From: Pseudovirgaria hyperparasitica
Lineage: Eukaryota
Length of the DNA stretch: 64,000 nucleotides
Assembly (NCBI GenBank): GCA_010093815.1
Contig: ML996572.1
Reading direction: 5' to 3' (one strand)
The notes under the pieces are model-generated. The model had not been told where the DNA came from. It saw nothing but the letters and a program-made list of their open reading frames with translations, and made no database searches. How positions within the stretch are numbered: the stretch's first letter is position 1; the number at the start of each line of letters is the position of its first letter. The translations under genes were made by a program, and so were the position numbers. Positions 1 to 64,000 of the stretch are shown here, in pieces.

Positions 1-840
1 CCATGTCAATTTTCGTGCAAATATAGCTTTCCTTAAGCTCTAATATCCATTCAGCATTCTTGGCATCTTAAATGTATCTCCAGTCCTTATTACTCCCTCG
101 AGTCCCGACGATACTTTGAAGACTATTCTCGAAGCCTCTCAGAGTTATAGTGAGAGAGAATTGGGTACAGTTTCCAGACGGCTTGCTGGGACACAGTATT
201 CCAGGGCATCAAACCAATCAGACTTTCCACGGGGTCAAGAAGTTTCGAACGCTGTAGTATGGAAGAGGAGATTCTTTCGTGTTATGGAGTTTCAAGTCCC
301 TGCTCGAAGCTGTCATATAGGTAATATGCTACCTTCTGTCACGGTAGCATCCATTTGGAATAGAAGCACAGTATTCGGCTCTGCTTTCACCTCGGAATCG
401 CTTCGATGATGCTCTTGCCTCTCTCACAGCACACTCAAGGCCTCGTCTTTCTACCCGACTACTGTACAGCGCTCTACGTTCTTATGGCATTGAATAGGTT
501 GACCAATGTGTCGTGCACGCAGAGCTATACATCCTAGGACCAATGCTAAATACTCCTTGGTAGAGACTTGCACGCACTCAGTCCTTGACTTTAATGATAT
601 CTGGATCTCTTTTGAGCTTTTCAGCTCTTCCGGTATCTATCTATTTATAGCCGGCGTTCGGATCGGACATAAGCACTATAAACCACGCGGCCCTCTCAAC
701 AATGTCAATCCTGCAGTTCCGGACATCACATCCTACAAGTATCTCCAAGGACCTAGAAAACTCCTCGAGCTATAACCTTCCCCGGTCCTACGACCTTTCG
801 TCATTCTTTCCGGGGCCTATCCCTCGCCCGAGAGCCCACC

Positions 841-1776
841 ATGCCCGAACAGACCTTCCGGTCCTACACTCCCCAACAAGGCGCGGCCTACGCCCAATAC
901 CGCACGAACTACCACGAAACTCTCTACGCACTCGTCCTGCGCGTCCACACTTCTACTGGCGGCAAACTCAACTCCCTCCTCGACATCGGCTGCGGCCCCG
1001 GCACTGCCACAGCCTCCCTCGCACCACACTTCACAACCGCCCTCGGCCTCGATGCCTCAGAGGGCATGATTGCCACCGCCCGCGAGCTCCACCCCTCTAC
1101 CACCTCCACCCCCAATCTCACCTTCGCCGTCTCTGCAGCGGAGAGTCTGGGTGCAAATCTTGATCCCCCTGTTGCAAGCAACAGCGTCGACCTGATCACC
1201 GCCGCGACTGCGGCTCACTGGTTCGACATGCCCGGCTTCTGGCGCGCCGCAGCGCGAGTCGTGAAGCCAGGCGGCAGCGTGGCGCTATGGACAGGTAATC
1301 AATTCCGTGTCCACCCCGATGTGCCGGGCGCGGCGCGCATCCAGGCCCGGATGGATGAGTTGAATGCGGAGTACTTGCGTGCCTATTTCGAACCGGGAAC
1401 GGACGCAGCGCACGGCTTATATCGTAATTTGGGGATGCCGTGGAGCGTGGAGCCTGCTGTTGAGGAATTTGAGCGGGAGAGTGTGTTTCGGAGGGAGTGG
1501 GTTCCTGGAAAGGAAGGTGTTGGGGAGGAGTTTTTTGAGAGGCGGGTCGATGAGAGGGTGAGTTTGGATGTTATGGAGAGGATGATGGGGACGGCGAGTC
1601 CGGTGACGAGGTGGAGGGAGGCGAATGGGGGAAAGGTGGGGACGGAGGAGGATGTGGTTAGGGTTATTAGGAGGGAGGTGGAGAGGATCTTGAGGGAGGA
1701 AGGGGTAGAGGAAGGGAAGGAGTGGTTGAAGGCCAGTGTGACTGGGGTTTTGCTTGTTGTTAAGAAGAAGGGTTAG
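841..1776 (+). CDS. Class I SAM-dependent methyltransferase (trans-aconitate methyltransferase / Methyltransf_11-like)
   Basis: Intronless 311-aa ORF with motif I LLDIGCGPG, GLDASEGM, DLITAATAAHWFD and VKPGGSVALW. Confidence 0.9.
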   Translation: MPEQTFRSYTPQQGAAYAQYRTNYHETLYALVLRVHTSTGGKLNSLLDIGCGPGTATASLAPHFTTALGLDASEGMIATARELHPSTTSTPNLTFAVSAAESLGANLDPPVASNSVDLITAATAAHWFDMPGFWRAAARVVKPGGSVALWTGNQFRVHPDVPGAARIQARMDELNAEYLRAYFEPGTDAAHGLYRNLGMPWSVEPAVEEFERESVFRREWVPGKEGVGEEFFERRVDERVSLDVMERMMGTASPVTRWREANGGKVGTEEDVVRVIRREVERILREEGVEEGKEWLKASVTGVLLVVKKKG

Positions 1777-2536
1777 GATGAGAGGTTCACTCGTGGCTAA
1801 TGAGTGGGAATCGATATTGTGGAGCGACTTTATTCTCGAATCTCAAGATTGCATTTCAAATATGTCATGCTTCAAGTTGAATGGGAAGCCTTATCGATGA
1901 GGCACATGTATTTGGCTGCCTGAGGCCGCAAACATATAACACAATCTTTGTCTCTTCAAGTACTTACTGTCTCCATCAATGCACATGCATCGCAAGCAAC
2001 AGTTCCATCTAGACTTCTCTGGCCAGCTTGACTCCCTATCCAACTCCCTCACTCTTCTCACCTATGCCATGGCATAAATATAGACTACATGACAAGTGAT
2101 CGCGGGAGTCGACCGTGGCTTAGACAATCATGCGGGCCCGCAAACTGCCTTGCACCAACACGATGACCAGGTACTGGACTTTTTGCGTCGCAGAGTCAGA
2201 CGCGATGCTCATCTGAAGCTCGAGGCCGTCCTCGTGTTTCGATTTAGAGGCTACGAGCCTTTGCATAGGTACATCCAATTGTTCATGTCCTCAATCGTGG
2301 CGCGTTTAGCCGCCTGGCTATTTGCACCACGCAGGTGTGTAGGCTGGACTATGAGCCCCCACCACCACGCAACGAGCTCGTCAGAGTCCGTAGGTACCTA
2401 CAACAGGGAACTCCTCCGTTGATAGCCCTGCCATCTCACCTCTTAGCTTTTCTGCTACGAAACCTTCTACGAACAAGATCAACCTGGCCACAGACAAAAG
2501 CAACAACAGACCGCCGCAGCGGCCAAACGGCCGAAC

Positions 2537-4724
2537 ATGAGTTTTGGCTGGTCCGTCACAGATGTCGTGAAGCTCGTTGAGCTAAGCGCCAAAGTGTACA
2601 TGGCATTCAATGATGCTAGTAAGAACTCTACCGTGCAAGTACAGGCCCTCGTTCGAGAGCTCAAAAACTTCAACACTTCATTGTCCCTTCTTCAGAATCT
2701 GCTGGAAAAGTATGGCAAATGCGTGCCCTTGGTGTTTGCCGACTTCGAGAAGACCCTCAAGGAGTGCGAGACCTTTATCAAACCCTATGTGGATGCTTTG
2801 ATCGACCGTGGGAAGTCTGTCAATAAAGGCTATCACACAATCGCCTTCGCGTGGAAGGATAAAGACGTCGAACGATTTCGGGCGCAGATCCATGGCCACG
2901 TGCAAGCGCTTCTAATACATACCCAATATCTCAATCTGTGGGTTCTTTTGTATCAAGTTGGTTGACATACGGTACACTGACTCTTAGTAGACAACTCACA
3001 CTCGAGGCTCAGCATCTGCAGCCGCCTGAACGGACACTCCCAATCCCCATCAGGCATGGAAGACTATCAGCAAGCTCCATCAATCAAACAAGAGGACTTG
3101 CGCAGACAGAAACCTCTGATCCACTATTACTACAGGACGAATCTAATAGACTCAAGGACTTCCTCGAGGACATCATCGCTAACAAAGCTCAACCAGCGGC
3201 GGTGAGGGGTCTCGGAATCGCCCAGCCACGTTTGGCCGTATCAGTCGATCTCGATGTATTGCTGAAACTCAAAGACGATATCAGTGACGTTCTCGAGAGA
3301 GCTGAAAATCGAAACAAGAGAATTGCTTTCGAGCAGATCAACCATGACAAGCACTCTACCTATGGTAGCCCAGGAAAGATGACTATCTTGGAAACGCCCG
3401 AAGGCTCGCCGATCCCTGGTATCCAAATCGATGATCCCGCAGAAGCCAAAGACATATGGACGCATCTACCACCCAGGGCACTCAAAGAGCCGAGCCGCGC
3501 GGGTACAGCAAGAACGGTCGACAGTGGCATTGACTTAGAGTCTGTATATGATGAATACGAAGCATCGAGTAGTGGTTCCGTATCTGCGCCCGTTTTCCGC
3601 AACCCGTGGGAGGAGTCTAGTAGTATGTCACCGACAAGGCCGCGCCCAGAATCAGTCTCATCTGTACGGACAGTGAGCACCATCTCGACTGGAAGAACTT
3701 CCTGGAGAGCATCACATGGCTCTGCATACGCTGTCACACCCGGTATCACACCTTTATCCACTCCTAGCGCCGGCGAAATGCTTGTAGGATCCCATACAAG
3801 CCCGACGACTGGAATGGTACCTCTAGACTTACCTCCATCATCTTTCGTCTGGCAACTGGCAAGCGATACTGCGGAGCTCGAGTACCTTGTTGACAAGACC
3901 TGGCGGAAACCGGTACCATGTACGGTCAGTTTCTGTCGACGACAGGATGGTGGATTATCATTACGAGCAACACTAAAGACCGATAAAGGTGGATCCGTCT
4001 ATCAGCATCTCCCTCCCCAAAACAGTCCAATACCTCTAGCGATGCATGGTGTCGTTCGCAACCAACCTAAGACCTACATAACTTTTCCACAAGGTCCTCG
4101 TGGAACCTACAGACCACCTTCAATCAAGGATATGAAGCTAACGTTTTCGACTACTGAAGACTGCAAGCTACTACAAAAGGAAATGTATCACAATCAGGAG
4201 CTCGTATACTCTCGTAACGTTCGCTTAGTCGAGTCAAACAAGCAGGTAGAGGAGTGCCGCAACACTAGCGTCAGACTCTTTCGGGACGGACCGTATCTGA
4301 CTCTGCTTTTGTATACGAACAGAAGAGACAAGCCCATTTGGATTGAAGAATATCGTAAGTGGGTCTTGATTCATATATGGACATCAGCTAATTATGTTTC
4401 TACCTAGACGTCGCTTTCGAGCGGTTATCGTCTTCGACATTGAGAAAATCCTCGAGTAAAGATGTCAAGTTGGTGTTCAGCAAGAATGCGGCAGAGCACG
4501 CAGGGGGCAAACTACTTCGAAGACTGAGTAGTATGTCCTCTCAAGAGCGCCCGCAAGTACGACGAAGTCCAACTACATCATCTGGAGAATCATCGATTAC
4601 CGTATCGAAAGGCTTCCCCATGAACCAGCATAAGCTTAATTGGATCGAGATTCATTTTGATACAGCCGGAGACCGCAATGAGTTTGTCAGAATATGGAAC
4701 GACAATTTCGAGGTTATCATTTGA
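2537..4724 (+). CDS. Three-exon protein: fungal STAND-N/HeLo-like N-terminal helical domain, S/P-rich linker, possible PH-like C-terminus
   Basis: Exons 2537-2937, 2988 or 2991-4354, 4408-4724. Introns GTGGGT..CTGAC..TAG and GTAAGT..CTAAT..TAG join the three ORFs in phase. The N-terminus MSFGWSVTDVVKLVELSAKVY is typical of this domain family. No P-loop seen. Confidence 0.7.
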
Positions 4725-5814
4725 GGAGGTGCGAGAGTGTGGCTCGTATACAATGTACTATATACACATTGGGCGGTATCGTCGTACACACGTCGCAAAA
4801 TCAGGAGCCTGGAAAGTACCTAGTCCCCACCCCCAAAGACTTCTGTCGAGATACCGAGTGATGAGTACGTGGGTGCAGAGCAGACATGGACTCATGTTTC
4901 CACGGCGCTGTAGCCTTGCTTCAGGTTCAGCTGATATTCCCTCTGTTCTTCGTCGATTAATCGGCTTACTGCATAACCCATCATCTTGCTCAGTGCACTA
5001 CCAGCAATTCTAACACTGAGTAAGAGAGGGGGCAGTGGAATGCTGCTGCCCTGTCGACCTCAACACGGGGCGTTTACACGAAATACGGGGTGGGACATTT
5101 CGTGAGCGAAGCAGTCACCGGAAGTCGTGCTACACAGCCATCTCATGGGCTTCTCCGCATGAAGCAGCAGGATTATTCCGAGAAAGAACAGCCCAGACGC
5201 TCTACAACCGGCTCAGCAGGACAGACATGGCCTCTTTGGCTTCGATTCTAGTGCACATGGGCGACCGAATTATTGTATAGACAGTCTGCCTTGCTCCCGG
5301 AAAACAGGCTGCAACGCAGCGCCTTGAGGGCTGGTCTTGTGTGGTTGTAGAACGCGTGCTCCACTTACCATTCAACATCAGGCGTGTTCGATACGGACGC
5401 GCTGATTGGTCGACCGACGGATCAGCACAAACGCTTTGGAACGAACACTAACAACGCCAAAACATACAATTGGCTCTGCGCCTCCGCCACAATAATACAC
5501 ATCCTACTGCTTCGCCTAGCGAGCGAGGCAGATTGACTGCTAGACAATGTTCACCTTGAAATGGGAAGCCGGTGTCTGCCGTCAAAGCCGTTGAGATGAC
5601 TGGAGCCGCAGCGCATCGTTGCGATGAATGACACATGGAGTATGAAACCTCCCTACGCAAGGACTGGCCAACTTCCTGACGCTTTATTAACGATATGCCC
5701 GGCTGATATCTTGGACCTGCGAGTGCAGAACATTTATAGACCCCCGTTGATCCGAAAGATCTCCGAGCCATATCATTATCATCGTACCTTGGGATTACAG
5801 GATTCAAGTGAGAT

Positions 5815-7882
5815 ATGGGTCTCAGAAGATGGGTTAATCGCACAGTGCGTGGGGTTAGAGACCCAACACGAGGCAATGAAGGCTATTCAGTAAGTTTTGG
5901 CAAACCACAAAAAATGACATCCTTTATTGACTGCCGTACAGGCAGAAAAACAACGCGAATGGACACTGGAAACGATCGACTCCTCTGGCTATCAGTGGTG
6001 GGTTGTAGTGGTGGCTGGAATCGGATTCCTGACCGATTCCTATGATATATTCGCTCTCAACGTTGTGACGCCGATGCTAGGGTTTGTGTATTGGCCAGAG
6101 GCTGGGGTCATGCCTCCCGGGTATAAGACTGGGATGATGTGCGCAACACTTGCCGGAACTATGGTCGGACAGATTGCCTTTGGCGTAGCAGCAGACTTCC
6201 TGGGTCGAAGGAAGATGTACGGCCTTGAGTTGATCATCGTTATCGTGGCTACTATCCTCCTCGCGATGAGCTCACGTGGAGCAGCGAATAGCATGGCCAT
6301 CGAAGGCTGGCTCTTGACCTGGAGATTCCTCATGGGCCTGGGGATTGGCGCCGACTATCCCTTGAGCGCTACGATTACGTCTGAATTTGCGCCTAGGAAG
6401 CATCGTGCTCGCATGATGGCAACTGTGTTCTTCATGCAGCCAATTGGCCAGGTATGTCGTCTCTCATTTTTATCGTGCATGTAGCTAACATAAGAGCAGC
6501 TTTTGGCGACTGTGATATCTCTTGCTGCTGTGACATCTTGGAAGGGCTACATTACAGACAATGACATTGCTTGTCGTGCTGATGGTGATTGTCTGCGTGC
6601 GATCGACAAGCTCTGGCGGCTGGTAGTTGGACTTGGTGCAGTACCGGCACTTATAGCCTTGGCTTTCCGTCTCACCATCCCAGAAAGCCCTCGCTACAAG
6701 ATGGATATCAAGAAGAAGTTTCAGAAAGCAAGTGACGACACTGACAATTTCTACGGGCGGGAATTCGACTTGGAGGAAACCGTACAACTCAATACTAGTG
6801 AGCCCTACCACGAGCACGCGCATGAGATGCACAAGGTGCCAGATGCGAGGGCCTCGTCCATTGCTCGTGGCGCGTTGACTCCGTCTCCAATGCCATCACC
6901 TGGCTACGGTCATAGTCCAAGCTTTGCACCTCCTGGGAGCGACACCATCGGCCCTGAAGATGATGTGCTTGACATCGATCATGATACGCATTACGTGGAC
7001 GTAGTGGATATTGATCACACTCCTCAAGAACGTCATTCAATCGGAGGACACAGTGACCACCTTCCGAATCCTCTCGACGACCCACCAGATGCCTCTCAGG
7101 AAGACTTGAGGAATTACTTCATCACTCAAGGCAACTGGATCTGGCTTGCCGGCACCAGCTTGTCATGGCTCAGCCTCGACTTCGCCTTCTATGGTCTCGG
7201 CCTTTCATCTCCAGAAATCCTATCACACATCTGGTCACCCAACAAAGGCCGCCTGCCCGTGTACAGCACGCTCAAGAACAACGCGATCCAGTACCTCGTC
7301 CTAGTCTCAATCGGCGCAACCGTCGGCGGCGCAGCCATGATCAAAGTGACCAAATACGCAAGCCCCAAAGTCATCCAATTCTGGGGCTTCGTCGTCCTAG
7401 CCATCCTATTCATCGTCACGGGAAGCGTCTGGGAAACCCTCCTCAAAGACAGCGGCGACAAGCAATCCACAGGCCTCTACGTCCTCTACGTCCTCTGCCA
7501 ACTCGTCTTCAACCTCGGTCCCAACGTCACCACCTTCATCATCCCCGCCGAAATCTTCCCTACCCGCTACCGCGCAACCTGTCATGGTCTGTCTGCCGCA
7601 GCCGGCAAGCTGGGCTCGTGGGTCGCACAGCTGTTCCTTGCCTTTGCGCCCTTTATGAAGAATCCGGAGAGCGATCTGGGACATGTGCTGCAGGTTATGG
7701 CGGCGTTTATGGGGGCCGGGGCTGTGGTGACGTGGTTCTTGGTGCCGGAGACGCGGGATCGTGAGGGGAAGAGTCGGACGTTGGAGATGTTGGGGCTGGG
7801 CAGGGAGGGGCTGGCGGCGTGGAGGGATGAGGAGAGGAGGAGGGCGAGGGAGGCGAAAGCGGAGAGGGATATGGGGGCTTGA
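5815..7882 (+). CDS. PHO84: MFS phosphate:H+ symporter, PHO84/PHS family
   Basis: Exons 5815-5889, 5942-6451, 6500-7882 with phase-0 GT-AG introns. Motifs GFLTDSYDIF, LGRRKMYG, GIGADYPLSATITSE, IPESPRY, NLGPNVTTFIIPAEIFPTRYRATCHG. Family-level call; orthology not tested. Confidence 0.9.
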
Positions 7883-8109
7883 AATAGATTTGTATATATC
7901 TTGTATTTTTTCACTGGTGCTTGAGTATGTGTTACTACTGTAATGATTCATCACTGTACTATTACAGTCCATACACCTGCATGCCTGGGACGAGAGTGAT
8001 GAACTACATACGCAGTGCTGATAATAATCATCCAGCCTTGATCATGATGATGATGAACATCCCTCCCACCCCTTCTCTCCTTCCACCCACCAAAAACTTG
8101 GAAAAAATA

Positions 8110-8260
8110 CCCAAATACACAATCGCCCTCACCAACCATCAGCACCAACCATCATCACCAACGCCCATCACCAACACCCATCACCAACCATCATCACCAA
8201 CCATCATCACCAACCATCATCACCAACCATCATCACCAACCATCATTACCAACCACTCAA
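8110..8260. repeat. Low-complexity CCATCA/CACCAA tandem repeat
   Basis: Repeated accaaccatcatc units; a complementary TGG-rich tract lies at about 8930-9000. Confidence 0.7.
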
Positions 8261-10411
8261 AGCACAGCACCGAAAGCACAGCAACAACCACGCATGTGAA
8301 CGGAGTCCCATAAGTTCGACACAAACGAACAAACAGCCAGCCAGACATTCTGGCAGTATCTTATCTGACCAGAAGACGCCGCAGAACGACATTGGTAGAG
8401 ATTCCCACTGTATCTGCACCATCTCCCGTCCGTAATGGTAGTAGACGGAGTGGGAGATGTGCATGGCTGATGTGGAGGGAGTGTTGTGGAGGGATGTGGG
8501 GGGATGTGGGATATATATGTGGTGTTTGGGGTGACGGGTAGGTAGGTGCTGGGTGGTGTTGTCTTCACTGGGTTGGACTGAGCTAGAAGTTTGTCATGTA
8601 GACATGTAAAACTGGTGAATGCGCGTACCTGGGATATTCTTACTTACCCGGCACACACTTACTTACCCAGCATAATCTTGCTTACCCGGCACAAGCACAT
8701 ATACATGCCTACAGCGTACTCAGGGCTAGTACATACAGGTATATAGCACAGTACACAGCCAGGATACTCCCTACTCTTCGAACCAACAAAGATCATCTGC
8801 GAATGTGGCAAATATGCGGCTCGTACGTTCGACGATGAAAACGGCGAATACATTTGGGAGTGTCCGAATCGGAGTCACGACACAAAATACGGCCTTTTCG
8901 CTAGCTTCTCGGGGGGGTGGGGGGACGGCTCGTGGTGGTGAGGTTGATTGGGGGTTGGTGGGTTGGTGGATTGGTAAATTGGTGGTGATGATCATTTGTG
9001 TGTAAATCCACAGTCACCGAGCTGCCTCATCACGATGATAATCACCATCATGATTATAAACAACGATGACAATCATCACCACCACCACCACAACCAACCC
9101 CATACTGTTCCGCCACCAACAAAAAGCCACGCATTGTCAGTCGCTTTTCCTGACACATGACATCTGCACTGCTTACATTAAAAGCAGAAAAGGGAGGACT
9201 CCTGAGGTCTGGATGGTGGAATGGTGGATGGGGAGGTAGGTATATATATATAATTTTGCGTTCCTGGTCACGGGTTGTGGTTCGATGCTGGGTTTGAGTA
9301 GTGTTATGACGTAGTGAAGGGTTCTTAGTTAAGGTAGGTCGTGCTAATGATATATCTACCGACGTACATACCTATCCAGGACTTATGGGGTTGTAACTGT
9401 GGGGGTTGATAGGGGGTGTCTGGGTGTTGGTTATTTATGTGGGTTTCGCTAGTGCGTATTGTAGCTGATGGTGTAGCGTGTTGTCGTGGTCTCATATTCC
9501 GGAGGTTTATATGTATGGCTATTTTTTGACTGCGTAGAAGGGGAGTTATAGGAAGTGAAGACTCGTCCGGGAGACCATGAAGGCAGATTAGTGGTTAGAT
9601 GATGAGCGGAGAATCCAGAGAGATACAAGACCCTAAGCACTTGTAACACTTTACCAGGGGGAGTAAGAATGATAGCTATCAAATCGTTTGAGACCATGCG
9701 AGATATTCTTAAAGAGGAGGACGACAAGAAGATCAATGGGAAAACGAGTTAACTCACTGTGGCACGAAGTAGCTAGAGAAACAAAGAAAGAAGACGGAGG
9801 TGAATGAAGTTGCGCGCTAGTCTTGTCCGGACTAGGTTAGTCGTTCCTAGTGTTGCTCCAGGGCCAGCTTCTCGTGATGGTCTTCTTTCTCTTCAATGGG
9901 ATTATCGAGGAAGCCCGGGGCTCCTGGGCATGTTCCTGAGAGCTTAACCATACTTAAGCTTCTTAGACCATGGCTAGTACATCGGAGCTGCCTGCTTATC
10001 GTAAGAATAGAAGATGAGTTTATCATGCATCCAATCACCTTAAGCGAGTTTCCGAAGTTTCCCACGCCGACGACATTCATCTTTCCGACCTGCCACAACG
10101 CGCTGCTGGCATCTCCATATCGGCACGAGTCACCATCGATACATCGGACAGGTGTCAGATAACCCCCCTGATCTACACGAAACATGCCTAGTCGCGATTG
10201 CAAGCGCTGTGGGGATCGCCGTGCATGAAAAACGGAGACTTGTCGCAAAGAGGAAGCTCTGAACAAAGTGACGACGTCGAATCATGACCTTGTGATAGTC
10301 CGCACTACCAATGCGCGCGTATGCACAAGAAGATAAAATGTAGAGTCTCGCCTGCGCATCACGGTGCTCAGCAATTGTTGACTTATATTCTTGCCGCATC
10401 CTGTTCTACCA

Positions 10412-11432
10412 ATGGCAAGCCTCGGTCTGATCGCCCTTTTGGGCTTCACTTCAATTCGAAGCGTTGCTGCGTGGGGCGCATTTGGCCATGAAGCGGTTGC
10501 GTACATCGCACAAGACTTTGTGTCGTCTGCGACTGCGACGTTTGTACAGGTACATAGCGTTCAAACGTTGATGTGCTACATGATATGAATCTGACGCGCC
10601 ATCCAGAATATTCTCTCCGATACATCTACAAGGTACATGGCCAATGTAGCGACCTGGGCTGACAGCTATCGGTCCACCACCGCGGGAAAATGGTCCGCGC
10701 CTCTGCACTTTATGGATGCCATGGATAGCCCTCCCGGTAGCTGTGGTGTCAACTTTGCCCGCGACTGTCCTGCAGAGGGCTGTGTCGTGAGCGCACTCAC
10801 AAACTTCACAAACCAGCTCATGTCCTCGTCGACGTCTGCCGCCGCCAAGCTCGATGCGATGAAGTTTGTCATTCACGTACGCAAGCAATCATCCGGCAAG
10901 CCATGATACGAGGCTGACATCTTATAGTTCGTGGGCGACATGCATCAGCCACTCCATGTCGAGAACCTCGATGTTGGCGGCAACAGCATCGCTGTTACAT
11001 ACAACAGCGCCTCTACCAACCTCCACTCCGTCTGGGACTCGTCGCTCATCCAGGAATACGCCGGTGGCTCTTCGCTCACTGTCGCACGTACTTTCGCTAC
11101 CAGCACGACCGACGCCATCAAGGCAGGAACCTGGAGTACTACCTCATGGCTGTCTGGAACCGACATTAACGATCCTGAGGCGACTGGCATGAAGTGGGCA
11201 GGCGAAGCCAATGGCTACGTCTGTACAGATGTCATTCCAGATGGAGTTGCGGCGGTCCAAGGCGTTGATCTAAGCGGGGATTATTACGATGACCATATCC
11301 ATGCTCCAAGGATCCAAATTGCACGGGGTCAGTCTTATCCAATTGTGAAAGGTCTCAGGAGCTAACCGATATGCAGCTGGGTACCGACTGGCGGCCTGGT
11401 TGAACCTAATTGCGACGGGCAAGACAACGTAG
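10412..11432 (+). CDS. Secreted S1/P1 nuclease
   Basis: Exons 10412-10549, 10607-10876, 10928-11327, 11377-11432. Signal peptide followed by WGAFGH, ATWADSYR, HFVGDMHQPLH, NLHSVWD and AGYRLAAWLN. Confidence 0.93.
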
Positions 11433-12539
11433 GAGTGCGGCTTTCGTGTACTGTCGCTGATGCGTGTGGCCTTCTGTATTGACACGAGAAGTTTGTTTGC
11501 ATTGTTCTTAGCCTGGGGTTGAAAGGGTCTTTCTATGAGTGTGTGGAAAGGATCTGCTAATTATATCCGGGTAAAGACAGTGTAGATACCATAGACTTGT
11601 CACTGTTTATTGAGTAACATAGACTAGGATGAGTCTCTAGGCCTCTAATAACTCAGGCTGTAGATATGCAAGTCAGTCTTCCAATAAAAAGGTCAATGAC
11701 TGCCTTAGGCCTACACATTTGGAGGAGCCGAAGCTGCATGATTGGCCGAGCAGCTTCAAACGAGGCAAGTCATTCTTGCACGCCATCGTGCCAGTTCGCT
11801 CAAAACCCCAGGCAACGTACAACTTTGCAATCGAAGTGCTGCCTTACCATGTTAATGCCTGGCCTACCGTTGCACCCGCTGTAAACTAACACCCATGACG
11901 TTACTCTCAACTCCCAGGTAAGTAAGCGCTGATTCGTCCGTAACTTTTTCAGCGCAACTCTTGGCATGCATGCTCGTGCGCAACATAACGTTTTTCCATA
12001 GTAAATAAGCATTTTAAACATTATCGTGCATAGTAGCCGCAACGTCATAAAATACGTCGAATCTACGTATATAGGCACTTATTAGCCTTATCTCCATATT
12101 ATATAATACTTAAAATACCCCTAAACTATATCTATAGCGCGTTATAGTAGTAAGAGGGCTTGTTTTAGTAGGCTACTCGAGATACCTAACTACTTAATAG
12201 AGGCTTCTCCTTCTTAAACGCGTTATATATATTAACTAATAGTAAGGGTAATAGTAAGCCATAGTTAGATAGTCCAAAATAGAAAGTCTAAGAGTAAGAC
12301 GGTAAATAGTATACCAGCTACTATTAGTAAATAGGCGACTATTATATCTAATTATAACGTAAATATAGTAGAGATACTTATCTCTATACCGTAGGTATTA
12401 AATAAGGCCATAGATATATATTTATTACTATTACTATTACGTGGTAATAAGCGTAATATAGAAAATAAGCCTCCTCTATTAAGTCCTTCTACGGCTATAG
12501 CTCTATTTATACTATATCTAATATTAGTACTTTATATTA

Positions 12540-13397
12540 ATAGAAAGAAGAAGAAATAAAAGAATCTATCTTTATCTCTATATAAGTTCTAGGTACTAGA
12601 TAAGATTAAGGATAGAATAAATAAGACTATATAAGAGATAGTTATTAACGAGTCGTGGAAGTTCGATAGAAAAATGTCCCTAGTTATATAATCTTAGTCT
12701 ACCTTAAATAAGTATATATACTTAATAGAAGTCTCCTTTACCCTTATAGATAAGGTTAAGATTCTATTCTATATTAATTATATTTATATAAGGAAACTAA
12801 AGCACGATATTAATCTAAAGTTTAAAGTTAGAGTACTATACCCTAGATATAAAGCTATAAAGAAACGAAGAGTATAAGCCTCTAAAACTAGACCTTATAG
12901 TATAACGTCGTTAGTAAATATATATAGAACGCCTATATCTACTAGTATATATAGCGAATTACTCTCTCCTCCGAATAATCTTAAGATACTACTATTATAT
13001 ATCTCTATATACTATATATAAGCTAGGGTATCTAGTTTAGGAGAGAGATAGAATAGTTCTATTAGCGCTATAAATACTATACGAGTAGACGTAGTAGCGA
13101 ATACTACGTAGTATTACCACGCTCTAGTCGCTCGTCTTAAGTATAGAGTTAATAACTATCCTTATAAGGATAGATACTATTAGATATAGGCTAATAAAGG
13201 CTCTAGTATAGATACTTAGTACTTATAATAAACCTTTCTAATAGGGGTGCGGCTTATCCCTAAAGTAGTCCGTTCTATAGAGTATCCCGGCTTTTCTAAA
13301 GATAAAGGTACTTAGAAGACTCTAAGAGATATAAGTAGGTTTATAGTAAGTATTAATAGAGTATAAATAGTAACTAGCTAGTAGGCGAGTGAAGTAG
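12540..13397 (+). pseudogene. RIP-degraded ORF of probable transposon origin, cut by Gypsy copy 1
   Basis: One frame has only RIP-type stops and a Cys/Trp pattern after back-mutation (RLxCxxxxCPxKxxYCW). Identity and strand are uncertain. Confidence 0.3.
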
Positions 13398-13770
13398 TGT
13401 GGAAGGCCGCTCCTATAGCCCTACATGTATGTATCCCTAGCTCGATTACATGGCTTCATTGTATATTTAAGGAGGGCGTTTTCCTTGGTCATTCTGCTCG
13501 GCGCGTTTTCCCCCATTACTAATATTCGACTATTCGACCTTTCCTTACGTTCATGGGCCTCTATGGGTATTAATTATTAGGCTTAGCTATTAAAGAATTA
13601 ATTAAGAGTATTATATAGACCCGTCCTATCGTAAAAGAGAACTAATAAGAAGTCGTGCGTTTAAAGAGAACTTATAATACCTAGGAGAGATACTTATGAG
13701 TTCGTCGCGACTACTATACTAGAAATATAGCCATTTATAAAAGGGATACACGTGGCGATAGCTTACCATA
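13398..13770 (+). repeat. 5' LTR of copy 1 (373 bp)
   Basis: Starts TGTGGAAGG, ends CTTACCATA (RIPed ...CA); direct repeat of 24467-24839. Confidence 0.95.
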
Positions 13771-14139
13771 ATTTTAGAGGTCGTACCCGGACTATAAACT
13801 TATAGGGGGAGATTAGGACTCTAAAACTAGCTTAGAGGAAGTATATAGCGTGCCTAATAAGGTAGTCTAGACTTACTAGATCGAAGCCACGAGTCCGGAA
13901 AATAGGGAGTCCGGAGTCGCTAGAGGCTAGCCTCTTAAAAGTAGCTATAAAAAGTATATGCATGCTAACACGGGTAATAGCGCGACTCGAAAATGTCTTA
14001 GAGGAATAGAATATAAAATAGGGCTAGATGAAGTAGTAAAGAAGAGTTCAAAAACGATAAATATAACCTATTTAGTACTACTATAGCTGTTATTTATAAA
14101 TACGGCTACACGAGTATACTACTTTAGAAACGCCTTACA

Positions 14140-17100
14140 CGAAGATAATAATATAAGTAGAATACCGTAAACCTTATATTAATAAAGACGATAGTAATAG
14201 TTTACCTTATAAAGGGATTAGTTAATATAGAGAAGGGATAATAGGTGTTATAGATAGACGTATTAGGCTAACCTTTAGTTAAGGTAATCCCTTAACTAAT
14301 AACCTTACCCCTAGCGTCTCTACTAGTATACCTACTACTAGTAATAGTGCGATAGGAGCTTAAAATAATAACCTAGTAACTCGTAGAGAGATACTTAACT
14401 TCTTCGTAGCATTTACGCGATAAGGAAGGATAATATCTCTACCTACCCTAGCCCCTAAGCGCTTTAAAGGAATAAACATCACGGCCTTCCTTTGGAAGTA
14501 CGAGGACATATATATAAACTACGAAGTTCCGCCTAATAAGAAGATAATCTCCCTACTATTATACTACGAGGACTATCTCCGTCCTACTATTAAAGGAATA
14601 AGTAGGTTTTAGAAATAGTAGTAGGCTATACTACGTGAAGAATTATTAAAGGAATTCTCTCTATTTAACTCTACCCTTAAGGAAGGCACTATCTACTTTA
14701 TCTAAAAATACGTGGAAATAGTTAAAGTAGACCTATCCTACTCTCTCCCTATATACTACTCCTAGTATCATGTTATTACGGAGAAACTTACGGCTAAAGG
14801 AAGCCTAAGCTTATATTCGCGAATAGAGCTCTTCCTAGAAGGGCTGCCTAATAGTCTTAAGGCTCGGGCTATAGAGAAATGTTAACTTACGATAGAAGCA
14901 TATAGTTATAACTAGGTAATTATCTATAGCTTCGTATTACGAAAGGCTAGAGCACTTAAGGAACTAGCTCGTATTAATAAGTACTTAGCCGTATAAGAGC
15001 TAGCCATAGCCATATACCATAAATCAAAGATAGGGAGTAAGAAGACCGGCTTAGAAGAGTAGTTATATGAAGAAAGAAGAACTAATAAATTTAACTACCT
15101 CTCTCTAGTTATAGTATATATCGCGCTAGGATCGGATAAGTTTAACGAGATAGTAGAGAGATTTAGTAAACTAGACCTTACGTTAATTAAGATGAAGTCC
15201 TACTTTACCTCTAATCCCTTATTTCTATCTCTTAAGAAGTACGAACCTAAGCTACTTTCGGCTATTATTAACTAGTAGACGCGAAGGCTAAATCTTTTAG
15301 TATATCCCTAAGTATAAGGCATGCCTATAGAACTAACGTAAGTTTATCTATAGAATTATATATAGAATAGAGAATACGTCTCTACCCGAGACTCCTAAGG
15401 AGATATTATAGCCTAGGATAGGCCTTAAAGACTGATTATGTATATCACGTACGGAGGAGATTACCTAATATATAGATGTCCGGAGATAGTAGGATACATT
15501 AGAGACGGATTACTAAATATTAACGGGGTATAAGTATTCTAAGGGCGTTTCGGGGCGAACGGAGAAGAAATCCCATTACTACCCTCCTTAGTAGGGCTAT
15601 AAGCTACTCTATAAGCTATCCGGAACTATATAGTAACGGTTTAAAACGGCCTAAGCTAGTACGGAGGAGGAGTAAAGGTTTCTACGTCTATAGTAAATAT
15701 TAACGCTTCATAGGGAGTACTAGTATATAGTATTAGTATAAAACCTATAAAGGGTCCCTACTAGACCTCGGCGGATAGCGATTCGGAAGAAGAAGTCATA
15801 TCGCCCGAGAGTAAGAAAGATAGATATATAGAATTCTATAAACGCTTTAACGTGGCTAGTAATAGATATATCCGCGAGGAGATAGCCCTAGAAGAGCCTA
15901 CTATACTCGTAATATCTAGAAGGGGGATTACGAAGAGTATACCTAATTATACTAAGGAAAGAAAGATCGCCTATCTCCGCGGAATGCGTGAAGGGTAGTA
16001 TATAAGGATTATTAAGAAATAGAAGGACGGTAAGAAGAGTAGCGACTAGGGAACGTCTAAATAAGAGCTAATAGCGCTAGAGGATAAGATAGATAAAGGG
16101 GATAGCCTAAATCCTAGTTAAAAGGCACGTATCCGAGGCGTTAAGCTTAATAACTATCTACGTGAAGGATAGCGGCTAAGTATAGAAGCTAGCGAAGCAT
16201 GGCTAGTGCGCGTTCTAGGGATAACTATAAACATTACTATTAGCGAACTATTAAGCCTTAATAGCGACCTATATTATGCGGTATTTAAGAAGGGCGCCCC
16301 CGACTTCATAGCTAGAGAGGTCTATAAGACTTAAGAAGAGAGAGCCGAGAAGAAAGGAAGAAACGACTATACTATAGCTTCTAAGATAAATAAACTTAAT
16401 ATATTAGCACCCCTCTATACCACGGGGACGGCTATTATATAATAAGATATTAATTAGCTTAAGAAAGGGATAGTAAGGCTAGTGGCCGAGTGTCCGAGGT
16501 ACCCCGTAGAAGTTAGTCCTAAAAGGGCGACTAGTATAGTACTATTTAATAGTAGCGCATAGATAAATAGTATTCGACTAGATACTACGAGGCGTCTTAG
16601 GCTAGTAATATCTTTACTTCTACCATATATAAAGAACTCGAGTTTAGTTAGCGCTACTTAGTATAGTACTCTATTCGTAGGAATAGTATAGTAATACTCT
16701 ATCTATATAGGTCGGATTATTACGGCTACTTTAATATTCGTATATAGTAAACTTAATTATAACCTTATCCTAGGGGAGCTATATACTAGATAGGCCTTAC
16801 TTACGGTATAGAGGTTAGCCTCTAGGTAAGTACTCTTAATAGTCTACTCCGTATATAGATAAGAACGTATAACCTTTAAAACTAGTCCGGATAAGTATAT
16901 TCTAGTCTTAGAGAAGGAGGGTAACTCTATAGCTAGAGACTAACTATATAGCGGAGTATATCGCCGGAAGCCGGAGTTAAGCCGGATTATTAGTTAAGGG
17001 CTACCCTTAACTAATAATCCGTACTAAATAGGGTCTAGTAAACCTACTAACGAAGGGGATAGACTATATTTTTATACGGATATAGAAATGAGTTATATAG

Positions 17101-20100
17101 AGTTGCTTTCTAAGAAAATCCGGCCTGAAAATGTTACTCGGTTATTAAGAAAAGATAACTTAGCCGCCCTAGTTACGGTGGTAAGGTATACTACCTTCGT
17201 ATATAAATAAGGCATAATAATAGAACGGCTTATAGTAGGCTCCACCGGCCTCTAAAGACGGTATTTATCTGGGGTATTAAAGGGATTTAGTATGGCTACC
17301 ATGTATAAAAGAAAGGGAGTTAAAGTACACCCTGTGGATAACTCCGAAGCCCACTAAAAGGTTCCTAGGAATCTATTAGGGTATCTAGACTAGCGTAAAC
17401 GAGTAATCGCATAGTAGGTACTTCTTCTAGCCGTCTACCTAGGCCTTAATATATTTAATAGGCTAATAGAGTCTCGAAGGGTAACTATCCCGCTAGGAAC
17501 ACGTCTAACGCCTCTATATATAAGTTAGCTAAAGATTAAAATAGAGCTACGTCCCGCGGAACTTAAGTTACTATATATAATCTTATTATATCGCGAGGAA
17601 GCACTAGTATAGAAATTCTTATACCTTAGTAAATTTAATAAAGAGGTAGCACCTCCGTAGGAGATCCGAACGGTAGAACATAAGGTATAGTAGACTAAGA
17701 ACTTTAATATTTCTAGAGCCCTTTATAGAAAGGTACTTACGATCCTAAAAGAGCGTCTTAATAGCGGAAGGCTTAAGCCCTATAGTAGTCCTTATTAAAA
17801 CGCCTATTTTCTCGTGGAAAAGAAGAAGGAAGCTAATAAGGAACGAGATTATAGGTTAATTAATTCGGCGATAGAAATTAACCGAGTTACTATTCGTGAT
17901 ACGGCTACGCCGCCCTCGTGTAAAGAGTTCTTAGAGTACTTTACGGGGATGGCCGTCTTAATATTTACCGACTTCTTCTTAGGATACGATTAGATTCTAT
18001 TAGTAGAGTATTACTAAGACTTAACGGGGTTTATAACGCCCCTAGAATTACTACGTAGGATAATATTACCTTAAGGGGCTACTAATTTAGTAGCTTAGTT
18101 CGTTAGAATTATATTAACTATTATATAGGAACATATCCCGGAGAGGGCTCTACTATTCCTAGATGACTTAGGTATTAAAGGACCTATAACGAAATATAAC
18201 TCTAAGGAGGCCCTGCCTAGAATTTATAGGTATATTCTAGAATATTTAATTAACGTGGATAAGGTTCTCGCGGATATAGAGCGCGCTAGATACGCCCTAA
18301 GTAGTAAGAAGACTTAGTGGTATGTTAAAGCCGCTAACGTTATAGAATACGTCTACGACATTAAAGGGAGGCGACCGAGTAATAAAAAGGTTACTACTAT
18401 TAGGGACTAGAAACCCTATAAAAACACGATAAATGTGTGAGCCTTCCTTAGCGTTTATATATATTTCCAGATATAGATCCCCGGGTACGCTATTATTACA
18501 TCGCCGCTATTTATACTATTAAAGAATAAATCGGCCTAGTAGTAGATAGCTAAGGAGTAGACCTCGATGGACGCGCTAAAGATAACTCTAACTACTACTC
18601 CTATACTAATAACGTTACGGTACGGGATAGATACGGGAGATATAATTCTAGTAGTAGACTCTAGTAACGTTAGGTAGGGAGCTACATTAATATAGAAGAA
18701 CGAGAATTATAAATATTAGCTATCGCGGTATAATAGAGGAATATAGTTAAAAGCTAAGAGAAACTACGACACCGTGAAGCTAGAGTACCGAGCCCTCCTC
18801 TATGCGTTATAGAAGTTCCGGTAATATCTCTATGGTATATACTTTATTATAGAAATAGATATAAATACTCTAGTCGCTTAAATTAACCACACCGTAACTA
18901 ACTTACTAGGGGCGCTCGTTACTAGGTAGCTCGCGTGGATTTAGCTATAGAACTTTATAGTTAGGCACGTACCTAGGAAGCGTAACGTAGTTACTAATGG
19001 TATCTCACGGATATATAAAGAAGAAGAACCACTAGATGTCTCTACCTTTAACCTAGATAAGTTCATAGATATAGCTCTATATATAGACGTGCTAGAGACG
19101 TTATTAATTAAGCCCGTTAGCGGGAGAGATTACACGATAGAGATACTCGACTATACCGCCATTAAGTCTCCCTTAATAGATGAATATAGCGATAAATAGT
19201 AGAGGATTACGAAGTACCTTACTATACTCAAGAGGCTAACTAACCTAACCGACCGAGCGTATAAGGCCTTTATAACCGACTATCTAAAGTTCCTTATATA
19301 TAACTAAATACTCTAGCGGAGAGGAGATAGGCATCGCTAATATACACGAGTAATTAAGGATCCGAATACTAGGGCGCGTATAATTACCGCTACTTATAAC
19401 GAGATAGATTATAGAGATAGCGAAGGGACCCTCGGAAGGATTAAGGATAAGTATTAGTAGGTAGATATATATAGAGACGTGCGATAGCACGTAAAAACCT
19501 ATAATAAATATTAATAATAAAGTAAACTCCTCGGAGGTCTTAATAAAGGGCTCTACCACATTATAACGCCTATTCTTTAGTAAAGAATATACTTAGACAT
19601 AACGACGCTACTACCTTCCATAGAGTATAGTAAAGTAGTATCTATATAAGAATAGCTAAGCGGATAGACTAAGGCGGAGGTATATACGGCGGCTACGTCC
19701 ATAGTCGTCGTAAAGTTCCTCTTTAAGAACGTAATCTATAGATACGGAATCATTCCTAAAATTACCTATAATAGTAGTAGAGAAAATATAGGTGCTATAG
19801 AGGAGCTCCTCTAACTCTATAGAATTTATTAGAAGGTTACGTCTACGTATAATCCCCGAGTAAATAGGATTATTAAGAGAAGTTTTATACTACTCGCTAA
19901 TGCTCTCGCGAAGATAACTAATAGTGGATTCAAGAACTAGCCCGGCCACCTCCATATAGTCGTCTAGGTAGATAGAATAACGACACGTGCTAGTATAGGG
20001 TATAGTACCGTATACCTCGTGCTCGGCCATAAACTAATTATACCTATCGAAGTCGAATTCGAGTCGCTCTAAATACTCCCTTAGGATAAGGTACGATTAA

Positions 20101-20654
20101 CATCCGACTTACTCGCTCTTTAAGCTAGATAACTTAAGAGAAGATCCGAGGATCTTAAGGAGGCCTATATCCACACGACACGAACGCGTAAGGAATTAAG
20201 AGAGGCATAGAATAACGACCATTACCTTCGTTAAGAGTCGTTACTAGTCGATACAATTATCCTCCTATACGACTCGCAGCGATAGAAGGATATAGGGCGG
20301 AAGCTAAGGTAGCATTAGAGGGGGCTATATAGAATCTAGTCTATATTTAATTATACTTATAAGCTCGCGGAGCTTAATAGAGCCATGCTTAGAGGGATAT
20401 TTTCTAGCCATAGGTTAAAGAAATATTTTATAAGAAATATAAGTAACGAGAGTTACGACGAGCCCTCGCGACCACTAATTAGAAGAATTACCGAGGAACA
20501 TAAGGAGAGTAGCGATAAGGAAAACTATTATAAATAACTCATGGAACACCTTAACGACGCCACACGAACCCGGGTAGAAGTGGTAATTCCTACTCCGCAA
20601 GACTTTAATAGAGAAGAATATTTACGTTTCCCTAGAATCGACATCTCCTTCTAG
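14140..20654 (+). pseudogene. gag-pol of copy 1
   Basis: RT motif FLDDLGIKGP at about 18156; colinear with copy 2 gag-pol. Start approximate. Confidence 0.9.
16986..17018. promoter_or_regulatory. 33-bp palindrome, site 1 (function unknown)
   Basis: ATTATTAGTTAAGGGC-T-ACCCTTAACTAATAAT, with one RIP-type mismatch. Confidence 0.6.
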
Positions 20655-21334
20655 GGGATAGAAGTTTTTTTAAGAAGGGAAGGGATACTTATAAAAGTAG
20701 CCTCATAACGATAAACTCCATTATCGAAAAAGGATAATGAACTCCATTATCGAAAGAGGATAATAAACTCTATTATTACTATAAAATAATAAAACTCATT
20801 ATTAAAGCAAGCAATGCTCGAAAGAAGACATAATAGCGTTTACGCGAAATTCCACCTACCACACATTAAAACCGGTCGTATAATCGAAGCCTACCCATCG
20901 AAGGTCTATTTCATTACTATAGAACGGGCCCTATTAGAAACTAATAAGAAAGAAAAGAAGGAGGAGGTATAGGAGAAAAAGATACTTATAGAAAGTCTTA
21001 TAAGGATAAGAATATACCCAGTATCTATTTATTTATAGATTCCGCCATATACCCGGTAGACACATTTATTTATAGATTTCCTATATACCTAGTATATATT
21101 CATTCATAGATTTAACACGTATACGGGCCTACGGCCGTTAGTAAGGATCATTTATAAAAATCACTATATACCCGGCATTCGAGGAGGCATAAAAAGAGAA
21201 CTTAAGATAGTATATAACTCTTCCCTCTTACACCTCTCTATACCTCCTTAATTAATAAAACCTCCTCCTCCACTTCCGCCTCGCTTAATTATCTCTCCTT
21301 AGAACGTAACTTACCGATAGAACCGATAATAATA

Positions 21335-24268
21335 ATAGCCCCGCCGAAAAAGAAAACGTCTATCTATAAAAAGTTATAAGATCGTTAAGTACTAATAAGA
21401 TAGACACGGTCCTAGTCAAGAGTTATAAGTGCTAAAGTAGGGCTATCGACGGCTATCGTGGTATTAAGGCCATCTACTACTCTATATGGATAGGCTATAG
21501 AAGCTACGGAAGTAAATAAGTCTACTATTAACCGAATTATCGCTATCTAGAACCTATAAGAGCGATAGGACTATATTCTAGACACGTTTAATAATCTCCT
21601 TTACATTACTAGCCTCATAGAATAGCTCTTAAGTAGTATAGTTAACCTCTTCTAGGAAGTAGGAGCCGTAATAGGGTATAGTAAGGTAAAGATTAACTCC
21701 TCCATTCCGAAAGAAGTCTATAAGATAATTCGTCATGGAAGAGATACTAACTCCCGTATCCTAAAAGCCAAAAATGTAATCCTATAAAACTAGCGAAAAG
21801 ACCTCCCTAATAATAATAGCTAGTCACTCTAATCCGCTCTTAGACAGCTCTAGTAAATATAGAACTTTATAGAAAAGCTAGTAGCGCTCTTATGAATACG
21901 GACATAGGCGAGAGCAAGGAACTAGTTAAACGTATCTCTATAGTCCTAAATCGGCTAGGGATAGAAGGGAAGAGGAATTAAGGTATATCTTTAGAGCTCT
22001 AATATCGATGCCGCCCTAGCTAGTAATAGTAATAAGAACGGTCTATCTCTCTAGTAACTCTCGAACTACTCTAGCTAATAAAATAAACTAATATTCTATA
22101 ATAAGACGGGACTTATCATCCCCGCCAGTTAATAGTCACGGATAAATAGAATGGTTTATAGGCCCGTTGAACACTACCTATAAATTAAAGAGATAAGTAT
22201 ATCGCCTCCGCCTTAGACCTTACCGTCGCTAAAACCAGCGTAGGTAACGCCTACGGTAAAGTCCCCTCTATAAAGCACGCCTTCTAGTTTAGTAGCATGT
22301 TATCTCTTCGAAGCTAGTCGTCTATTTAAAGTAAGTATTCCTTCTACTACTACTAGTGTACGTCCCTTACCGGGCCATACGAGAACCTCTTTAGTACCTA
22401 TTACGGCCACGCCGATAAAACCCACTCGCGGACATGCCTTATCTACCGGCCCTTAGTAATTACTAGGGGCGCCTATACGATAATCCCCGGTTATTCTTAG
22501 TTTATACCCTAAGATAATAGTATTAGTCGAGGAAGAGGACGAGCCTAAGAAGTATTGATGCGCGCCTTTAGTAATGAAGACTTTTAAGGCAGCTATATTA
22601 TTAAAGAAGAATTTCACGAGTATTAAGGGAATAGCCCTACTAGTGCGCTAGAAAGCGTAGATAGGTAATATAGCTATTCCGTATAAAGTCTACTATAAGC
22701 ATTACTAAGACGTGGCTAGAAAGAATAATATACTCGTTAGCGTGTCCTACTTAAACCTAGTAGCGAGACTTAAAATAGTATATAAGTTTAGAGATAACGT
22801 AGGGGCCCTTAAAGTTTATAAGGACCGCTATACCTAGTTCGCGAAGTACGCGCGGCTACCTTATCCGATAGAGGTATTAGATATCTATCGTTACTAGGCC
22901 CTAGAGACCCCGAAGCAAGTTATTAATATTAAAACCATCCTTACTAGTATCGTATTTATAATTTAGAAGAAGGATAGTAGAATAGATAGGTAACTCTTTA
23001 ACGAGTAGGAACGTACTAGAAGTATTAATATTAAAGGGCTCTTCGAGCTACTTAAAAAGACGACCTCTATACTTAATAAGAGTATCCTAGAACTCGCGAG
23101 GGATGAATTTAATATATACAAGTACTACCAGTGCATGTTTAATAAGAAATTAAACTACGGCTGGCTACGAACTATATACTACTCCTATATCTAATAGTTT
23201 ATTAGATAATACCCACTTTACTAGCTTACCTATATTACTCTTCGGCCCGATCTTAACTACTATCTAATCTCGTACCCGTACTATACGAAGTCCTAGAATA
23301 GAGGTGATAAGACGGGTTTTAAGTATCTTAATAACGCTATTAATCGAATCCTCGATCCTAGTAATAGACACGGGTTTAATATAATCTAGAGAAGCATTAG
23401 TCTTAACGACGAACGAAGTAATGACTATACTATAATTGTTCCCCACTCCTATAAGTTCTTAAATAAATAGTAGTCGAAGGCTAAGCTCCGCGAGGGGGTC
23501 AATCAAAACGGTATAATCACGGCTATTAACGATAAGATCTATAATACGGACGATAAGAAACGATTTAGTCCCTTCGTCCCGGTCCCCTACTAGTCCCTTA
23601 AAGTATATATCTCTAGCCTACTAATAATACACGGCGCCTAGGGTCCCGTAAAGGGTGGAAGACGCACGATACTTCCATGGTATATCGCGATTGGCCCCGA
23701 TTACATGATAATGGAAGTATCTAAAATAGATATATAGGAATAACTCGTAGTAGCTCATAGGAATTTAACTCCGGGACCTACGTCTCTATCGGGATTTTCT
23801 AATAAATACGGCGCGATTCCTTTTACCTTCCTAGCTGTAGTTTAACTCCCGAGTTTTAACGCCGTTAGTAACGTATTAGTCGGCCGTAAAAGATAGAATA
23901 GCTAGAAGGTAAAAGAAGAGGTAGCTATGTGGCTTAACGTAAGTCCTTAATAACTTAAAGCTAAGGTAGACGCCTAGTTTAAGGAGGGCTTAAGGGTATT
24001 TATAGAGACCTTTAAGAAAATAGTAAGGTAGGAAAGGCTAGTCTATAGGGATAGGTCGTTCTAGAAGGAATTTAACGAGGCGCGGGCCGCCAAGCGGCTA
24101 ATTAATTTTAAGAAATTCGAGTCTAATATAGGCCTAGGTAATATTAAAGAGAACTTCTATAGATAGAAGAGGCCTAACGAACTATCCGATAAGGAGGAAT
24201 CTAACCTCTCTAAGATAAGCGACACGATTCTTTAGGAGCTGGCTTATGATCTCGAGTACTAAGATTAG
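21335..24268 (+). pseudogene. ORF3 of copy 1: putative 2OG-Fe(II) dioxygenase (PhyH-like)
   Basis: Same 2934-nt frame as ORF3 in copy 2. Keeps the distal His (CAC 23630-23632) and GRRTxLPW; the HxD motif is RIPed to YLN. Confidence 0.75.
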
Positions 24269-24287
24269 GCGCCTAGAAACCTACCTA

Positions 24288-24320
24288 ATTATTAGTTAAG
24301 GGCTACCCTTAACTAATAAT
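24288..24320. promoter_or_regulatory. 33-bp palindrome, site 2 (function unknown)
   Basis: Same palindrome, about 20 bp after the end of ORF3. Confidence 0.6.
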
Positions 24321-24466
24321 CCGGGCTAAGGTTTACCCGCGCCGAGAGGTTTACTAGAGGCGCATTTTATTTATATTAAGGTCTTTCTTTTAGGCGTTCT
24401 TTATATAGTTTCTTATACGGTTACTATACTACTAAGGGTAGTAGTTCTATAGGCCGGGGAGGTATA

Positions 24467-24839
24467 TATAGAAGACCGCTCCTACAGCCCTATATGTATA
24501 TATCCCTGGCTCGATTATATGGCTTTATTATATATTTAAGGAGGGCGTTTTCCTTGGTCATTCTACTCGGCGCGTTTTCCCCTATTACTAATATTCGACT
24601 ATTCGACCTTTTCTTACGTTTATAGGCCTCTATAGGTATTAATTATTAGACTTAGCTATTAAAGAATTAATTAAGAGTATTATATAGACCTATCCTATCG
24701 TAAAAGAGAACTAATAAGAAGTCGTGCGTTTAAAGAGAACTTATAATACCTAGGAGAGATACTTGTGAGTTCGTCGCGACTACTATACTAGGAACATAGC
24801 CATTTACAAAAGAGACACACGTGGCGATGGCTCACCATA
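24467..24839 (+). repeat. 3' LTR of copy 1 (373 bp)
   Basis: Preceded by PPT-like GGCCGGGGAGG; direct repeat of the 5' LTR. Confidence 0.95.
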
Positions 24840-25543
24840 CTATATCTCTATGGCTAGTGTGTTTACGCGTAGATGAGCTTCGCTAGACACGACGATATTC
24901 ATAGGTAGATTATCTATGTCGGTAGTTATAGCCGTATCTATCTTCGATACTACTCTAATATTAGCATCTAGAACTATATATATATATATATATGTCTAAG
25001 TATACTAGCTACGTCGTCTTCCATTTTAGTATCTTCTACGTTCTCTTTCTCCGCATGTTCCGGCGGTAACTATAACTATATCTCTATAGCTAGTATATTT
25101 ACGCGTGGATAAGCTTCGCTAGGCACGACGACATTCGTAGGTAGATTATCTATATTAGTGGTTATAGCTGCACCTATCTTTAATACTACTCTAATGTTAG
25201 TATCTAGAACCGTGTGTATATATATGTGTCTAAGTATACTAGCTACGTCGTCTTCCATTTTAGTATCTTCTATATTCTCTTTCTCCGCATGTTCTAACGG
25301 TAACTATAACTATGTCTCTATAGCTAGTATATTTATATATAGATGAGCTTCGCTAGGCACGACGATATTCGTAGATAGATTATCTATATTAGTAGTTATA
25401 ACCGCGCCTATATTCGATACTACTCTAATGTTAGTATCTAGGACCGTATATATATATATGTGTCTAAGTATACTAGCTGCGTTATCTTCCATTTTAGTAT
25501 CTTCTACATTATCTTTCTCCTTATGTTCTAGCGGTAACTATGT
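24840..25543 (-). repeat. About 3 x 234-bp tandem repeat (78-aa unit) in a RIPed minus-strand ORF truncated by the LTR
   Basis: Units start at 24840, 25076 and 25310. The ORF track shows the duplicated peptide MEDDVASILRH... Confidence 0.85.
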
Positions 25544-26299
25544 CTACGTACCTATACCTATAGTATCTATATCTAGTTTAGCCTCTGTTATATCTATAGT
25601 CGTAACCATCGGTACTAACTTACTATTTATAGCCGCGATATGCCAATTGAATTCTCTAGTAACGGTTTCCTTAACTATCCTATAGAGTATAGTAGTGTCT
25701 ATACCACTAGTTTTAAGCTCTATTACCACTTCTTTACTTACTATCTTAATAATAGTAGCCCTATATATATTATAACTTATTTTAGATATTAGGTATAGGC
25801 CTCGGAGGTACTAGATATAAGGCAGGAGGGCGCTAACGCTTAAGGCCTCTACACGTCGTATATGCGTGTTACGGTTAGCTATTCTATAGCTAGTAGTTAA
25901 ACTAGGATAGTCGTGACTCTCGTTATACCTATCTATTTCTATATACGACTTAGGCCATAGGTAGTAAGACGGCGTTAATGGCGATAAGATATAAAAACTA
26001 GATTTAGGTAGTAGGAGTTAAGTTACTACGTTTAGTAATTATAATGTAATTTCGATAAGTACGGAGGAAGTAAAGTATATAAGTAAATGTTTAATTATTA
26101 GAGTAGATCTTATATAATTATAGTCGTAGTAATAATATAGCTAGTAGGACCGGGCGTATCCCGACGTGAACTAGGTAGATACCGGCTTATACTAGTATCG
26201 TAACGTCTTAACCGAACATGTACGCTATAGTTATATAGCTAGTAGAATCGGGCATATACTAATATATAGTAGATAGAAGCCGTCTTACGTCGGATTATA

Positions 26300-27850
26300 T
26301 CGCCTTAGCCAAGTACGCACGCTACTCTTACTACCTCTAGCACCCTTTTTATTATTCTATTAGTCTTTAAAAGCGATATCTATATCCTCTATATCTAAGG
26401 TACTTTTAAGGCTTTTAAAGTTACTATCTTTAGAGCTCGTAGGTCGGTCTCGCGACTTCCCGGGTACCGATAGTAGTATATATAGTATTACTAGAGGAAG
26501 GGTTAAGTCGTTTAGGTAATACTATCTACTATCTATAATACTATCTCCGTAGGTATCTATACCGTCGTAGGCGGTAGCTTTCTATTACTATTATTATACT
26601 AATCGTAGCGAGTGTAGTATTAGGGACGGAGGGGCGGATTTATTCAAGCGTAACCTATATATAGCTATCTATACTATCATGTGTTAGTTACTGGTTTATA
26701 TTTTATTTTACTTCGGGTATACTATCTATATCCTATCTAAGGCTAAGGAGTATTATACTATTACTATATTCTAGGACACATTCGATTACTAACTATAGAA
26801 GCCATCTAATATCTATCTCTAGTTCCGTTTTACTTATCATATACTTGACCACTAGTATAATAGAATATATGGTAGCACGGCTCTAGTTAAGTGCCCTCCT
26901 AGTCTTTATTACGTATTAGACCCTAATTTACCGTATGAATACTATCGAATTAATACACGAAGCGTCGCTATAGTCTTTCTACTAGTTAGACGTAGGTACT
27001 AGTATTTCGAGGAATGCGTTATCGTCGAACCTAATTATAAATTTAATTTTTCTCGTAGTATATACGTTAGTAGGCTGTGAGACTACTACGAGTATAGACT
27101 ATAAGGTCATGGTATACGAGAGCTATAAGGTCGTAATAGGCGGGGGTTATAAGATCGCGATAGGCGGAGGTTATAAGGTTATAATAGGCGGGGATTATAA
27201 GATCGTAGGATGCAGGGCTATAATTACACGCCTCTTCTTATACTTAGAGATAGTTTTTCTATAATATATAGTTTTCTATACTATAGTATATACCTAGTCG
27301 TAGATATAGTATAGCGCCTTTATCTCTATGCACTCTACTACTCTTTTCTATACTACTAGGAATTCGCCCGCTACCTTATTAATAATCTCACGTACTCTTT
27401 TTACGCCGAGCTCGTTCTTAGTTTAACGTCTATAGTCTACGAGTAGAGTAGCCATATATACTTCTATATATAGCTACCTTATACGCGCCTCTATAGCTTT
27501 ACGCTTTACTTATATATCTAGGCTTAAGATGCGAAGTAGTACTATGGTAATTACTATATTCGGACGGTTACTTTGTTATAGAATTGGATTCGATATATTA
27601 ATCGTATATAGTTAACGTACGTAGTTAATATAGTATTTATAATTTACGGACTAATTATATAGTATATACGTAGTATATCGTGGGCGTAAGGAAGACGGAG
27701 GTATAGGTTAGACGATAGAGATAGAAGCCGGAATAATGAGGTACCTACTAGGTGAACCTCGTTTATGTTCTTATTATTCCTTAAACACGCGTTTATAACA
27801 CGCACGTGACTTAGCGTGGCGTAGTTAGGCGTGTAGTTATTCACTTTATA
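26300..27850 (-). pseudogene. RIP-degraded unknown ORF with a 21-bp PPIxxLQ repeat (about 27100-27200)
   Basis: Long minus frame interrupted only by RIP-type stops; no recognisable domain. Confidence 0.35.
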
Positions 27851-28610
27851 TCGTCTAATACCCTTAATAGAATTAGATAGCCATGATTCTTATCTCGCAA
27901 TATTATATCGTAGACGACTACGTCTAGGATAGTATATGGCTACGCATGTACGAGGTGCCGCGTTAGTCTTATCCCATTTTATATTTATATACTTATCCCT
28001 AGGTACTCTCCGAGTATTATAAGCCTATATTTCATCGTATTCGAGTGTCGTATCCTTCTATGCTTTTAAAGTACGCGATATTTAGGTTTACTATATCCCG
28101 TATATATTATAGTTAAAGTCTAAAGGTAGAGGCTTTAATTAGGGCGTATGTTTTTTTATATTTTCTCTTTAGATAGTAATATCTCCCGATATAAAGGCTA
28201 GAAGTAGTTTTAAAAGTATAAAGGGGATAACTAAAGGAAGCCTACGTTATTAGGCCGGGGCTCATAGTAGATATAGAATCGTGTTTATTTCTTAATCGGT
28301 AGGTACTAGTTAACGTACCTAGTGGCGCCGTATTATCTAATAGCGCGTCTATACTAGAGTAGACGTAATAGAAATACCCTTAATAGGTCTTTAATAGAGC
28401 TAAACTATCTACCTAGTAGGATGTCGTGACTATATCTAAAATAGATATAGAGGTATACTTACTAAGAAGCCGTGACTAAGTAGCTCTAACACGTGAGTCT
28501 AATCGTATACTATTACTAATTAACTTCTATATCTTTATATATCGTAATACCGCCGTCTCGGTCGGTATCCTCGTAGTCTCTATCGTTCTAGCCGCTAGTA
28601 GTTACTTTAT

Positions 28611-28697
28611 TAGTAGTATTAGCTCTAGTAGTATTAGTTCTAGTAGTATTAGTTCTAGTGGCATTAGCTCTAGTAGCATTAGCTCTAGTAGTATTAA
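28611..28697. repeat. 15-bp tandem repeat (about 6 copies) in the helicase C-terminal part
   Basis: (AGTAGTATTAGYTCT)n. Confidence 0.85.
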
Positions 28698-31600
28698 CTA
28701 GATTATTACTATTTATACGTGCTAGTAATTTAGTACGGCTAGGATAATAACACCGAGTATAACTAGTAGTCCTATAATTATAGTAAAACGTACCCGTAAG
28801 CGTCTTGGGTTTAGGGTAAACATTAGCTTTATAGCCGATGTTCTAATAGTTATTATATATAAGTATCGACCCTCTTGGATACTTAATAGACTTATGTCCT
28901 TCGACGTTATATTTATAGTAGACTAGCGGCTTACGGGGCTTAGTACTATCGGTAGTTTATTAATCGCTTTATTCTCCCCTCTCTCTAATACTAAGTATAG
29001 AGCGACCATATTAGGGATTAGATATATTAGAGAGTAGAGGGAGGCCATCTAGGTCGGGGGTCGTGCACGTGTATATCGCATGAATCTTAGAGTACTTATT
29101 CTATATCTCGCTAAGTACGCCGTCTAGAACTTTCTACCTCTTAAGAGATATAAAGTTAGCGATAATAACTATTATCTATTTAGCGCGCGTGATAGTAACG
29201 ACATTATGGTTTACTTCCGAGAGGAAGCCGAAGCGATTGGTTTAGACCGGGTTAATAAGGACTATATTATTATTATAACCCTAAGAACCGTCCTATGAAC
29301 GCTATTAGATAAGCTTCTATACCGGCTTAGGTAGGGCATTAAATCGAGCTTTATCCGCTGCGATAAGTATAGTTAGAAGCGAGTTCCTAACTATCCCTTT
29401 AAATAGATCACGTTAGGCGGCGTATATAGAAATATAGAGTACGTAATCGAGTGCGACGCTATAACGGAAGAGCTTAGTAATAATCTACTAAGTGAAACGT
29501 AATAAGTCTATGTTATATATTAAGTTATTTACCGTGTACGCGTGATCCCTATCGACGTTAGCATATACAACGTGTTAATAACCGCGGATTCCAAATATTT
29601 ATCGAACGGTCTCTGCGAGTAGTATATCGATATTATTCATTATATAGGGCGAGGTCGTTAGCTCGCCCGAGTAAGTAATTAGCGATATAACGTTTATTAT
29701 TCTAGAAACTAAGCGTTCTAACTCGGTAAGGCAAGTAGTTAGGAAACTATATTATATCTAGCGCTTTATAAAGGAGATCCTCTAGTTCGCGGCCTATATA
29801 TTAGTACTATTACACTAGTAGGTGTCGAGCTAGCGTGGGTCGCCGACGTAAACAAATATTAGTTACCATTCTATAGTAGTGTAATTAACGATAATTCTAA
29901 GTATATTACTTTTAAGGATACGCGTAGCCTCTTCTATTATAACTAAAATCGGATATATATTACGGGCTACCTTAGTAATATTCATAATATATAGGGTCCC
30001 TATATAAATCTAGGCGTAGATAGTAACTAGGTTCTAGGTAGCGAGGTATAGCTCGTTCATCCTATTATGCTCCTCCTTAGGCATGTCCTTATTATAAGTA
30101 TAACGTTTATAGATAGTACGTAATGGCCGAGCCGTTTCTTTCTCGAAATTCTTAGGGATCTATTTATATTAGTATTAAGATTTAACGAGTCCGATAACCT
30201 CGAGTATAATATAACTAGTATATAGTTTCTATAGATGAGTACGGGGATCCGTGCTATATTCCGATAGTTATTTACTATAGTCGGCCTAGGCTTACGCGAG
30301 GATAGTACCGCCTATTATATCGTCCTAGGTTAGCCCGATAAGAGGGTCGCCGCGACGAGATAGTCTAGCTATAGTAAAGAAAACCTCTTAATTAACGGCT
30401 TCGGGGCATCTTTAAAGAACGACCGGTATCTTTAGAGACTTATAGTAAGTAAATATATTACTTATATATTCATATGCTTTTCTTATAGCGTCGTCGTAGG
30501 TTTCGTTAGTTAGGCCGATAATAATATATATGTATATCCTATATATTTAGGTGGAACCTAGCGTAGGGAGGTGCGCTATCACATCGCTAGATAGGATGAC
30601 TACCTTAGTAGTATAAGCGATGATAGAAGCACCGTTCATTTTATTAATTAGAAGTGTAGCTAGTAGTAGACAAAGCCATAAATGGCTCTTCCTAGCTCCT
30701 CCATAGCCGTGAAGTAGGAACTAAGCCCTAAGTACATCTATCGCCTATGTATAGGTATACTATTATTAGGGAGATAGTTCCGAACGTATAATATCCTAGA
30801 GATTATAGAATCTTTTATAATCTTTAACGTAGCGGTTATAGTCGACGGGTTAAAGATTTAGGTAGTTATTACTAAGTATTAGGTCCTATATAGAGGGTAG
30901 TAAAGGGGATAGGACACTAGAGTAGACTTTAGATAATATTAGGAGTGTATGTATATCGGCGACGGGGCTAGTAATGGAACCTTCGTCGCTAATAACATCG
31001 TGACTATGTTCTATATTCGTGTCCTTATTATTATCTAGGGATATAGATAATTTAGAAAGAGTAATAAGGGTATCCTAAGGCTCCGTACTATAATCTAGAA
31101 TCTCGTCGTTAGGGTTAGGGGACCTATACATTAGAGATATAGATACCGAGTCTATAATAACATTAAGGACCATCGTATTAAATGCATTCTAAGCGGTGTG
31201 GTCGTCTACGCCGCCGTCTCTAGAAGCTTATACGGCGTGGTAGGTTAGTTTCTAGCACGTATTAATATATTACTTAGTAAGCTTATTATAGGTTTATACG
31301 CTAACTAAAGCCGGAACGTCCGTAAACCCTATAAGCGTAGTAAGGGACAACCCGATCGTACTTAAACTAGTATCGCTAGTCCGAATAAAATATTTAGGAC
31401 GAGCTCGAGTTACATTAGTAACTATATCCATTAATATAATCGGTACCTTAGATACTTTAGGAGAACGCCTAACCTTATTAAAGACTTTTAGAGCGAGGCA
31501 TTCGAATAGGAGGACGCCTAGGTAAAATTAAAGGACTTTAAAGCGGTATACGTCGTTATTATAATCCTTTGAATCTACTTTAAGGTACCCACGACTACCT

Positions 31601-32692
31601 AGTTCTATACGATGGAATCCTTTCGCATCAATGGGATAGACGATAGCTAAGAGCGCCTAAGTAACACCTAAGAGCTAGATATACCTAACGGTAACGTCTT
31701 AGAATTAGGATAATAGAAGATCCGCCTATTCGTCTTATAAGGTACTTATAGCGATATATATTAGGTAGTTAAATTTCTTATCGAATAACTCGCGGTAGAG
31801 AATAGAGATCTAGGGCTAAGTGTCCGGCCTACTTATTATACCGTATTATATATAGGGAGTAGTAACTTCTATATACCATGAATTAATCGGATCGCTCTCT
31901 AGTTTAAGCTTATTATTAAAGCCGGTAAGATCTATAGGGTTACGTAGCGGTAGTAAGATACGAACTATAGTATAAGTACCTAGATCTTCGAAGAATTACT
32001 TCACTCGTTCATATATTATATTAGGTCCGACATACAACGGGATAGTAAAACCTATACTAAGAAGCTTACTAGCTATAAGTTTAATAATCTAAAAGTCGTG
32101 AGGGTCTTCGTAGAGGCCGGTGTTAATATATAGTATATTAGCTTTATCCGCTTCGCTTATAATAAGATTAGGAAGTTTAGAAAAATACTCGATAAAGTCG
32201 TCTACTTACTTAACCTTAAAGATCTATACTATAGGGTAGTCGGATAATAGGAGGATATTAGTACGATTAAAGCGGAGTAAGCTTATTAAGGATACTAATT
32301 TCCCTTTATTAATCTATTAGAAGCGAGCACGTAACTTAATCTAAGAGCGGTACTTAGAGAATTCAAGGAATCTATATATATAACTAATTAACTCTTCGAA
32401 GCCGTGACCTTTACTATAAGCCTTAAATACTACTAGCTTAAGCTCGGCTTGAGTTTTCGCTTATTCCTACTTAAGTCCATCTATTTCTCTACTAATACCA
32501 TAGATATTCCTAAAGGTTAACTATAGATCGCCCTATATAAGAGAGATCTAATAGGTGGCGTAAGTAGAAACGGGAGCCTTACTACTTTGGACCTTCTTAA
32601 GTTTATACTCGTCGTTAGGACGGTAGTTACCGGTAAGTATACTAAAGACGAGTGGTTTATTATCGGTCGAGACGGTAGTCGTATCGTAAGCT

Positions 32693-33000
32693 TCGACTTA
32701 AGCGTAAGGCTCGGCTTAAACGTAAGGCTCGGCTTAAACGTAAGGATTAGCTTAAACGTAAGGATCGGCTTAAACGTAAGGCTCGACTTAAATATAAGGA
32801 TCGGCTTAAACGTAAGGCTCGGCTTAAACGTAAGGATCGGCTTAAGCGTAAGGCTTGGCTTAAACGTAAGGATCGGCTTAAGCGTAAGACTCGACTTAAA
32901 CGTAAGGCTTAGCTTAAACGTAAGGCTCGACTTAAGTATAAGGCTCGACTTAAACGTAAGGCTCGACTTAAACGTAAGACTCGGCTTGAACGTAAGGCTT
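32693..33000. repeat. 18-bp tandem repeat (about 17 copies), EPHVQA-like in the helicase frame after back-mutation
   Basis: (CGTAAGGCTCGGCTTAAA)n variants, in register with the minus-strand helicase frame. Confidence 0.9.
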
Positions 33001-34249
33001 AGTTACGTCGAGCGTAGACTAGTTCTAAACATCGCCAAATATAACGAGTTCTTAATCTATATTATGAACTATAAATATAACCTCGTTAACTATTATATAG
33101 AATAGACCTTAAGGATTAATAGAGTCGAGTTCGACGTAGCGTTTATATATAGTCGTAATTAACACGGAATAAAGTATAGAAGGTAAGATTTAGGTTTAAA
33201 AACCAAGATAAGTAGAGAAAAGGTTTATAGAAGTTTTCTTTTATAATATAGGGACGACTAAAGGAAGCTAAGATTAACATAGGCTAAAGTAATAGTAGCT
33301 TAAGTAGTATATAAAGTGGGGTAGTATACTACTATTATATGAGTCTAGTAGCTTGCCGACTAAGTATATAGTACGTTATAGAAGGCTATCGAATCAGGGC
33401 TTAGGTGAATATAGGTATAAGTAAATAGTATTATATGAAAGTTTAACCGTCCGACACACTAACGCCATAGATACCGAGCCTATCTTCTAAATTCTACGGT
33501 AACTATCTCTTCTAGATAGTAAGATATTACTAGCTATACCTTACCTATTCTATTTATAGTAGAGATACTATATATCCGTTAGTATACTAGCGCACGTATC
33601 TAACTACCGCTTAAATATAACTTGCCTTATACTATAATACGTACTATTAAGCTAATATTATACTAATATTCATGGGTTCGTGTCTATAAACTCCTCTCCC
33701 GTAATATCGAAACCGGTAATATTATCTAGCGATAGGACTATATAAGAAGGAGGCGGACTTAGTATGTCTAGTTATATATAGACTTCTACTATCGCCTTAA
33801 TAACTACTATGCCGGTAGGCGCTTCCTCCCCGGCCCTAAATGGTATATAATATTAGACTTTTACACGTTCGCTCGAACTCTTAAGCGTACTAGTATTATA
33901 TATCGATTTATAAGGCGATTAGGTTATAATCGCTAGCATGTTAATATCGACGGGTAGAGTAGACGGGACGGCGGCGCTCGACTCTCCTAATATAACGTTA
34001 GCTAGCTAATAATATAATAGGTAAATATACTAGTCGCGTCGTTATTAACGTCTATCGTTTAAGTAGGTGAAGCATCGACTATATCTATATTAAGTGGACT
34101 AGGGCGTACCTATATACTATTAACGAAAGACCTAAATCTAGTAAGGTATCCGCCGTGTATATAATACTATACGTAACTAATAACCGAAAACCTAAGATAT
34201 ATAAATAGTATTATGTCCACGGAAGAGCGACGGTATTATACCGGTATAT

Positions 34250-35900
34250 ACTAGATATACCGGCATATATTAGTATACACCGCTTAGTAGTCGTAATATA
34301 TCGATATATACCAATATCTATCGGCGTATATATATCTCGAGCTTACCTACGCGCGCTAGATAGATGAATCCCGCTACTATACTCATAGCGCGACGTTCCT
34401 ATATAGTTAGATTATAGTTAATACGTTATAGTAGGCTTCTAAATATACTGTTTATATCGCCCACGCGGAAAACCACCCGATCTAGTCCTAAGCCTAGTAC
34501 CTATTTAATAGCCTACTATAATACCTAGTCTAAACTATCCTTACGAAGGATTATATTACTTAACTCGCTTAGTAGAATCGGGTACTCTAGGTAGACGCGA
34601 CCATGCCTATAACCGTCTACTTCCCCTAGTGTATCTATAGACAAGCTAATAAATTCTAATAGTTTATTTATACTAAGACCTACTATATCGTGTATTTTTA
34701 TACCCTTAATATTTAACGGCGTCGTGCTATTCTATATAGCCGTTATTAGTACTAGGGTAACCCGAGTACGATCGTGGATAAGAACTATAGGTATATATAT
34801 ATAACACGGCGGTACGGCTACCTTAGAAGATATAGATACTAGTAGTCTGATGGTCGAATAACTAGGTTAGCTAGATATATTAGGCGGGTTCGTAGGGTAT
34901 ATATAATATCACGACGGCTCGTCTAGCCCGGGGCATCGTTTTAATGTATACGATAGTATTTAGCTAACCGCCGCTAGTTATGCGTAAATACTAAGAATAT
35001 AGTATTAAGTTAATATATAGCATCTACCCGTGAAATAGTATAACTACCGTTAATAAATACATATTTATCCGCAACTATCTATAGGTAACACTCTCATTTT
35101 ATATGGTGGTCCTTTACTTCCTTACTACGTAGGGTTAGTAATAGGCTAGTAAATTCCTCCTAAATTAACTCTTCTATGTATACCCGAAGTTTCTACCTAT
35201 CGGACGCTCTAAATATATAAAGTAGGTCGAGACTCGCTTCTACTCGGCTATTTATTTGCGGCTGGCCGGACGTAGCTATAGATAGATAGAATAGAGAATA
35301 GTATATATTACTAGGGTAATAGAGAGACGAGACATGTATACTATATAATAGGCGTAGGTATAACACGTACGTTACGGCTATATTAACGCGAGTAGTCCAC
35401 ATAGTTATTAGTAATAACTTATTAATTTAATAGAGGCGGGGAAATATACGGCCGGCATCCGATCCCGCACTAATATAGAGCACGTGAAATAACGACATTA
35501 AATATATAATACTCTATATATAACGTTAAGTTTACCGGGCGATGGCCCTACTCCGGTAATACTATCTATATACGATAAAAGAGTAGCGTAGTATATAGAC
35601 ACGATAGAATAGTAGGCCGTCTTTACGACTACATGGATCTACCGCTAAAGAGGAATACTATGAGATCTAGTATATACTATTATAAATATACTATTATCTA
35701 TTATATTCAGGCATACTAACTCGGCGTACGCGAAATATAGATAACTACTAACCTATTATAGTTCGCTATCGTTCGAAGCCTAACGAGTAGAACCGAGAAA
35801 TAAATAGTAGAAATAGTTAGATATAAGAGTTTTTAGCGATTAGGGGATAGTCTAGATAGCTTAAGGGAAGGATAGAGGACCTCCGCAAAGCATGTGCTTA
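34250..35900 (-). pseudogene. RIP-degraded unknown ORF
   Basis: The frame containing ORF 35193-35402 continues for several hundred codons with essentially only RIP-type stops. Confidence 0.35.
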
Positions 35901-36829
35901 TGCGATATTAACATGCGAATATTTAAGAGAAGTATATAATACTAACTATTATCTCTATAATAGGTCGTTATCGATTAGTACTATCATTAAGAAGAGATAG
36001 ACGAGCGTAACGACAAATAATCATAGTAGTAAACCCTTATATTAAACACGAATAATGCGACGCATTAGTACGGTATATTTATCTATTATAAGAACATACA
36101 TCTAGTTACCGTAGTTTCTAACGGTCTATATAAGAACGTATATATTAATAATATAGTAATATAAGTCTAACTATACTTATAAGGCCAGGGAAAGAATAAA
36201 GGAAGAGAAGAAGAAACATTAGAAGGGGGAGATACTTAAGGAAGACGTTTCCCTAGTAAGAGCGTTATATACCCGGCACTTATTCATTAATAGACTCGTC
36301 ACGTACCTAACACTTACTTAACCATAGACTCGTTATATGCCCGGTATCTAACGAGGCATAAACGCGAATAATAAAAATATTAGAATCGGGTGCGAGCTAG
36401 GTCTAGTGGGCCTAGAGACATAGTTCGGATTTTAGGGTATTAATACATATAATCTATCTATATTAGGTTAATACTATCCGTGTCTAGTTCTACCCGTAAA
36501 CGAGGATCCTTCGAGTTCTATATACCCCTTTTAGAGGCGTGGAGTTTTTATACTAGCTAGTAATTATTAGGTAATAAGGAGATGTATCCCTAGATACTCC
36601 TTAGCTAAAATTATAGATAGTTATTAAATATAAGCCTTTTATAGAACTAATCGTAATAAACCACGATTATTCCTTAGAGATATTCTAGTATAGGATACGA
36701 CTATCGAGTGCTACTATATATAAACCATAACTTCCGCTATATACCGGCATATGCCGGTATACTACGGTAGGTAGCGGTAGATAGTAATAGACTTACGACA
36801 CGCGCCCGTGTTTTAATACTATAGTTACG

Positions 36830-39800
36830 TTTTATCTATTTATAGCCTAGAAGTCTAGATTATATACCTCGTTATAGATCCCCTAATTACTATATATATT
36901 TAACTAGAATAAACTATCCGTAACTAACTAATATAATATAATCTATATAGGGCGTAGAATATACTCTAGCTCGTAGACACGGAACCTATCTATCGTATAA
37001 GTCTTATTACTAGACCTTTAACCCGCTATATATAATAGTATAAGGCTACTAATAGTATTAACATTACCTCTATCTAAGTTATTAAGTAGTTTAACTAACG
37101 TACCTAGGAATCGCGCCGCTATACTACTAGTTACGTCGATACTCTCTATATCGTATACCTCTAGAAATATATAGACTTTACTAACCCGCTTCCCGTTAAG
37201 GTGGTTACTACTCTCGTTAAACTTTTATACTATTATATAATTCTCTCTAGCCTTACCACTCTTTTACTAGTTATAGGTATACCTTACCCGAATCGGGTCG
37301 AAGGCCTCTATAGATATATCTCTATCTAGTTATATCGGTACGTACATGGTCTCGTATATATAGATAGGAAGGACCTATGCCTACGAAGGGTCCTTTTTAA
37401 TACGTTCGATATTTGTACCTTTCGATATATTATCCCTAATAAGCCGATTACGATAGTTACGTATAAAGGGTATAACTATATTAAGTAATATAAAACTACT
37501 ACTATACACGTTATAGAGGTTACTAATAGTGGTCTAGTAGGACGTAGATAGTCTATGGCTCTATAAGACGTAGAGTATATATTTACTCCGGCGTGGCTCC
37601 TTTAGAATACGCCGCTAGCCGACTAGCTTACGTGCATTATCGAGCTGCTCTAGGCTAGGGGCCACTAATATACTAGTACTAGCCGCCACCTCTATACTAC
37701 TAGAGATTTTAGTATTCGTCGTGCGTATATCTACTACTAGCATCTACTATAGAAACGTCTCCCTCTTATTTAAACCTCGATATAATTCCTTTACTATAAT
37801 ATAAGATTACTCTAGTAGCTCTACCGACATTAGATGTAACGAACTATAGTGTTTAATGGTATTAACTAGGTACGATAATATATGGAACTTCGGAAAGTTA
37901 AAATGATTATCCTCCGATTTATCTCCACGATATAGTATAAACTAGTATTTTAGATCGTCTAAGCGTAATATAGCCTCTTCTAAGTATGCTAGTATCTACG
38001 TATCATGCGTATGGTACGCCGCTAACATGTATATATTAATAACCGCCCGTACTACGCTTAGGAAGTATTAATTATAACATAGGAGCGGTTTAAACGCGAC
38101 TATAAACACTACTAGCATACGCTTAAACATCGCCCCCGTCCATTATATTACTAAAGTTATATATATAAGTAGGTTATAACGACCGAATACCCTAATAGAC
38201 GCGAATCGCTTATCAATCGCCTTCTTTACTCGTTCTATAGGGGGTATACTAGTAAATACACCCTTTAACTTATGTCCCGTACGCTCTTAATTAATAATAT
38301 ACGAGACTATCTAATTAAACGTGTGTTCTAATATACCCTTATATAGTTGATATAGAATATCCGGAGCGACCGCGCGGTATATATTAACTCTAGTAAGTAA
38401 CTAGGCGAAATTATCTAATGGCTCTATCCACCTACTAGAATACCGACTCTTAACCGATTAGCGAATATAATGGCCCTATACTACTAGCGCGAAAGACGTC
38501 GACGAAAACAATAAGATACCGGGTACACTCGTCCTATTATCTATCTTACTACTAGTATACTTACTACCGTAGCTATTAGTTATTAACTCGCGATATACAC
38601 GGTAAATCTATTTCTATAACGACGAGTATATACGGAACTCCTATATACTAGTAATAGCTTCTCATAGATACTATCGTCTGTTACTAGGGACTATATATAT
38701 TAGATATGTATACTAATAGGATACACCCGTAACAAGCACCTACTCCGGAAAATCTATAATATATAAAGCTAAACGCGGATAGCACTTACGCGAGCCGCTA
38801 TCGGTATATAATACTAATACTCTAGTACTCTATATAGCCTATAACGCTATATAATAATTAGTATAGTTAACGACTCTATCATAGGCGGATATACGGGCTA
38901 GAACTTTACTTATAACCTAATGGAACATAAAGCGATTCGCTACCGTTTCTAGCTTAACTACTAGTAATAGAGTAAGTAGTAGAAATAATAGTAGACTCCT
39001 AGATAAGCGGACGTTTAGTAGTAGATTATAAATAGATAGGTAGACTAGCCATGCTACTCTATTACTACTATGGTTAGTAAGGTTCGTCTTATCCGAAGAT
39101 AAAATAATAGGGACGATAATGGTACTATCCGGAATAGTAGCGTATATATCCTACTAACTATCTACTATATAGGCTTTACTATATACCCGGTCGCCTAAAC
39201 TAGTAAATTATCGTACCGGCTTAAATATAAGCTTACTAGTAAACGGTTAGTACCTAAGGAGGAATTCCACTAACGTAAGCAGATCCCTATACTAGTATTC
39301 GACTATAGTAGTGCCGAATATATCGTAGCTACACTACTAACTTTCGTACGGTATCCCTTTAGAGTAGTATAATAACTACTTACGTACGATATTGGATTTT
39401 AGTATAAAAAGGTCGGGGGGTATAGCGGAAGTCTATTTAAGGATAGTAGTTAATTTATTATATACTATATTCGAAATACCAAACTAATTCGTCTATATTA
39501 TAAGGCGCTCTATAAACTTACTATCGAATTAACCGAATCGGGCCTACTAAATTAGTTACTACTATAAACCTAGACTATATATACTTACGTCGGATAGATT
39601 ATCACGTCTACTCTAGTCTACTATAATATATATACCGCTCTTCTCTTCGAATGTTTTCGTTAAATATATAGTACTAGACGCCCTCGTCGCTATAGATATA
39701 GTATTTCTACTATATATATTAGACTAATATACTAAATCGGTACTATAGCTACTAGTAACGCCGTCTATAGATTCTAGGTCCGAAATAGGATTAGAGAAAA

Positions 39801-39950
39801 TAGTAGTATCTTTATATAGGGTAATATCAGTAGTAGAAGTACCTAATTCTATAGGCTTAGACTCCTAATTAACGCTTAACGGCTAAATACTAATAGAGCG
39901 AACTAAAGAGTTCCATCGACTAATATAACTATAAGTACTAAAGCCGCGCC
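36830..39950 (-). pseudogene. Plavaka transposase, RIPed
   Basis: Minus-strand motifs PIILSSDKTNLT...AW[P]VYLSI (about 39030-39110), APDIL[H]QLYKG (about 38340-38370), IDKRF (about 38205), HFNFPKFH (about 37880-37905). Ends approximate. Confidence 0.88.
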
Positions 39951-41919
39951 GTAACCCGGTCGATAGTAGTAGCCACGGGCCTAATAGTTATAATAATAAT
40001 AGCGATACGGTAAGCCGTGCTCATCTATACGGTTCCGAGTTATAGTGCCTACGGATTATATAGTATATACTACTAATCTTTCTACTATAGTATTAGTAGG
40101 AGACTACGGCCCGTGGCATCTCGAGGTGTAGTTACTATAAAGGAAAAATACCATAGTATAATTATTAGTAGATAGTAATAATACGGCATACGGCGGATAT
40201 TCTAGGCGTATACTAGAAGAAGTTAGATGTAAGCCCGTCGAAAGCCCGATATATACCTACTAACCCCCGACTTCTACCCGGCTCTTAGCCCCTTAATTCC
40301 TATACACGCTTACTTAAAATTATTAATAATAACGCGTAAGCATCACGCGTCTATAAAAATACTATATTAGTCTACGCCTAAACCTTTATCGTGTCTACTA
40401 GCTAGTTATTATCCCGCTATCTAATGTTATCGCCTAGTAGGTTACCGACCTATTACTAATAAAAATATCTACTAATCTCTTATATATCTTCTCTATAGGA
40501 CCTCTAACACGGAAGATGGTTAAGGGACTATCTAGCTACCGTGGCGGTAACACTAATAGAAGATAATCTAGTAACTATAGTAAACTAAACGGGATAGGTA
40601 AACGAAGATACGATATAACGTAGACACGTATTAGTATTAATAATAGAGACTTACACGATAGCCATTAATATAAAAAACGTATATATATACACCTAGCTTA
40701 TCTCGACGCGTTCGTTTATCTACTAATAACCTAGTAGTCTAGGTATACCGGTAGCGAATGTAGTAGTAACGCCCTATATAGCTTAGATATCACGGTAATA
40801 TCCTACCGTAATAGTAACTAGGGATATAACGGCCTTACGTCCTCTCCTCTACTATATTAGCTATCTAGCTTAATAGAAGAAGGTGGAGAAATAGTAGTAG
40901 AGAGGGAACTAACTATCCGTGAAAAGAGGCGGTCCTATAGAGATAGTCTCTAGCCTTATAAACGAGACCGGTACCTTACGATAATAGAGATTTCGATCGC
41001 CATAACGTTTTTAGGCCGGTTACTACCGGTATTCGATCGCCTTAATATATGGCTAGATAGTAGTCTAGATAGTTTTAGGATACTAGTATAATCGGCCTAG
41101 ATAGCCGCCGGAGATATTAATCTTAGTGGCTACTACCTTAATTATAATTCATAAAACACACCTCCCGCCCATGTTATTACGCTAGTAAAGGAAGATATAA
41201 TGGACTTCCGTTACTAACTCCTCTCTAGAGTTAGGTAGATAGTATCTAAATACTAGGACTAGGAGATAGCCGAGAAGAGAAAAGCTAGTATAAGTAACCT
41301 AATACGTAATAACGCGTATATAGGAGTAAAGGTATATTACTTACGTCGTGTTAGACGTGTTACTAATTATTAGTATAATACTAGCGTAACTCGGAAAATG
41401 TTCGTAGGGCTAGTAATAATTAAGGCTCTAAAGTTAGTTCTACTATAGTCCCTAAGATTCCTTAGATCGAAGGAGTACTATAGTAGTATATTCTAACCGA
41501 TTCTACCATCCACGATTACTATTATATATATTATAATAAGGCATGCCCTTAATAAATATAGTAGCGGGCGGGCGCCGAACTCGTCCTTTAGTCGCTATAG
41601 ATTCGTACGCTCTCTACTAATACTAGGTATATATATATATCTTTATCTAATCGCGTACTAAATTATATAGAGGAATAGCGAGCGCTAAGCCTAACATGGT
41701 CGAACTAGGCGCCCTACCACATCAACTACATTTAAAAATCGCTAATAGTATTAGTATTTATAGTACTAACACTAATCAACCCGGATACTATATATATAAA
41801 CCCATATAAAGATAACCTAGATAACTTCTCTAAAGTAGATATAGATAACTTAGACGAGAGCGAGGAGTCTAAGCTATCGGGTAATATAAGTATATACTAA
41901 AGTTATAGAGGCTATATAG

Positions 41920-42232
41920 TGTGGAAGGCCGCTCCTGCAGCCCCATATGTATGTGTCCCTGGCTCGATCACATGGCTCATTATATATTTAAGGAGGGCGT
42001 TTTCCTTGGTCATTCTGCTCGGCACGCTTCCCCCATCACGAATATTCGATAATTCGATCTTTCCTTATGTTCATGGGCCTCTATAGGTATTGATTATTAG
42101 GCTTAGCTATTGATAAATTGATTGAGAAGAACTCATAATACCTGGGAGAGATACTTGTGAGTTCGTCGCGACTACTATACTAAGAACACAGCCATTTATA
42201 AAAAGGGACATACGTGGCGATAGCTTATCATA
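41920..42232 (+). repeat. 5' LTR of copy 2 (313 bp)
   Basis: Direct repeat of 52902-53214. Confidence 0.95.
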
Positions 42233-42236
42233 ATTT

Positions 42237-42253
42237 TAGAGGTCGTACCCGGA
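42237..42253 (+). promoter_or_regulatory. Primer-binding site, probably tRNA-Gln (also at about 13775-13791)
   Basis: TAGAGGTCGTACCCGGA back-mutates to TGGAGGTCGTGCCCGGA, resembling the complement of a fungal tRNA-Gln 3' end. Confidence 0.6.
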
Positions 42254-42599
42254 CGGCGAACTTACAGGGGGAGATTAGGACTCCGAAACTAGCTCAGGGG
42301 AAGTATATGGCGTGCCTAATAAGGCAGTCTAGACTTACTAGATCGAAGCTACGAGTCCGGAAAACAGGGAGTCCGGAGTCGCTAGGGGCTAGCCTCTTAA
42401 AAGTAGCCGTAAAAAGCATGCGCATGCTAACACGGGTGATAGCGCGACTCGAAAATGTCTTAGGGGAATGGGATATAAAATAGGGCCAGATGAAGCAGTA
42501 AAGAAGAGTTTAAAAACGATAAATATAACCTGTTTAGTGCTACCATAGCTGTTATTCATAAATACGGCCACACGAGTACACCACTTTAGGAACGCCTCA

Positions 42600-45500
42600 C
42601 ACGAAGATAATAACACAAGTAGGATACCGTGAACCTTATATCGATGAAGACGATAGTAATAGTTCACCTTATAAAGGGATTAATCAACATGGAGAAGGGA
42701 TAATGGGTGTTATAGGTAGACGCATTAGGCCAACCTTTAGTCAAGGCAATCCCTTGACTAATAACCTTACCCCTAGCGTCTCCACTGGCACATCTACTGC
42801 TAGTAATGGTGCGATAGGAGCTTAAAACGACCTAGTAACTCGTAGAGAGATACTTAACTTCTTCGTAGCATTTGCGTAATAAGGAAGGATGGTACCTCTA
42901 CCTACCCTAGCCCCCGAGCGCTTTAAAGGAATAAACATTACGGCCTTCCTTCGGAAGTACGAGGACATATATATAAACTACGAAGTTCCGCCTAATAAGA
43001 AGATAACCTCTCTACCGTTATACTGCGAGGACCATCTCCGTCCTACCATTAAAGGAATGGGTGGGTTTTAGAAACAGTAGTGGGCCACGCTACGTGAAGA
43101 ATTATTAAAGGAATTCTCTCTATTTAACTCCGCCCTTAAGGAAGGCACCATCCACTTTATCCGAAAATACGTGGAAATGGTTAAAGTAGACCCATCCTAC
43201 TCTCTCCCCATATACTACTCCCGGTATCGTGTTATCACGGAGAAACTTACGGCTAAAGGAAGCCTAAGCTCGTATTCGCGAACAGAGCTCTTCCTAGAAG
43301 GGCTGCCTAATAGTCTTAAGGCTCGGGCTATAGAGAAATGTCAACTCACGATGGAAGCACACAGTTACGACTAGGTAATTATCTATGGCTTCGTATTACG
43401 AAAGGCCAGAGCACTTAAGGAACTGGCTCGTATTAATAAGCACTCAGCCGCATAAGAGCTGGCCACAGCCATATACTATAAATCAAAGATAGGGAGTAAG
43501 AAGACCAGCTTAGAAGAGTAGTCACATGAAGAAAGAAGAACTAATGAATTTAGCCACCCCTCTCTAGTCGAAGTACACGTCGCGCTAGGATCGGATAAGT
43601 TTAACGAGATGGTAGAGAGATTTAGTAAACTAGACCTTACGTTAATTAAGATGAAGTCCTACTTTGCCTCTAATCCCTTATTCTTATCCCTTAAGAAGTA
43701 CGAACCTAAGCTACTTTCGGCTATTATTAACCAGTAGGCGCGAAGGCTAAATCTTTTAACACACCTCTAAGCACGAGGCATGCCCATAGAACCAACGCAA
43801 GTTTATCCATAGAATTATACATAGAATAGAGAATACGTCTCCACCCGAGACTCCTAAGGAGGCGTTATAGCCTAGGATAGGCCTCGAAGACCGATTGTAT
43901 GCATTACGTGCGGAGGAGATCACCTAATATATAGATATCCGGAGATGGTAGGATACATTAGAGACGGATTACTAAATATTAACGGGGTGCGAGTGTTCCG
44001 AGGGCGTTTCGGGGCGAACGGAGAAGAAATCCCATTACTACCCTCCTTAGCAGGGCCATAAGCTACCCTATAAGCTATCCGGAACTACGTAGTAACGGTT
44101 TAAAACGGCCCAAGCTAGTACGGAGGGGGAGTGAAGGTTTCTACGTCCATAGTAAACATTAACGCTTTATAGGGAGTGCTAGTATATAGTATTAGTGTAA
44201 AACCTACGAAGGGTCCCTACCAGGCCTCGGCGGACAGCGATTCGGAAGAAGAAGTCACGTCGCCCGAGAGTAAGAAAGATAGATATATAGAATTCCACGA
44301 ACGCTTCGACGTGGCTAGTAATAGATATATCCGCGAGGAGATGGCCCTAGAAGAGCCCGCTATACTTATAATATCTAGAAGGGGGATTACGAAGAGTATA
44401 CCTAATCGTACTAAGGAAAGAAAGATCGCCCGTCTCCGCGGAATGCGTAAAGGGTAGTATATAAGGATTATCGAGGAATAGGAGGACGGCGAGAAGAGTG
44501 GCGACTAGGGAACGTCTAAATAAGAGCTAACGGCGCCTAAGGATAAGATGGATAAAGGGGATGGCCTAAATCCTAGTTAAAAGGCACGTATCTAAGGCGT
44601 TAAGCTTAATAACTATCTACGCGAGGGACAGCGGCTAAGCATAGAAGCTAGCGAAGCATGGCTGGTACGCGTTCTAGAGATAACTATAAATATCACTATT
44701 AGCGAACTATTAAGCCTTAATGGCGACTTACGTCGTGCGGTGTTCGAGAAGGGCGCCCCCGACTTTATGGCTAGAGAGGTCCGCGAGGCTCAAGAGGAGA
44801 GAGCCGAGAAGAAAGGAAGAAATAACCATACCATGGCTCCCGAGATAAATAAACTTAACGTATTAGCACCCCTCTATGCCACGGGGACGGCCATCACGTA
44901 ATAAGACATTAATTAGCTTAAAGAAGGGATAGTAAGGCTAGTAGCCGAGTGTCCGAGGTACCCCGTAGAAGTTAGTCCTAAAAGGGCGACTAGTATAGCA
45001 CTATTCGATAGTAGCGCGCAGGTAAATGGCATTCGACTAGATGCTACGAGGCGTCTTAGGCTAGCGATATCTTCGCTTCTACTATATATAAAGAACTCGA
45101 GTTTGGTTAGCGCTACTTAGCATAGCACTCTATTCGTGGGAATAGTGTGGTAATGCCCTATCCGCATAGGTCGGATCGTTACGGCCACTTCGATATTCGT
45201 ATGCAGCGAACTTAATCATGACCTCATCCTAGGGGAGCCATATACTAGGCAGGCCTTACTTGCGGTGCAGAGGTTAGCCTCCGGGCAAGTACTCTTAATA
45301 GTCTACTCCGCATATAGATAAGAACGTATAACCTTCGAAACTAGTCTAGACGAGTATATTCTAGTCTTAGAGAAGGAGGGTAACTCTATGGCTAGAGACT
45401 AACTATATAGCGGAGCATGTCGCTAGAAGCCGGAGTTAAGCCGGATTATTAGTTAAGGGCTGCCCTTAACTAATAATCCGCACTAAATGGGGTCCGGTAA

Positions 45501-48500
45501 ACCCACTAACGAAGGGGATAGGATATATTTTTGTGCGGATATAGAAATGAGTCATATAGAGTTGCTTTCCGAGAAAATCCGGCCTGAAAATGTTACTCGG
45601 TTATCGAGAAAAGATGACTTAGCCGCCCTAGTTACGGCGGTAAGGTACGCTGCCTTCGCACATAAATAAGGCACGATAATAGAATAGCTTATAGTAGGCT
45701 CCACCGGCCTCTAAAGACGGTATTCATCCGGGGTATCAAAGGGATTTAGTATAGCCACCATATATAAAAGAAAGGGAGTTAAAGTACACCCCGTGGATAA
45801 CTCCGAAGCCCACCGAAAGGTCCCTAGGAATCTATTAGGGTATCTAGACTAGCGTAAACGAGTAATCGCACGGCAGGCACTTCTTCCGGCCGTCTACCTA
45901 GGCCTTAACGCGTTTAATAGGCTAATAGAGCCTCGAAGGGTAACTATCCCGCTAGGAACACGTCTAACGCCTCTACGCATAAGTTAGCTAAAGATTAGAA
46001 TAGAGCTACGTCCCGCGGAACTTAAGTTACTATATATAATCTTATTACATCGCGAGGAAGCACTAGCATGGGAATTCTTACACCTTGGTAAATTTAACGA
46101 AGAGGTGGCACCTCCGCAGGAGATCCGAACGGTAGAACATAAGGCATGGCAGGCTAAGAACTTTAATATTCCTAGAGCCCTTCATGGGAAGGTACTTACG
46201 ATCCTAAAAGAGCGTCTTAATAGCGGAAGGCTCGAGCCCTATAGTAGTCCTTATTAAAACGCCTATTTTCTCGTGGAAAAGAAGAAGGAAGCTAATAAGG
46301 AACGAGATCATAGGTTAATCAATTCGGCGATAGAAATCAACCGAGTTACCATTCGTGATGCGGCCACGCCGCCCTCGTATAAAGAATTCTCGGAGTACTT
46401 CACGGGGATGGCCGTCTTAACGTTTACCGACTTCTTCTTAGGATATGATTAGATTCTATTGGCAGAGCATTACCGAGACTTAACGGGGTTTATGACGCCC
46501 CTAGGATTGCTACGCGGGATAATATTACCTTAAGGGGCCACTAATTTAGTAGCTTAGTTCGTTAGGATCATGTTAACTATCATGCAAGAACACATCCCGG
46601 AGAGGGCTCTGCTATTCCTAGATAACTTAGGCATTAAAGGACCCACGACGAAATATAACTCTAAGAAGGCCCTGCCTAGAATTCGTAGGTATATCCTAGA
46701 ACATTTAATTAACGTGGATAAGGTTCTCGCGGATATAGAGCGCGCCGGATGCGCCCTAAGTAGTAAGAAGACTTAGTAGTGTGTTAAAGCCGCCAACGTT
46801 ATAGGATACGTCTACGGCATTAAAGGGAGGCGACCGAGTAATAAAAAGGTTACTACTATTAGGGACTGGAAACCCTGTAAAAACACGACGAATGTGCGAG
46901 CCTTCCTTGGCGTTTATATATATTTCCGGATATAGATCCCCGGGTACGCTGTTATCGCATCGCCACTATTTATACTATTAAAGAATGAATCGGCCTAGTA
47001 GTGGATAGCCAAGGAGTAGACCTCGATGGACGCGCTAAAGATGGCTCTAACCACTGCTCCCGCACTAATAACGTTGCGGTACGGGATAGGTGCGGGAGAC
47101 ATAATCCTAGTAGTAGACTCTAGTAACGTTGGGTAGGGGGCTGCGTTAATATAGGAGAACGAGGATCGTAAACGTTAGCCATCGCGGTATAATAGAGGAA
47201 TATGGTCAAAAGCTAAGAGAAACTACGATACCGTGAAACTGGAGTGCCGAGCCCTCCTCCACGCGTTATAGAAGTTCCGGTAATATCTCTATGGCACGCA
47301 CTTTATTATAGAAACAGACACGAATACTCTAGTCGCTTAAATCAACCGCACCGTAACTAACTTGCTAGGGGCGCTCGTTACTAGATAGCTCGCGTGGATT
47401 TAGCTATGGAACTTTATAGTTAGGCACGTACCTAGGAAGCGTAACGTAGTCGCCGATAGTATCTTACGGATGCACGAAGGAGAAGAACTACCAGACGTCC
47501 CTACCTTTAACCTAGACGAGTTCGTGGACATGGCTCTATGTATAGACGTGCTAGAGACGTCGTTAATTAAGCCTATTAGCGGGAGAGATTACACGATAGG
47601 GACACTCGACTATGCCGCTATTAAGTCTCCCTTAATAGATGAATATGGCGATAAATGGTAGAGGATTACGAAGTATCTTACTATACTCGAGAGGCTAACC
47701 GACCTAACCGACCGAGCGTATAAGGCCTTTATAACCGACTGCCTAAAGTTCCTCGTGTATGACTAAATACTCTAGCGGAGAGGAGATGGGCATCGCTAAC
47801 ACACACGAGTAATTAAGGATCCGAATACTAGGGCGCGCATAATCACTACCACTCACGACGAGATAGATTATAGAGGTAGCGAAGGGACCCTCGGAAGGAT
47901 TAAGGATAAGTATTGGTGGGTAGGTATGCGTAGAGACGTGCGATAGCACGTGAAAACCTATAACGAATGTTAACGACGAAGTAAGCTCCTCGGAGGTCTT
48001 GATAAAGGGCTCTACTACATTATAACGCCTGTTCTTTAGTAAAGAATGCACTTGGACGTAACGGCACTACTACCTTCTATAGGGTATAGTAAAGTGGTAT
48101 CCATACGAGAATAGCTAAGCGGATGGACTAAGGCGGAGGCATGTATGGCGGCCACGTCCATAGTCGTCGTAAAGTTCCTCTTTAAGAACGTGATCTATAG
48201 ATATAGAATCATTCCTAAAATCACCTGTGATGGTGGTAGAGAAAATATAGGTGCCATAGAGGAGCTCCTCCGACTCTATAGAATTTATTAGAAGGTTACG
48301 TCTGCGTATAATCCCCGAGCAAATGGGATTATCGAGAGAAGTTTTATACTACTCGCTAATGCTCTCGCGAAGATAACTAATGGCGGATTTAAGAACTGGC
48401 CCGACCACCTCCATACGGTCGTCTAGGCAGATAGAATAACGACACGTGCTAGCATAGGGTATAGTACCGCATACCTCGTGCTCGGCCATAAACCAATCAT

Positions 48501-49113
48501 GCCTATCGAAGTCGAATTCGAGTCGCTCCGAATACTCCCTTAGGACGAGGTGCGATCGACGTCCGACTTACTCGCTCTTCGAGCTAGATAACTTAAGAGA
48601 AGATCCGAGGATCTTAAGGAGGCCTATGCCTACGCGACACGAACGCGTGAGGAATCGAGAGAGGCATAGAATAACGACCATCACCTTCGTTAAGAGTCGT
48701 TACCAGTCGACACGATTATCCTCCTATACGACTCGCAGCGATAGAAGGATATAGAGCGGAAGCTAAGGTAGCATTAGAGGGGGCCATACAGAATCCAGTC
48801 CGTGTTTAATTATACTTATAAGCTCGCGGAGCTTCATGGAGCCATGCTTAGAGGGACGTTTCCTAGCCATAGGTTAAAGAAATATTTCATAAGAAATACG
48901 AGTAACGAGAGTCACGACGAGCCCTCGCGACCACCAATCGGAAGAATTACCGAGGAAAATAAGGAGAGTGGCGATAAGGAAAACTATTATAAATAACTCA
49001 CGGAACACCTTGACGACGCCACACGAACCCGGGTGGAAGTGGTGATTCCTACTCCGCAAGGCTTCAATAGAGAGGAATATTTACGTTTCCCTAGAATCGA
49101 CATCTCCTTCTAG
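42600..49113 (+). pseudogene. Single-frame gag-pol of copy 2, no chromodomain seen
   Basis: Zn knuckle CITCGGDH (about 43900), protease ALFDS[G]AQVN (about 45000), RT FLD[D]LGIKGP (46615), RNase H DSSNVG[W]GA, integrase HHCC region (about 47850-47970). Start approximate. Confidence 0.92.
45445..45477. promoter_or_regulatory. 33-bp perfect palindrome, site 3, between PR and RT (function unknown)
   Basis: ATTATTAGTTAAGGGC-T-GCCCTTAACTAATAAT; extends to 39 bp with CGG/CCG. Confidence 0.6.
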
Positions 49114-49769
49114 GGGACAGAAGTTTTTTTAAGGAGGGAAGGGATGCTTGTAAAAGTAGTCTTATGACGATGAACTCCATTATCGAAAGAGGATGATGAA
49201 CCCTATCATTACTATAAAATAATAAAACCCATTATTAAAGCAAGCAATGCTCGAAAGAAGACATAATGGCGTTTACGCGAAATTCCACCTACCACACATT
49301 GAAACCGGTCGTGTAATCGAAGCCCACCCATCGAAGGCCCATTTTATTACTATAGAACGGGCCCCGTTAGGAACTAATAAGGAAGAAAAGAAGGAGAAGG
49401 TATAAGAGAAAAAGATACTTATAGGAAGTCTCATGAGGATGAGAATATACCCGGTATCTATTCATTCATAGATTCCGCTATATACCCGGTAGACACATTC
49501 ATTCATAGATTTCCTATGTACCTAGTACATATTCATTCACAGATTCGACACGTATACGGGCCTACGGCCGTTGGCAAGGATCATTTATAAAAATCACTAT
49601 ATACCCGGCATTCGAGGAGGCATAAAAAAGAGAACTCAAGATAGCATACAACTCTTCCCTCTTACACCTCTCTATACCTCCTTAATCGACAAAACCTCCT
49701 CCTCCACTTCCGCCTCGCTTAAACCACCTCTCCTTAGAACGCAACTCGCCGATAGAACCAATAATAATA

Positions 49770-52703
49770 ATGGCCCCGCCGAAGAAGAAAACGCCTACCC
49801 ATAAAGAGTCATAAGATTGTTAAGCACTAATAAGATAGACGCGGTCCTAGTCAAGAGTCGTAAGTGCTAAAGCAGGGCCATCGACGGCTATCGTGGTATC
49901 GAGGCCATCTACTACTCCGCACGGATAGGCTATAGAAGCTACGGAAATAAATAAGTCTACTATTAACCGAATTATCGCCATCTAGGACCCGTAAGAGCGA
50001 TAGGACTATATTCTAGACACGTTTAATAATCTCCTTCACATCACTAGCCTCGTAGAATAGCTCTTAAGTAGTATAGTTAACCTCTTCTAGAAAGCAGGAG
50101 CCGTAATAGGGTATAGTAAGGCAAAGATTGACTCCTCTATTCCGAAAGAAGTCCACGAGATAATTCGTTGTGGAAGAGATACTAACTCCCGCATCCTAAA
50201 AGCCAAAAATGCAATCCTATAAAACTAGCGAAAAGACCTCCCTAATGACGACGGCTAGTCACTCTAATCCGCCCTCGGACAGCTCTGGTAAATATAGAAC
50301 TTTATGGAAAAGCTAGTAGCGCTCTCACGAGTGCGAACATGGGCGAGAGCGAGGAACTAGTTAAACGTATCTCTATAGTCCCGAATCGGCCAGGGACAGA
50401 AGGGAAGGGGAATCAAGGTATATCTTTAGAGCTCTAATATCGATGCCGCCCTAGCTAGTAATAGTAACGAGGACGGCCTATCTCTCTAGTAACTCTCGAA
50501 CTACCCTAGCCGATAAAATAAACTAACGTTCCATAATAAGACGGGACTTATTATCCCCGCCAGTTAATAGTCACGGATAAGTAGAATGGTTTATAGGCCC
50601 GTCGAACACTACCTGTAAATTAAAGAGATAAGTACATCGCCTCCGCCTTAGGCCTTACCGTCGCTAAAACTAGTATAGGTAACGCCCGCGGTAAAGTCCC
50701 CTCCACGAAGCACGCCTCCTAGTTCAGTAGCACGTTATCTCTTCGAAGCTAGTCGTCCGTTCGAAGTAAGTATTTCTCCTACTACTACTAGTGAACGTCC
50801 CTTACCGGGCCATGCGAGAACGTCTTTAGTGCCCGTCACGGCCACGCCGATAAAACCCACTCGCGGACGTGCCTCATCTACCGGCCCTTAGTAATTACCA
50901 GGGGCGCCTACACGATAATCCCCGGTTATTCTTAGTTCGTACCCTAAGACGATGGCATCGGTCGAGGAAGAGGACGAGCCTAAGAAGTATTAATGCGCGC
51001 CTTTAGTAACGAAGACTTTTAAGGCAGCTATATTATTAAAGAAGAATTTCACGAGCATTAAGGGAATGGCCCTACTAGTGCGCTGGAAAGCGTAGATAGG
51101 TAACATGGCTATTCCGTATAAAGTCTACTATAAGCATTGCCAAGACGTGGCTAGAAAGAATGATATACTTATTAGCGTGTCCTACTTAAACCTAGTGGCG
51201 AGACTTAAAATAGTATATGAGTTTAGAGATAACGTGGGGGCCCTTAAAGTTTATAAGGACCGCTATACCTGGTTCGCGAAGTACGCGTGGCCACCTCATC
51301 CAATAGAGGCATTAGGTGTCTATCGTTACTAGGCCCTAGAGACCCCGAAGCAAGTTATTAATATTAAAACCATCCTTACTAGTATCGCATTTATGATTCA
51401 GAAGGAGGATAGTAGGATAGGCAGGTAACTCTTCGACGAGTGGGAACGTACCAGAAGTATTAATATTAAAGGGCTCTTCGAGCCACTTAAAAAGACGACC
51501 TCTATACTTAATAAGAGTATCCTAGAGCTCGCGAGGGATGAATTTAATATATACAAGTACCACCAGCGCATGTTTAATAAGAAATCGAACTACGGCTGGC
51601 TACGAACTGTATACCACTCCTACATCTAATAGTTTATTAGGTAATGCCCACTTTACTAGCTCACCTATATTGCTCTTCGGCCCGATCTTAACTACCATCT
51701 AATCTCGTACCCGTACTATGCGAAGTCCTAGGATAGGGGCGATAAGACGGGTTTTAAGCATCTCGATAACGCCATTAATCGAATCCTCGATCCTAGCGAT
51801 AGACACGGGTTTAATATAATCTAGGGAAGCATTAGTCTCGACGACGAACAAAGTAACGACTACACCATAATCGTTCCCCGCTTCTATAAGTTCTTAAACG
51901 AATGGTAGTCGAAGGCCAAGCTCCGCGAGGGGGTCAATTAAAACGGTATAATCACGGCTATTAACGATAAGATCTATAATGCGGACGATAGGAAACGATT
52001 TGGTCCCTTCGTCCCGGTCCCCTGCCAGTCCCTTAAAGTACGCATCTCTAGCCTACTAATAATGTACGGCGCCTAGGGTCCCGTAAAGGGTGGAAGATGC
52101 ACGATGCTTCCATGGTATATCGCGATTGGCCCTGATCACATGATAATGGAAGTGCCTGAAATGGGCATATAGGAACAACTCGCAGCAGCTCACAGGAATT
52201 TGACTCCGGGACCCACGTCTCCGTCGGGATTTTCCAATAAATACGGCGCGATTCCTTTTGCCTTCCTAGCCGCAGTTTAACTCCCGAGTTTTAACGCCGT
52301 TAGTAACGTATTAGTCGGCCGTAAAAGATAGGACAGCTAGGAGGTGAAAGAAGAGGTAGCTGCGTGGCTTAACGCAAGTCCTTAATAACTTAAAGCCAAG
52401 GTAGACGCCTAGTTCAAGGAGGGCTCGAGGGTATTCGTGGAGACCTTTAAGAAAATAGTAAGGTAGGAAAGGCTGGTCTATGGGGATAGGTCGTTCTAGA
52501 AGGAATTTAATAAGGCGCGCGCCGCTAAGCGGCTAATTAATTTTAAGAAATTCGAGCCCGACGCGGGCCTAGATAACGTTAAAGAGAACTTCTACGGATA
52601 AGAGAGGCCTAACGAACTATCCGACGAGGAGGAATCTAACCTCTCTAAGATAAGCGACACGATTCTTTAGGAGCTGGCTCGCGACCTCAAGTACTAAGAT
52701 TAG
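49770..52703 (+). pseudogene. ORF3 of copy 2: about 975-aa putative nuclear 2OG-Fe(II) dioxygenase (PhyH-like)
   Basis: Starts MAPPKKKTP. Contains TGFKHLD (H 51759, D 51765), I[Q]GSISLDDE...[C]TIIVPRF[H], M[H]GA[Q]GP and GR[R]TMLPW. All internal stops are TAA/TAG. The true stop is ambiguous (52697 or 52703). Confidence 0.8.
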
Positions 52704-52722
52704 GCGCCTGAAAACCTACCTA

Positions 52723-52755
52723 ATTATTAGTTAAGGGCTGCCCTTAACTAATAAT
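52723..52755. promoter_or_regulatory. 33-bp perfect palindrome, site 4 (function unknown)
   Basis: Lies between the end of ORF3 and the PPT. Confidence 0.6.
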
Positions 52756-52901
52756 CCGGGCTAAGGTTTACCCGCGCCGAGAGGTTTACTAGGGGCGCAT
52801 TTTATTCGTATTAAGGTCTTTCTTTTAGGCGTTCTTCACACGGTTTCTCACACGGTTACTATACTACTAAGGGTAGTAGTTCTATAGGCCGGGGAGGTAT
52901 A

Positions 52902-53214
52902 TGTGGAAGGCCGCTCCTACAGCCCTATATGTATGTGTCCCTGGCTCGATTACATGGCTCATTGTATATTTAAGGAGGGCGTTTTCCTTGGTCATTCTGC
53001 TCGGCACGCTTCCCCCATCACGAATATTTGACAATTCGACCTTTCCTTACGTTCATGGGCCTCTATGGGTATTAATTATTAGGCTTAGCTATTAATAAAT
53101 TAATTGAGAAGAACTTATAATACCTAGGAGAGATACTTGTGAGTTCGTCGCGACTACTATACTAAGAACATAGCCATTTACAAAAAGGGACATACGTGGC
53201 GATGGCTCATTACA
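52902..53214 (+). repeat. 3' LTR of copy 2
   Basis: TGTGGAAGG...CATTACA, followed by the TSD ATAG. Confidence 0.95.
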
Positions 53215-54051
53215 ATAGATACTAACTACTACGAAAAGGATAAGTCGGATACTCTAAACTAGTTCGATGAGTGCCTCGAATCATCTTATGCGCTATTAGA
53301 TATGGGTGAGAGTTCTATACTACTAGTAGTAGCTACGGATAAGATTATACCATCTCGGGTATTAAGTATAGACCCGCTCTAAGTAACCGCAGGAACGGTA
53401 AATGATAGTATGTATACATATAGTATAAATAAGTCTATTACTAACTTATTATCCCTAGTTATAGCTATCTTAACTAGTAGTCTATCTACCCCGACCAATA
53501 CTTAAATTAAAATAAAGTTAGATAGTGGCGGACGTTTAAGTCGGGTCTTTAACCTATATATAAAGAGTGTATACTTTTAAGAGAAGTCGGATATTAGTAT
53601 ATAGCTAGGGAACTATATAGACTACTACGAGGCCGAATAGATAATATAAGAGAGAATAAAAATAGTAACTAGAAATATAGAGGGAAGTGTCTAGTGGGAG
53701 AAAAGGTCATCAAAGGTAGTTCTAGATAAGGACACCTTTTAATAGATAAAGGATACCGCCTAAAGGTAGAAGAAAGGAAGGTCTACTATATTTTATTATA
53801 GCTATATAGTCGGAGAGAGCTTAGAATAGTACCATTTAATTTAAGTTCCTAGTCTAATTAATTTTTAACCTCTACTCTCTATTATATACTATCTTTCTAG
53901 TATTAAATTTAAAGACTATAATTAAATATACTAAAGATATAATTTAGAATAATAAGATATATAGAGTTATAGAGATACTTTAGATAAAGATATTACTTTA
54001 GAAAAGAGACTTCTATTAAAATAGATAGAGTATATAGAGTAGATAGAGTAG

Positions 54052-54316
54052 NNNNNNNNNNNNNNNNNNNNNNNNNNNNNNNNNNNNNNNNNNNNNNNNN
54101 NNNNNNNNNNNNNNNNNNNNNNNNNNNNNNNNNNNNNNNNNNNNNNNNNNNNNNNNNNNNNNNNNNNNNNNNNNNNNNNNNNNNNNNNNNNNNNNNNNNN
54201 NNNNNNNNNNNNNNNNNNNNNNNNNNNNNNNNNNNNNNNNNNNNNNNNNNNNNNNNNNNNNNNNNNNNNNNNNNNNNNNNNNNNNNNNNNNNNNNNNNNN
54301 NNNNNNNNNNNNNNNN
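54052..54316. other. Assembly gap
   Basis: Run of N. Confidence 1.
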
Positions 54317-54439
54317 GGATAGATAGTAAGTAGGTCCGCCCGATGGATATAATAGGATGAAAGAATACTTAGGGAGTACTTAGGAGTACTTGGGAGCGCT
54401 GTATCTTTCCTAATGTAGTAGGCGGGTAGTTTATAAGAT

Positions 54440-56700
54440 AACGACTAAAACCTAATAGATAGTAGTAAAAACCTACCATTTAACGATAATAAAGATAGTT
54501 AAGGGTTTAGAATATAAGAAATTAGATTCTTCTAACCTAACTTAGATTATAGCTTCGGAGATAGAGATGTCGTTTTTACTAGTTAGAATATATATATATA
54601 TAGCGTGTATATTTTCCTTAACTAGATTAAAGACGCTACTACAGCTAGAGGAACCAAAACTATTAAGTTAAAAATCTCTTAGTATCTATAAGGATATACC
54701 CTCGAGTAGTTTATGTTAGATTTATCTAATCTTAAGAAGAAGGCGCTCCGTTACTTACCTAGTTTAGATACCTAGACTACGGCCTTAATTAAGTAGTTTA
54801 AGTAGCCGTTATCTAATACTCTATTATCCCTTATAACGCGAAGATATACTCTCTAATAGACCCGCTCCTAAACTAATATTACTTTATATATATATACTAT
54901 AGCTTACGACTATAGTACCGTATAATTATTAGGCCCTTCTAGCTAAAACGCTTAGATGTTCGCATAGAACGGCATTAATATTCTTTTTCGCTAGGGTCTA
55001 TCTCTACTAATAGAATCTACGTCTCTAGCCTAATTTATATAAACTCTATAGATAAAACGCAAAGAATAGTACTAACTCGCCTACTATTATCTCGGGGGCG
55101 TATAGTATAGTACTTTAAGTTAATTTACTTAATAAGGAAGAGAAGATAGTTAATATAATAGCTCTTATCGCTATAACTTATCTTAACTATTTAGTAACTC
55201 TTAAGACTAGGGCTAGTCTAATAGCTATTATCTTATAACTAATTAACCCGATTAATACTATAACTCGTACTAGCCCTACCCTCTATAATAGTTCTAATAA
55301 GGGTTAGAAGATTTAGATAAAGGCGGTTAAAAGGCATTAGCTAACGTACGTTAGCTACTAGCTATAACTAGCGCTTCTATAGGTTATTCTACCGGTTCTA
55401 GAACGACTAATAAGCTCTATACCGGCTAGCCTCGGTCTCTTAGTAATAATAGACGATTTACCTAACTACTATAACTATTCTACTAGGCGTATAATATTTA
55501 GGAAGAATTATATAATCTAGACGTTAAAGACGCTTACTATACAGGGGTTAAAGAAGCTTTCTTCTACCTTAGACTAACTAATATAGATACTATTAAACTT
55601 ATATAGTTTAGTAACGAAACCGGCCTCGCTAGCCTTAACCCGCTACCTAGTAATATTAATAAGAGCCTACCTTCGTAGTTTATAGCGTGCTAAGTAACTA
55701 ATATATATCTAGTATACTAGATCTAATATAACGTTTATAACGAGGTATTTCTATCGCGAAATAAGCTATTTAAGTACCTTAAGGATAGAAAGTACCTTAA
55801 GATAATAATAAAGGCTAAGGTTCCTCTATATAATCGTATAGTTCTAAGATTAGACGTCGTATATTATAATATCTAGGGTAACGTAGTACTATTATTAGTT
55901 AGTAATCTACTAGGTACCGGCTAAGTATATAAAGAATCGTACTATATCTAAGTTAAGGCCTTACTTAGTCTTAACGGCCCCGTTAAACGCATCTATCTAG
56001 ACATAGAAAGCGTGGTAACGCTAATTAACTAAGTCTTTCTTAAACAGTAGAACCCTAATACCTAAATACTTACCTAACTAGCTATTTCTATTTAAGGAGT
56101 AGAGGGAGTTAAGCCTATAAAGTTAACTAAGTTCATAGTTATTATACTATTTCTCCCGGGCCGAACGTCTAATAGTTTAACTACTATAATAGCGAAAGTA
56201 ATATACGAAGTATATATCCTTAACTATCTATAGATAGGTCTCCTTCTCGGAACTAACGTTATAGTATCTTAGAAGATAGATATCTATATAAGTATATATA
56301 TAATAACTATTGGTACATGTGGCAGGATTACTATACTAACCTTTACTACTACTATTCGACTAGTAGTATACTAGGGAGTAACCGTTTCATAGTATACCGT
56401 CCTCTAGCTATAAATACTTACGCTAGTTCTAATTATAATCTATCGCTAGCACGAGTTAGTTATAGAAGATTATATATTCACCCTAATATATATAAGTATA
56501 AGGCTTAGTTAGGGCGGAGGCGTCTATATATATCTTACTAACTAAAATATAGCGTATATATTTATTATAAACTATAGATTTAGGTCGGTATATATAAATA
56601 AAAATATAAGACTCGGTATATTAACGGACGAAATAGACGCCCTCTACGTATTTTAGACTAAAGTAGTCCCTTTAGATAGTATAGAGGGATTATCTATAAA
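54440..56700 (+). mobile_element. Truncated Ty3/Gypsy gag-protease relic, second family
   Basis: Gag-like F..EI.FF.P.LD..G.GDV near 54510 and protease-like I[C]LD[T]...VTLI near 55990. Confidence 0.55.
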
Positions 56701-57779
56701 TGTAAGAATAGGGTTATTAGATAGTAGTATAGTTAGATAGAATAATAGGGTGTATTCTATTATAGAACGAATTACTACCGAACCCTTTTAGTAGGAATCC
56801 GAGAGTATATATATAAAGGGACGCCGATCTATCTAGTACGTAACTATTTACCGCCCTTCACGTTACCTCCTAACCCTGTTAGCTAAGGTACGTGTAGGTC
56901 GGGTTCTACCTAAGACTAAGTCCTAACACGATACTTCTAGATATATAGTATAGAGATACTATTTACGAGCGTATCCTTATATAATAGATATCTATACGTT
57001 CTTATTACCTTAACTTTACTATACTTATATAAGTTCTTCGATAACTACGCCTTAAAGTTCTCTAGCGCCTTAATCTTCTTATCTACTCTCTCTATACCTA
57101 TCCGCTAGTCTATTATCTACTTAATAACCTCTATCTAGTCTATATATAGCGCCGTAGGACTAGAAGCCGTAGCTACTAGAACTAGCTTAGGCGGCGTTAC
57201 TTCTTAAGGAACTAGTAATATACTAGATAGAGATAAAGAATATTAAGGCGGAGGGTATATCTAAATAGAATAGGGTAAATAAGGCTAGATATACCTATAT
57301 AGAATAACCTCTTATTTAAATATACCGTCGCGTTAATAACGTTTTACCTTACGATTGTCTATCTACTCCTTATTATATATTCAATCCCGTCTCTCTTTAT
57401 ATCTAGCTTAAGCCTTATTATACTTAGTCTACTATTCTTTACGTTTTATATTCTATAATTACTACTTAGTAGTAAATAACTATATATCCTCTTATAACTT
57501 TATCTATTTCTCTTTATTAAGCTAACGCTTATTAGAACGCTTCGACTATACGCCGATAGACTTATAGTTATAGAATTACTCCTTTAGAAAAGACGGTAGA
57601 TTCTTAATAGAGATACTCTCCTCTACTTCTATGGTAAGTACGTTTACCTAGTAGTAGATATCTACGGTTATAATCTTATAGTACTATAATAAATCACTAG
57701 CGAGAGCCATAGAAGAATACATAGACTCTAGTACGAGTAGCGTAAGAAATAGTATAATATATAGAAGAGGTGCCTATAA

Positions 57780-59080
57780 TATAATAGGTAACCTTAGATA
57801 ATAACCTAAGGCTAAGATAGACACCTATAAGGAGAGCTAATTATAGGTACTTAGAATAGGTATTCTAAGTAGTCTACCTAGTAATTAAGAATAGAATATT
57901 AGTATTCTAAGTAATATATTAAATACTTAGAATAAGTATTCTAATTAGAGGACCTTAGTAGAACTATATAGACCCTTTAAGCCCGAACCCTAGAGATAGT
58001 TCTATAGTAATTAATTTAAACTTATACTAATATAATTACTACTTTACTCGCCTACTAGCTAGTTACTATTTATACTCTATTAATACTTACTATAAATCTA
58101 CTTATACCTCTTAAAGCCTTCTAAGTATCTTTATCTTTAGAAAAGCTAGAATACTCTATAGAACGGACTACTTTAGGGATAAGCCGTACCCCTATTAGGA
58201 AGGTTTATTATAGTTTAATTACTTATCTTAGACTCTAAAGTAAGTATTTACGCTATCTATTTAAATATAAAATAGTAAATAATAGATAATTCTTATCTTC
58301 GCAAACTACCCTACGAGTACTAACTATAGAATAAGTTAGATACCTTATTACTAAATTAGGGGAGTAAGTTACGGAGCTCTAAAGGGAAAATATTAAACTT
58401 AGAAAAGCTAAAGAGGGCTTTAAAAGAAAAATTCTAGAACCTTTTAAAGGTAAGCGAAGCGAACTCTAAGGATTCCTAATATAGATTAGAATATACCTCT
58501 AGGTCTATTAAATTTAGGACCTAGAAGAATAAGTTATATTTACTACTAGACTACTAAAGGAAGACGTACTTATATAGTTTAAGCCCTACTTAAGGGACTT
58601 TATAGAAAATAATCCATAGAATTAATAGAATAATACTACTAAGGTCTTTAAACGCTTTAAAGAATTTAAGGAATATATTAAGATAACTTTTAGAGATATA
58701 GATAAATAAAGAATAGCTAAGAGATAGATCTAGTAAATAGTCTAGATAAAATCTATATCTAACTACGCCTCTAAATTCTAATAAATCTCTAGTTAGCTAG
58801 AATAGGATAATAAACCCCTAATTCTCTAGTTCTATACTAGATTATATAATAATATTAAGGACGAAATCTCTAGAGAGAGAGACTATCCTACTAACCTCTA
58901 GAAGTATATTAAGCTTATAGTCTAGATTAATAACTAACTATATAAGAGATACTATAATAATAATAATATTAGTAAACTAGGTAGAGTACCACTCTATAGG
59001 CGCATGCCTCCTCTAGTCTAAGCTACTATATAAGAAGAAACCTACGAATAGGAAAAACTCCCTTATATCCATAACTACGC
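57780..59080 (+). mobile_element. Ty3/Gypsy 5' LTR (about 57780-58212) plus gag, third family, interrupted by the LINE
   Basis: Gag reads EPFKGKRSEL.GFL...WFKPYL...TF.DID...AE.QI...NYASKF...QFY.GL...IKDEI. LTR limits approximate. Confidence 0.7.
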
Positions 59081-59188
59081 TCTATCTATCCTCTTGTTCT
59101 TTATATATATATAGCCCTAGGGGCTACCCATGGGCCTATAGCCTATATTATAATAGTTTACCCTTAGGTAGCACGTATAGATACGGAG

Positions 59189-59221
59189 ATTATTAGTTAA
59201 GGGCTGCCCTTAACTAATAAT
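59189..59221. promoter_or_regulatory. 33-bp perfect palindrome, site 5, in the LINE 3' region (function unknown)
   Basis: Identical to sites 3 and 4. Confidence 0.6.
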
Positions 59222-62200
59222 CGCGGTTCTCCCGGGGTTCTTCCGATATATACCGGGGTTCTTCCGGCATATATCGGGCTTCTTCTAGTATATATACGCG
59301 GGTCTACTAGAACTAGAGGAGAGGAAGGTGTACGAGCATCTATCGGGCGACGTCCTTAGAGTACTTATTAAGCTATCGCGTAATATTAGAGGTCCTCGTT
59401 ATACGGACGAGGGCTTATCTTAGGGTATAGAGGCTAGAGTACGTCGCGAGGTAGTAGTATATTATACCTCTCCGGCCGTAGTCCTCGCACTAGAGAGATA
59501 TATCTAGGACACCTCTCTAGTAGAGGTAATATAGGAGATCTATAGCGCCTATTCGGGCTTAGAGGAGTATGGATACTTAGGCCTTTATTAGCCCTTTATA
59601 TATCTATTTACTCGGTTCCTTCTAAGGCTCTCGGATCCATTCTAGATACCTATCCTATTAGGAGGCCCACTGGGCTTTAAGTACCTCCCTCTATTTATCC
59701 TAGATCTATGACCGTATAACGCGGCTAAGCTCCTTAGGGCTCTATTAGCTCGGGATAGTATCCGGGTTATTTTAAACCTCCTACACGGTCTAGCTCGAGT
59801 CCGCCTCTATATAGTATTTATATTATACTCGAGTTTATTCTATAGTAGGGAGGGCCTAGTAATGCGCGCGGATACGTGTACGTAGTACGGCGAAGGTATA
59901 TACCCTATCTCCTCTACGTTCTTATGCTTATTATTTAGTAAAGTATATAAGTCTCTATATCTAGTAGAAGTTCTATATACTTATTACGTTTATCTCGCGT
60001 TAGAGGAGCGTTATATTAGTAGCTTTATATACGCTAGAGATAAGGCAGAGTATACGGTTTTATATAGACTTAAGCTTTGCCCGCTAAGCTTATGTAAGGG
60101 CCGTGTACTAGCACTCGTGTCTATATATAAAGGCTAGGCGTACTAGGGAGACGTATAGCTATCTCGCCTTATCCCGGGCTATTCCCTACGTAGATACTAT
60201 AATCCGGTATATAGCGGTTTCTATCTAGAGGGCTCTAGAGACGGCGTGTGCCACCTATGGTCCCTATTTTAGCTTATTATTAATTATGACGCCGAGTGCT
60301 CGTATACTCTATGCTAGTAGTTCTATGAAGGCGTCGATTTAGGGGCGACGTGCCCCCTCCCTAGTAGCCTATTCTCTATAGTAGTTAATAAAGTATATAA
60401 GCTAGTATTTTTTAGGTGCGAATTTTACTCTATAGTGCTTTACCTACTAGACGCATTTCTCGTAGTCTCGTTCGAGTCGTGTACATGTTCTACTAGTACT
60501 ACTATCGACCGTGAGGAGGTATATATCATCTACGTATCCGACTATCTCTATATATTCTATTCTCTAAAGGAGGTCTACTATAAAGAAGAGGAAGAGGATC
60601 GGGGAGATAGTACTCCCTTACGGGATACCGTATGCCGTCTCCTTATATTCGCTTCGGTATCCGGGGATATATATTTAAGTAGTCCTTTACGCGAGGAAGG
60701 ACTATATAAATTATATAATCCACTTAGGTATTCGCCTTATCTAGAGGTTATGGATAAGTCTTATATAGTTTACCTTATTAAACGCCCCTACTATATCTAG
60801 GGAGAGTAGTATAACGACTCGTCCTTATTTCTATATAGTCTAGATAACCTTAAGGATATATTAAATGGCTATAATTAGGGAGCTTCCTACCTTCGCCTTC
60901 TGGTTTACTAGGAGAAGGCCGTATACCTATGCTACTATACTTATCTTCTTAGTAATCGTGGCTTCTAGTATCTTACTAAGGTAGAAGAGGAGGGCGATTA
61001 GTCTCTATCCCTTCGGCGTGTTTAGGCTCTTCTCTAGTTTTAGGAGTATAACTATATATACGGTTCGGAAGCTCTATAGGTAGTATTCTATACGGGCGCA
61101 CGCTCGGAATATATGGCCTATAATTAGTAAGGTCGCCTATATGGTCCTCTTAAGGCATCGATTTAGAATTCCGTCTAGCCTAGGCGCTTTATCGTTTAGG
61201 AGTATCTTAATAGCGCCGAGTATATCGTCGTCCGTGATTTCCCTAGAGATACTTATAGCTTCCGGGTATTCCGTGCCGTTAATATCTAATAGGTCTACGG
61301 GTTCTAGGAGAGGGAATATAACCTCTTATAGGATCTCTGTTTTCTCGAGGCTCGTAGAGTATATCTTTTCTTAATATATAAGAGGGGGTATAAGTGGTAT
61401 AGGTATCGGGGAGGCGGTGCTTTTAGCCTATTTTACTATATACCATAGTCTAGTAGTATTACGTGTGTGTCTATCCGTAACTATACGCTACTATTTATAT
61501 CGCTTATTACGGAGGACCTTATCTCGTTATCTTCTCGTCTCTCTCTATTCATTCTACGCTTTAGGTGTATAGTTATAGTATACGCGTGTATATAATCTCC
61601 GGACTTCTCGCCTATACTCTTATACTTAAGGTATGCTTTTCGGGTCTAGGGGTCTATATATTCGGTACGGTACGTGTTTATCTCTTGCTCCCTAGTACGC
61701 CTATAGAAGTGTATTCATGGCCTGGTTGATGGCCGGGCCATTAGATACGTCGACTATAGACGGGTCTAGGATCGTCGATTCTAGGTCCTTTAGGTACTTT
61801 TCCTAGTTAGTGTCCTTCTATAGCTATCGCTCTTATTAGTCTTAAGGGGTAGATACGTCTATTATAGTCTCTATATATTCGTGGTCGGAGTCTATCTATA
61901 TAAGGCTTAGGCGGTAGTATTAAGTCCTATTATAAATGTATCTAGTGGCTAGGGTAAGGTTAAGTGTAGATCCGCCCTTATCTTATTTATATTTTCGCTA
62001 GGTAATCTATCCTACTAGTATAAGAAGGTATAGGAAGCCGTAGTATTAGGTATATAGTTCTCTAGCTCGAAGCTCTTCACGGGTAACGGTTAGTCTACCC
62101 TACTAGCTATAATAGAGGTTAAAGTCTTCTAGGAGGATGTGTTATCCTAGCTTAGTAGTGCCCTTAAGCATGTTATCCGCCTAAAGCAATCGGTTCTAAT

Positions 62201-63978
62201 TATATATATTATGTATATAGAGGGGTCCGATATTCGTCTAGAGGTATAGTATTATCCGGAGGTTATCCCGTTTAGTATATAACTATAATAAGAGTAGAAT
62301 AGACTTATAGATATGGAAGAGGACTCTCCTCTCCGGTCCTAGGGGGTGTATTATATAATATCCTAGGTGTATTATTGGTTTGTTCGTCTGGTAGTGTTTA
62401 TATAGCTCCTATATAGCGAGTATTATAGCTCTAGTCTCCTTAAGGAGTATCGCCTAGTTCTTACGTTTATACTATACGTTTACCTATATAATTAGGAGTA
62501 TATCTTAGTCTCTTATTAGGTGCTAGGGAATATATAGACCTATATATTTATTCCTCTAAGACGCAACTATCCTCGTGCGGCGGCGGCCTTAGTAATTCCT
62601 TAGGGCTATCCTATTATTAGCTTTCTCGGGACGGTTTACTATTCCTAACCGCTTCCTTATAAGGAGGTAGTCTATAGTAGTAGTATTATAGTAAAGAGAG
62701 GAATAGTAGTAGATCGCATTATTTATAGCTACCTTGCTCCCTTTATCCGGATTAAGTAGATATATTTAGTAACCTATTTATGTTTCGCGCACGTAGCCGA
62801 CTACGACGGGTACTTACCGTCGTAGTTAGAGTACTTCGCCGTGTCCCTATCCCTCTAGCCCTCTCCTCGTGTCCCGTAGGGGTACTTCTAGGTACTATAT
62901 TCTTATTAATACTATCTATACCTAGTCTTTTAGGAGTACCGCTATGCCGTATACCCGTATCCCTAATAGTTAAAGCACTATATTATCGCCTATGCTCTAT
63001 CCCATGGTTCCGCCATAAGAAGCTCCCCTTCCACTAGGAATCCCTCTTACGTAATTTAATGCGCGAGGGCGGGGTCCTTAAGCTCTACTATTATAGTAGA
63101 GTATACCTTCGATCTAGTTTTAATCCCTTATATATTCTTCTACCATGCTCTTATAATCTTAATCCCTAGGTATTTTCGCTTATTTAACTATTCTATCCGC
63201 GTGATATCCTCTTCTCTAATAACCTATCCGCTTACGGGTATAGAGTATACCTATATCGGGTATATGGCCGCCCTAATAGAGGCGCCTAGGAAGATACTAC
63301 TAATCGCGTTCGGATCGCGTGAGATAGTCTACTACGCGATATTCATTATCGTGGTAAGTACTACTCCTCCTAGCGTGAGTTTAGTAGTAACGACGTTTAA
63401 CTATATTCCCTTTTATTTATTAATCTTACTTACTATATCCTTTGGGGATGCTTACTAGACCTATACTAGGGTATCCTTATCCTAGATTACGACGCGTATA
63501 CTATATACCACGTCGCCGGTCCGGGGGGCCCGTAGTATAGCCTCCGGTATTACTACTATTTATACCTATATACTAGGGCGCTTACCTTAAGTAAGTTCCT
63601 CCTAGATTCTACGTAGGCTAGCCTCTATTCGGTCGAGCCTACCCTCCGGTGCTCCTAGTTATATCTTCTTCTCCTCCTCTATAATTCCCTTTAGATTCCG
63701 GATAAGGTCCTAGAATATATATAGAAGGGTCTTCTAGCCCTCTCCGGCTTCCTTCTCTATATATACTACCTAGTAGTTAATATAATCTAGGAGGGTTTCC
63801 CCTCTCGGGGTCCCCTTTATTCCGTCTATCTATAGTGGCGTGCGCCTTTAGGTATGTTCTACGTTTTAGATAGGTATATAGTTACCCTCGGTAATATCGC
63901 TATATGGCCTTTTCTATCGTACTGGTGGGGGTATATCCGGTATATACCGGGGTATATCGGTGCCTAAGGCCGCCATAT

Positions 63979-64000
63979 TTATTAGTTAAGGGCTACCCTT
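63979..64000. promoter_or_regulatory. Palindrome site 6, cut by the window end, abutting the LINE ORF1 ATG
   Basis: TTATTAGTTAAGGGCTACCCTT. Confidence 0.55.

Follow-up and report, generated by a model that had tools for sequence, protein, structure and literature searches.

A 33-bp palindrome that recurs within two retroelement families of the window, the 64-kb stretch of DNA analyzed here, is best explained, albeit tentatively, as one family's version of a hairpin module that may be standard in a clade of fungal Ty3/Gypsy elements, where it would be maintained by selection and would act as a single strand, through the sequence of its stem. Elements of this clade are laid out as three ORFs, encoding gag-PR, RT-RH-IN, and a PhyH-type dioxygenase (ORF3). 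Gypsy relatives carry palindromes of their own at the same joints, and the module therefore appears native to the three-ORF clade, the LINE of the window having probably acquired the Gypsy version; this reading is to be preferred to that of the original prediction, in which different transposon classes made use of one cis-element.

The palindrome and its host elements

A scan of the window located the 33-mer without mismatch at positions 45445, 52723, and 59189, and with one mismatch each at 16986 and 24288, while a partial copy, with a mismatch at its first base, is cut by the window end (start at 63978 or 63979). No match was obtained in 100 dinucleotide-preserving shuffles, which bears out the predicted recurrence (five complete copies plus the partial one). 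The mismatch at 16986 and 24288 is an A for G at the base after the centre, a TpG>TpA change of the type produced by repeat-induced point mutation (RIP), and the same G>A change is present in the partial copy. After low-complexity filtering, no perfect palindrome with arms of at least 12 bp other than these copies remained in the 64 kb. The true lengths differ between sites: the copy between PR and RT, to which a CGG...CCG extension is added, measures 39 bp, that of the LINE 3' UTR 35 bp, and that preceding the 3' LTR 33 bp. No copy was found in the 64-kb window outside the two retroelement families, nor was any site found in its LTRs or its other DNA.

The first host is a Gypsy element of approximately 11.3 kb, present in two plus-strand copies, between which 1064 of the 11259 aligned columns differ. 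Copy 1, the more RIP-mutated, spans ~13400..24840 (LTRs ~13402-13770 and ~24471-24839), and copy 2, the less RIP-mutated, spans 41915..53207 (LTRs ~41915-42225 and ~52898-53207), with a gag-PR-RT-RH-IN frame at 42703-48993 that contains 76 stops. Each copy harbors one palindrome at the PR/RT junction and another 143-151 nt before the 3' LTR, and the pair brackets RT-RH-IN and ORF3 in both copies, as had been proposed. In copy 1 these plus-strand sites lie at 16983..17021 (39 bp, including the CGG/CCG extension) and, 3' of ORF3, at 24288..24320, 151 nt before the LTR, both with the G>A change after the centre; in copy 2 they lie at 45442..45480, within the gag-pol frame, with perfect 19-bp arms around a 1-nt centre and an ATG 6 nt further 3', and at 52723..52755 (plus strand), where ORF3 ends, 143 nt ahead of the LTR. 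As RNA hairpins, the palindromes have predicted stabilities of -18 to -29 kcal/mol, and those of copy 2 rank first and third within the element, the one at 45442..45480 being its most stable 45-nt hairpin.

A degenerate third Gypsy site, absent from the original prediction, lies near the start of gag on the plus strand: at 42733..42765 in copy 2, with 10-bp arms TTAGTCAAGG and CCTTGACTAA and a 5-nt spacer, and in a RIP-mutated form at 14271..14303 in copy 1. The copy 2 site retains C/G exactly where the canonical palindrome has T/A, which lends indirect support to the proposal of an ancestral CAA/TTG core; if such a core is assumed, the module at the PR/RT site is open in the gag-pol frame.

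The second host is a RIP-degraded LINE on the minus strand, whose body between two palindromes spans 59223..63977 (ORF1 from 63976; reverse-transcriptase domain RVT_1 at 60291-61016), the repeated sequence of the family extending below 59188. The expected placement, before the ORF1 ATG and after ORF2, was recovered: the partial palindrome (63978..64000, minus strand) ends 1-2 nt 5' of the ATG at 63976-63974, and the 35-bp copy in the 3' UTR (59188..59222, minus strand), which neighbors two further strong hairpins, lies approximately 100 nt past the last ORF2-frame stretch. Relative to the sense strand, the LINE palindrome is oriented opposite to that of the Gypsy, its centre base being A and not U. 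The four contexts have unrelated flanks and no common direct repeat outside the palindrome, in agreement with the predicted lack of a consistent TSD. All of these Gypsy and LINE copies are dead, RIP-mutated relics, and conservation of the palindrome among them is uninformative because only one of its positions is susceptible to RIP (expected difference between Gypsy copies 1 and 2, 2.29; 19.5% of Gypsy 33-mers differ at no more than one position).

Family-specific palindromes among Gypsy relatives

The comparison set consisted of 80 metagenomic loci related to the Gypsy pol, 504,281 bp in total, in which 19 palindromes with arms of at least 11 bp were detected in 13 loci, as against 0-1 per shuffle in 10 shuffles. 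Each Gypsy family of the clade has its own self-complementary sequence, in 1-12 copies, and these concentrate in three places free of constraint, at the PR/RT junction, in the RH/IN linker, and just after pol. When 35 inverted repeats with arms of at least 10 bp were mapped, eight fell between pol residues 0 and 1200 (five at q22-87 and three at q710-744) and none in the RT-RH or IN cores, and a further nine followed just after pol (q1206-1487). L017, L018, and L008 have their intragenic sites in one and the same indel-rich RH/IN linker. Placement in linkers may reflect only where insertions are tolerated. The most stable 45-nt window of each of 29 clusters fell at the PR/RT junction in 7 cases (2.1 expected), in the RH/IN linker in 3 (1.4 expected), and after pol in 5 (3.4 expected), a count that includes hairpins of L021 and L026 at the ORF1/ORF2 overlap that are probably ordinary frameshift stimulators. 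Overall, the module is confined to the transcribed body, and there to stretches tolerant of change, namely before gag, at the three places above, and in and after ORF3, and where it falls within an ORF it is translated through.

Within a family, one unit is repeated at 12 sites (L018), four (L017), or five (L020), and in the L059 group at two landmarks, while L020/L012 display three tandem copies after pol. Within each family the half-sites are conserved, the spacer sequence is free, and the spacing is nearly fixed (4 x 27 bp in L020, 12 x 25 bp in L018, and 4 x 31 bp in L017). Three mismatches are common to three L017 sites, and one C-C mismatch recurs in six L018 sites; units that share such derived asymmetries are therefore copies of one another, and the asymmetries are evidence of copying, not of selection. 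L004 (after pol) and L010 (at the PR/RT junction) have in common both the unit and a flank (...GAAA(A)TCATGATTGGTC), indicating that the unit has moved between landmarks.

The closest relative of the window Gypsy among the 80, L035 (pol identity 49% over 340 aa), carries at its PR/RT junction the palindrome ATTAATTCCTAGGG-CGA-CCCTAGGAATTAAT, which is similar to but distinct from that of the window, with changes mirrored in both arms. When the palindromes were aligned across families, both sides had changed in 7 of the 11 outer pairs, a value reached by none of 500 shuffles (cells and score), although this count is partly circular because the aligned sequences were chosen as palindromes. A mirrored G-C to C-G change separates L004 from L060, and L018 displays double changes in 3 of 12 pairs, which 16 of 500 shuffles also reach. 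Furthermore, flanks specific to each site lengthen the helix past the repeated unit (summed score 47 versus 34.3 +/- 4.7, P=0.007, 22 sites). Between the intact elements L004 and L006, which are 84.5% identical overall, the 60-nt palindrome window is 100% identical, the highest value of all windows, and identity in the 210 nt of non-coding spacer around it is at least 95%; within this block the palindrome lies 69-180 nt upstream of the ORF3 ATG, between CCAAT and ATTGG, and, judging by this alignment, it appears to be under purifying selection. Together with the family-specific palindromes at the same landmarks, this agrees with the initial view of a cis-element that belongs to the elements and not to the loci.

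Possible roles and origins

If the hairpin module is real, as may well be though it falls short of probable, its acting form would be the single strand, either genomic RNA or single-stranded cDNA, folded as the stable predicted hairpin, and a factor co-evolving with the family would read its stem and not its loop, or else the stem could pair with other copies of itself. New copies would be made by copy-and-paste coupled to reverse transcription, and the LINE would have gained the Gypsy unit alone, 33-35 bp long, in both of its untranslated ends, where it may profit from the same reader or merely tolerate the unit. Self-complementarity persists while the sequence changes, and 11 of the 12 L018 sites agree in centre base and orientation, a bias that a symmetric double-stranded site does not require and that favors single-strand reading. 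Three observations count against it: the LINE palindrome has the opposite orientation; imperfect sites show no RNA-level signature, G-U-type mismatches on the sense strand not exceeding those of A-C type (7 versus 5 in L018, 2 versus 2 in L012); and conserved stems with variable loops and spacers at near-fixed spacing are the usual signature of dimeric binding to double-stranded DNA, and not of recognition of an RNA hairpin by a protein.

The last two points also count for an unlikely explanation, in which the palindrome is a double-stranded docking site for a two-fold symmetric protein, either encoded by the element (ORF3, as a VANC-like anti-silencing factor) or a host transcription factor, the palindromes then serving as internal promoters or enhancers for downstream modules and the LINE having copied the tag to share the benefit. 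Family-specific sequences change in concert at all sites, the mirrored arm changes fit altered half-site specificity as well as base pairing, and the absence of a G-U bias is as expected; the CCAAT/ATTGG-flanked block upstream of the L004/L006 ORF3 and the palindrome directly 5' of the LINE ORF1 would suit this reading, LINE internal promoters being located directly upstream of ORF1. However, no site occurs in an LTR, the place expected of a promoter or anti-silencing tag, the distance to the next ATG ranges from 1 to 180 nt with several sites inside ORFs, and neither the orientation bias nor the site-specific helix extensions are expected of a symmetric site. As for ORF3 (49770..52730, plus strand, in copy 2, with an HMM match to the PhyH-type 2OG-Fe(II) dioxygenase family at 49947-52568; match at 21515-24097 in copy 1), its catalytic part matches small-molecule and amino-acid dioxygenases of PhyH type (SnoN, EctD, GriE, DUF1479), with no match to TET/JBP, JmjC, or AlkB. 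Its N-terminal helical domain matched no solved structure at E <= 0.001, its two confidently folded parts show no resemblance to any known DNA-binding fold, and a Pfam search returned no DNA-binding domain; as modeled, ORF3 is thus a PhyH-type dioxygenase without a recognizable DNA-binding fold. Palindromes are present in 10 of 11 families with ORF3 and in 2 of 5 without it, a weak association (hand count; one-sided p ~0.06 by our own arithmetic) that fits a docking site; the suggested link between ORF3 and the palindrome received no direct support.

It is rather improbable that the palindrome is a selfish passenger, a minimal unit without function for its carriers that multiplies in retroelement genomes during reverse transcription, for example by a template switch that copies the hairpin and is released as the nascent strand folds back, that survives only where harmless, and that simply invaded the LINE too. 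Such a passenger would account for sharply bounded units with shared derived asymmetries, for copy numbers from 1 to 12 and irregular occupancy of landmarks, for confinement to UTRs, linkers that tolerate indels, and disordered ORF3 segments, for the near-constant L018 orientation, for the unit and flank common to L004 and L010 at different landmarks, and for restriction within the window to two retroelement families, in one of which, the LINE, the unit lacks any Gypsy flank. It is at odds, however, with conservation in the intact L004/L006 pair being highest at the palindrome window, with self-complementarity that persists over ~50% protein divergence at one landmark, and with helices that extend into site-specific flanks. 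In addition, no RT-driven insertion mechanism of this type is known to us or was found in the literature searched, and simple sense-to-sense copying does not yield the inverted LINE copies.

A Tc1/mariner-type MITE with TA duplication, landed in two abundant retroelements before their amplification, is very improbable. The unit is palindromic, sharply bounded, and identical across unrelated contexts, and its outer AT-TA...TA-AT, as read from the letters, could conceal a TA duplication; nevertheless, 25-33 bp is far less than the length of any MITE known to us, the four contexts show no direct repeat outside the palindrome, and every copy in the window lies in the two retroelement families and not scattered at random with TSDs. 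Related Gypsy families in other samples each have their own palindrome at the same landmarks, and independent landings are therefore no explanation. Hardly credible is a site-specific recombinase target at which the module between two copies is excised, inverted, or exchanged, since, although inverted arms around a short centre and two copies bracketing a functional cassette fit such an architecture, the three forward frames of the Gypsy contain no recombinase domain (only RT_RNaseH, RT_RNaseH_2, Integrase_H2C2, and RVT_3), one element carries different spacers at its several sites, a difference that prevents strand exchange in known systems, the 45477-to-52756 joint is absent among the contig joints listed, and the 12 sites of L018 make no sense as recombination cassettes.

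Comparison with known systems

Palindromic MITEs of Tc1/mariner type (mimp, Stowaway, MADE1) are likewise short, sharply bounded inverted-repeat units, identical at unrelated sites, but the present unit is several-fold shorter, has no duplication outside it, is limited to two retroelement families, and exists in a separate version at conserved landmarks in each related Gypsy family. 'Stringent-type' LINEs have 3' UTR stem-loops, and LINEs and SINEs share 3' tails, so that both a stable LINE 3' UTR hairpin and a cis-element common to unrelated retroelements of one genome have parallels; here, however, another LINE copy precedes ORF1 by 1-2 nt, the palindrome is shared with an autonomous LTR element, and nothing beyond the bare palindrome is common to the two. 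The palindromes by which retroviral and Ty1 genomic RNAs dimerize (DIS, PAL) are also self-complementary sequences in retroelement RNA, which can switch between hairpin and intermolecular duplex, but they measure 6-16 nt and are located in the 5' leader or packaging region, often in a loop, whereas the present ones measure 25-39 nt, are dispersed over the whole body, and repeat the same sequence at each site.

In the VANC/VANDAL system of Arabidopsis (PMC5735166), VANDAL elements likewise contain several internal copies of a short family-specific motif, which varies between related families and is sometimes in tandem, as in the three copies after pol in L020/L012, and they encode an accessory protein. 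VANDALs are DNA transposons with motifs in non-coding regions, and VANC binding and loss of methylation were shown experimentally; the present motif is a long palindrome that also lies inside ORFs and never in LTRs, and ORF3, in contrast to VANC, is a dioxygenase without a recognizable DNA-binding fold.

The CHS of fungal LTR retrotransposons differs in being a single site that lies directly against the 5' LTR, where the primer binding site would otherwise be, with 9-bp arms and a conserved A/A mismatch, whereas an element of the type described here has 2-12 palindromes, located 3' of ORFs and at inter-domain junctions; their perfect arms reach 19 bp, none of them abuts an LTR, and the sharing crosses from one retroelement class to another. 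Both are conserved hairpins of the internal region in which the stem is conserved and the loop is free, and in some species an 'extended CHS' is common to different families of one genome, a parallel to the sharing between Gypsy and LINE.

Palindrome copies in the Gypsy and LINE elements of the window

The palindrome ATTATTAGTTAAGGGC-T-GCCCTTAACTAATAAT is present without mismatch at 45445, 52723 and 59189, with one mismatch each, a G>A change beside the centre, at 16986 and 24288, and as a cut copy at 63978/63979, which combines a first-base mismatch with the same G>A change. These five full copies and one cut copy bear out the positions and repeat number of the original prediction, and the chance expectation for the 33-mer is 0 matches, none being found in 100 dinucleotide-preserving shuffles of the window. 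The full palindromes measure 39, 33 and 35 bp, with perfect arms of 16-19 bp, and after low-complexity filtering these copies are the only perfect palindromes in the window with arms of at least 12 bp. An exact search for the 25-nt core in viral and prokaryotic collections, which allowed for repeat-induced point mutation (RIP), returned 0 and 0 matches.

Self-comparison of the window reveals an LTR element of ~11.3 kb in two copies, at ~13400-24840 (Gypsy copy 1) and 41915-53207 (Gypsy copy 2). Within the element the canonical palindromes lie at 3.2 kb and 10.5 kb. With stops read as X, one frame of copy 2 carries gag, a protease (PR)-like stretch, RT, RNase H and integrase; this gag-pol frame covers 42703-48993 and holds 76 stops, and ORF3, of ~985 residues, occupies the second frame at 49770-52730. 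The palindromes lie where they had been placed, between PR and RT (site A) and after ORF3 (site B); site B is 143-151 nt before the 3' LTR. Upstream of site A, copy 1 has CGG in place of the TAG of copy 2.

A relaxed search also detected a degenerate third Gypsy site near the start of gag, at 14271-14303 in copy 1 and 42733-42765 in copy 2. In the less mutated copy this site reads TTAGTCAAGG-CAATC-CCTTGACTAA, with C/G at the positions of the canonical T/A, and in the more mutated copy T/A stands there. Because the third site keeps C/G where the canonical palindrome has T/A, it supports a probable derivation of the canonical TAA/TTA from CAA/TTG; if the latter is read, the gag-pol frame, in which both 42733 and 45445 lie, stays open through the module. 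The ancestral CAA core of the original prediction thus has indirect support from the third site, but an ORF of 121-385 aa spanning the PR/RT palindrome, sought in less mutated copies, was not found.

The LINE lies on the minus strand, with an RVT_1 domain at 60291-61016, and carries the palindrome 1-2 nt before the ORF1 ATG and ~100 nt past the last ORF2-frame stretch, again as foreseen. Both LINE palindromes are the bare unit, without any Gypsy flank, and the unit is inverted relative to the sense strand, with A at its centre and a CAG instead of a CUG loop. On the sense strand of the LINE the 3' UTR site (59188-59222) has a predicted fold of -21.9 kcal/mol, and within 350 nt the same UTR contains two further strong hairpins (45-nt windows starting at 59234 and 59483). 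In some genomic copies deletions start exactly at the palindrome edge, with contigs joining 59221 to 59452 and 45477 to 59301. Directly beside the palindrome, at 59222-59530, the minus-strand LINE 3' UTR also carries three ~21-nt repeats that are GGTTCTTCCG.TATATACCGG-like.

Aligned over 11259 columns, the two Gypsy copies show 1064 differences, of which 98.6% are transitions; copy 2 overwhelmingly has G/C where copy 1 has A/T, a pattern that is the signature of RIP. Rates of difference reach 0.657 at CpA/TpG sites and 0.051 elsewhere. Just one position of the palindrome is susceptible to RIP, namely the G in its central CTG, which is mutated in three of the six copies; as 2.29 differences per 33-mer of its composition are expected between copies 1 and 2, and 19.5% of all 33-mers in the element differ at one position or none, the near-identity of these dead copies is no evidence of constraint. 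Read sets of the organism itself, compared with the window, yielded 39,803 matching contigs in one run and 14,613 in the other, tens of thousands in all, which indicates that both families are extremely abundant; in run X1 the contigs differ at 1325 transition places and 40 transversion places. Queries with nine Gypsy/ORF3 proteins and the LINE frames detected no other RT-bearing element in the window.

Several further features surround these elements. GC content is ~50% over positions 1-12000 and then 28-46% over 12000-64000, and this sharp change is an isochore-like boundary, with gene-type DNA on one side and repeats degraded by RIP on the other. One tandem array (24839-25576, period about 236 bp) immediately follows the 3' LTR of Gypsy copy 1, a second (period 18 bp) occupies 32685-33005, and an assembly gap of 265 N (54052-54316) lies in an AT-rich stretch between Gypsy and LINE. 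A segment of 175 bp (13224-13398), lying immediately beyond the 5' LTR of Gypsy copy 1, recurs inverted, 93.7% identical, at 58038-58212, between Gypsy copy 2 and the LINE, which suggests a further repeat family into which the elements may have inserted.

Palindromes across relatives of the Gypsy element

A search with the full gag-pol query returned 40 proteins, the best four of which, including one from Periconia digitata, are 36-40% identical to it and 1185-1252 aa long; these four are pol-only proteins whose N-termini align roughly at the palindrome position. With their alignment as query, 157 metagenomic loci were confirmed from 468 candidate stretches, and 80 of them were retrieved. The 504,281 bp of these 80 loci contain 19 palindromes with arms of at least 11 bp, in 13 loci, against 0-1 in each of 10 shuffles; several counts of the analysis are post hoc. 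Relatives that are intact carry gag-PR, pol (in most cases in the -1 frame) and, as third ORF, an ORF3 of 950-1236 residues.

The palindrome sequence is family-specific and often multicopy within an element. Locus L018 has 12 sites of TCTTCGTGAGCC-C-GGCTCACGAAGA, L017 four sites of one 31-mer, L020 five sites and L012 at least three; in the L059 group one stem occurs at two landmarks with differing loops, and L004, L006 and L060 have a single site, between pol and ORF3. The 12 copies of the 25-bp L018 palindrome are spread over 291-9474, within 9.8 kb, and the six inside ORF3 translate as SL(R/H/N)EPGS(S/L)K or (F/S)VSPAH, depending on the frame. Downstream of the Gypsy relative in L012, at 14718-15258, another palindrome family, with GACTAGAC-type arms of 10-15 bp, forms at least eight units in 540 bp.

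Landmarks were located in pol residues of the reference protein P0001. Among 35 inverted repeats with arms of at least 10 bp, eight fall within residues 0-1200, at 22-87 (five loci) and 710-744 (three loci), nine more lie just past pol (1206-1487), and none lies in the RT-RH or IN cores. Protein alignment places the intragenic sites of L017, L018 and L008 in one indel-rich RH/IN linker, and the remaining intragenic sites in the unalignable N-terminal part of pol. When the single most stable 45-nt window was taken from each of 29 family clusters, the PR/RT junction held seven (2.1 expected), the RH/IN linker three (1.4 expected) and the stretch just after pol five (3.4 expected), with seven in the RT-RH core (12.0 expected) and four in the IN core (8.0 expected); some of these hairpins are probably ordinary frameshift stimulators. 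Examples are L021 (4234-4278) and L026 (3955-3999), relatives without ORF3, in which the strongest local hairpin lies at the end of the gag-PR/pol overlap; these are probably -1 frameshift stimulators, distinct from the repeated palindromes.

For the palindromes themselves, a peptide-level role, such as a protease site, was rejected, the unit being read in different frames at different L017 and L018 sites. A role in -1 frameshifting or readthrough was likewise rejected: stimulators of this kind sit 5-9 nt past the recoding site and the L018 hairpin lies ~105 nt past the ORF1/ORF2 overlap, L017 has a single fused ORF and yet carries the hairpin, and the gag-PR and pol of the window Gypsy are in a common frame. 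Nor is the unit a polypurine tract, as a PPT/cPPT-like duplicated primer would be, and its arms are unlike the LTR ends, against an LTR-circle junction.

Sites within an element bear traces of a common source. Three L017 sites have three identical arm mismatches, six L018 sites a common C-C mismatch, and 11 of the 12 L018 sites agree in orientation and in the centre base. A conserved AAATC accompanies these sites, restricted to their 5' side. The common derived asymmetries and orientation indicate that the sites are copies of one another, made strand-specifically. The unit has also moved between landmarks, since L004, after pol, and L010, at the PR/RT junction, have in common both the unit and the flank ...GAAA(A)TCATGATTGGTC.

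Changes in the arms tend to be mirrored. L004 and L060, 77% identical, differ in their palindrome by a mirrored G-C to C-G transversion pair, and in L018 three of 12 pairs have changed in both arms, a number attained in 16 of 500 shuffles. In L035, the closest relative of the window Gypsy (49.4% identity over 340 aa), the same PR/RT junction carries ATTAATTCCTAGGG-CGA-CCCTAGGAATTAAT, which is alignable with the window palindrome, each difference being mirrored in the opposite arm. In a six-sequence cross-family alignment seven of 11 outer pairs change on both sides, and the 13 cells with two-sided change (4.7 +/- 1.6 in shuffles; 0 of 500 reach it) form a count that is partly circular, as the sequences were chosen as palindromes, and that draws its weight from homology, namely the same landmark and 67% column identity. 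In addition, helices extend into site-specific flanks above random positions (47 vs 34.3 +/- 4.7, P=0.007, 22 sites). The folds predicted for the units as RNA range from -17.9 to -29.4 kcal/mol (z-scores between -4.3 and -6.9), and among the hairpins of Gypsy copy 2 site A ranks first and site B third in stability.

The intact but diverged elements L004 and L006 are 84.5% identical over 10,930 columns, and of all windows the 60-nt one with the palindrome scores highest, at 100% identity, within a non-coding spacer of 210 nt that is at least 95% identical. The module is therefore strongly conserved in this element pair; it is native to the Gypsy clade, lies within the transcribed body only, is repeated by copying and is kept self-complementary. 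The pol-ORF3 spacer (L004 8444-8653; L006 about 7272-7481), in which the palindrome stands between CCAAT and ATTGG, is the best-conserved part of the two elements, and could serve the expression of ORF3 as an internal promoter or as an RNA element.

Because palindromes are family-specific and clade-wide in Gypsy elements and the LINE has exactly the sequence of this one family, we infer that the transfer probably ran from Gypsy to LINE. Loci L060 and L059, which contain LINE-like stretches and were inspected for a second case of such sharing, showed no palindrome common to Gypsy and LINE. If the module is functional, its presence in the LINE raises the question of one retroelement class borrowing the signal of another.

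ORF3 and candidate readings of the module

By family profile, ORF3 is present in both window Gypsy copies (49770-52730 and 21515-24097) and in 14 of the 80 loci, for example at 8746-11592 in L004, 7462-10416 in L006 and 5713-9420 in L018. Pfam gives a sub-threshold PhyH match only (E 0.007-0.013, 16-17 bits, cut-off 22), and the family comprises 1423 representative clusters at E <=0.001, 320 of them at <=1e-30. An HxD...H triad, an arginine and a CxC...CxxH motif, which precedes the dioxygenase domain, are conserved. The C-terminal 521 residues have a predicted fold (mean pLDDT 94.8) that matches PhyH-type 2OG-Fe(II) enzymes, namely SnoN, EctD, GriE, proline hydroxylases and DUF1479 proteins; with PhyH-type enzymes as top matches, assignment to TET/JBP, JmjC or AlkB enzymes is unsupported. 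The N-terminal helical domain (pLDDT 92.3) had no solved-structure match at E <=0.001, and its candidacy as a DNA binder was dropped on that account. By hand count, palindromes with arms of at least 10 bp occur in 10 of 11 families with ORF3 and in two of five families without it that have at least 2.4 kb of sequence after pol, an association that is suggestive at best (one-sided p about 0.06) and confounded by common descent. A literature search found no description of a fungal Gypsy element with a dioxygenase ORF3, nor of the palindrome module. ORF3 is a widespread and apparently unstudied dioxygenase, and a functional module, if real, would provide a handle on its role.

Placed first among the readings, and held tentatively, is a stem-specific hairpin signal acting as a single strand, favoured by the bias in orientation, the extension of helices into unique flanks, the absence from LTRs and the tolerance inside ORFs. 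RNA-specific wobble (G-U) bias was not seen in imperfect sites, and this counts instead for the second-ranked and rather unlikely reading, in which the palindrome is a docking site on double-stranded DNA. A dimer bound there would also fit stems that are conserved around spacers free in sequence but fixed in length, as well as the siting of the L004 and L006 palindromes ahead of ORF3, flanked by inverted CCAAT boxes. The third-ranked reading, of a selfish passenger, accommodates the copying signatures, the irregular occupation of landmarks and the confinement to change-tolerant stretches; it is judged unlikely. Were it correct, no smaller self-propagating unit would be on record from within retroelements, and the module would indicate a side reaction of reverse transcription that has gone unrecognised.

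By analogy with plant systems, the palindromes could also be address tags of a retrotransposon-encoded protection, a reading to which little probability is given. The family-specific palindrome, in the DNA or RNA of the element itself, would attract the ORF3 dioxygenase or a complex formed by it, which would then remove a mark of silencing or decay. In each family tag and reader would co-evolve, like VANC and its motifs in plants, and the most abundant LINE of the genome would have copied the Gypsy tag into both of its untranslated ends to free-ride. If true, this would be the first case of cross-class molecular mimicry between retroelements.

A classical MITE is disfavoured: instead of the random scatter with target-site duplications (TSDs) that the original prediction had named as contrary evidence, all six copies and both degenerate ones lie in one Gypsy and one LINE family and none elsewhere in the window, and the four contexts have, as first described, unrelated flanks with no direct repeat in common, although a TA inside the palindrome would not show. 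A recombinase target site is also disfavoured, since a Pfam search of the three forward frames of Gypsy copy 2 gave only RT_RNaseH_2, RT_RNaseH, Integrase_H2C2 and RVT_3, and no recombinase.

If functional, the module would represent a new type of cis-signal for LTR retrotransposons: a family-specific hairpin, sited at polyprotein seams and between ORFs, that is maintained through compensatory change and multiplies as a discrete unit. It could then provide a handle on the handling of tricistronic RNA, or on the escape from genome defence, by very successful fungal elements. Its fixed landmarks and family-specific sequences make it directly testable.

Comparison with known systems

The dimerisation palindromes of retroviruses and Ty1 lie in the 5' leader or packaging region and mediate RNA-RNA dimers, whereas the canonical sites described here lie at the PR/RT junction and before the 3' LTR, with only the degenerate site near the start of gag. 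LINEs of the stringent type have a stable stem-loop in the 3' UTR that is recognised by their own reverse transcriptase; the window LINE resembles them in the predicted stable stem-loop of its 3' UTR, and departs from that model in having a second palindrome copy before ORF1.

The module also invites comparison with the target motifs of VANC (PMC5735166), which are bound by a protein of the same element, with loss of silencing marks. It differs from these motifs, for which binding has been demonstrated, in its palindromic form and its location; an element-encoded ORF3 is present, but one without a known DNA-binding fold. The likeness lies in family specificity and in the several copies per element (three in the window Gypsy, four in L017, 12 in L018 and five in L020).

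The closest described system is the Conserved Hairpin Site of the GalEa Copia elements, an extended form of which is common to families within a species (PMC5445492). In that account the site is single, takes the place of the PBS immediately downstream of the 5' LTR, and consists of two 9-bp complementary boxes with a conserved A/A mismatch (PMC5445492). The window palindromes, in contrast, lie away from the PBS position, 3.2 kb and 10.5 kb into the element, and their arms are perfect over 16-19 bp.

What the first reader, a model, noticed from the sequence alone, without database searches (positions are those of the whole stretch)
24840..53570. Possible giant multi-gene Plavaka transposon (more than 17 kb excluding the nested Gypsy)
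Seen: 24840-41919 plus 53215 to about 53570 is uniformly RIPed and gene-dense. A Plavaka transposase heads a minus-strand train (unknown ORF, Upf1-like helicase, unknown ORF, 78-aa-repeat ORF), with a divergent DUF6532-like gene. Established: RIP needs a duplicated sequence and usually leaks only a short way. Inference: the whole block was multicopy, that is, one large cargo-carrying DNA transposon driven by Plavaka rather than by a Starship-type recombinase. I could not identify terminal repeats, and the left end is lost at the LTR.
Basis: partly seen in the sequence, partly recalled or inferred. Interest (0 to 1): 0.75.

Follow-up and report, generated by a model that had tools for sequence, protein, structure and literature searches.

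The report
Dead 22-kb Plavaka transposon with helicases
This stretch is a cut-off, mutation-killed copy of a 22-kb fungal cut-and-paste jumping gene of a known group, unusual because it carries a helicase gene that an unrelated retrotransposon in the same genome also carries, plus a probable chromatin-motor gene and a partner gene of unknown function.

Summary
Confirmed, with corrected ends. The block is one copy of a ~22-kb DNA transposon with 26-28 loci in this genome. It has 26-bp TIRs (CATCAGG, mostly RIPed to CATTAGG) and 2-bp target duplications, so it is a PlavakaB element (PMC12730594). Its right end is at 54415, not 53570. The left 3.7 kb is missing because the left Gypsy is a recombinant. 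Plavaka, AAA_12 and DUF6532 are confirmed by Pfam. The 78-aa-repeat ORF is probably the start of a SNF2-like ATPase (motifs in order, weak statistics). The two unknown ORFs are unconfirmed. Copies differ almost only by transitions: a recent burst killed by RIP. Large, multi-gene Plavakas are already described; I found this cargo set in no paper. The same helicase family sits in a Gypsy here, under purifying selection, so it is a shared mobile-element gene. DUF6532 lies divergent to the transposase in 6 of 20 other Plavaka loci. The scan noted this family before, on other copies and in other genomes.

The parts
24840..54415 (.). Left-truncated copy of the ~22.1-kb PlavakaB element (positions 3734-22112 of the complete C26 copy), interrupted by a Gypsy
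   Evidence: BLAST to complete copies, 92% and 97% identity; right TIR
13398..24839 (+). Gypsy copy 1; recombinant junction that removed the element's left 3.7 kb (flanks GTAG / CTAT, no TSD). Not part of the element
   Evidence: LTRs differ by 25 transitions, 0 transversions
24840..26520 (-). 5' part of a long ORF with three 234-bp (78-aa) repeats (24839-25541); in complete copies it continues into SNF2-like motifs I, II, III, V, VI. Upper boundary approximate
   Evidence: family call is moderate
27198..28087 (-). Candidate unknown ORF, unconfirmed
   Evidence: low-stop segments LOD 4.3 and 6.5 in two frames; no Pfam hit
28516..33063 (-). Upf1-like SF1B helicase pseudogene, ~1500 codons: N-terminal 6-aa repeat (18 bp x 17.5, 32685-32999), P-loop at 30708, core ~29125-30525, three degenerate CCHC knuckles ~28725-28932, 5-aa repeat tail
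   Evidence: AAA_12 E 7.3e-8
33300..35657 (-). Candidate unknown ORF (possibly two exons), unconfirmed
   Evidence: low-stop segments LOD 4.4-5.5; no credible Pfam hit
36946..40092 (-). Plavaka DDE transposase pseudogene: SSD at 39099, second D near 38760, DILH-type motif at 38367, FNFPK at 37902, E near 37824. Ends approximate
   Evidence: PF18759 E 2.2e-30
41158..41595 (+). DUF6532 domain of a gene divergent from the transposase; its frame appears to run on across the Gypsy to about 53700
   Evidence: E 1.5e-6; 10 genome hits, all in this family
41920..53214 (+). Nested Gypsy copy 2 with 4-bp TSD ATAG (later insertion)
54052..54316 (.). Assembly gap where the C26 copy has a subterminal 18-bp tandem array
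54390..54415 (-). Right 26-bp terminal inverted repeat, followed by TA

Best explanation
A PlavakaB (CMCT clade) cut-and-paste transposon of about 22 kb. SHOWN: it moved as one unit between 26-bp TIRs, left 2-bp target duplications, spread to at least 26 loci in a recent burst, and every copy found was then inactivated by RIP. This copy inserted into another repeat, took up two Gypsy insertions and lost its left 3.7 kb by recombination at the first. INFERRED from the family: the DDE transposase binds the TIRs and cuts and pastes. INFERRED from its conserved divergent position: DUF6532 is the element's second core gene, most likely a helper acting at the subterminal repeats, as TnpA does in CACTA elements (analogy recalled, untested). 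INFERRED from sharing and selection: the Upf1-like zinc-knuckle helicase is a mobile-element accessory gene that works regardless of transposition mechanism, most likely by protecting or remodelling element RNA against host RNA surveillance or silencing (about 50%). The SNF2-like ATPase would act on chromatin at the element or its target (about 35% for that role).
For: Colinear copies at 86-95% identity. Five two-ended copies without nested insertions are 21,942-22,363 bp. TIR pattern: 38 matches against 0 for the reversed control, two reading CATCAGG. 2-bp flanks match in 9 of 10 end pairs, three of them not TA. 45 of 45 empty-site alignments, for 6 of 8 copies tested, show exactly 2 extra bases. 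Copies differ by 6.1-7.5% transitions and 0.03-0.13% transversions. 35 of 35 PF18759 rows contain stops. Helicase versus its Gypsy relative: 1290 codons, 42% identity, transversions 189/152/401 by codon position, p 2e-32. DUF6532 upstream and divergent in 6 of 20 metagenome Plavaka loci. A SNF2 domain lies upstream of a Plavaka in L145/L147 (E 1.1e-5).
Against: No function was tested. The helicase P-loop reads GxGGARKS in this copy, which is not canonical. The SNF2 call failed Pfam and a host-gene HMM, and was weak by hhalign (E 0.003-0.015) and with a RIP-damaged profile (E 0.002-0.2). Between two subfamilies that ORF shows no third-position excess (56/44/58, p 0.34). No SF1 helicase was found beside any of 54 metagenome Plavaka loci, though only 16 are 8 kb or longer. 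One end pair (C9b) has mismatched flanks, one pair (C34) is 63 kb apart and may be two elements, and 3 of 28 helicase loci lack a transposase without a contig end to explain it. The six DUF6532 loci are about three independent lineages.
Confidence: 0.9

Rival explanations
1. The element is real, but the extra genes are passive captures of host DNA with no role in its life cycle (Pack-type cargo).
For: The SNF2-like ORF shows no purifying selection on amino acids between subfamilies (ratio 1.32, p 0.32). The two unknown ORFs are unconfirmed.
Against: No close host donor: intact host SF1 helicases score only 9-12 bits against the element's helicase, and the quick tree joins the Plavaka and Gypsy helicases on their own long branch (composition bias flagged). 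The helicase is under purifying selection between two TE classes. 4 of 4 indels in the SNF2-like ORF keep the frame, against 1 of 5 outside it. All 10 DUF6532 hits lie in this family.
Confidence: 0.2
2. The helicase has a mechanical role in Plavaka transposition (DNA unwinding during excision or repair) rather than in counter-defence.
For: SF1B helicases include DNA-acting members (established knowledge). The element is large and carries a second motor-like gene.
Against: A Gypsy retrotransposon, which does not cut and paste, keeps the same helicase between pol and its 3' LTR. No such helicase was seen beside 54 other Plavaka loci, most of them short. CCHC knuckles suggest RNA binding (recalled).
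Confidence: 0.15
3. The block is a segmental duplication, a nest of unrelated transposons, or cargo of a Starship-type element, with Plavaka as one passenger.
For: The window is a deep TE nest, and this copy has no left end and no TSD of its own.
Against: Complete copies have sharp shared ends, TIRs, 2-bp TSDs and unrelated flanks. The termini match PlavakaB. Pfam scans of the frames tested gave no recombinase hit, though not every frame was scanned.
Confidence: 0.02

Closest known systems
PlavakaB DNA transposons (CMCT clade; Kojima 2025, PMC12730594: part 1 of 7 of the text, passages, and 53 of 71 supplement hits seen)
   Same: PF18759 transposase; termini CATCA..TGATG; 2-bp TSD; size. The supplement lists PlavakaB-1_GyCo at 24,396 characters and others near 19-22 kb (lengths read from cut markers).
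   Different: The accessory gene described there is TET/JBP; I did not search this element for TET/JBP specifically, and no Pfam scan returned it. 'Helicase' occurs once in that text, for Helitrons. The supplement sequences were cut on display, so their gene content was not seen and may include this cargo. The host here is a RIP-active fungus.
Giant Plavakas of the red alga Bostrychia (bioRxiv 10.1101/2025.02.11.637652, passages; supplements closed)
   Same: 17.4-19.1 kb, three accessory genes, tandem repeats, accessory genes that move between TE families.
   Different: Cargo is PAG1, a methylase-SET gene and a ParB-2OG oxygenase gene; 'helicase' occurs 0 times in that text.
Plavaka elements of Tuber (PMC12581995, one passage)
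   Same: Ascomycete host, 2-bp TSD, TIRs.
   Different: Terminal motif CATAC; no cargo described in the passage.
Insect LINE-borne SF1 helicases (PMC5563155, abstract and outline)
   Same: A transposon keeps an SF1 helicase; that paper cites silencing suppression for it.
   Different: Those are of RNA-virus origin and fused to LINE ORFs. This one is Upf1-like (AAA_11/AAA_12 relatives), free-standing and has zinc knuckles.
Starships (recalled; listing only)
   Same: Large cargo-carrying fungal element.
   Different: Starships use a tyrosine recombinase. This element has a DDE enzyme, TIRs, a 2-bp TSD and a fixed gene set.

Membership tests
PlavakaB | Plavaka transposase (PF18759) | tested here: met
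   E 2.2e-30; 24 loci over cut-off for the N-terminal part
PlavakaB | DDE triad with C(2)C and H(3-4)H motifs between second D and E | tested here: inconclusive
   D, D and E align with a Mycena Plavaka and are kept in the commonest variants among 14 copies; the first C and both H are seen unmutated in some copies, the second C reads Y in the variants shown
PlavakaB | Termini 5'-CATCA..TGATG-3' | tested here: met
   2 of 38 TIR matches read CATCAGG; nearly all others read the RIP forms CATTA or TATTA, and one looks spurious
PlavakaB | 2- or 3-bp TSD | tested here: met
   9 of 10 end pairs match at 2 bp; 45 of 45 empty-site alignments show 2 extra bases
PlavakaB | Placement in the PlavakaB clade on a transposase tree | not tested
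   reference sequences not available whole; nearest database hits 21-34% identical, all Agaricomycetes by name
PlavakaA | Termini 5'-TGT..ACA-3' | tested here: not met
Upf1-like SF1B helicase | AAA_11/AAA_12 core with motifs I-VI | tested here: met
   AAA_12 E 7.3e-8; 20 phmmer hits, 7 of 7 tested carry both domains; motifs in order
Upf1 orthologue | Groups with host Upf1/Sen1-type genes | tested here: not met
   separate long branch with the Gypsy-borne helicase in a quick tree; host genes not named individually
SNF2 ATPase | SNF2 N-terminal and helicase-C domains at family cut-off | tested here: inconclusive
   Pfam negative; motifs I, II, III, V, VI in order by eye; RIP-damaged host profile gives 10 hits at E<0.01 against 0 for reversed sequences in the N segment, 0 against 0 in the C segment
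Starship | Tyrosine recombinase as first gene; no DDE-type TIR/TSD pair | tested here: not met
   TIRs, 2-bp TSD and a DDE transposase are present; definition recalled

The most novel reading that the evidence does not exclude
Fungal transposons of both classes share an undescribed family of Upf1-like zinc-knuckle helicases that counter host RNA surveillance or silencing. A lineage of 20-25-kb ascomycete Plavakas combines it with a SNF2-like chromatin motor into a self-contained counter-defence kit, and DUF6532 is the missing second core protein of Plavaka elements.
Probability: 0.3. Interest if true: 0.75.

Novelty: new variant of a known kind. Interest (0 to 1): 0.5.

Why it matters
The transposon type and its size are known. 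The gene content appears not to be, in the searches made. A helicase kept under selection by both a DNA transposon and an LTR retrotransposon is a concrete candidate for a transposon-encoded counter-defence factor in fungi that silence repeats, and it can be tested. Tying DUF6532 to Plavaka gives a likely role to a large fungal domain of unknown function. The family fills about half a megabase here (26 loci, up to 22 kb each), so similar elements may make up much of the unclassified RIP-degraded repeat DNA in ascomycetes.

Tried and rejected
Searches for intact close relatives failed. The helicase gave 0 hits among 8000 candidates, only 21-29% SF1B hits among cluster representatives and 0 of 128 metagenome stretches. 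The transposase gave 1 and 5 distant Agaricomycete hits. RIP damage to the queries limits all of these. SNF2 tests: Pfam negative, full-length host HMM negative, hhalign weak, no similarity to the L147 SNF2 gene. The opposite strand of that ORF is also fairly open but gave only a 10-residue chance hit. The two unknown ORFs gave nothing in Pfam; their plus-strand frames were not scanned. The 175-bp inverted repeat 13224-13398 / 58038-58212 is not a TIR of this element: it matches another repeat. The missing left end was sought by its expected flank among the left ends held and not found; not all left ends were fetched. The ESM Atlas only returned DUF6532 itself for an intact segment. The careful helicase tree did not finish; only the quick tree is cited. 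P. nodorum X3X3R8 (PMC3017866, passages) also has SNF2-like genes in a RIPed repeat but is described as an endogenous cluster, and no link was tested.
Full report
Observation. The window has a gene-rich left part (1-12 kb, GC 46-56%, negative RIP index) and a RIPed repeat nest from about 12050 onward. The block 24840-41919 has a composite RIP index of 1.1-2.0 in every bin. Read with X at stops, it gives Plavaka (PF18759, E 2.2e-30) and AAA_12 (E 7.3e-8) on the minus strand in one frame, and DUF6532 (E 1.5e-6) on the plus strand at 41158-41595. The 234-bp repeat has three copies. The nested Gypsy is 41920-53214 with the 4-bp duplication ATAG.

One element. Pieces of the block match many places in the genome: 33 rows for the transposase side and 43 for the helicase side. 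I merged these by hand into 26 and 28 loci, leaving out the 7 rows from two diverged loci treated below. In 21 of 28 the helicase and transposase lie on one strand, in the right order, within 40 kb; 4 of the other 7 are at contig ends and 3 are unexplained. These counts are lower bounds. Fetched copies are colinear over 21.6 kb and share sharp ends. The ends are a 26-bp inverted repeat found 38 times, against 0 for the reversed control; two copies read CATCAGG and one match looks spurious. Five two-ended copies without nested insertions measure 21,942-22,363 bp. The two bases outside the ends match in 9 of 10 pairs: TT, AA, CG and six TA. One pair mismatches, and one TA pair is 63 kb apart and may be two elements. 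Because TA is common in RIPed DNA I also tested empty sites: for 6 of 8 copies an unfilled homologue was at hand, and 45 of 45 alignments show exactly two extra bases. Subterminal arrays of about 20 bp (left) and 18 bp (right) flank the TIRs.

This copy. Its right TIR is at 54390-54415, past an assembly gap that covers the 18-bp array. It starts at position 3734 of the complete element. The Gypsy at 13398-24839 has flanks GTAG and CTAT, which RIP cannot reconcile. The Plavaka's right flank is an internal position of another repeat, and the matching left flank was not found in 12001-13401 or beside any left end held. So the left 3.7 kb was lost by recombination between two Gypsy copies, or by mis-assembly at the LTR; I cannot separate these.

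Age and state. Eleven copies differ pairwise by 6.1-7.5% transitions but 0.03-0.13% transversions. They were nearly identical until RIP, which points to a recent burst. All 35 PF18759 rows in the genome contain stops. A second subfamily (C7, C17, C9, C34, C30) differs by about 5% transversions in the left 5.5 kb and 0.3-0.65% elsewhere, so it is a chimera.

The helicase. It is about 1500 codons, with SF1B motifs in order. The 20 representative hits are 21-29% identical, and 7 of 7 tested carry AAA_11 and AAA_12. The C-terminus has three CX2CX4HX4C-spaced units; 5 of the 12 ligands are seen unmutated in at least one of 10 copies and the rest read Y, the RIP product. Two diverged loci (C15, C4) hold a full-length relative at 38-42% amino-acid identity. 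Both loci are bounded by TG..CA repeats with 5-bp duplications (ACCAG, CAATG), and carry RT-RNaseH and Tf2-type SH3 hits upstream of the helicase. Between the two carriers, transversions fall 189/152/401 on codon positions 1/2/3 over 1290 codons (p 2e-32). The protein-guided alignment biases this somewhat, but the excess is large. A quick tree joins the two on a long branch away from eight host SF1 genes, with composition bias flagged. The helicase is therefore a selected gene shared by two TE classes, and not a recent capture from this host.

The 78-aa-repeat ORF. In complete copies it runs about 1550 codons toward the left end. Prompted by earlier notes on other genomes, I read SNF2-like motifs I, II, III, V and VI in order. 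Statistics are weak. Pfam and a host HMM miss it; hhalign gives E 0.003-0.015 in the right frame, against 0.56 or worse in all others. A RIP-damaged host profile gives 10 hits below E 0.01 against 0 for reversed sequences in the N-terminal segment, and best E 0.13 in the C-terminal segment. Between subfamilies 4 of 4 indels keep the frame, yet there is no third-position excess (56/44/58, p 0.34). I put the SNF2-like identity at about 75%, and its function as open. A SNF2 domain (E 1.1e-5) lies upstream of a Plavaka in one metagenome pair, L145/L147, in the opposite orientation and not detectably related to this one.

DUF6532. All 10 genome hits lie in copies of this family. A metagenome scan gave 54 Plavaka loci. 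For the 20 with upstream DNA I tested minus-strand stop-free segments of 105 aa or more (83 of 84 listed, plus one near-duplicate left out). Six loci have DUF6532 upstream and divergent, as here. Four of the six are close kin, so this is about three lineages; short exons would be missed. The term occurs in one paper of the library, in a list beside Plavaka and KDZ without comment. It looks like a core partner gene and not cargo.

Comparison. Kojima 2025 (PMC12730594) defines PlavakaB by CATCA..TGATG termini and 2-3-bp TSDs; this element meets both. Its supplement holds families up to 24.4 kb, so size is not new, and I could not see their genes. Red-algal Plavakas of 17-19 kb carry three accessory genes that also move between TE families. 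Plavakas are reported from Tuber. Eight literature searches returned no description of a Plavaka with an SF1 helicase, SNF2 gene or DUF6532; the library lacks most subscription papers, and Iyer 2014 was seen only as cited. That the host is an ascomycete is inferred from RIP; I did not test it.

Verdict. This is a member of a known group with an apparently undescribed gene set, in a dead and truncated copy. The scan has noted the same family on other copies here and similar elements in other genomes; these are leads, not support. Interest 0.5.

Noticed in passing
G000 C15:785419-839749 and C4:1051881-1167207 (L041-L049, L008, L101, L102): A Gypsy family, two fragmented copies with 5-bp TSDs, carries the same zinc-knuckle Upf1-like helicase family between pol and the 3' LTR.
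   Followed up: yes
G000 C7:1.63 Mb, C17:38 kb, C9:1.464 Mb, C34:78 kb, C30:110 kb (L053, L088-L090, L094): A chimeric subfamily of the element: the left 5.5 kb is about 5% diverged in transversions, the rest under 1%.
   Followed up: partly
G000 C10:16947, C3:2316127, C2:20396, C1:3413454, C31:141642: RIP-damaged SNF2 domain hits near contig ends, outside this family; probably a separate subtelomeric repeat.
   Followed up: no
window 13224-13398 and 58038-58212: A 175-bp inverted pair from another repeat family, ending at the left Gypsy boundary.
   Followed up: partly
window 54416-56600: A further multi-copy repeat (26 rows) into whose interior the Plavaka inserted; not classified.
   Followed up: partly
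window 14275, 16986, 24288, 45445, 52723, 59189, 63976: A palindromic motif of about 33 bp recurs in several different LTR elements of the nest.
   Followed up: no
L145 and L147, about 5400-7300, minus strand: A degenerate SNF2-domain gene divergent from a Plavaka transposase in a non-RIPed metagenome contig pair.
   Followed up: partly
window 12050-13223: A RIPed stretch with no match over 170 bp among the loci held; unidentified.
   Followed up: no
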